Assembly (NCBI GenBank): GCA_964384935.1
Contig: CAYLLQ010000003.1
Span: forward strand, 1-24,654
Source of the DNA: Candidatus Woesearchaeota archaeon
GTDB taxonomy: Archaea > Nanobdellota > Nanobdellia > Pacearchaeales > GW2011-AR1
Direction: 5' to 3'
DNA length: 24,654 bases
Shown: piece by piece, positions 1-24,654 of the stretch
Layout of the letters: every line of letters starts with the position of its first letter
Position numbering within the stretch: position 1 is the stretch's first letter
Program-made: the position numbers and the translations under genes
Notes under the pieces: generated by a model
Database searches by the model: none
The model's input: only the letters and a program-made list of their open reading frames with translations
Told to the model about the DNA's origin: nothing

Positions 1-663
1 TGTTGTAGTTGTTCAAATGCTAACAATGAAAGAATTGCAAAAGAAATTGGATATAATGAAGAAGAGTTGAAAGTTCCTGGGAATCTTGGTTTGGGATGTG
101 GAAATCCTATTGCTCTTTCTAGTATGAAAGAAGGGGACAGAGTTTTAGATTTGGGAAGCGGGGCAGGTTTTGATTGTTTCTTAGCGTCTAAAAAAGTTGG
201 GAAAACGGGAAAAGTAATTGGAGTAGATATGACAATTGAAATGATTCAAAAAGCAAGAGATAATGCATTAAAGAATAATTATTCTAATGTTGAATTTAAA
301 CTTGGAGAAATAGAAAACTTGCCAATTGAAGATGAGTCAATAGATGTAATAATTTCTAACTGCGTTATTAATCTGTCTCCAGAAAAAGAAAAAGTTTTCA
401 AAGAAGCAAGAAGGGTCTTGAAAAATTCGGGAAAGATGTATATTTCGGATATTGTTTTATTAAATGATTTAGATGAAGAAAAGAAAAATAATCCGGAATT
501 ATTGTGTGGTTGTGTTGGAGGAGCTCTCTTAAAGGAAGATTATCTAAAAATTGTTAAAGATGCTGGATTTAAATTTAAAATACTTGGTGAAGATACAGGA
601 ATAAGTAAAAAGCAGTACTCAGGCATTCCGTTGGAGAGTTTAAAATTGGAGTTGGTAAAATGA
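1..663 (+). CDS. arsM: Arsenite methyltransferase (5'-partial)
   Basis: The frame is open from base 1 (CCSCSN...GYNEEEL), so the real start is upstream of the window. Motifs [29 protein letters not shown] and CGCVGGA are typical of ArsM. Confidence 0.88.
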
Positions 664-872
664 AAAACACTGAATGCGTGATCTACGCTAAAAGTAAAAA
701 CAAGATAGTGCAAACTATCTATAAAACTAAGAAGGGGTGGATGCAAAAAAGTGCAAAGGGCAATTTTTTCCCAATGACTGCTGAACAAGTATTATCCCAT
801 ATTCTTCCCCCTCTTGCAGGAAAGAGTAAAGCTATTTTAGAAGTAAAACCCAAGAAGATAAAGAAAAAATGA
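660..872 (+). CDS. Hypothetical basic protein (70 aa)
   Basis: ATGA overlaps with both neighbouring genes indicate translational coupling; no recognised domain. Confidence 0.6.
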
Positions 873-1093
873 AAAAACAAAAAAAACAACTATCAAAAAA
901 GATGACCTTTGCAGAATTGCTTAAAGAAATTCCTGAATCAGCAGAGGTTTTAATGGAGGCTGGAATGCATTGTTTCGGTTGTCCTATGTCTCAAATGGAA
1001 TCGATTGAAGAGGGTGCAATGGCGCACGGGTTTTCTAAGAAAGAAATTGATGAATTAATTAAAAAGATTGAAAAAGTTGGAGGGAAGAAATGA
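869..1093 (+). CDS. DUF1858 (hybrid-cluster-associated redox disulfide) domain protein
   Basis: [23 protein letters not shown] motif. Confidence 0.8.
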
Positions 1094-1473
1094 ACAACGA
1101 ATACACAAAAAAATTATTGAAAAGATTTCAGAATCCTAAATTTGTAAAGGATGTTAAAAATGCTGACGCAGTCGGAGAGGTGGGGAGTGCCGGGTGCGGC
1201 GATATAATGAAATTATCCATGAAAATTGATTCTAAAACTAAAAAAATAAAAGACATCGGATTCAAAACTTTTGGTTGCGGAGCAGCAATTGCAGCTTCAG
1301 ACGTTGTTTGTGAATTATCAAAGGGTAAAACTTTGGACGAAGCTAGAAAAATAACCAAAGACGATATTGTAAAAGAGCTTGGAGGAATGCCTCGAATAAA
1401 AATTCATTGTTCTATTTTAGGAATTGAGGCTTTGAATAAAGCAATAAAAGAGTATGAGGACAAACATGAATAA
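1090..1473 (+). CDS. iscU: Fe-S cluster scaffold, IscU/NifU N-terminal family
   Basis: Three conserved Cys motifs: [24 protein letters not shown]. Confidence 0.9.
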
Positions 1474-1696
1474 ATCCAAATTACTCTATTGGACAGATGT
1501 TGGAATGGGACTTTCCTTTCTGGTTGTTTTTATAACAGGTATTATCAAACTAGAGCATCCTAGAGAAGTAATGTTTCTCCATGACTGGTCTGGAGTTTTA
1601 ATGGGAATCTTTGTTTTGTTGCACTTGATTTTACACTTGAAATGGATATTTGTCATGACTAAGGGTTTAATTATTCAAGGGGAAGTAAAAAAATAA
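1466..1696 (+). CDS. DUF4405 family membrane protein
   Basis: Two hydrophobic helices with LHDWSG...LLHLILHLKW. ATG 1466 is preferred over 1454 because it gives a shorter overlap with iscU. Confidence 0.72.
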   Translation: MNKSKLLYWTDVGMGLSFLVVFITGIIKLEHPREVMFLHDWSGVLMGIFVLLHLILHLKWIFVMTKGLIIQGEVKK

Positions 1697-1700
1697 TATA

Positions 1701-2186
1701 ATGGAAAATAAAAATGTTGGTTGGTTGATTATTGGAATTGCAGTTGTAATGACTATTTTGGTTCTTTTGTTTAATTCTGTATTAAAGGACAATCTGGGGT
1801 TGACTTGTTCACACGGGCCGACATGTGAAATGTATTCTGACCTGAAAGTTCAAACATGGATTAGCTTGAGTATTGTAGGAGTTATTCTTGCAATTGGAAT
1901 ATTTTTATTGTTTTCTAAACCTAAAGAAAAAATTGTAGAAACAATCAAGTACAAAACTAAAACAATTCAGGAAAAGAAAAAACCTTTGAATTTAGATGGA
2001 TTGGACGCAAAAGAAAAAGAAGCTGTTGAATTGTTAGTAAAAGAGGGTGGAATGTTTCAAAAGACATTGATGGAAAAGCTTGGAACAGGTAAAGTTGGTA
2101 TGACAAGAATGTTGGACAAACTAGAAGCAAAGCAGATTATTGAAAGAAAAAGACGTGGAATGAATAATTTCATAGTACTGAAGTAA
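1701..2186 (+). CDS. Membrane-anchored winged-HTH (MarR-like) protein
   Basis: Two transmembrane segments flank CSHGPTC; C-terminal wHTH QKTLMEKLGTGKVGMTRMLDKLEAKQIIERKRRG. Confidence 0.72.
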   Translation: MENKNVGWLIIGIAVVMTILVLLFNSVLKDNLGLTCSHGPTCEMYSDLKVQTWISLSIVGVILAIGIFLLFSKPKEKIVETIKYKTKTIQEKKKPLNLDGLDAKEKEAVELLVKEGGMFQKTLMEKLGTGKVGMTRMLDKLEAKQIIERKRRGMNNFIVLK

Positions 2187-2251
2187 TTATTCATTCCGTG
2201 GTTCTCGCTTCGTTGTGGATACAAAGTAAACTTTGCATAAGGAATGAATAA
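2187..2251 (+). ncRNA. Candidate structured element, copy 1 (three-way junction)
   Basis: Perfect 11-bp stem TTATTCATTCC/GGAATGAATAA encloses GTGGTTCTC-hairpin-TGTGGATA-CAAAG/TAAA/CTTTG-CATAA; the core is shared with 24482-24552. Strand is uncertain. Confidence 0.6.
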
Positions 2252-2269
2252 CTTTGTTGTTCTAAGGAA

Positions 2270-3706
2270 TTAAATTATCTTTTCTCCACCAATACAAAAA
2301 GAGCAAAAATGGTCTCTAGGTAATCCGGCTTTTTCAAAAGCATTAAACATTCCATTAACACTTAAGAAATGGACCTCTGCCCCAATTTGTTCCGATATTT
2401 CACTGTCTTCTCTATTTCTTTCTTGAACAGAATCTCGCACAACAAAATTATCCTCCGGGGGCATGTCTACTCCGTACAAACATCCTCTCTTTATTCCGTC
2501 TTCTCCAATTAGTCCTATCTTCGGGGTATAGTTTAATAAATAAATTTTTTTAACTCCAGCATTTTTCAAAACTTCAATGGCTCTTTTGGAGTTATTTCCT
2601 CTGATAGTTGAATCATCGATTAAAATAATTGTCTTATCTTTTAAAAAAGTTTTAGAACTTGTATCAAATGTTTCTGGAATTAAATACAAATTATCTTGGA
2701 TGGAGGTTTTTCTTTCCTCGGGAGTTGAACCCAAGAAAGCTCTTTCTCCTCGAGGCTTATAAAAAACATGCGCAAAAGGTATTTTTGTTTTTTGAGAATA
2801 CGCCCTAGCTGCAAACTCAGGGCATCGTGGAAGAAAGGTAACTAAATCTGCATCAATTTTAAATTCTTTAGCGAGTTCTTCTCCAAGAAATTCACGAACT
2901 TTTCTCACCGGAACCCCATTTATAATTGAATCAACACTCGAGACATAATTATATTCGAAAAAACAATATTTTGGAGTTGAAGTAATTACTTCTTCTTTGG
3001 TATAATCTCCTTCTGGAGAAAAATAATAAACACATCCGGGATCGATATCTTTCTTGTAACTCACTCCTTTTTCTCTAAAAAAGCAATCTTCAGAAGCCAT
3101 ACAATACTTTCCGTCTTTCCAACCTAAAATGCCCGGCTTTAATCCAAATCTATCTCTTAAGATTATAACATCTTTTCTATCTTTGCTTGCAATGGCTAGC
3201 GTGTAAGAACCGGGAATATTTTTTAAAATGCCTCTTTCCCCGTTGTCTTTAAAGTAATGTAAGAGTGCTTCTGTGTCGCATCCAGTTTTTAATTGAGTCT
3301 TATCTATTTTAGAAAAAAATTCTGGATTTATCTGTCCATTATGAACTCCAACTAAATCACAATCTCGAATAATGGTATGCCCTCCTCTTCTTTCTTCTAT
3401 CCCCCCAATGGTGTGTGGATGTGCATCTTCCAATATCTTATCCTTCCTTCCTCGAGTTGCATAACGAACATGTGCAAAAAAAGTATGATATTCATTTATA
3501 TTAAAAATTTTATATAAATCCTCCAAGTCAAACATCTCTACTTTTCCAACCCACTTAATAACATCTATTCTTTTGTTTCCAATAAATGCAATTCCAGTTG
3601 CTTCTCTTCCTCGGTGTTGTAACGATTTTATAAAAGAATAGATATCATGTAAACTATGTGCAACACAAAGTCCGCAGTTCTCTTTTAAGTTAAAACCCTC
3701 TGGCAT
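2270..3706 (-). CDS. purF: Amidophosphoribosyltransferase
   Basis: Short propeptide then CG (Ntn nucleophile), HVRYAT, HNGQ, PRPP-site ILIDDSTIRG, and Fe-S-type Cys residues CFFEY, GCLYGVD, CSFC. Confidence 0.88.
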   Translation of the reverse strand: MPEGFNLKENCGLCVAHSLHDIYSFIKSLQHRGREATGIAFIGNKRIDVIKWVGKVEMFDLEDLYKIFNINEYHTFFAHVRYATRGRKDKILEDAHPHTIGGIEERRGGHTIIRDCDLVGVHNGQINPEFFSKIDKTQLKTGCDTEALLHYFKDNGERGILKNIPGSYTLAIASKDRKDVIILRDRFGLKPGILGWKDGKYCMASEDCFFREKGVSYKKDIDPGCVYYFSPEGDYTKEEVITSTPKYCFFEYNYVSSVDSIINGVPVRKVREFLGEELAKEFKIDADLVTFLPRCPEFAARAYSQKTKIPFAHVFYKPRGERAFLGSTPEERKTSIQDNLYLIPETFDTSSKTFLKDKTIILIDDSTIRGNNSKRAIEVLKNAGVKKIYLLNYTPKIGLIGEDGIKRGCLYGVDMPPEDNFVVRDSVQERNREDSEISEQIGAEVHFLSVNGMFNAFEKAGLPRDHFCSFCIGGEKII

Positions 3707-3791
3707 AATCTTAAACTAAAAAGGTGTTTTTTATAGATTGTTGTGATAAACATTTAACTAGAATTTGGTTAGAATGCCCGAAAGGTATTAT

Positions 3792-3820
3792 GAAACTAGT
3801 TTCTCCAAAGCGCATATAAT
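3792..3820 (+). promoter_or_regulatory. Palindromic operator/promoter element, copy 1
   Basis: Perfect palindrome GAAACTAGTTTC followed by TCC...TATAAT; AACTAGTTTCTCC recurs at 6058-6070. Confidence 0.5.
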
Positions 3821-3841
3821 GTACCTTTTTCTAGTTTGTTT

Positions 3842-5293
3842 ATGAAAAAAACATTTTCGATTAAAGGGATGAGTTGTCAGTCGTGTGCTAATAGAATAAC
3901 TAGTTCATTAAAAGAAAAAGTAGATAAGATAGAAGTTGACTTTGTAAAAGAAAAAGCAAATATAGAATTTAATCCAGAAAAAATATCTGAAACTGAAATT
4001 AAAGAAATAGTTAAGAAACAAGGTTATGAATTTATTGAATCTGTTGGAAAAGAGATTAAAGCTCTAACCGAAAAAAATGGAAAGAATATTATTGGTTGGC
4101 TAGTTGTTGGGGGAAGCATCCTACTTTTTGCATATGTATTATATAGCCTATTTGGTTCTAATTTTTCTTTGCCCGAATTCGATTTTAATTCTTTAGGGGG
4201 AAACGCGTCTTTATTTTTATTGTTCTTTGCTGGGTTACTTACTGGTTTCCACTGTATTGCAATGTGTGGAGGATTTTTAGTTTCTTATACTGCTAAAAAC
4301 GCTATTAACGGGCACAAGTCTTTTTATCAGCATTTAGTTTATGGGGGAGCTAAAACGGTTTCATATACAATAATTGGGGCGCTGTTTGGATTGATAGGAA
4401 GCTTTTTTGTATTTTCTTCAACTCTTAGGGGAGGAATTGGTATTTTTGCGGGAGTTTTTATGGTCTTTTATGCCCTGAGTATGTTTGGTTTTAAATTCTT
4501 TAGAAAGTTTCAGTTTAACCCCAAGTTTTTGACAAGTATTGCCTCAAAGAAATATTCTGGAGCATATTTTGGACCAATGATGACTGGTTTACTTAATGGG
4601 TTATTTATTGCATGCGGTCCTTTGCAGGCGCTATATATCTATGCTGCTGGAACGGGAAGTCTGGTTCAGGGAGGATTAAGTTTAATGGCGTTCGGATTAG
4701 GAACTCTTCCGGTAATGCTCGGATTCGGAGGTTTTGCAAATGTAGTGAGTCACAATGCAACTAGAAAAATTTTGAAAGTATCTGCAATTATCGTTTTAAT
4801 CTTAGGATTAATTATGTTAAACAGGGGTTTGGCTTTAACTGGTTCAGGATATGACTACAAGAGTTTAATGGCTGGAACAAAAAATTTAGATGGTGTAAGT
4901 AATATTGTCTTAGACTCTGAAGGTTATCAGATAATAAAAATGGATGTTGATAAATACGGTTGGAGTCCAGATAATTTTGTTTTACAAAAAGGAGTTCCGG
5001 TCAAGTGGGTCATAAATGTTAAAGAATTGACTGGTTGTAATAATGCGATTCAAGCTCCTAAATTAAATTTAAAATTTGATTTGAAACAGGGAGAACAAAC
5101 AATTGAGTTTACTCCTGAAGAAGAGGGGGTTATACCTTGGAGTTGTTGGATGGGAATGATTCCAGGAACTTTTGTTGTAACTAGCGATGGAAGTGCAACG
5201 CAAGAACAAGTTAAAACCGCAACAGCACAAACAGCTTCTGCAGGAGGGAGTTGTGGGTGTGGTGGCGGAGGAAGTGGAACTTGTGGAGGGTAA
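3842..5293 (+). CDS. HMA + TauE/DsbD_2-type membrane domain + cupredoxin-like fusion
   Basis: GMSCQSC (HMA); GFHCIAMCGG and IACGP (DsbD_2/TauE); LTGCNN and WSCWMGM (cupredoxin-like); Cys/Gly tail. ATG 3842 is preferred over TTG 3836. Confidence 0.82.
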   Translation: MKKTFSIKGMSCQSCANRITSSLKEKVDKIEVDFVKEKANIEFNPEKISETEIKEIVKKQGYEFIESVGKEIKALTEKNGKNIIGWLVVGGSILLFAYVLYSLFGSNFSLPEFDFNSLGGNASLFLLFFAGLLTGFHCIAMCGGFLVSYTAKNAINGHKSFYQHLVYGGAKTVSYTIIGALFGLIGSFFVFSSTLRGGIGIFAGVFMVFYALSMFGFKFFRKFQFNPKFLTSIASKKYSGAYFGPMMTGLLNGLFIACGPLQALYIYAAGTGSLVQGGLSLMAFGLGTLPVMLGFGGFANVVSHNATRKILKVSAIIVLILGLIMLNRGLALTGSGYDYKSLMAGTKNLDGVSNIVLDSEGYQIIKMDVDKYGWSPDNFVLQKGVPVKWVINVKELTGCNNAIQAPKLNLKFDLKQGEQTIEFTPEEEGVIPWSCWMGMIPGTFVVTSDGSATQEQVKTATAQTASAGGSCGCGGGGSGTCGG

Positions 5294-5307
5294 AATGAAT
5301 TGTTTAA
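5291..5307 (+). repeat. 17-bp direct repeat, left copy
   Basis: TAAAATGAATTGTTTAA matches TAAAATGAACTGTTTAA at 6105-6121 in 16 of 17 positions. Confidence 0.5.
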
Positions 5308-5416
5308 AAACAAGAAAGTCTACGAAAGTTATCTAAACTATTTTGATCTTCTCTGGAAACAAGCCAAATCCTAAAAAACGGAACATTTTTATATGCCCTC
5401 CCCCTGTGTAATTCAT

Positions 5417-5491
5417 GCAGTAATATCGGCTTGGCGTTTCATCTCTTGATGGGACAAGGAGTGTTGCGGTTCTTCGAACCCTGGTTACTGC
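5417..5491 (-). ncRNA. Candidate structured RNA 3' of the RNase H-like gene
   Basis: GC-rich island. Closing stem GCAGTAA/TTACTGC with internal hairpins GGTTC-GAA-GAACC and CATC-AAGA-GATG (minus strand); begins 2 nt after the stop codon. Confidence 0.5.
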
Positions 5492-5493
5492 CA

Positions 5494-6015
5494 TTATTTT
5501 TTTATTAAATTTATTAGTTCTTCCGTCTTTAAATTTGTTTGTATATAATCTTTCAAATTATTTTTATCATTGTTCCTAAACGCCTTTCCTGCTTCGTCAA
5601 TAAGCGAAGGCTTTTCAAATTTTGTCCGGACAATATCCTCTAGTTTGAAACTAGGAATAAGTTTTATAAAATGATTAAACAGCATATATTTTATCTCGTG
5701 AAAATGACCATCAATATCATTACATAACTCTATCACAACTTCATCAACATATCCCAAATCTTTTATTGCTTTATTTATTAATTGAATAATTACTGCGGTA
5801 TGAAATCTTATTCTAAATCTATTTTTCTTAGCTTTCTCAGTTGGACCAAATATATTCAATTTCCCCCGTTTAAAATTTGAAATCACATCGTCCTTTAATT
5901 TTTGAGGAATATTGATTCCATAAATCTCTTTCTTATTTACAACCAAAATAACAGAATAATCTTTCTCAAATAAATCGCTTCCAGATTTATCTATTTGAAA
6001 TAAAGTTATCGCCAT
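5494..6015 (-). CDS. Hypothetical protein, possible RNase H-fold (DUF3800-like)
   Basis: N-terminal FQIDKSG resembles the DUF3800 (Y/F)xDESG strand; later acidic motifs LCNDIDG and SLIDEAG. The fold call is inference. Confidence 0.5.
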   Translation of the reverse strand: MAITLFQIDKSGSDLFEKDYSVILVVNKKEIYGINIPQKLKDDVISNFKRGKLNIFGPTEKAKKNRFRIRFHTAVIIQLINKAIKDLGYVDEVVIELCNDIDGHFHEIKYMLFNHFIKLIPSFKLEDIVRTKFEKPSLIDEAGKAFRNNDKNNLKDYIQTNLKTEELINLIKK

Positions 6016-6057
6016 TTTAGATGAAGAAGACCTAAATATTTTATAAATATATCTTGT

Positions 6058-6086
6058 AACTAGTTTCTCCCAAGGAGTTATATAAT
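6058..6086 (+). promoter_or_regulatory. Palindromic operator/promoter element, copy 2
   Basis: AACTAGTTTCTCC...TATAAT upstream of the small ORFs and copA; matches 3794-3806. Confidence 0.5.
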
Positions 6087-6104
6087 CTCTTAATCTCGGT
6101 TAAT

Positions 6105-6121
6105 TAAAATGAACTGTTTAA
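6105..6121 (+). repeat. 17-bp direct repeat, right copy
   Basis: See 5291-5307; contains the ATG of the 48-aa ORF. Confidence 0.5.
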
Positions 6122-6255
6122 TATGTAAAAAAGAAACCTACTCTGGAATAGGACATGGATGCAGACTGTGTGTAATGTCTTTAGAGAATAAAAGAAAAAC
6201 TTTTTGTTGCGGAGATTGTAAAGATAAATACTTGGAGATTAACGATGAGTTATGA
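6109..6255 (+). CDS. Small Cys-rich protein (48 aa; not in ORF track)
   Basis: MNCLICKKETYSGIGHGCRLCVMSLENKRKTFCCGDCKDKYLEINDEL, with CxxC, CxxC and CCxxC motifs; overlaps the next ORF. Confidence 0.65.
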   Translation: MNCLICKKETYSGIGHGCRLCVMSLENKRKTFCCGDCKDKYLEINDEL

Positions 6256-6415
6256 AAATTTTTGTGGAATGGGCAAATATTTAGTATTCGGAAGTTTTAT
6301 TAGTTGGACTATCCTAATTTTAATTATAGTTATACTTGTATTAATGCTATGGGTTTCTCACCGCTCGGTGTATCCCAAATTGCAGAATACGGGGGTAAAA
6401 CAAATAAGTAGGTAA
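6245..6415 (+). CDS. Small single-pass membrane protein (56 aa; not in ORF track) carrying an in-frame repeat insertion
   Basis: MSYENFCGMGKYLVFGSFISWTILILIIVILVLMLWVSHRSVYPKLQNTGVKQISR; long hydrophobic helix; ends 6 nt before copA. Confidence 0.65.
   Translation: MSYENFCGMGKYLVFGSFISWTILILIIVILVLMLWVSHRSVYPKLQNTGVKQISR
6359..6397 (+). repeat. Coding palindromic element, short copy A
   Basis: CACCGCTCGGTGTA-TCCCAAATTGCAGAATACGGGGGTA; lacks the central 30 nt of copies B and C. Confidence 0.75.
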
Positions 6416-6421
6416 AACAAA

Positions 6422-8701
6422 ATGACTAAAGTAACAATAAAAATAGATGGTATGACTTGTGCTTCGTGTGCAGGACATGTTAATAAAAGCCTTTCTAAAA
6501 TACCCGGAGTTAAAGTTAATAGTGTTAACGTGGTTATGGGAAAAGCTTTTCTAGAAGTAGAAGATGGAAAGAAGATTAGTGATGAGAAATTACGAGCTGC
6601 AGTAAAAGATGCAGGATACGAGCCGAAGGAGATTCAAAAAGAATCTTCGGCTTCTCAATCAAAAACAATGCACAGTTCTGAGCACACAAAGGTACAGAAT
6701 GAGGGGGCAGAAATTTCGGTATGGAAGAAAAAATTATTCGGAGTTTGGTTGTTTACAATTCCGATTGTGATAATTATGTATGGGGGTAAATTATTCGGAG
6801 GAGAAATTATTCCTATGATGTATATGACTCCAGTGTTACTTGTTTTATCGTTCCCAATTATTTTTGTTTTTGGTTTTCACACAGTTAAAATGGGATTGAG
6901 GGGATTTCTCAAATTCTATTTTGGAATGGATTCTTTGATTGCCTTGGGGACAATCATTGCTTATTTTACTGGAATTTTAACTTACTTTATAAATATAGAA
7001 AATTTTTCTGGAGTTTCCGGAATGATTATGACTATTTTTATCACGGGGAAATATATCGAAGCTAAAGCAAAGGGGAAAGCTACAGAAGAAATTAAAAAAC
7101 TTTTAGAGCTAGGAGCAAAGAGTGCGAGAATTCTTCGGGTTCCGCAAGGGGGTGACCCTAACGGGCCTAAAGAAGAAATTGAAGTTCCTATTTCAGAAAT
7201 TCAATTGGGAGACATTATGATTATAAAACCAGGAGAAAAAATTCCTACGGATGGAATTGTTTTCAAGGGAGAGAGTGCAGTGGATGAATCTATGATTACT
7301 GGTGAGAGTTTGCCAGTTGACAAAATTAAGGGTGCGCGGGTTATTGGGGCAACGATAAATCAAGATGGAATTCTTTATGTTAAAGCAACCAAAGTAGGAA
7401 AAGATACATTCTTAGCACATATTATAAAATTAGTTGAAGAGGCGCAAGGAACTAAAGTCCCAATTCAGGCGGTTGCAGATAAAATCACAAATATTTTTGT
7501 CCCAGTTATTTTAACAATTGCCGTTTTAACTTTTTTTGCTTGGATTTATTTTTCTAAAGATTTAGGGAGGTCTGTTGGAGTTGCAATTTCTGTTTTGGTT
7601 ATTGCTTGTCCGTGTGCTTTGGGTTTGGCTGTTCCAATTTCTTTAACAGTGGGTTCGGGTATGGGGGCCAAAAGAGGAATTTTAATTAGAAAAGGTGAGG
7701 CTATTCAAACAATGAAAGAGATTAAAACAATAGTCTTTGATAAAACTGGGACAATCACCGAAGGGAAACCAGTAGTTAGAGAGGTTTATTCAAAAAATGA
7801 AAAATATTTATTTGAAGTTGCTGGAAGTTTGGAAAAATTATCCGAGCATCCACTTTCAAAAGCAATTGTAAATTATTGGCACCGCTCGGTGTACGCCAAG
7901 GGGGCGCGAGAACCTCTCCGAGGCCCCAAATTGCGAAATGATGGGGCAAAATACCCCCTGAAGGTTAGTAAGTTCAAAATTTTAAGAGGAAGAGGAGTTG
8001 AAGGAATTATTGGGAGAAAAAATATTGTTATTGGAAATTCTACTTTAATGAAAGAAAAGAAAATTTCTTTGAAAGGTCTTGAGGAAAAAATCGAATCTTT
8101 TGAAGAAAAAGGTTATACTACGATGGCTGTTGCTGAAAATGGAAAAGTTTTAGGAATTATTGGTGTTGCTGATTCTGTTAAGAAAGATTCTATTGCTGCA
8201 ATTAGAGAATTAAAAAAACAAGGATACAAAACAATTATGATTACGGGGGACAATGAAAGAACAGCTAGAGCAATAGCAAAGGAAGTTGGAATCTCAGAGG
8301 TTATTGCGGGAGTTATGCCAGAAGACAAATCAAAGAAAGTTGAGGAGTTGCAAAAGACAGGAATGGTTGCATTTATTGGAGATGGGGTAAATGATGCACC
8401 AGCTTTGAAACAGTCAAATGTCGGAATTGCAATGGGAACTGGAACAGACATCGCGATTGAAGCGGGGGATATTGTTTTGGCTAAAGGAAGTTTAATGGGG
8501 GTTGTTCAAGGAATTAATTTAAGTAAAGCAACATTTTCAAAGATAAAGCAAAATTTATTCTGGGCATTTTTCTACAATTCAATTGCAATACCCTTAGCGA
8601 TTGGAGGGGTTCTAAATCCAGTTGTTGCAGAGTTAGCAATGGCTCTTTCAAGTATTAGCGTTATAACAAATGCAAATTTAATGAGGATGAAGAAGATATA
8701 A
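6422..8701 (+). CDS. copA: Cu(I)-translocating P1B-type ATPase
   Basis: GMTCASC, TGES, ACPCALG, DKTGT, SEHP, GDGVND, YN and MALSS motifs. Confidence 0.93.
7136..7167 (+). repeat. GC-rich in-frame insertion in copA ([11 protein letters not shown])
   Basis: 23 of 32 bases are G/C; two mini-hairpins TCC-GCAA-GGG and CCC-TAAC-GGG, in the ARILR..EIEVP loop. Confidence 0.5.
7880..7947 (+). repeat. Coding palindromic element, copy B (in copA N-domain)
   Basis: 68 nt, 44 G/C; 48 of the first 51 nt are identical to copy C; encodes [22 protein letters not shown]. Confidence 0.9.
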
Positions 8702-8740
8702 ATTCACCACATTTAAAACCTCTTTTCTCGTATATTCCCC

Positions 8741-8968
8741 ATGGCGTATTATATGAAGAATTGTGGAAGATGTAAGAAAGAGACAAAACATTTAGTTTAC
8801 AAAAAGGTCGGAGATAAGGTTAAGTTAAAGTGCGTGAATTGCCGAAGAGTTTGTCTTAAAGAAAAAAATCTCCATGAAATAAAACATTCTAAGTTCAAGG
8901 AAAAAAAGAATCTCGGTCCAATTAAAAGTCTACTTTTGCATTACGAAGAATTATTTAAGAAAAAGTAA
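8741..8968 (+). CDS. Small Zn-ribbon-like hypothetical protein
   Basis: CGRC and CVNC pairs; preceded by TATA-like TTTAAAA at about 8712. Confidence 0.6.
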   Translation: MAYYMKNCGRCKKETKHLVYKKVGDKVKLKCVNCRRVCLKEKNLHEIKHSKFKEKKNLGPIKSLLLHYEELFKKK

Positions 8969-9319
8969 TTATCTTGGAATAAACCCTTCAAGTTCATATG
9001 CAACCAATTTTCTTTGAGATTCTGAAGGCTCATCTGAATAAAGTTTAACAGTCCCATTAAATAACCTTTTTCCAAACAGGAAAGAGCCATCATCTCCAGT
9101 GTTTAAAGGATCTTTTCCCGGAATAGCCATAGCCATGTAAAGATCTCCAGAATCACCTTCTATCCAGTACCATCTTTCCCTAGATGGCGAGGGAGATCCT
9201 TTACTAACAATTCAGGGGGTAATCACTTCTTCCCCGATAACTCTCCCATCTACAAAATGATTGTTGGAACAACCAGCAAGTGTGAGGAGAGTTGCAATTG
9301 TTGCTAAAGCCCTTTTCAT
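8969..9319 (-). pseudogene. Lipoprotein-like ORF (116 codons) interrupted by one in-frame TGA
   Basis: MKRALATIATLLTLAGC signal/lipobox; TGA at 9214-9212 (codon 36); the frame stays open for 80 more codons to a TAA abutting the neighbour's stop. Confidence 0.6.
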
Positions 9320-9375
9320 TCTGAAAGAAGAGAATATATTGTAATTAATAAATTTATTGGCAATCGAATGTATAC

Positions 9376-10104
9376 TTAAATTTTATAAACTGCTCTAACA
9401 CTTGCAGAGATATCTTGTTCTGAAGGAGTTATACTTGTTGCCACTTGCTTTTCTTCGGATGTTAAGACTGCTCCAGCAGAATTATCATAAGCTCTTAATG
9501 GATAGTAATCATAACTGTCTACAGAAGTTGAAACTAATCTTCCGAGTCTTTTACCGAATCCTTGCGCAACAGCCTCTGCTTTTACTTTTGAATCTTGAGC
9601 TGCTAATTTTAATGCTTCTGATTTATATTGATTTTGTAACTCTTGGCTTAACTCAAAATTTATGTAACTTATTCCAACTCCAGATTTTACTCCAGCATCT
9701 ATAACCTCTCCTATTTTAGAGGATTCAGAAGTAGGAAGTTCAACTCTCAAAGAATGGGATGCGGTATAACCTTTTTCTACTTGTCTTCCATTTACCCAAT
9801 CGTATTGAGGATAAACGCTAAATCCTTGTGTTTGAATAGCCTTTTCCTCAAAGCCTAATTTTATTATTTCTGATTTCAAAGAATCAACTAGTTCTGAATT
9901 CTTCTGAGTTGCTTCTGCACTTGTTTTTGCGTTTGTCTGTACGTTGAAGTAAACTCCAACTAAATCTGGAACGGCTTTAACTTGCGCTTGTCCGTTTACA
10001 GTAATAGTATTTTGTGAAGAGTTTCCAAAAAAAGAAAATCCTAAGAAAGAAATAACAATTAATCCTACAACAATAATAGAAGTTATTTGAACTGATTTTT
10101 GCAT
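9376..10104 (-). CDS. SIMPL (DUF541) domain protein
   Basis: N-terminal TM helix, TITVNGQAQVKAVPD, ISYINFELS, ALKLAAQDSKVKAEAVA. Confidence 0.85.
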   Translation of the reverse strand: MQKSVQITSIIVVGLIVISFLGFSFFGNSSQNTITVNGQAQVKAVPDLVGVYFNVQTNAKTSAEATQKNSELVDSLKSEIIKLGFEEKAIQTQGFSVYPQYDWVNGRQVEKGYTASHSLRVELPTSESSKIGEVIDAGVKSGVGISYINFELSQELQNQYKSEALKLAAQDSKVKAEAVAQGFGKRLGRLVSTSVDSYDYYPLRAYDNSAGAVLTSEEKQVATSITPSEQDISASVRAVYKI

Positions 10105-10158
10105 ATCTTAATTAAGAAAATGGTATTTATAAGTTTTACATAATAGAGATTTAAGAGA

Positions 10159-10902
10159 TTATTTCCCGCAGATTTCGTATGCATCGTCTTGGGGAGAATA
10201 ACCAACTAATTCTTTCGCTAACTTTAAGTCCATATTATGTTTTTTATTATTTGAGATTCCAGATAAAATTGCATACTTCAATTCTTTTTTAGCTATAATT
10301 GATTTATGCATTAGTTGAGATAAATCTCGTTGACTTACAACATAATGATAATCGGTCCTTTCAGAACAAACAGAACACATTTCGTCTTTTGCAGCGTAAG
10401 CTCCAATTCGTATTGCAATACAAGATAAATCCGAGTTAGAGGAAAATGTATAACAAAGCGCTTCTCCAAATGCTTTTGTTGCTCCGTAAATTGTTAATGG
10501 CTTAGGGGCATCTTCTCCTCGAACTTTGTAATCTAAATCGTATCCCTTAATTGCATGAACACTACTTGCGAATATAACTCGGGAACATTTTTTTTCTAGT
10601 GCAACATTAAAAACATTGTAAGCTCCAATAATATTCGGTTCGATTAAGTCGGTAAAAGATGCTGAGGGACTCGGATTTGCTGCGAGATTAATAATTACAT
10701 CGATTCCTTCAAATGCTTTTCTAAGGGAATCTAAATCAGTAAGAGAAAATTTTCTTGTTTCTAATTTCTCTGCAAAAGAAGAAGTTTTATGGACTCCAAT
10801 GATTAATTGATACTCTTTTTTCCAATCATAATTTTCTAAATAATCCTCAATAAATCCTGTTCCAACGTTTCCAGAAGCTCCCAACAATAAAACTTTTTTC
10901 AT
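10159..10902 (-). CDS. NAD-dependent epimerase/dehydratase (extended SDR; uronate-dehydrogenase-like)
   Basis: GASGNVG, INLAA, FASS and YGATK motifs. Confidence 0.85.
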   Translation of the reverse strand: MKKVLLLGASGNVGTGFIEDYLENYDWKKEYQLIIGVHKTSSFAEKLETRKFSLTDLDSLRKAFEGIDVIINLAANPSPSASFTDLIEPNIIGAYNVFNVALEKKCSRVIFASSVHAIKGYDLDYKVRGEDAPKPLTIYGATKAFGEALCYTFSSNSDLSCIAIRIGAYAAKDEMCSVCSERTDYHYVVSQRDLSQLMHKSIIAKKELKYAILSGISNNKKHNMDLKLAKELVGYSPQDDAYEICGK

Positions 10903-10949
10903 ATTCTTTTATAGAGCTCCAAGTTATAAAGTTTGCTAAGAAAACAAGG

Positions 10950-11024
10950 AGTACTTCTATTTTTCATCTGCTAGAGTAAATACTCAAAAACATTTAAATA
11001 GTACTTACAAATAGTAGAAGTACT
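10950..11024. promoter_or_regulatory. Divergent promoter with repeated AGTACT palindromes and a TATA box
   Basis: AGTACT at 10950, 11000 and 11019; inverted repeat AGTACTTCTA/TAGAAGTACT; GAGTA-AA-TACTC; TTTAAATA at 10993-11000. Confidence 0.45.
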
Positions 11025-11028
11025 TAAA

Positions 11029-11352
11029 ATGACAACAATAAATGTAAACAGCGTAAACTTTGAAAAGGAAGTAGTTGAGTCGAAGATTCCAGTGATCATT
11101 GACTTTTGGGCATCGTGGTGTGGACCGTGTCAAATGATGGGACCGGTATTTGAAAAGTTGAGTAAACAATTTGTTGGCAGAGTAAAATTTGTCAAAGTGA
11201 ATGTTGAAGAAGAGCAAATGCTACCCAGTCAGTTTGATGTATCCGGAATTCCTTGTTTGGTCTTGACTGAAAGAGGAAAAGAAATAGATAGAATCGTTGG
11301 CTACGTACCTGAAGAAGCGCTAAAAGAAAAAATAGAAGAAAACTTAAGATGA
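11029..11352 (+). CDS. trxA: Thioredoxin
   Basis: [11 protein letters not shown] motif. Confidence 0.95.
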
Positions 11353-11696
11353 TTGATTTCGCTTGCAAGAGATTTAATCTAGAAGACATAATTAAATGTG
11401 GACTTGGATTAACTCGTACAGAATTTGAAATTATGAAATATTTTCTGAATAATTCTAGCAAGGAGTTTATCACTTCAGATATTTCAAAAAAACTAAAGCT
11501 GAGTTTAACAACAATTCAGAAAGCGGTAAAAAAACTATATGAAAAAAGAGTTATAATTAGACATCAGAAAAATCTCAAAAACGGGGGATATGTTTATACC
11601 TATGAGTGTAATTCAAAGCTAGAGATTAGAAAATCTATAAAGGCAATTATAAAAAATTGGTCGAATCAGGTAGAAGATAAAATTGATAAATGGTAA
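11349..11696 (+). CDS. Archaeal TrmB-like wHTH transcriptional regulator (COG3355-like)
   Basis: MIDFACK...IIKCGLGL N-terminus; [24 protein letters not shown]; GGYVYTY wing. Confidence 0.78.
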
Positions 11697-11759
11697 TAAT
11701 AATTTTTTATCGGAAAAAGGATAAACAAAGTTTTTAAACGAATAAAATTCCTATTCTGA

Positions 11760-12326
11760 ATGAGCTACTTTGAAGAATCGCAAAAACTTAGAAGAGAAAT
11801 AGAAAACGACCGGGATATTTGTGTAAAAATTAAAGCTTTTGAAAAAAGGGGGCTAGAACTAGAGTTTATGGCAAGTGGTGGAAGAAATAGTCATTATAGA
11901 TTGGGGCAATTGCCCTCGGGGTTATGGATTGCATTAAGAGAGAGTGTCGGTTATGAAAGAGGGGAATTTGAAGAATTGGGATTGATTGGATGTGCATTGT
12001 ATGAAACTTATTGTCAGGAAGCAGAAAGATTCCATGAGAGGGGAAAAAGAGTTCCTCTTTCAGTTGGAGGTTACATCAAAGAAATTGAAACCCCCTTCCT
12101 CGTTGTTGAAGATTTGGGAGAGGGTAAAAACGGGGTAGTTTTTGGAACTGGGTGCAGTAATTCTAGAGGATATATTGAGAGAGATGGAAAGAGAGAAGAG
12201 GTATGGTTTGACCTGGGAAAAGATGATACTTTGGGTATGGAATCAATTACGAATAAAAGAATTGATGGACTTTTTGATATTCGCTCCTTAAAATATTTTC
12301 ACCCAACTGCAAGAATAAATCTTTAA
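11760..12326 (+). CDS. Hypothetical protein, possibly a degenerate kinase-like fold
   Basis: Intact ORF. ASGGRNSHY, IALRE, FLVVEDL and WFDLG weakly echo kinase motifs. Confidence 0.55.
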   Translation: MSYFEESQKLRREIENDRDICVKIKAFEKRGLELEFMASGGRNSHYRLGQLPSGLWIALRESVGYERGEFEELGLIGCALYETYCQEAERFHERGKRVPLSVGGYIKEIETPFLVVEDLGEGKNGVVFGTGCSNSRGYIERDGKREEVWFDLGKDDTLGMESITNKRIDGLFDIRSLKYFHPTARINL

Positions 12327-12455
12327 ATTTAAATCATTACTATCCGTTAAATTTTTAGTTTAAGCTCAATTTATCTAAACGGCTTGGATAAAAATAAATT
12401 TACAAAAGATTGGACAAATGGTAAACATTTAAATAAATGCTGAATATCTAAAAAT

Positions 12456-13415
12456 ATGGAAAAGAGTTATGATTTAATTATTATTGGTGCAGGTGGAACT
12501 GGCTTGGCTGCTGCAATGTATGCTGCTCGTTTAAGTTTGCAAACTTTAGTTCTTGGGACATCGCATGGTTCTGAACTTCCTATTGGGGGAGTTATCACCA
12601 CTACAAATGTTGTTGAGAATTATCCTGGATTTAACAAAATAGGGGGAATGGAAATTGCTAGAAAGATAAAAGAACATGCAGAAGAATATAAAGAAGTTAC
12701 GATTAAAACAGAGAAAGCAGAATCGGTTGAAAAATTAAAAAGTTGTTTTAATGTTAAAACAAAAAAGGAAGAATATAAGGCAAAGGCAGTAATTTTTGCA
12801 ACAGGAACAAAATGGAGAAAACTTCCCGAGTCAGTTAAGGGTTCTAAAGAGCTAGAGAGAAGGGGTGTTAATTACTGTGCTCTTTGTGATGGACCATTGT
12901 ACAGAGGAAAAACTGTCGCAGTTATTGGTGGTTCGGACACTGCCGCTAAAGACGCTTTAATTCTTGCAGAGTATGCGGACAAAGTTTACATGATTTACAG
13001 AGGGGATTCAATTCACCCCGAACCAGCAAATTTAGATAAAATTCAAAAGAATAAAAAAATAGAAGTGATTAATAATACAAATTTAACAGAGATAAAAGGC
13101 GAAACAAAAGTTGAAGGAGTTGTATTGGATAAAGCGTATAAAGGAAAAAAAGATCTAGAATTAAACGCGGTTTTTGTTGCAATTGGACACGAAGTGCTTT
13201 CTGAATTAGCAAAATCAATTGGAGTTAAAACAAATTCCCATGAGGAAATAATCATCGATCATAAAGATTGTTCTACGAATGTTAAAGGGGTTTTTGCCGC
13301 TGGAGATGTAACAGACAAACCGTTCAAACAATTGATTACGGGTGTTGCTGATGGATGTACTGCGGCGTATTCAGCGTATGAGTATATAACCAATAGCGAA
13401 GTTGATGTTTGTTAG
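12456..13415 (+). CDS. trxB: Thioredoxin reductase
   Basis: IIGAGGTG, ENYPGF, CALCDG, VIGGSDTA, GVFAAGDV. Confidence 0.9.
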   Translation: MEKSYDLIIIGAGGTGLAAAMYAARLSLQTLVLGTSHGSELPIGGVITTTNVVENYPGFNKIGGMEIARKIKEHAEEYKEVTIKTEKAESVEKLKSCFNVKTKKEEYKAKAVIFATGTKWRKLPESVKGSKELERRGVNYCALCDGPLYRGKTVAVIGGSDTAAKDALILAEYADKVYMIYRGDSIHPEPANLDKIQKNKKIEVINNTNLTEIKGETKVEGVVLDKAYKGKKDLELNAVFVAIGHEVLSELAKSIGVKTNSHEEIIIDHKDCSTNVKGVFAAGDVTDKPFKQLITGVADGCTAAYSAYEYITNSEVDVC

Positions 13416-13463
13416 ATAGTTCAAGACAATAAACTATAAATAGAAGTTCTACATTAATAATCA

Positions 13464-14096
13464 ATGCCACACAGACTTTTACAAAAGGAGCATGAGGCAA
13501 TTCTGTCGAAATTAAAGGATTTTGAAATAATTATAGATGCTCTTCCAGAAAATCCAAAAGTTATTGAGCTTAAGAAAATTTTTTCTTTTATTGATTTAGC
13601 TGAAACGCATCATAGAAAGGAAGAGGAAATTCTTTTCAAAAGTTTAGAAGAAAAGGGACACGAAATACCGACCCAACTATTTAGAATGGACCATGATGAC
13701 ATTCGTAAAGCAAAAGAAGTTTTAAAGGAAGTAATCGAAGAAGAAAATATAGAACTGATTAAAGCTCTGCTTTTATTTGAGGGAAAGTTTTTGATTCAAA
13801 AAATGCGGGAGCACATAAGACGTGAAGACGAGATTATTTACCCCTTAGCAAAACAAATTATTGAAGAAGATGAGTGGGGAAGGATAAAGAAAAAATTTGA
13901 TGAGATTGGATATATTTGTGAGATTCCTGATGAGTTCAAAGTTTATGAGATTATTTTAAACGATGTAAAAATTGCAGAACTAATCGCAAAGTTAAATGGA
14001 TTAAAGCTGTTTAAAGATAAAGTAAACATTCAGGATTTAAAGAAAAACAATTTTAGTCTGGTGCATGAAGAAGCGGTTAAAGATGTGTTTTCTTAA
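13464..14096 (+). CDS. Hemerythrin/HHE cation-binding domain protein
   Basis: KEHEAI, HHRKEEEILF, MDHDDIR, EHIRREDEIIYP. Confidence 0.8.
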   Translation: MPHRLLQKEHEAILSKLKDFEIIIDALPENPKVIELKKIFSFIDLAETHHRKEEEILFKSLEEKGHEIPTQLFRMDHDDIRKAKEVLKEVIEEENIELIKALLLFEGKFLIQKMREHIRREDEIIYPLAKQIIEEDEWGRIKKKFDEIGYICEIPDEFKVYEIILNDVKIAELIAKLNGLKLFKDKVNIQDLKKNNFSLVHEEAVKDVFS

Positions 14097-14158
14097 GTGT
14101 ATTGTTAACTTACTGAGGCTTTAAGAATATTTAAAACTCAATGATTCTTTAGTTCTCT

Positions 14159-15052
14159 ATGGATAAACTTGAACAAAAATTTAAACAAACTCTAGATAAA
14201 ATGAATCTAAGTAAAAATCGCCGCTCGGCGTACGCCAAGGAGGCGCGAGAACCTCTCCGAGGCCCCAAAGTAAGGAGTAAGGGGGCAAAGATAATTGTTG
14301 CTTTATCTGGAGGGAAGGATTCTACAGTTGTTGCTTACTTATTGCACAAATTTGGCTACAATATTGAAGGGGTTCATATTGATTTAAAAATTGGTAAATA
14401 CAGCGATGATTGTTTAAAGAAAGTTCAAGAACTTTGTAGCGATTTAGAGATAAAACTTCATTTATTCGATATGAAAAAAGAGATGGGGAGCGGAATGTGT
14501 TATCTTAGAACCGCGATTCAATCTGAACACATAAAACAAAAAAAAGGTCAGATTAAAAATTGTGCAATTTGTGGAGTTATAAAAAAATGGATTCTGAATA
14601 AAGTCGTCAGAAAATTAGATGCGGATTACATTGCAACAGGACATAATCTTGACGACGAAGCTCAGACATTTTTAATGAATGTCTTGAAAGGAAGCATAGA
14701 ACTTAGTGCAAATTCTGGAGTTAGAACTAAAAATATCGGAGATAAGAAATTTATTCCAAGAATAAAACCCTTGTTTTATATCGCTGAAGAGGACATTAAA
14801 ACTTATTCTAAGAAAATGAAACTTCCAGTACATTATGAAAAGTGCCCGTGTGCAATTGATTCATATAGAATTCAAATAAGAAATTTTTTAGAAAAGGTTC
14901 CTACAAAGAAAAAAGAAAATATAATCAGAAATTCGGAGAACATTTTAAAGAAAGTTGAGAAAAAGAGTTCTGGATTGAGATATTGTGAAATGTGTGGTGA
15001 ACCCTCCAGAGGAAATATATGTAAAAAGTGTCAGTTAATGAGTGTTTGTTAA
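14159..15052 (+). CDS. tRNA thiolation protein, TtcA/TtuA/Ctu1 family
   Basis: PP-loop SGGKDS, CAIC, GHNLDD, CPCA, and a C-terminal CEMC..CKKC Zn finger. Confidence 0.88.
   Translation: MDKLEQKFKQTLDKMNLSKNRRSAYAKEAREPLRGPKVRSKGAKIIVALSGGKDSTVVAYLLHKFGYNIEGVHIDLKIGKYSDDCLKKVQELCSDLEIKLHLFDMKKEMGSGMCYLRTAIQSEHIKQKKGQIKNCAICGVIKKWILNKVVRKLDADYIATGHNLDDEAQTFLMNVLKGSIELSANSGVRTKNIGDKKFIPRIKPLFYIAEEDIKTYSKKMKLPVHYEKCPCAIDSYRIQIRNFLEKVPTKKKENIIRNSENILKKVEKKSSGLRYCEMCGEPSRGNICKKCQLMSVC
14219..14286 (+). repeat. Coding palindromic element, copy C (in tRNA thiolase N-terminus)
   Basis: 68 nt; encodes [22 protein letters not shown] just before IIVALSGGKDS. Confidence 0.9.
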
Positions 15053-15103
15053 TATATTTTATTTAACCACAATTCTTTTTAATGCTAGAGACTAAGTCGA
15101 AGA

Positions 15104-15577
15104 ATGAATCTAATTGAGGATCTATACTCTGGGAAGAAAAGAGATGCAATAATCTCTCTTTTGGATGATTCTTCAATTAGAAAACAGATACTTGCCCAAG
15201 TGGGAATGGAATTAAATAAAAGAGGTGTAGTAATTTCTCCTTCAAATGAACAATTAATGGTTCTTTTATCCCAAGCGAGTTTTGCAAATAATGGGACTGA
15301 GTGTGTTTATGTCGCTAAAATTGTTCGTAGATTTTTAATGGTAGACGAACCTCTTCCACGAGTAGCAGAACATCAAGGATACGATTTAGCTTCACGATGC
15401 TTAGTTTCTCTTGGATTTTTTCCCAAAGCGATAGAGAAAAGATGGGAACGTTATGGAGCGCCAAAACCGGAGTTTTATAGAGAAGTAGGCAAAACAACTT
15501 TTCATGAAATAGGGCGGGCAGATGTAAGTGAAAATTTTGAGAAATGGGAAAGATTTATGCAGGAAATGTTCGTATAA
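15104..15577 (+). CDS. Hypothetical protein (157 aa)
   Basis: Intact ORF between the thiolase and the nrdR promoter; no recognised motif. Confidence 0.6.
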   Translation: MNLIEDLYSGKKRDAIISLLDDSSIRKQILAQVGMELNKRGVVISPSNEQLMVLLSQASFANNGTECVYVAKIVRRFLMVDEPLPRVAEHQGYDLASRCLVSLGFFPKAIEKRWERYGAPKPEFYREVGKTTFHEIGRADVSENFEKWERFMQEMFV

Positions 15578-15606
15578 CCCGATTCACCAAAAAGTGATGA
15601 TAAATC

Positions 15607-15688
15607 TTTATATACTAAAACGTTTTCAAGTAGTTGCGCCATACAACTTATAGTAAGATAGGTTTATGTTGCATACAATATATTGTAC
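15607..15688 (+). promoter_or_regulatory. TATA box plus tandem NrdR boxes
   Basis: TTTATATA at 15607-15614; ATACAACTTATAGTAA at 15641-15656 and ATACAATATATTGTAC at 15673-15688, 32 bp apart, matching the acaCwAtATaTwGtgt consensus. Confidence 0.8.
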
Positions 15689-15699
15689 CTAATAAAAAA

Positions 15700-16137
15700 A
15701 TGAACTGCCCATATTGTTCGAATACAACCTCCAGAGTCACGAATAAAAGGGGCTCTCCAGAAGGGGTGAGAAGGAGAAGAGAGTGCTTGAAGTGCAAAAA
15801 ACGATATACAACATATGAGAAAATAGACAAAGGAGAAATATGGGTAATAAAAAAAGATGGTACAAGGCAAATCTTTCAAATAGACAAAATAAAAGTTGGT
15901 GTTGAGAGAGCGTTTGAAAAAAGACCTGTTTCAAAAGAGGAAATTAAAAAGACTCTTGATGAAATAGAAGAACAGATAAGAAAAAAAGGAAAGAGAGAAA
16001 TCAGAAGTTCAATAATTGGAGAATTAGTCATGAAAAAAATAAAAAAATTAGACAACATTGCATACATAAGATTCGCTTCAGTTTACAAAGAATTCAAAGA
16101 TGTTCAGGATTTTAAAAAGGAGATAAAAGATTTATAA
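15700..16137 (+). CDS. nrdR: Transcriptional repressor NrdR
   Basis: MNCPYC...RRRRECLKC..YTTYE Zn ribbon, ATP-cone and AYIRFASVY. True start is ATG 15700 rather than TTG 15634. Confidence 0.93.
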   Translation: MNCPYCSNTTSRVTNKRGSPEGVRRRRECLKCKKRYTTYEKIDKGEIWVIKKDGTRQIFQIDKIKVGVERAFEKRPVSKEEIKKTLDEIEEQIRKKGKREIRSSIIGELVMKKIKKLDNIAYIRFASVYKEFKDVQDFKKEIKDL

Positions 16138-19100
16138 TGGTATCAAAAATTAGAAAACGTGACGGAAGTGTAGTTCAATTTCAAGAGTTCAAAATTACCG
16201 AGGCTATCTGGAAAGCTGTTAAAGCGGTTGGAGGAACAGATAAAGAAAAGGCGGAACGCCTTGGAGAAGAAGTTATAAGACAGTTAAATGAAAAATTTGG
16301 TGAACTAGGAATTCCTTCGGTAGAAGAAGTTCAAGATTTAGTGGAAAAGATCTTAATTGAAGCGGGTCATGCTAAAGTCGCAAAAGCGTACATTCTTTAC
16401 AGAAAAAGTCACGACGAACTAAGAAGTATTAAGGGACTTTTTGATACTATAGAGGCTGTTGATGATTACATCGGATTAAACGATTGGATGGTTAAAGAAA
16501 ATTCGAATATGGGTTTTTCTTTACAAGGATTAAATAATTATATTGCTACAAAAATAATCACAAATTATTGGATGAGAAGAATTTACCCTGAAGCGGTAAG
16601 AACTGTTCACGAGAGTGGAGATTTGCACGTACATGATTTAGGCACTCTGGGAGCATATTGTTATGATGATAAAACAAAAATACTTACAGAAGCTGGTTGG
16701 AAATTTTTTAAAGATGTAAAAGAAGGTGAAAAAGTTGCAACAAAAAATATTGCTACGAGAGAAATAGAATTCCAAGTTCCTCATGCAAAACAAGTTTACA
16801 ATTATTCTGGAAAAATGTACTCTTATGAGGGAAGAAGCGTTTCTTTACTTGTGACTCCAGAACATAGACTCTTGGTTAGAAGAAAGGGAAAAACTAAATG
16901 GGAATTTTTAACCCCTCCAGATTTTAAATACGGGATGGAATTTGATAAGACTGGCTCGTGGAAAGGTAAAACCGCTAATTTTTTTCATGTTCCAGAAATG
17001 AGAGGGGGAAATCAAAAAAAGACAATTGGAAAAATAGAAATTAAAGACTATCTAGAGTTTATGGGTTGGTTTTTATCAGAAGGGTCGGTGTACGAACCAT
17101 CCAAAGGAGATTTTAGAATAAGTATTGCTCAATCGAGAAAAAAGTATCGGGAAGAAATTTGTTCTTTACTTAAAAAAATGAATCTCCATTTCAATGATTC
17201 TTCTGAATTCAACATTCATCTACACTCTAAAGAGTTGTACTATTATTTAAAGCAATTTGGAAAATCTGGAGAAAAATATCTACCCACAAACATAAAAGAA
17301 TTAAATTCAGATTTAATTAAAGTTTTTTTAACTACTTTATTTAAAGGGGATGGAAGTTATTCGGAAAAAAACAAGTTATTGAAATATTATACCAAATCTG
17401 AAAAGTTAGCTGAAGACGTATGTGAGTGCCTATTAAAAATAGGTCTTTGTGGAACAATTACTAAAAGGAAAGGGATGAATATCTATATGGTCTCTGTTGA
17501 AAATAATCATTTAACTCCGATATACCGAAAAAAAGAAAAAGTGGTTGAGTATTCTGGAAAAGTTTATGATTTTTCTGTCAAAAATACAACCTTGATTGTT
17601 ATGCGGAACGGGAAGATTGTGGTTTCGGGTAATTGCGTCGGGTGGGACTTGAAAGATTTATTGATTCTAGGATTTAAAGGAGTTCAAGGAAAAGTTGCAT
17701 CTAAACCTCCAAAACATTTTAGAACTGCCCTTGGACAAATGGTTAATTTTTTCTATACCCTTCAGGGAGAAACTGCAGGAGCGCAAGCATTTTCTAACGT
17801 AGATAGTTTATTGGCTCCGTTTATTCGATATGATAATTTAAGTTACAAGGAAGTAAAACAATCCATACAAGAATTTTTATTTAACTTAGCTGTTCCAACA
17901 AGGGTCGGTTTTCAGTGTATGTCTGAAGATACGGAAATCCTTACGCCAAATGGTTGGGCAAGCTATAATGATCTGAAAAAAGGGGATACAATCAAAACAT
18001 TTAATATTGAAAAAAGAGTGATTGAAGATAAACCAATTAGAAAATTATTTGCAAGGGAATACTCGGGAATTATGTATAATTTGAAAAATAGAATTCAGGA
18101 CCAATTAATTTCTCCCGGACATAGGGTGGTTAGAAAGAGATTTCAAACCGAAAATTATTATCTTGAACCAATAGAGGAAATTGATAAAATGAAATCTCCA
18201 TTTATCGTTCCTATTGCAGGGGAAAATGTTGTAAAAGATTCTAAAATATCCGATGAACAGATAAAATTAATGTCGTGGATAATTGGTGAGGGGAGCATTG
18301 AACGTCCAGGAAAAAGTCGATGTTGTTATAGAGTAAGCATTTATCAGTCTGAAATAAAAAACAATGAAAAGTATAAAGAAATAAAAAAATTGTTAGATCA
18401 TTTTAAATTAAAATATTCGGAGTACACTCAAAAAGGTATGGGATGTGATGTAAAACGAATAAGATTGGATGCAGAATCATCTAAAAAAATCCATTCGTGG
18501 TTTGGAACAAAAGAATCAATAAAATTTATTCCTCAAATTCTTTTAAATATGAGTCAAATGCAGTCACGATTATTTTTAGAAACATACATTAAAGCAGAAG
18601 GATTTGAAAATTGTAAAATTGCAACAACCGATCAGGAAATTTTAGACGGATTACAACAAATTGCAGTAAACTCTTGCTACGGATTTACGGTCTTAACAAG
18701 AAAACCAACAATAGGTAAAAAATTAATTTATGTTTTGAGATTAATAAATCATCAAGATAGCTATATTCAAAAAATAGAGAAAATAAATTATTCTGGAATA
18801 ATTTGGTGCCCAAACACAGATAATGAAACAGTAATTGCTAGGAGAAATGGAAAGGTTTTCATTACAGGAAATACTCCATTTACAAATGTTACAATGGATT
18901 TGAAAGTTCCAGAATACATGAAAAATGAACCGGTTATTATTGGTGGAAAACCTCAAAAAGAAACATACAAAGAATTCCAAAAAGAAATGGACATGTTCAA
19001 TAAAGCTTTTGCAGAGGGAATGTTAGAAGGAGATGCCGACGGAAGAGTCTTCACTTTTCCCATTCCAACTTATAACATCACAAAAGATTTTGATTGGGAA

Positions 19101-21155
19101 AATCCAGAATACGAGCCGATTTGGGAAATGACTGCAAAATATGGTATTCCCTATTTTTCTAACTTTATTAATTCAGATATGAATCCTGAAGACGCGAGAA
19201 GTATGTGCCCATTGGCAGGAGATGAAAAAGTATTAATAAAATCATCACGGGGGGGAGAGGTAGAGTTTGGAGAAATAAGAAATATCTTTAAGAGTCAAAA
19301 AGAAGATTATGAAATTTATTCAGATGGTGAATTTGTCAAAGGAACTTTTAATGAGTTCAAAAACCAGGAGATGATAAATGTTAAACTAGAAAACGGGCAC
19401 AGCATTAAAATGTCTGAAGAACATCTGAATTTTGTTTGTTGTGGGAAAGGAAATGAAGAACAAACGATAAAAGGAAAAGAGCTAAAAACGAGTATGTATC
19501 TTCCCTATTCTTTAAAAGAATATCTAGGTGAAGGAGGAAACAATGACTTAGGTTATTTTGTTGGTGCCTATGCTGGAGATGGAAGTTTTGATGGAGATAC
19601 GACGGTTGTTTTTTCACTTGAAGAAACTTATAAAAAGGAAGTTATAGAAAAGCTAACTAAGATAGCAAAAGATTTCTTTTCAGCACATGTTTCTATTTCT
19701 AAGGATAAAGACACTAAGTTAGTTACTCTTAGAGTTCACTCTAGAGCGGCGGTAGGATTATGTAAGGACTTTGTAGATGGAAAAGAAAGGGAAAAACATT
19801 ATAGATCGAAATTATTTGTTTCAAGTTTAGAATTTAGAAAGGGTGTTTTAGAAGGGCATTATTTGACTGATGGTGGAAATAGAAATAGAATTTATACTTC
19901 ATCAAAAAAAATGGTGGAAACACTAAATATGCTCGCAGCAACTCTGGGAACAACAACTTCGATTTATATAGATGACAGAGAGAGAAGACTAGGTACAGAA
20001 CCAAATTATTCTGTTTTGTTTTATCAATTAAATAGAGAAAGTTATGGTAATTTCTGGTTTAAACAAGATAATAAATTGTGGGTAAAAATAAAAGAGATAG
20101 AGAAAATATCAAATACCTCTGCTTATTGCTTTGAGGTGAAGGAATCAAAACCAATTTTCACAGTGGGTACAACGGGGATCTTGACACATAACTGCCGTCT
20201 TAGGCTCGATCAAACAGAATTAAGAAGAAGAGGGGGAGGTTTATTTGGAGCTAATCCACAGACAGGTTCAATAGGGGTTGTTACAATAAATATGCCTCGG
20301 CTAGGATTTATTTCAGCTGATGAAAAGGATTTTTTAAAAAAGTTGGAAGGATTAATGGAGCTTGCTAAAGAAAGTTTAGAAATAAAAAGGAAGGCTATTG
20401 AAAAGTTTACTGAAATTGGATTATATCCCTATTCAAAATTTTATCTAAACAATGTTCATAAGAGATTTGGAGAATACTGGAAAAATCATTTTGCAACAAT
20501 TGGTTTACTTGGAATGAATGAAGCAATAACAAACTTTATGTCTGGAGAAAATATCACAACTGAAAAAGGAAAAGCATTTGCAATTCGCGTTTTAGATTTT
20601 ATGAGAGAGAAACTACAAGAATATCAGAAGGAAACTGGAAATATTTATAATCTAGAGGCTACGCCAGGAGAAGGTACAACTTATCGATTTGCTAGAATAG
20701 ATAAAAAAACATACGGAAGAATTTTAGTTGCAAATGACAAGGCAGTTAAAGAGAGTGGAGCCAAACCATATTATACAAACTCAACACAACTTCCAGTGAA
20801 TTACACACATGATGTTTTTGAAGCGTTGGAATTACAAGACGATTTACAAACAAAATACACCGGAGGAACAGTTTTCCATACTTTTATAGGAGAAAAATTG
20901 CAAGCAGAGGGTGTTAAAAAATTAGTTAGAAAAATCGCAGAGAAATTTAGTCTTCCGTATTTTACAATTACTCCAACATTTTCTGTTTGTCCTAAACACG
21001 GGTACATTGCAGGAGAACATTATTACTGTCCAAAATGTGATCAAGAAATAGGATATGTAGAGGAAACGGAAATTGCTAATAGAGCTCAGGTCATAGATGC
21101 AGTTAGAGAAAAAGAGTATCAGGAGGAAAAGAAAGATGCCCCTGCAAATTACTGA
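16137..21155 (+). CDS. nrdD: Anaerobic (class III) ribonucleotide reductase with three inteins, lacking the C-terminal glycyl-radical motif
   Basis: N-terminal ATP-cone, HVHDL, GAQAFS, LEATPGEGT, YTGGTVFH, CPKH..CPKC; about 700 aa after removing the inteins. Confidence 0.93.
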   Translation: MVSKIRKRDGSVVQFQEFKITEAIWKAVKAVGGTDKEKAERLGEEVIRQLNEKFGELGIPSVEEVQDLVEKILIEAGHAKVAKAYILYRKSHDELRSIKGLFDTIEAVDDYIGLNDWMVKENSNMGFSLQGLNNYIATKIITNYWMRRIYPEAVRTVHESGDLHVHDLGTLGAYCYDDKTKILTEAGWKFFKDVKEGEKVATKNIATREIEFQVPHAKQVYNYSGKMYSYEGRSVSLLVTPEHRLLVRRKGKTKWEFLTPPDFKYGMEFDKTGSWKGKTANFFHVPEMRGGNQKKTIGKIEIKDYLEFMGWFLSEGSVYEPSKGDFRISIAQSRKKYREEICSLLKKMNLHFNDSSEFNIHLHSKELYYYLKQFGKSGEKYLPTNIKELNSDLIKVFLTTLFKGDGSYSEKNKLLKYYTKSEKLAEDVCECLLKIGLCGTITKRKGMNIYMVSVENNHLTPIYRKKEKVVEYSGKVYDFSVKNTTLIVMRNGKIVVSGNCVGWDLKDLLILGFKGVQGKVASKPPKHFRTALGQMVNFFYTLQGETAGAQAFSNVDSLLAPFIRYDNLSYKEVKQSIQEFLFNLAVPTRVGFQCMSEDTEILTPNGWASYNDLKKGDTIKTFNIEKRVIEDKPIRKLFAREYSGIMYNLKNRIQDQLISPGHRVVRKRFQTENYYLEPIEEIDKMKSPFIVPIAGENVVKDSKISDEQIKLMSWIIGEGSIERPGKSRCCYRVSIYQSEIKNNEKYKEIKKLLDHFKLKYSEYTQKGMGCDVKRIRLDAESSKKIHSWFGTKESIKFIPQILLNMSQMQSRLFLETYIKAEGFENCKIATTDQEILDGLQQIAVNSCYGFTVLTRKPTIGKKLIYVLRLINHQDSYIQKIEKINYSGIIWCPNTDNETVIARRNGKVFITGNTPFTNVTMDLKVPEYMKNEPVIIGGKPQKETYKEFQKEMDMFNKAFAEGMLEGDADGRVFTFPIPTYNITKDFDWENPEYEPIWEMTAKYGIPYFSNFINSDMNPEDARSMCPLAGDEKVLIKSSRGGEVEFGEIRNIFKSQKEDYEIYSDGEFVKGTFNEFKNQEMINVKLENGHSIKMSEEHLNFVCCGKGNEEQTIKGKELKTSMYLPYSLKEYLGEGGNNDLGYFVGAYAGDGSFDGDTTVVFSLEETYKKEVIEKLTKIAKDFFSAHVSISKDKDTKLVTLRVHSRAAVGLCKDFVDGKEREKHYRSKLFVSSLEFRKGVLEGHYLTDGGNRNRIYTSSKKMVETLNMLAATLGTTTSIYIDDRERRLGTEPNYSVLFYQLNRESYGNFWFKQDNKLWVKIKEIEKISNTSAYCFEVKESKPIFTVGTTGILTHNCRLRLDQTELRRRGGGLFGANPQTGSIGVVTINMPRLGFISADEKDFLKKLEGLMELAKESLEIKRKAIEKFTEIGLYPYSKFYLNNVHKRFGEYWKNHFATIGLLGMNEAITNFMSGENITTEKGKAFAIRVLDFMREKLQEYQKETGNIYNLEATPGEGTTYRFARIDKKTYGRILVANDKAVKESGAKPYYTNSTQLPVNYTHDVFEALELQDDLQTKYTGGTVFHTFIGEKLQAEGVKKLVRKIAEKFSLPYFTITPTFSVCPKHGYIAGEHYYCPKCDQEIGYVEETEIANRAQVIDAVREKEYQEEKKDAPANY
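16659..17633 (+). mobile_element. Intein 1 (325 aa) with LAGLIDADG endonuclease
   Basis: GAY|CYDDKTKIL...TPEH...VYDFSV...VSGN|CVGW; FMGWFLSEGS and LFKGDGS motifs. Confidence 0.9.
17916..18872 (+). mobile_element. Intein 2 (319 aa) with LAGLIDADG-like domain
   Basis: GFQ|CMSEDTEIL...SPGH...IWCPNT...ITGN|TPFT; WIIGEGS and YIKAEG motifs. Confidence 0.9.
19209..20192 (+). mobile_element. Intein 3 (328 aa if Pro1; starts at 19206 if Cys1) with LAGLIDADG endonuclease
   Basis: RSMC|PLAGDEKVLI...SEEH...AYCFEV...ILTHN|CRL; VGAYAGDGS and YLTDGG motifs. Confidence 0.88.
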
Positions 21156-21186
21156 TTCAAATTCACAAAAAAATGGAGGTGAAAAA

Positions 21187-21309
21187 ATGCAAAGAACAAA
21201 ATGCGAAGTAAATTCAAGAGTCTGCGGATACATAAGACCGGTAGCCCAGTGGAACGAGGGTAAAGAGGCGGAGTTCAAAGACAGAAAAACTTTCAAGGTT
21301 AGCGCTTAA
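21187..21309 (+). CDS. Stand-alone NrdD glycyl-radical domain (40 aa)
   Basis: GGAGGTG RBS just upstream; MQRTKCEVNSRVCGYIRPVAQWNEGKEAEFKDRKTF resembles the YSRVxGY(L/I)RP..WN.GK..EF.DR motif. Confidence 0.85.
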   Translation: MQRTKCEVNSRVCGYIRPVAQWNEGKEAEFKDRKTFKVSA

Positions 21310-21316
21310 TATTTCT

Positions 21317-21353
21317 AGGGAAATCCTTTTGGATTTTCCTTTTTTGTTTTTTT
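21317..21353 (+). terminator. Hairpin plus T-tract terminator
   Basis: AGGGAAATCC-TTTT-GGATTTTCCT followed by a long T-run. Confidence 0.7.
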
Positions 21354-21367
21354 GAGAGAAAGATTAT

Positions 21368-21850
21368 TTATCTTTCGGATGCTTCAATCATCTCTAAAAG
21401 ATTCACAGTATTTGCTTTGTTTAAACATGGAATTCCTTCACCAGTTGCATTTCCTACAGCATTATGATTTCCAGAAATAGCCATAAATTGTGATCTTCCA
21501 GATTCAACATCTCCTCTAACATGTCCATATACTGTCAATGCTGGATCGCACGAATCTCCTCCAACTGTTCCCAAATTAATATCCATAATATACCATTCAA
21601 ATTTGTTTGCTGGTGGAAAATCCGCAGGACTGCCAAGGGGAATTCCCATTTCGCTTAACATTTCATCAACAGAACCTGCTTTAGAAACCCTATAACCCGC
21701 AAATTTTAGAGAATCAGAAAGCATCCCGTCGTACATGTGATTATGCATTGCTAACAGTGCTCTACGTGTTGTTTCTTCCATATTGAATTCATGAAAAGGA
21801 GGCATATTAAAAACTTTTCGCTTCAAAGATAGATACTTGGAATAGTCCAT
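21368..21850 (-). CDS. Divergent CheY-like receiver domain protein (minus strand; ORF track says +)
   Basis: The ATG is the reverse complement of CAT at 21848-21850 and the stop is TTA at 21368-21370. AGYRVSKAGSVDEML, YIMDINL, MAISG and CLNK match receiver spacing. Confidence 0.65.
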   Translation of the reverse strand: MDYSKYLSLKRKVFNMPPFHEFNMEETTRRALLAMHNHMYDGMLSDSLKFAGYRVSKAGSVDEMLSEMGIPLGSPADFPPANKFEWYIMDINLGTVGGDSCDPALTVYGHVRGDVESGRSQFMAISGNHNAVGNATGEGIPCLNKANTVNLLEMIEASER

Positions 21851-21888
21851 TTTGATAAATATAAAAAGCCCGTTAGAGAATTAATTAT

Positions 21889-22590
21889 ATGGGAATCGTT
21901 GGACTTCAGGAAACAACCTTGATTGATTATCCTGGAGAAATTGCCTGCACTTTATTTTTTTTTGGTTGTAATTTTAGATGTGGATTTTGTCACAATCCAG
22001 AATTAGTTGTTGAGGAAAATAACAATAGAATTAGTGAAGAAAAGATTTTAGAATTCTTGAAAAAAAGGTGTGGACAGCTAGACGGGGTTTGTATAACTGG
22101 TGGAGAACCATTAATGAGTATTACAGAAGATTTCTTAAAAAAAATAAAGGATTTAGGTTATAAAATAAAAATAGATACAAATGGGAGTTTTCCTGAAAGA
22201 TTAAAAGACTTAGTCGAAAAATGTTTGGTTGATTTTGTTGCTATGGATATTAAAACAGATAAAGAAAATTATTCAAAAGTTTGTTCTTGTAATGTAGATA
22301 TTAAAAAAATTGAGGAAAGTATTCGGATAATTTCAAAACTAAAAAACTATGAATTTAGAACGACAATTTTAGAAGGAATGCATTCTGAAAACGAAATTGA
22401 GAATTTGTCTAAATGGTTAAACGAGATTTGCAGAGGAAAACCTAAAAAATTTATTCTGCAAGGTTTCAAAAATAAAGGGAAAATGATTGATTTAAAGTTT
22501 AGAAAAGAAAAAGATACTTCAGAGGAATATCTTAAAAAGATAAAGGAGAAAATTAAACAGTATTTTGAAAAAGTAGAGATTCGAGTCTAA
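21889..22590 (+). CDS. nrdG: Anaerobic RNR activating enzyme (radical SAM)
   Basis: IDYPG, GCNFRCGFCHNP, ITGGEP, DTNG and YEFRTT motifs. Confidence 0.92.
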   Translation: MGIVGLQETTLIDYPGEIACTLFFFGCNFRCGFCHNPELVVEENNNRISEEKILEFLKKRCGQLDGVCITGGEPLMSITEDFLKKIKDLGYKIKIDTNGSFPERLKDLVEKCLVDFVAMDIKTDKENYSKVCSCNVDIKKIEESIRIISKLKNYEFRTTILEGMHSENEIENLSKWLNEICRGKPKKFILQGFKNKGKMIDLKFRKEKDTSEEYLKKIKEKIKQYFEKVEIRV

Positions 22591-22624
22591 TAAATAATAT
22601 AAAGAGTGAAATAAATAGAATAAA

Positions 22625-23722
22625 ATGATAATCGGAGTGACTGGAACATTAGGTGCTGGAAAGGGAACAATTGTAGAGTTTCTTAAACAAAAAGGGTTCA
22701 AACATTATTCCGTTAGAGATTTTTTAGTTGCAGAAATGAATCGACTCGGAGTAGAGAATAATAGAGATAATATGGTTAAAGTGGCAAATCATTTGAGGGA
22801 GAAAAACTCTCCAAGTTATATTGCTGAAAAATTATATGAGCAAGCGGAAAAAGATGGCGGTAATTGTGTTATAGAGAGTTTGCGGGCAATTGGAGAGGTA
22901 GATGCTTTAAGAAAAAAAGGGGAATTTTTTTTATTTGCAATTGATGCAGACATTAAGTCGAGATATTCCAGAATAATTCTCAGGCAAAGTACAACGGACA
23001 ACATTTCTTTTGATGAATTTGTTGAAAATGAAAAACGGGAAATGAATTCAAATGACCCGAATAAGCAAAATCTTTCTAAATGTATCGCTATGGCTGATTT
23101 TATTTTTCAAAATAATAGTTCTATTCAAGAATTGTTTCGAAAAGTTGGGGAGGCGTTAGTAATCATTTCTTCTGAAGGAAAAATTGTTGAGGAAAAAAGA
23201 GATGCCCCGGAAGTTAAGATGGAAAAAGTAAATGTTAAAGAAATTCATCAAAGGCCTTCGTGGGATGAGTATTTTATGAAGATTATGGATGCTGTTGCAA
23301 CAAGGGCAACTTGCGATAGAGGAAGAAGCGGATGTGTTATTGCAAAGGATAAACAAATCTTAGTTACGGGTTACGTTGGATCTCCGATTGGAATTCCCCA
23401 TTGTGATGAAATTGGACATCAAATAAAAACAACCATTCACGAAGACGGAAGTAAATCGGACCATTGTGTAAGAACGACTCATGCAGAACAAAATGCAATT
23501 TGTCAAGCAGCAAAATTAGGAATTCCTATTAACGGGGCAACTCTTTATTGCAGAATGACCCCCTGTTCTACATGTGCTAAAATGATAATAAACTCTGGTA
23601 TAAAAAAAGTAGTATGCCAAAAAAAGTACCATCAAAGTAAAGAGTCTGAAGAACTTTTTTCTAAAGCAGGTGTAGAATTATTTACATTAAATAACGAAGT
23701 AGAGCAATATAAGAATCAATGA
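22625..23722 (+). CDS. P-loop nucleotide-kinase-like domain fused to dCMP deaminase
   Basis: GTLGAGKGT P-loop; C-terminal RPSWDEYFM, HAEQNAI and PCSTC motifs. Confidence 0.85.
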   Translation: MIIGVTGTLGAGKGTIVEFLKQKGFKHYSVRDFLVAEMNRLGVENNRDNMVKVANHLREKNSPSYIAEKLYEQAEKDGGNCVIESLRAIGEVDALRKKGEFFLFAIDADIKSRYSRIILRQSTTDNISFDEFVENEKREMNSNDPNKQNLSKCIAMADFIFQNNSSIQELFRKVGEALVIISSEGKIVEEKRDAPEVKMEKVNVKEIHQRPSWDEYFMKIMDAVATRATCDRGRSGCVIAKDKQILVTGYVGSPIGIPHCDEIGHQIKTTIHEDGSKSDHCVRTTHAEQNAICQAAKLGIPINGATLYCRMTPCSTCAKMIINSGIKKVVCQKKYHQSKESEELFSKAGVELFTLNNEVEQYKNQ

Positions 23723-24132
23723 AAATAAAAGTAAAAAAATTAGATAGTCGGGCGGTTATTCCGAGTTATGCAAAAGAAGGCGATGCTGGAATGGATGTTG
23801 TTGCCATTTCTAAAGAAGAAACAGAAAAGTATATTGAATATGGAACCGGTTTGGCTTTTGAAATTCCGGAAGGATATGTTTGTTTAGTTTTTCCGAGAAG
23901 TAGTCTTTCTAAAAAGGATTTAATTCTTTCAAATCATGTCGCGGTTTTGGATTCTGGTTACAGAGGGGAATTAAAATTAAGATTTAGAAGAGTTGGAGAA
24001 GAAGTTTATGATGTAGGAGATAGAATTGGACAAATTATGATTGTGCCTTATCCAAGAGTTGAATTTGAAGCAGTTGAAAAATTATCTGAAACAAGTAGAA
24101 AAGACGGTGGATTTGGTAGCACTGGAAATTGA
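23719..24132 (+). CDS. dut: Trimeric dUTPase
   Basis: AGMD, PRSS, VLDSGYRGE, DRIGQ and GGFGSTG motifs. Confidence 0.93.
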   Translation: MKIKVKKLDSRAVIPSYAKEGDAGMDVVAISKEETEKYIEYGTGLAFEIPEGYVCLVFPRSSLSKKDLILSNHVAVLDSGYRGELKLRFRRVGEEVYDVGDRIGQIMIVPYPRVEFEAVEKLSETSRKDGGFGSTGN

Positions 24133-24166
24133 AAATCTTTATAAGTTCATGGTTTTTATAAAAAAG

Positions 24167-24481
24167 ATGGTAGAAGAATTGACAAACGGGGAATTTGAAG
24201 AATTTATCAAGAAAGGAACTGTTTTAATTGACTTCTTTGCAGATTGGTGTATGCCTTGTATGATGATGGCTCCGGTAGTTGAAGAACTTTCTGAGAAATT
24301 TAAAGGCAAAATTAAAATAGGAAAAGTTAACATTGAAGATAATCAGGCACTAGCTCAGAAATACAATGTTAGTTCTATTCCAAATTTTATAGTACTCCAA
24401 GAAGGTAAAGTTGTTGAACAATTTGTCGGGGGAATGAGCGAAGAAGACCTAGAGGACAAATTAAATGGATACTTAGAATAA
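24167..24481 (+). CDS. trxA: Thioredoxin (second copy)
   Basis: IDFFADWCMPC; likely start is ATG 24167, downstream of the dut stop. Confidence 0.9.
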   Translation: MVEELTNGEFEEFIKKGTVLIDFFADWCMPCMMMAPVVEELSEKFKGKIKIGKVNIEDNQALAQKYNVSSIPNFIVLQEGKVVEQFVGGMSEEDLEDKLNGYLE

Positions 24482-24552
24482 TTTAATTTCTCTATGGTCC
24501 TCGAGCAGGGCTCTGTGGATACAAGGTAAACCTTGCATAAAGATAAATTAAA
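24482..24552 (+). ncRNA. Candidate structured element, copy 2 (three-way junction)
   Basis: Stem TTTAATTTCTCT/AGATAAATTAAA (11 of 12 pairs) encloses ATGGTCCTC-GAGC/AGG/GCTC-TGTGGATA-CAAGG/TAAA/CCTTG-CATAA. Confidence 0.6.
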
Positions 24553-24654
24553 CGGTTATTTGTAAAATACAAAGATTTTTTAAACTAAATAATTCTTGAT
24601 TTTACGTTTAGGATAAATGTAAGTTTGTTCTAAAACCTAGAATGGTTGCGTAGC

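Follow-up and report, generated by a model that had tools for sequence, protein, structure and literature searches.

The window analysed here is a 24,654-nt stretch of contig CAYLLQ010000003.1 from a Candidatus Woesearchaeota archaeon. Two of its ORFs, a MarR-like membrane HTH gene (1701-2186) and a thioredoxin gene (24041-24481), both end in TAA, and directly 3' of each TAA lies one copy of a structured element on the + strand (2187-2251 and 24482-24552); these positions, first given by a sequence-only reading of the same DNA, were verified. At copy 1, the functional 3' end of the HTH gene, U1 (2157..2186, +; GMNNFIVLK*), is the upstream copy of a duplicated gene end, and its first 11 nt (GGAATGAATAA), identical to the start of D1, are referred to as block O. 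At 0 nt past the stop codon begins rcO1 (2187..2197, +; TTATTCATTCC), which is the exact reverse complement of block O and supplies the 5' arm of P1, the outer stem. The core (2198..2240, +) consists of GTGGTTCTC (2198-2206), the variable tip GCTTCGT (2207-2213), TGTGGATA (2214-2221), the P3 hairpin CAAAG-TAAA-CTTTG (2222-2235) and CATAA (2236-2240); it scores 64.4 bits (E 1.4e-13) with the R1 covariance model and is without a match in Rfam. D1 (2241..2273, +), the displaced older end of the HTH gene (GMNNFVVLRN*), also serves as the 3' arm of P1, matches the native end of an element-free, 85%-identical orthologue at 28/33 nt, and overlaps with its last bases the stop codon of a convergent ORF (2270-3706). 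Some HTH homologues share the FIVLK ending of U1: in P0072 this is the native end without an element, and the contig of P0026 ends at the stop codon.

At copy 2, the thioredoxin gene has U2 (24452..24481, +; EDKLNGYLE*) as its functional 3' end, and rcO2 (24482..24493, +; TTTAATTTCTCT) again starts 0 nt past the stop codon. The core (24494..24540, +; R1 model, 58.1 bits, E 6.8e-12) comprises ATGGTCCTC, a tip hairpin GAGC-AGG-GCTC, TGTGGATA, P3 as CAAGG-TAAA-CCTTG, and CATAA. D2 (24541..24565, +) is the displaced older thioredoxin end, encodes KDKLNGYL* once the core's final AA is included, and differs from U2 by five synonymous codons and one non-synonymous codon. The last ~10 codons of each host gene are thus present as direct repeats (2157-2186 and 2241-2273; 24452-24481 and 24541-24565), and the 27-nt conserved 3' part of the element occurs twice in the window versus 0.00 times expected from 100 shuffles.

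The outer stems had been described as covarying. Both do pair (11/11 in copy 1 and 11/12, rcO2 with the start of D2, in copy 2), but the 3' arm in each copy is the start of the direct repeat of the host gene end. The two stems differ in sequence because their targets differ, and a target-derived stem provides no independent covariation within the window. The compensatory double change from CAAAG/CTTTG to CAAGG/CCTTG in P3 is real, and the GTYC/GGAT pairing is borne out across 22 distinct family members (98% paired); an RTG/CAT helix, paired in 67%, is unsupported. A search of the whole window against Rfam 15 at the gathering threshold returned 0 matches, around copy 1 nothing at E<=10 scored better than an unrelated snoRNA (20.7 bits against a threshold of 90 bits), and ARAGORN recognised no tRNA in the window. 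At the level of Rfam matches, the element is indeed not a known riboswitch or ribozyme. The hammerhead core (CUGANGA...GAAA) is absent from both strands of the core alignment, and hammerhead, hairpin, twister and bulge-helix-bulge motifs were absent from the alignments by eye. A self-cleaving ribozyme is not supported, and nothing was found in favour of the self-cleavage once suggested.

The covariance model matched the 43-50-nt core in 10/201 genomes of one Pacearchaeota (DPANN) family and in none of 147 genomes from 65 other families. Measured copy by copy, the full unit is U + rcO + core inserted before the resident gene end D. U copies the last 4-25 codons of the host gene, rcO repeats the first bases of U (block O) in inverted form over 7-13 nt, and the core spans 43-55 nt, giving a unit of 60-130 nt with no cargo. 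The reading frame now terminates in U, and D is stranded 3' of the element. This architecture is present at about 17 protein-gene loci and at several tRNA or tRNA-like loci. The core is made of a sequence-conserved hairpin P2 (GTCCTC ... TGYGGAT) with a variable tip, a structure-conserved hairpin P3, and a CATAA tail that adjoins D at an RG site rich in purines. The hairpins P2 and P3 are supported: the P2 tip and P3 covary, 90% of cells in the family structure are paired, and 26 cells are changed on both sides, a value reached in 0/500 shuffles. P1 pairing is retained in the orthologous insertions of G192 and L012 despite different O sequences; the target-derived outer stem therefore probably matters to the element. 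In most copies rcO begins exactly where the reading frame ends. The C35 copy is without rcO and duplicates a P3 hairpin instead.

Copy number is low, with 1-7 copies per bearer genome. The genome of the window carries four full copies, at the MarR-like HTH, thioredoxin, SerRS and PolD-DP2-like genes, all co-oriented with the upstream gene, together with solo P3 hairpins. Across the bearers the element is found at the 3' ends of tRNAs and housekeeping genes and also at gene 5' ends; tandem arrays are frequent and are also found on metagenome contigs. One copy (G110_a) is antisense, between tRNA-His and the start of a gene. Co-option is probable for some copies, as in G055 and G026, where the P3 loop has a Shine-Dalgarno-like GGAG and CATA-ATG provides the start codon. 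A further metagenome match (L011, 16 bits, GC-rich context) was treated as chance. The heterologous unit in the L012 and L017 arrays may reflect gene conversion or chimeric assembly, since L018 joins the two contexts.

Empty sites are found in an HTH orthologue (85% identical) and a thioredoxin orthologue (76% identical), both without the element, and at SerRS in G078; an exact-protein look-up of SerRS for an element-free allele gave none on record. In G157, one and the same U + rcO + core unit (GGGCGTCAAAATC-AAA-GATTTTAACCCC followed by the core) occupies three RNA-gene 3' ends, one of them a confirmed tRNA, with different D and trailer sequences. The same genome has a 52/52-identical core at two genes whose rcO and U differ, and one gene of this retargeted pair shows a perfect duplication of at least 55 nt. 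One copy is also conserved in place: an orthologous element shared by G000 and G078 is identical at 29/32 positions versus 61% at third codon positions (P = 2e-4). Low copy numbers and the in-place constraint of the C16/G078 copy are also compatible with a host function.

Could the element be a structured RNA that acts in cis at gene boundaries, whether by stabilising 3' ends, by signalling processing or as a switch coupled to translation, and that is kept for the benefit of the host and rarely copied between genes? In the switch version, rcO would pair with U in untranslated mRNA and with D when ribosomes cover U. Such a role would suit the co-orientation of all 3'-end copies with their gene, the start of rcO at the stop codon, an invariant G.U pair in P2 that favours the sense strand, the orthologous copy conserved in place beyond silent sites, the P1 pairing kept in G192 and L012, and the start signals of the G055 and G026 copies. 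It leaves unexplained the arrays, the coding-end duplicate beside every copy and the recurrence of one identical unit at three RNA-gene ends of G157. Against it also stand the copies in 5' UTRs, a single antisense copy, the 191/201 family genomes and close orthologues that lack the element, and the lack of any Rfam family match, and we regard it as unlikely. The sequence-only reading had offered two options, a 3'-UTR RNA motif and a small mobile DNA element. The former, in its plain form, is not supported, since a dedicated 3'-UTR role misfits the copies that lie within 5' UTRs or run against local transcription. The latter is supported because the element is multi-copy, lies at unrelated genes between duplicated flanking ends, forms arrays, is missing from orthologous sites and recurs as a unit at several loci.

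Comparison of U with D shows how the duplicated ends have evolved. The differing codons include 42 synonymous and 11 non-synonymous ones, and 47/64 base differences fall at third codon positions, which argues against the expectation that a frozen copy decays neutrally (P = 6e-9 and 5e-6). Identity is 64/66 in the first 11 nt versus 88/127 beyond (P = 1e-6), and the D stop codon is usually in register. Both U and D were functional gene ends, because the divergence after the identical 11-nt block is almost only synonymous. A simple target-site duplication followed by neutral decay was rejected on this codon test and on the three-locus unit of G157. Some D copies are damaged: in G149_a the conserved FPRD reads FLRD and two codons are missing, and D1 of L014 is frameshifted. 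The synonymous pattern would also be expected if D were still translated once the element had been removed.

This last situation could arise if the inter-O segment were removed from mRNA or DNA in an intron-like manner, or bypassed by ribosomes as in 'byp', leaving U and D both as working C-termini. The overwhelmingly synonymous differences, the usually in-register D stop and the identical O blocks are what this predicts. It is nevertheless very unlikely: removal is unnecessary, as U is complete and ends in its own stop codon, the D copies of G149_a and L014 are damaged, and the several D copies of an array cannot all serve. An archaeal bulge-helix-bulge intron was also rejected. GTCC/GGAT does form a 4-bp helix, but its neighbours are a 2x3 internal loop and the junction; on inspection of the sequences no bulge-helix-bulge can be drawn, and there is no exon pairing, as U and D, being direct repeats, are not complementary.

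An ordinary miniature transposon, MITE- or PATE-like and mobilised in trans by a transposase making long staggered cuts, would account for the gene-end duplication as a target-site duplication. Young copies (C35, G110_b, G157_C12a and L017) do show perfect duplications, from 12 to at least 55 nt, and the core is multi-copy and dispersed. A MITE was rejected, however: the core has no terminal inverted repeats, its 5' end RTRGTCCTC not being complementary to its 3' end TTGCATAA, and the inverted repeat at the flanks, which comes from the target, varies from copy to copy. The direct repeats measure between 12 and >70 nt, so there is no fixed short target-site duplication. The target specificity of rcO and the codon-periodic U/D divergence point the same way, and the constant U and varying D at three G157 loci count against the pure form. 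Y1 transposase (PF01797) had no match in G000, G055, G149, G110, G088 or G026, and a TnpB-type domain (PF07282) had none in G000, which leaves an IS200/IS605-derived element (PATE) without its enzyme in the bearers searched; absence of a transposase from the bearers remains unproven because these genomes are 79-92% complete. All told, we consider an ordinary miniature transposon highly improbable. A link to reverse transcriptase was dropped, the enzyme being present in three of the first seven bearers versus 57/151 genomes overall. A diversity-generating retroelement (VR/TR) was likewise discarded: reverse transcriptase is not enriched, and the U/D differences involve all base types, not adenines alone as in such a system, and lie at third positions. 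To our knowledge XerA-type enzymes are near-universal in archaea, so that the presence of XerA would be uninformative.

The direct repeats of tRNA and protein-gene 3' ends, with an identical block and then diverging arms, correspond to the classic signature of Campbell-type att sites, and the cores could in principle be scars or att junctions of larger integrated plasmids or viruses aimed at gene 3' ends. We hold this to be extremely improbable. Just 43-55 nt separate the repeats at >25 loci, no cargo-bearing copy was seen, and the target block differs per gene in a way that one integrase site could not cover. In viral contigs the 21-nt (G000-type) pattern had 0 matches, and the P2-only pattern had four (two distinct), about the chance expectation and in unrelated contexts.

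All the above suggest that the copies are non-autonomous, very small integrative insertion cassettes, confined as sampled to one Pacearchaeota (DPANN) family, a reading to which we assign a probability of roughly 0.58. The literature search on DPANN or Pacearchaeota repeats and similar elements returned nothing relevant, and the family is apparently undescribed. New insertions may arise by a replicative or repair-type reaction that joins the core beside O, re-synthesises the gene end upstream and deposits a snap-back copy of O as the closing stem. Once formed, the unit would spread whole, through recombination within the identical O block, like an integrative element at its att core, U being the version of the gene end linked to the element and D the chromosome's own. 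Slippage between U and D would expand, contract and homogenise the arrays. The folded junction, probably of single-stranded DNA or RNA, would put the 3' end of the core beside O and form the recognition target of a putative host enzyme. Several observations count against the mini-cassette reading: no enzyme emerged from the searches (Y1 and TnpB missing where searched for, reverse transcriptase in just three of the first seven bearers), neither a staggered cut nor O recombination accounts for an rcO that starts at the frame end, and the C35 copy without rcO and the antisense G110_a copy do not fit. Distinctly doubtful is a retargetable, guide-directed insertion device, in which rcO would pick the target by pairing with O and the junction would position the core 3' end at the phosphodiester immediately 5' to O, with a host nuclease, ligase, polymerase or the nucleic acid itself finishing the reaction and re-copying the gene end. 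If true, this would amount to homing with little protein, in which every new target provides the template for the system's own guide and the hit is harmless.

DPANN archaea have tiny genomes with few recognised mobile elements. Here an element of 60-130 nt enters the last codons of essential genes, including aminoacyl-tRNA synthetases, GyrB, PolD, ribosomal proteins and tRNAs, and a spare gene end, carried or created by the element, leaves the invaded genes unharmed. If the cassette reading is true, the att-site logic of large integrative elements extends to a gene-less cassette, and the arrays are a natural record of successive gene-end versions. The mechanistic question would then be what makes the target-templated stem and why this stem begins at the end of the reading frame. 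For annotation, displaced ends and arrays can pass for small ORFs, terminators or errors of assembly.

Among known systems, the three-way-junction self-cleaving ribozymes (hammerhead, twister-sister and hairpin) share with the cassette its size, three helices at a junction, variable outer arms round a conserved centre, and tandem units. They differ in that the cassette has no Rfam ribozyme match even at E up to 10, and its junction is almost without unpaired conserved nucleotides and has no known catalytic core. Small dispersed bacterial repeats (REP/BIME, Correia, RPE of Rickettsia, MITEs and IS200/IS605-derived PATEs) are likewise non-coding, hairpin-forming sequences of tens of nt that are multi-copy, lie at gene boundaries or are tolerated within genes, and are sometimes co-opted for expression. 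The cassette, in contrast, is without terminal inverted repeats, a fixed short target duplication or a RAYT/Y1 gene, and has a copy of the host coding end together with a target-templated stem. Integron attC sites are also structured elements directly after a stop codon, with structure kept, sequence variable and copies in arrays, and for the cassette, too, a folded single strand could plausibly recombine. An attC identity was nevertheless rejected. The conserved centre (P2) and variable outer arms are the reverse of attC, whose outer core sites (R''/R') are conserved round a variable centre, the 'cassettes' duplicate the end of the adjacent gene and are not foreign ORFs, and the hosts are housekeeping genes scattered round the genome.

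Integrative elements at gene 3' ends (Campbell-type att, IMEX) supply a replacement 3' end that keeps the gene intact, show a short identical block (O in the cassette) followed by divergent arms, form tandem arrays at one gene end, and have tRNA 3' ends among their targets, all of which the cassette shares. IMEX elements need no recombinase gene of their own, and CTX-phi, a Xer-exploiting IMEX element, integrates as folded single-stranded DNA. The cassette too has no recombinase gene, and its folded strand could form a duplex site. Against the background of archaeal Xer/dif recombination (PMC2958812), no dif-like 11-6-11 site was recognised in the cassette, the text of that paper offering no sequence to compare. 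The cassette differs from these elements in being 60-130 nt long, cargo-free and not tied to a recombinase, and in having a gene-specific target block of which each unit has its own inverted copy.

The two copies of the element lie on the plus strand at 2187-2251 and 24482-24552, and each begins directly 3' of the TAA of an open reading frame (ORF), as the sequence-only reading had it. The outer stems pair at 11 of 11 positions in copy 1 and 11 of 12 in copy 2, matching the count given there. Copy 1 follows a gene for a MarR-like membrane HTH protein and copy 2 a thioredoxin gene. Two occurrences of the conserved 27-nt 3' part were counted in the window, against none in 100 shuffles. 3' of each CATAA, the last codons of the host gene are found again as a direct repeat. 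We call the functional gene end upstream U and the displaced end downstream D. In copy 1, U reads GMNNFIVLK* (2157-2186) and D reads GMNNFVVLRN* (2241-2273); in copy 2, the corresponding ends are EDKLNGYLE* (24452-24481) and KDKLNGYL* (24541-24565). In both copies the outer stem P1 takes its 3' arm from the first 11-12 nt of D, the block O, and its 5' arm is rcO, the reverse complement of O, which immediately follows the stop codon of U. The order of the element is U - rcO - core - D, and the outer stems of the two copies differ because their target genes differ. D of copy 1 overlaps, at 2270-2273, the stop codon of a convergent 478-aa ORF (2270-3706, minus strand); the insertion of copy 1 has left no spacer between these two genes.

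The core contains a conserved hairpin P2 with a variable tip, a hairpin P3 and the tail CATAA. Pairing and covariation figures were taken from 22 distinct sequences. P2, a GTCC/GGAT helix with a C-G extension, is nearly invariant and 98% paired, in line with the GTYC/GGAT pairing suggested earlier; the RTG/CAT helix suggested along with it is only 67% paired and is unsupported. The tip of P2 covaries (GC/GC, GAGC/GCTC, AAGC/GCTT, GAAC/GTTC), as does P3 (CAAAG/CTTTG, CAAGG/CCTTG, CAAAAT/ATTTTG, CAATTTC/GAAATTG and others), the first two P3 forms being the compensatory change already noticed between the window copies. Changes on both sides of a pair were counted in 26 cells, a number reached in 0 of 500 shuffles. 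As for P1, rcO changes in step with O between the orthologous insertions of genome G192 and contig L012 (GGAATTTTTCG versus GGATTTTTAAA); therefore its pairing is maintained. The covariation fits RNA and single-stranded DNA alike, and the sense strand is favoured because P2 holds an invariant G.U pair.

The window copies matched no family in Rfam 15 at gathering thresholds, nor did the region of copy 1 at E values up to 10, so the element is not a recognised Rfam riboswitch or ribozyme, and ARAGORN found no tRNA in the window. Further homologues, which the sequence-only reading had proposed to look for, were sought with a covariance model, R1, built on the core only. Within the same family, 10 of 201 genomes were matched by R1, among them a public MAG titled Candidatus Pacearchaeota archaeon; in 147 genomes drawn from 65 of the phylum's other families R1 gave no match. 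More copies occur on metagenome contigs, frequently as tandem arrays. The window's own genome (0.71 Mb, 32% GC, 79% complete) carries two copies outside the window, one after SerRS on contig 35 and one, in a short form, after a PolD-DP2-like gene on contig 16, as well as solo P3 hairpins.

The hosts are mainly housekeeping genes and comprise SerRS, an AspRS-like synthetase, GyrB, PolD, thioredoxin, the ribosomal protein L40e, tRNA 3' ends and a YbjQ-like protein, the last on three separate contigs. In genomes G055 and G026 the element stands upstream of genes (gyrB, rpl2 and others), with GGAG in the P3 loop and CATA continuing directly into ATG. A hairpin AAAAATTCAGGAGAATTTTCATA-ATG is repeated ahead of several G055 genes, gyrB among them, with and without P2 (loci L039, L043 and L034), and appears to provide the ribosome-binding site and start codon. 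The exact P2-like string TTAGTCCTCGCTTCGCTGCGGAT also occurs on a 39-kb viral contig (L053, 1231-1250), immediately 5' of a start codon on the minus strand, where it reads GAGGAC and resembles a ribosome-binding site; the match count equals the chance expectation.

Empty sites are found for three host genes. An orthologue of the HTH gene, 85% identical, ends GMNNFVVLKN* and lacks the element, its DNA equalling D of copy 1 at 28 of 33 positions; in genome G078, the thioredoxin orthologue (76% identical) and the SerRS gene are likewise empty. We read these sites as evidence of insertion. In genome G157, two genes of one contig share a 52/52-identical core with different rcO and U at each, and one has a perfect duplication of at least 55 nt. 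This gene pair indicates that retargeting occurs and that the duplication and the rcO are then made anew. At three RNA-gene 3' ends of the same genome, one a confirmed tRNA, an identical GGGCGTCAAAATC-AAA-GATTTTAACCCC plus core is followed by differing sequences, and U, rcO and core would thus also move together as a single block. Arrays at two other genes, in L012 and L017, include a unit that comes from the HTH gene, with the U of that gene, the rcO found in window copy 1 and a core. In contig L018, which stems from another sample, this unit has the left-hand surroundings of L017 and the right-hand surroundings of L012; either the DNA was truly rearranged here or the assembly is chimeric at the repeat, and the unit in L012 and L017 may therefore reflect chimeric assembly or gene conversion.

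The element is a gene-less mini-cassette, restricted to one family as far as sampled, that inserts at gene termini with a spare gene end and a closing stem templated by the target. No account of it was found, whether in Rfam or in the literature searched. The original finding is real, and the mini-cassette exceeds a 3'-UTR hairpin in interest, though differently from what was first proposed. The anatomy as described is well supported; the mechanism of insertion, the enzyme responsible and the nature of the intermediate, DNA or RNA, are inferred.

Among the enzymes sought (Y1 transposase, TnpB-type protein and reverse transcriptase), none could be tied to the element in these incomplete genomes. 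No Y1 transposase was detected in the window's genome and five other bearers, all incomplete, and no TnpB-type domain in the window's incomplete genome. Reverse transcriptases occur in 3 of the 7 first bearers versus 57 of 151 family genomes overall, incomplete as these are, and are unassociated with the element. The one on contig 11 of the window's genome (L045, 11719-12327, minus strand) is a single 339-aa ORF scoring 87 bits against RVT_1, and its size suggests a diversity-generating retroelement.

The copies 3' of the PolD-like gene in the window's genome and G078 are orthologous. Their elements are 29/32 identical versus 61% identity at the gene's third codon positions (P = 2e-4). U and D are near-identical within each genome and different between the two, and the intergenic DNA past D is unalignable. 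Such units would grow, shrink and become uniform through slippage or unequal exchange between their U and D repeats, which is also proposed as the cause of the perfectly repeated arrays (L013, G055_C11, G088, G157_C14b). The core is highly conserved, and therefore under selection, either for the spread of the element or for a co-opted role. In the RNA-gene-end arrays of G157 (L064, L067, L068), a P2-less repeat, ACTATG-CTCGCCAACACAGTTGCTTTG-CATAG or a variant in its middle part, lies about 40-110 nt 3' of the core, after a different O-loop-rcO hairpin; its hairpin sequence equals P3 of the full core at G157_C14b.

In most 3'-end copies rcO begins exactly where the reading frame ends, a feature predicted neither by staggered cuts nor by recombination within O. 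The stop codon sometimes comes from rcO (G152, G149_a) or from the ATAG of the core (G157_C12b), and in the tRNA copy of G088 rcO begins after a TTTT run. The SerRS copy on contig 35 is without rcO, and P3 hairpins flank its P2 on both sides, as in the G055 arrays. Around it, the hairpin TACAAAGTAAACTTTGCATA stands in three copies (L003, 1460-1570), the first having one base pair with both partners changed to A. The copy G110_a is antisense, between tRNA-His and a gene start. Two array-adjacent tRNA genes, of 104 nt (L038, 1679-1782) and 88 nt (L068, 1566-1653), were found by Rfam and missed by ARAGORN in bacterial mode; judged from their length they presumably contain introns. Neither program picked up the tRNA-like 3' ends of L064 and L067.

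In eleven U/D pairs, the differing codons are 42 synonymous versus 11 non-synonymous, third codon positions hold 47 of the 64 base differences, and stop codons are kept, TAA/TAG exchanges included. Simple decay of a duplicate, with about 40% synonymous and about 45% third-position changes expected, is rejected (P = 6e-9 and 5e-6, respectively). Judged from these codons, both gene ends were coding. D might remain in use once the element is removed, a reading we rate below att-type recombination: U is complete as it stands, damage is seen in some D copies (G149_a reads FLRD and has lost two codons, and the first D of L014 is frameshifted), and a bulge-helix-bulge motif cannot form. On the att-type reading, U would be the version of the gene end linked to the element and D the chromosome's own. 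Identity between U and D is 64/66 in the first 11 nt versus 88/127 beyond (P = 1e-6). The signature of att-type recombination is an identical block with two coding arms beyond it that evolved independently, and the U/D pairs have both.

Follow-up and report, generated by a model that had tools for sequence, protein, structure and literature searches.

A small modular hairpin repeat within protein genes of DPANN archaea

How does the same GC-rich hairpin repeat come to lie, in frame, within three different protein genes of a very small archaeal genome, and is it still present when those genes are translated? The question arose from a preliminary description of a 24,654-nt stretch of DNA (the window) from the 0.7-Mb (712-kb) genome of an ultra-small lake archaeon of the Pacearchaeota-type DPANN (G000). 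DPANN archaea have among the smallest and most gene-dense of cellular genomes and therefore leave little room for mobile DNA. We searched for the repeat family in G000 using blastn, nhmmer and a covariance model, and in 60 relatives using the covariance model. The copies in the window, their inner modules and their host genes are as follows:

6245 to 6415, + strand: small membrane ORF of 56 aa preceding copA, host of copy A
6359 to 6397, + strand: copy A, short form, 39 nt
6422 to 8701, + strand: copA, P1B-type copper ATPase (Pfam E1-E2_ATPase, Hydrolase and HMA), carrying copy B and the decayed copy
6669 to 6712, + strand: probable decayed fourth copy, in copA (covariance-model match of 23.3 bits, E 0.002-0.005)
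7880 to 7948, + strand: copy B, long form, 69 nt, CACC to GGGGCA
7894 to 7923, + strand: inner module of copy B, 30 nt, flanked by the 5' and 3' hairpins
14159 to 15052, + strand: TtcA/NcsA-type tRNA thiolation PP-loop ATPase (Pfam ATP_bind_3 and tRNA_Me_trans), host of copy C
14219 to 14287, + strand: copy C, long form, 69 nt
14233 to 14262, + strand: inner module of copy C, 30 nt

Copies A, B and C were recovered at the positions originally given for them. Their GC contents are 0.54, 0.65 and 0.68, respectively, compared with 0.33 for the window, in agreement with the 65% GC in AT-rich surroundings reported for copy B. Aligned to copy A, copies B and C show a single gap of exactly 30 nt, between GTGTA and CCCC, confirming that copy A is the longer form minus exactly 30 nt. 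The length of 68 nt assigned to the longer form needs correction: the conserved unit, from CACC to GGGGCA, measures 39 nt in the short form and 69 nt in the long form. The three differences described between the cores of copies B and C are those of the first 52 nt: one loop base plus the compensatory A-U/G-C pair in CRCC...GGYG. The full 68 nt contain 10 differences, of which the other 7 sit in the 3' hairpin's loop. The match between B and C has a blastn E value of 1e-17 against the whole 712-kb genome, so their resemblance is not due to chance.

Copy A reads as HRSVYPKLQNTGV in the C-terminal tail of the 56-aa ORF, which has no Pfam match, and ends 24 nt before the copA ATG. Copy B reads as 23 residues in the nucleotide-binding domain of CopA, directly after the SEHPL motif. 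In the TtcA/NcsA-like thiolase, copy C reads as 22 residues, followed by (A), positioned after the N-terminal helix and before the PP-loop strand (SGGKDS). The probable fourth copy reads as 14 residues in the variable linker from the HMA domain to the first membrane helix of CopA, where linker length differs between orthologues. The 5' strand of its 3' hairpin is gone, and its 5' hairpin (GCACAGTTCTGAGC) resembles a variant (GCGCAGTTCTGCG) in the relatives G007 and G001.

Consistent with the dispersed family that had been proposed, the three search methods yielded at least 9 clear copies in G000. The covariance model additionally matched 18 sites in G001, 32 in G007, 3 in G027 and 1 (weak) in G018, and gave zero matches in 55 of the 60 relatives, including G002, a member of the same genus. 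The family is patchy among close relatives. An exact 21-mer from the repeat recurs in 35 stretches of contig, every one of them from a DPANN MAG; it was absent from viral contigs and had no match outside DPANN MAGs. The window had no match in Rfam 15 at E ≤ 1, and we found no published description of the repeat in the literature. It is apparently a dispersed small element inside protein genes that has not been described before, in keeping with the preliminary description.

In the basic unit of 39 nt, a UA linker joins the 5' hairpin (CACC-GCUC-GGUG) to the 3' hairpin (CCCC-15 nt-GGGG-CA), which reads UCCC...GGGG(UA) in copy A. Longer forms carry at least one extra small hairpin module after the GUA linker. 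Modules measure 30 nt in the window and ~18 nt in a relative, the longest units in relatives reach ~85 nt, and one copy is nested within another. The inner module of copy B is a hairpin (CGCC-AAGGG-GGCG) followed by CGAGAACCUCUCCGAGG and differs from that of copy C by a single base, in the loop. A homologous module at a G007 locus (L077) has different, compensated stem letters (UCCC-AAAGA-GGGA followed by CGAGUACCUCUUCGAGG). Across copies, 9 of 10 stem pairs have changed on both sides, and the covariation score of 0.33 exceeds the 0.17 of shuffled alignments (0 of 500 shuffles reach 0.33) and collapses when the alignments are slid. Single-sequence folding energies are no different from those of shuffles (z -0.1 to -1.0), so the evidence for structure is the covariation across copies. 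This pattern of substitution shows hairpins evidently preserved through compensatory changes, as expected from the selection on structure suggested earlier. Counts of G-U versus A-C pairs do not tell which strand folds.

The term palindromic, applied to the element at the outset, does not describe it well: the element consists of short hairpins in tandem, some of the modules being optional, and its ends (CACC... and ...GGGGCA) are not terminal inverted repeats. The target duplications sought around the copies were likewise not seen; the CAAAR on the 3' side stays the same irrespective of the 5' flank and hence is not a target duplication. Net insert sizes are 36 or 39 nt and 63-69 nt. The ends are not fixed to the base, because a conserved G (-1) and AAR (+1 to +3) could belong to the element or to the target.

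Empty sites were found for all three copies. At the syntenic spot in G011, upstream of copA, lies a small ORF of weak similarity (tblastn E 0.61) in which LWLT is followed directly by KQIT, whereas LWVS and KQIS are separated by 13 aa in G000, an insert of +13 codons. Approximately 21 residues of copy B are absent in 12 CopA orthologues (38-70% identity), and exactly 22 codons of copy C are absent in 11 orthologues, including those of the same-genus genomes G001 (82% identity) and G002. Empty sites also exist for copies in enolase (-12 codons) and in an MBL-fold protein (-13); DNA glycosylase is a further host. The enolase copy sits in the catalytic loop (GGxHS...KPDFQEF), with 12 extra residues. 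In an AlphaFold model of the copy C host, mean pLDDT over the insert is 61 for residues 21-30 and 45 for residues 31-40, in keeping with a loop, and the rest is confidently folded (pTM 0.82). Because orthologues in sister genomes lack each insert, copies A, B and C are, on sequence comparison, insertions and not ancestral peptides. Movement is inferred only from comparison between species, as contigs of the source run and of an independent sample showed no site that is filled in some members of the population and empty in others.

Could the copies be artefacts, or segments that never become part of a protein? The assembly over the copies is sound: contigs from the independent sample (X3 records 17 and 19, the latter for copy B) span copies A and B with zero differences, and contigs from the source run itself span all three. 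Since every orthologue examined also lacks the inserts, there is next to no chance that misassembly, or peptides common to all homologues of CopA and TtcA, account for the repeat. The preliminary description had also raised a micro-intron. Excised from the transcript at a bulge-helix-bulge (BHB) by the archaeal splicing endonuclease, or by another RNA route, it would leave a protein without the loop. Near-constant sense orientation is what would be expected of anything removed from a transcript, and 12 residues within the enolase catalytic loop look risky. G000 also encodes the tRNA-splicing endonuclease EndA, but this is uninformative because, to our knowledge, EndA occurs in all archaea. The reading frames argue against excision. 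Among 54 deep intragenic copies, the host frame contains no stops (two flagged cases are gene boundaries), whereas 46 of 112 non-host sense frames (41%) contain one, a depletion with a naive P of about 1e-13 that treats copies as independent; a spliced element needs no such openness. Element lengths are all multiples of three, copies at gene ends supply the host's last residues and stop codon, flanks are unrelated, and the conserved unit is a set of separate short hairpins and not a BHB. Unlike in an archaeal BHB intron, a BHB spanning the element is no commoner in the copies (12 of 62) than in shuffles (12 of 62). Splicing thus appears very improbable. Because the host frame is conserved open while many other sense frames are not, we infer that intragenic copies are transcribed and read through, presumably adding 12-23 residues in loops, linkers and tails.

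As noted previously, copies A, B and C are all sense and share a common frame (HRSVY.../RRSAY...). The shared frame does not extend to the family, nor does the proposed selection on frame: copies within long ORFs use every one of the three sense frames (26:21:9, with the Cys-rich F2 under-used). Each phase is usable, since element lengths divide by three and most variants have open sense frames. Orientation totals about 73 sense to 2 antisense (43:2 in the first sample and about 30:0 in 20 other MAGs), and the two true antisense in-frame copies lie in an MTS methyltransferase and a TctA membrane transporter. Because the element follows its host gene and not the local majority strand, even amid opposing neighbours (L082: 0 same, 5 opposite), an effect of replication direction is disfavoured. 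Sense and antisense occurrences of the flanking motif (CAAAR, RAAR) differ just 1.4-2.3-fold, too little to explain the bias. Sense peptides are hydrophilic, Pro/Gly-rich and loop-like (GRAVY -0.25 to -1.5), whereas antisense peptides are more hydrophobic and aromatic (up to +0.84). The under-use of F2 and the location of one antisense copy in a membrane transporter also fit a filter on the peptide. Our best guess is that the sense bias would come mainly from selection on the encoded peptide, although such selection may be too weak for a bias of about 35:1. The bias might instead arise at insertion, with the element copied into the coding (non-template) strand when transcription leaves it single-stranded, or through an mRNA intermediate, and its translation a tolerated by-product. 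The orientation ratio is far stronger than the under-use of F2, the element tracks its host gene, the flanking asymmetry is small, and most of the copies between genes or at gene ends likewise point the same way as the nearest gene, which hints at a mechanistic bias. However, several intergenic copies are antisense to the nearest gene, and the two in-frame ones are antisense to their hosts; the repeat shows no link to a reverse transcriptase or transposase; and poly-A tails, target duplications and other marks of known mechanisms are absent at the copies. We regard this origin as unlikely. A stronger proposal, that sense orientation reflects a new kind of mobility in which transcription-coupled single-strand insertion or an RNA intermediate writes the element into the coding strand, is decidedly doubtful. 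Under that proposal, the multiple-of-three length and mostly stop-free sense frames would have evolved for life in ORFs of genomes nearly devoid of intergenic DNA, and some junction copies may have been co-opted as translation-start or mRNA-processing signals. Alternatively, the hairpins could serve the host by slowing ribosomes, by stabilising or processing polycistronic transcripts, or by giving a G-rich ribosome-binding context before the start codon. Many copies lie at same-strand gene junctions and end 1-29 nt before the next start codon (24 nt for copy A, 7 nt for the C18 copy), and the hairpins are conserved through covariation. Yet the element is missing from most relatives, orthologues work without it, and copies decay (6669-6712 and the G007 enolase copy); junctions and C-terminal tails are also the most permissive places where intergenic DNA is nearly absent. 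A host function is accordingly improbable.

We consider it likely that the copies belong to a very small, non-autonomous, modular repeat family of Pacearchaeota/Woesearchaeota-type DPANN and are read through as peptide loops. The hairpins would be what the mobilising machinery recognises. Survivors would be insertions into permissive loops only, which would account for the repeated hits on the same enolase loop. The cognate HUH/Y1 transposase envisaged in the preliminary description was not found: no Y1 genes were found in G000 or G001 (79-84% complete), and they are present in 12 relatives without the repeat. Flanks of the Y1_Tnp and TnpB-like genes of some relatives lack the element's hairpins, and the distribution of these genes does not track the element.

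The repeat illustrates one route by which selfish DNA can persist in such genomes: tiny, a multiple of three in length and mostly free of stops in its sense frames, it can sit as harmless loops in essential genes, including those for a copper pump, a tRNA thiolase, enolase and a DNA glycosylase. Inserts of this kind inflate or distort DPANN marker alignments, domain boundaries and phylogenies, and a simple covariance model is enough to mask them. They also provide a natural record of where conserved enzymes have permissive loops, and their patchy distribution makes them markers of recent lineage history.

Among known systems, the Rickettsia palindromic elements (RPEs; Ogata et al. 2000) are, in the accounts given in PMC2229807 and PMC10969869, bacterial repeats of 105-150 bp with terminal inverted repeats and one long stem-loop. 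Like RPEs as portrayed there, the hairpin repeat is dispersed and non-autonomous, occupies a small AT-rich genome, lies in frame in unrelated housekeeping genes, is read as extra peptide at permissive sites and has no transposase of its own. Unlike them, it measures 39-69 nt (to ~85 in relatives), is built of two to four separate 4-5-bp hairpins in tandem, some modules being optional, and lacks terminal inverted repeats. It also occurs in all three sense frames but almost never antisense, and belongs to archaea (DPANN), whereas RPEs are a sequence family restricted to Rickettsia. According to a citation in PMC2229807, Methanocaldococcus jannaschii has palindromic repetitive elements with coding potential (Suyama et al. 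2005), which are likewise archaeal and fused into protein genes. They are set apart by a host that is a hyperthermophilic methanogen and not a DPANN archaeon.

MITEs have terminal inverted repeats and a target-site duplication, and the hairpin repeat has neither. Its near-exclusive sense orientation and modular, nested build are not accounted for by knowledge of RPEs or MITEs and point to another mobilisation mechanism. REPs are extragenic, with a conserved GTAG or CGTC head and a RAYT (Y1) gene flanked by REPs. Like REP/BIME-RAYT systems and IS200/IS605-derived PATEs, the hairpin repeat is short, based on hairpins and strand-specific in its biology, and lacks both terminal inverted repeats and target duplication; Y1 transposases do occur in the archaeal family. 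Unlike REPs, it has no GTAG/CGTC head, is mostly intragenic and has no co-occurring Y1 or RAYT gene. The GC clusters of yeast mitochondria (GC42) are mostly intergenic, with duplicated AG target flanks (PMC4478555), whereas the hairpin repeat is mostly intragenic, without target duplication and in an archaeal host. Like GC42 and fungal mitochondrial double-hairpin elements, for which, as here, no enzyme is known, it is a ~40-nt GC-rich hairpin unit of an AT-rich genome in which stems are conserved, loops vary, and hairpin modules merge and shuffle.

All three copies of the GC-rich hairpin repeat that a preliminary description had reported were located in the window, each in the sense orientation of its host gene:

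6359-6397, sense: copy A, short form of 39 nt, in a 56-aa membrane ORF (6245-6415) upstream of copA
7880-7948, sense: copy B, long form, in copA
14219-14287, sense: copy C, long form, in the gene for a TtcA-like tRNA thiolase

Their GC contents are 0.54, 0.65, and 0.68 for copies A, B, and C, respectively, compared with 0.33 for the window. Copy A had been said to lack 30 nt, and copies B and C indeed consist of the copy-A unit plus an exact 30-nt block, CGCCAAGGRGGCGCGAGAACCTCTCCGAGG, placed between GTGTA and CCCC. Copies B and C match each other with E = 1e-17 (blastn, whole 712-kb genome). As the preliminary description had noted, they differ at three positions within the first 52 nt: two of these make up a compensatory A-U/G-C exchange in the first hairpin, and the third is a loop base. 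The loop of the last hairpin holds seven more differences. Contigs from a different lake-water sample run across copies A and B without any difference, those of the source run cover all three copies, and no contigs skipping an element or representing empty alleles were seen in the DNA runs. The copies are therefore not an assembly artefact, which rules out the misassembly that had been considered.

The genome holding the window (84 contigs, 712 kb, 32% GC, 79% complete) originates from lake water. It is archaeal; its genes include those for the splicing endonuclease EndA and for ribosomal protein S8e. On one of its contigs, ARAGORN predicted a 90-nt tRNA of unassigned identity with a four-base anticodon (ccta) adjoining a tRNA-Gly; this tRNA may be intron-containing or otherwise unusual.

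Alignment with orthologues indicates that the window copies are insertions. The encoded peptides are not ancestral to all CopA and TtcA homologues, the reading that had been set against insertion. Exactly 22 codons of the TtcA-like gene are absent in 11 orthologues, including those of the same-genus relatives G001 (82% identical) and G002, and the alignment is gap-free on either side. Likewise, approximately 21 residues following the SEHPL...AIV helix of CopA are absent in 12 orthologues. For copy A, relative G011 carries a weakly similar small membrane ORF (tblastn E = 0.61) at the same position upstream of copA, reading LWLT|KQIT where the window reads LWVS-HRSVYPKLQNTGV-KQIS; the insert is therefore exactly 39 nt at 6359-6397. 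Compared with relatives G002, G003, and G004, two copies elsewhere in the genome add 12 codons (enolase) and 13 codons (MBL-fold protein).

Further features were noted around copA. A Cys-rich 48-aa ORF (6109-6255) lies upstream, and its homologue adjoins copA in relative G042 (tblastn E = 8e-12); neither this ORF nor the 56-aa ORF has a Pfam match. At approximately 7139-7165, copA contains a second, different GC-rich in-frame insert of 27 nt, which adds VPQGGDPNG in the actuator-domain region (ARILR[...]PKEEIEV) and is absent in all 12 CopA orthologues. It resembles two small hairpin modules (CGC-AAGG-GGG... and ACCC-UAAC-GGGC) lacking the hairpins found at either end of the main element, and blastn found no other copies in the genome.

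From CACC to GGGGCA, the short form measures 39 nt in nearly all copies, and longer forms carry extra small hairpins 3' of the GUA linker:

Short form, part 1: 5' hairpin of 4-5 bp, CACC-GCUC-GGUG
Short form, part 2: UA linker
Short form, part 3: 3' hairpin, CCCC, 15-nt loop, GGGG, then CA
Extra module in copies B and C: the 30-nt block
Extra modules in G007 (other genus, same family): TCCCAAGGAGGGACAAGA and TACCCTAAAGGGCACAAG
Extra module in G007, homologue of the 30-nt block: first stem UCCC/GGGA instead of CGCC/GGCG

Across 73 hits, both partners have changed in nine of the ten pairs in the model (A-U/G-C, C-G/U-A). The covariation score was 0.33 compared with 0.17 in shuffles, none of 500 shuffles reached 0.33, and the signal was lost when the pairing partners were slid. 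Single-copy folding energies were no different from those of shuffles and were dropped as evidence of structure. A strand test yielded 20 G-U against 9 A-C pairs (two ambiguous pairs excluded); the pair closing the 3' hairpin, however, is A-C in 48 copies and would be G-U on the opposite strand, and the comparison is uninformative about the folding strand.

The element lacks both terminal inverted repeats and a target duplication. It is usually preceded by G and followed by AAR, regardless of the other flank. Duplication of an AG or AAR target was rejected, as the 3' CAAAR stays the same with any 5' flank. Net gains are 36 or 39 nt (63-69 nt for long forms), so the ends of the element are not defined at single-nucleotide resolution.

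A covariance model derived from seven short copies, with nhmmer run alongside, detected six further short copies on other contigs of the genome and a weak, decayed copy at 6669-6712 in copA. Among 60 relatives, the covariance model matched 18 times in G001, 32 times in G007, 3 times in G027, and once, weakly, in G018; the other 55, including G002, had no match. One 21-mer from the element was matched exactly in 35 contig stretches from a species-representative genome collection, all of them MAGs labelled Pacearchaeota, Woesearchaeota, Nanoarchaeota, or "archaeon." No exact 21-mer match was found in viral contigs, and no Rfam family matches the window. G001 also holds a divergent subfamily (CACTGCTCAGTGTACCCCTYTTTGCGGAGTGCTTGGGCA; loci L058, L062, L065, and L066) whose loop is rich in T. 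Several of its copies are intergenic; some stand in tandem on either side of an A-rich spacer, and some run antisense to the closest gene.

Hosts in the genome comprise CopA, the TtcA-like thiolase, enolase, a radical-SAM protein, an MBL-fold protein, a family-4-type uracil-DNA glycosylase (no orthologue in five relatives searched), and small ORFs. The radical-SAM host (contig C11, about 3800-3900; locus L001) contains a run of N, giving 34 X in translation, which is either an assembly gap or a withheld stretch. In enolase, one loop (GGxHS...KPDFQEF, catalytic-loop region) is occupied in three genomes:

Window genome, C1:751-789 (L002): element in frame 1
G001, L093: nested double copy in frame 1, one element inside the other's loop
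G007, L094: decayed long form in frame 3

The same loop lacks the element in G002, G003, and G004. Since it is filled in different frames and forms and is empty in three relatives, at least two independent insertions occurred at this one permissive loop. Many copies, including copy A, sit where two genes on the same strand meet; they supply the C-terminal tail of the first gene's product and stop 1-29 nt short of the following start codon. The window also contains another kind of in-frame selfish element: the anaerobic ribonucleotide reductase gene nrdD (16137-21155; 1672 aa) is interrupted by intein and LAGLIDADG domains (Pfam Intein_splicing, LAGLIDADG_3, and Hint_2).

The preliminary description had also proposed a micro-intron that is spliced out. 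With the host frame set from the flanks alone, no stop codon was found in that frame in 54 deep intragenic copies, whereas one or more stops were present in 46 of the 112 sense frames not used by the host. Two flagged stop cases proved to be gene boundaries, where the element ends one gene just before the next. Without selection, a stop-free host frame has a chance of the order of 1e-13 (copies treated as independent). Where a loop variant would put TGA into one of the frames, it is absent from hosts using that frame. A bulge-helix-bulge (BHB) motif spanning the element was as frequent in the copies (12 of 62) as in shuffles (12 of 62), and a BHB intron was rejected on this lack of enrichment. 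From these sequence patterns, we infer that the element is read through, not spliced. AlphaFold modelling of the TtcA-like protein (pTM 0.82) placed the insert (residues 21-43) between a confident N-terminal helix and the PP-loop strand; over most of the insert, mean pLDDT is 61 (residues 21-30) and 45 (residues 31-40).

The claim of a common frame holds for copies A, B, and C but not for the family, which uses all three sense frames:

HRSVYPKLRNEGAK: approximately 26 copies
APLGVPQIAExGGK: approximately 21 copies
TARCTPNCGxxGQ: approximately 9 copies

Orientation was counted by taking the longest ORF as host, followed by inspection by eye, since a flank-only rule (at least 25 open codons on each side) gave spurious antisense calls from short open stretches. 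The first sample comprised 43 sense copies, 2 antisense copies (in genes for an MTS methyltransferase and a TctA membrane transporter), and 17 copies at gene ends or intergenic. A second, independent sample from approximately 20 other MAGs gave approximately 30 sense copies and no clear antisense copy.

Several causes of this bias were rejected. Stop codons do not account for it, because the antisense frames are also open. Replication direction fails because co-orientation of neighbouring genes is only 71% and the element keeps the direction of its host even where every neighbour points the other way, and asymmetry of the flanking motif gives a sense/antisense ratio of only 1.4-2.3, which is insufficient. 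The peptides read from sense frames are hydrophilic, with much Pro and Gly (GRAVY -0.25 to -1.5), whereas antisense peptides are more hydrophobic and aromatic (GRAVY up to +0.84). Selection at the peptide level is the most likely cause. The bias may instead stem from a mechanism tied to transcription, as copies at gene ends and in intergenic regions are likewise mostly sense.

A cognate HUH/Y1 transposase had been suggested as a target of search. Y1 genes (IS200/IS605/RAYT) occur in 16 of 61 genomes of the group, 12 of which lack the element, and neither Y1 nor TnpB genes were found in the window genome or G001, assemblies that are 79-84% complete. Across the 61 genomes, Y1 or TnpB-like genes showed no association with the element, and its hairpins are absent from the flanks of Y1 genes in G007, G027, and G002. 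No cognate transposase was found among the Y1 and TnpB-like genes. Directly 3' of a Y1 gene (tnpA) in G007 (L115:1906-1945) is a hairpin, GCCCTTTAGGGC, whose complement shares 13 nt with the inner module ACCCTAAAGGGCAC. This match is too short to count as evidence, although it might hint at where the modules came from.

We found no published description of the element in the literature searched, and a 2024 review of prokaryotic MITEs has nothing comparable from DPANN archaea. Its main interest lies in the orientation rule and the mobilisation mechanism. The functional situation is the same as that of Rickettsia palindromic elements (RPEs), selfish repeats translated inside housekeeping genes (PMC2229807, PMC10969869). 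However, the element is neither an RPE nor a MITE, because it has no terminal inverted repeats, single long stem-loop, or target duplication, is a third of the size, and is archaeal. Its build is closer to that of mobile GC clusters in the mitochondria of yeast: hairpin units of 42 nt in which the stems are conserved, the loops vary, and modules merge (PMC4478555). Those clusters, however, are mostly intergenic and duplicate an AG target (PMC4478555).
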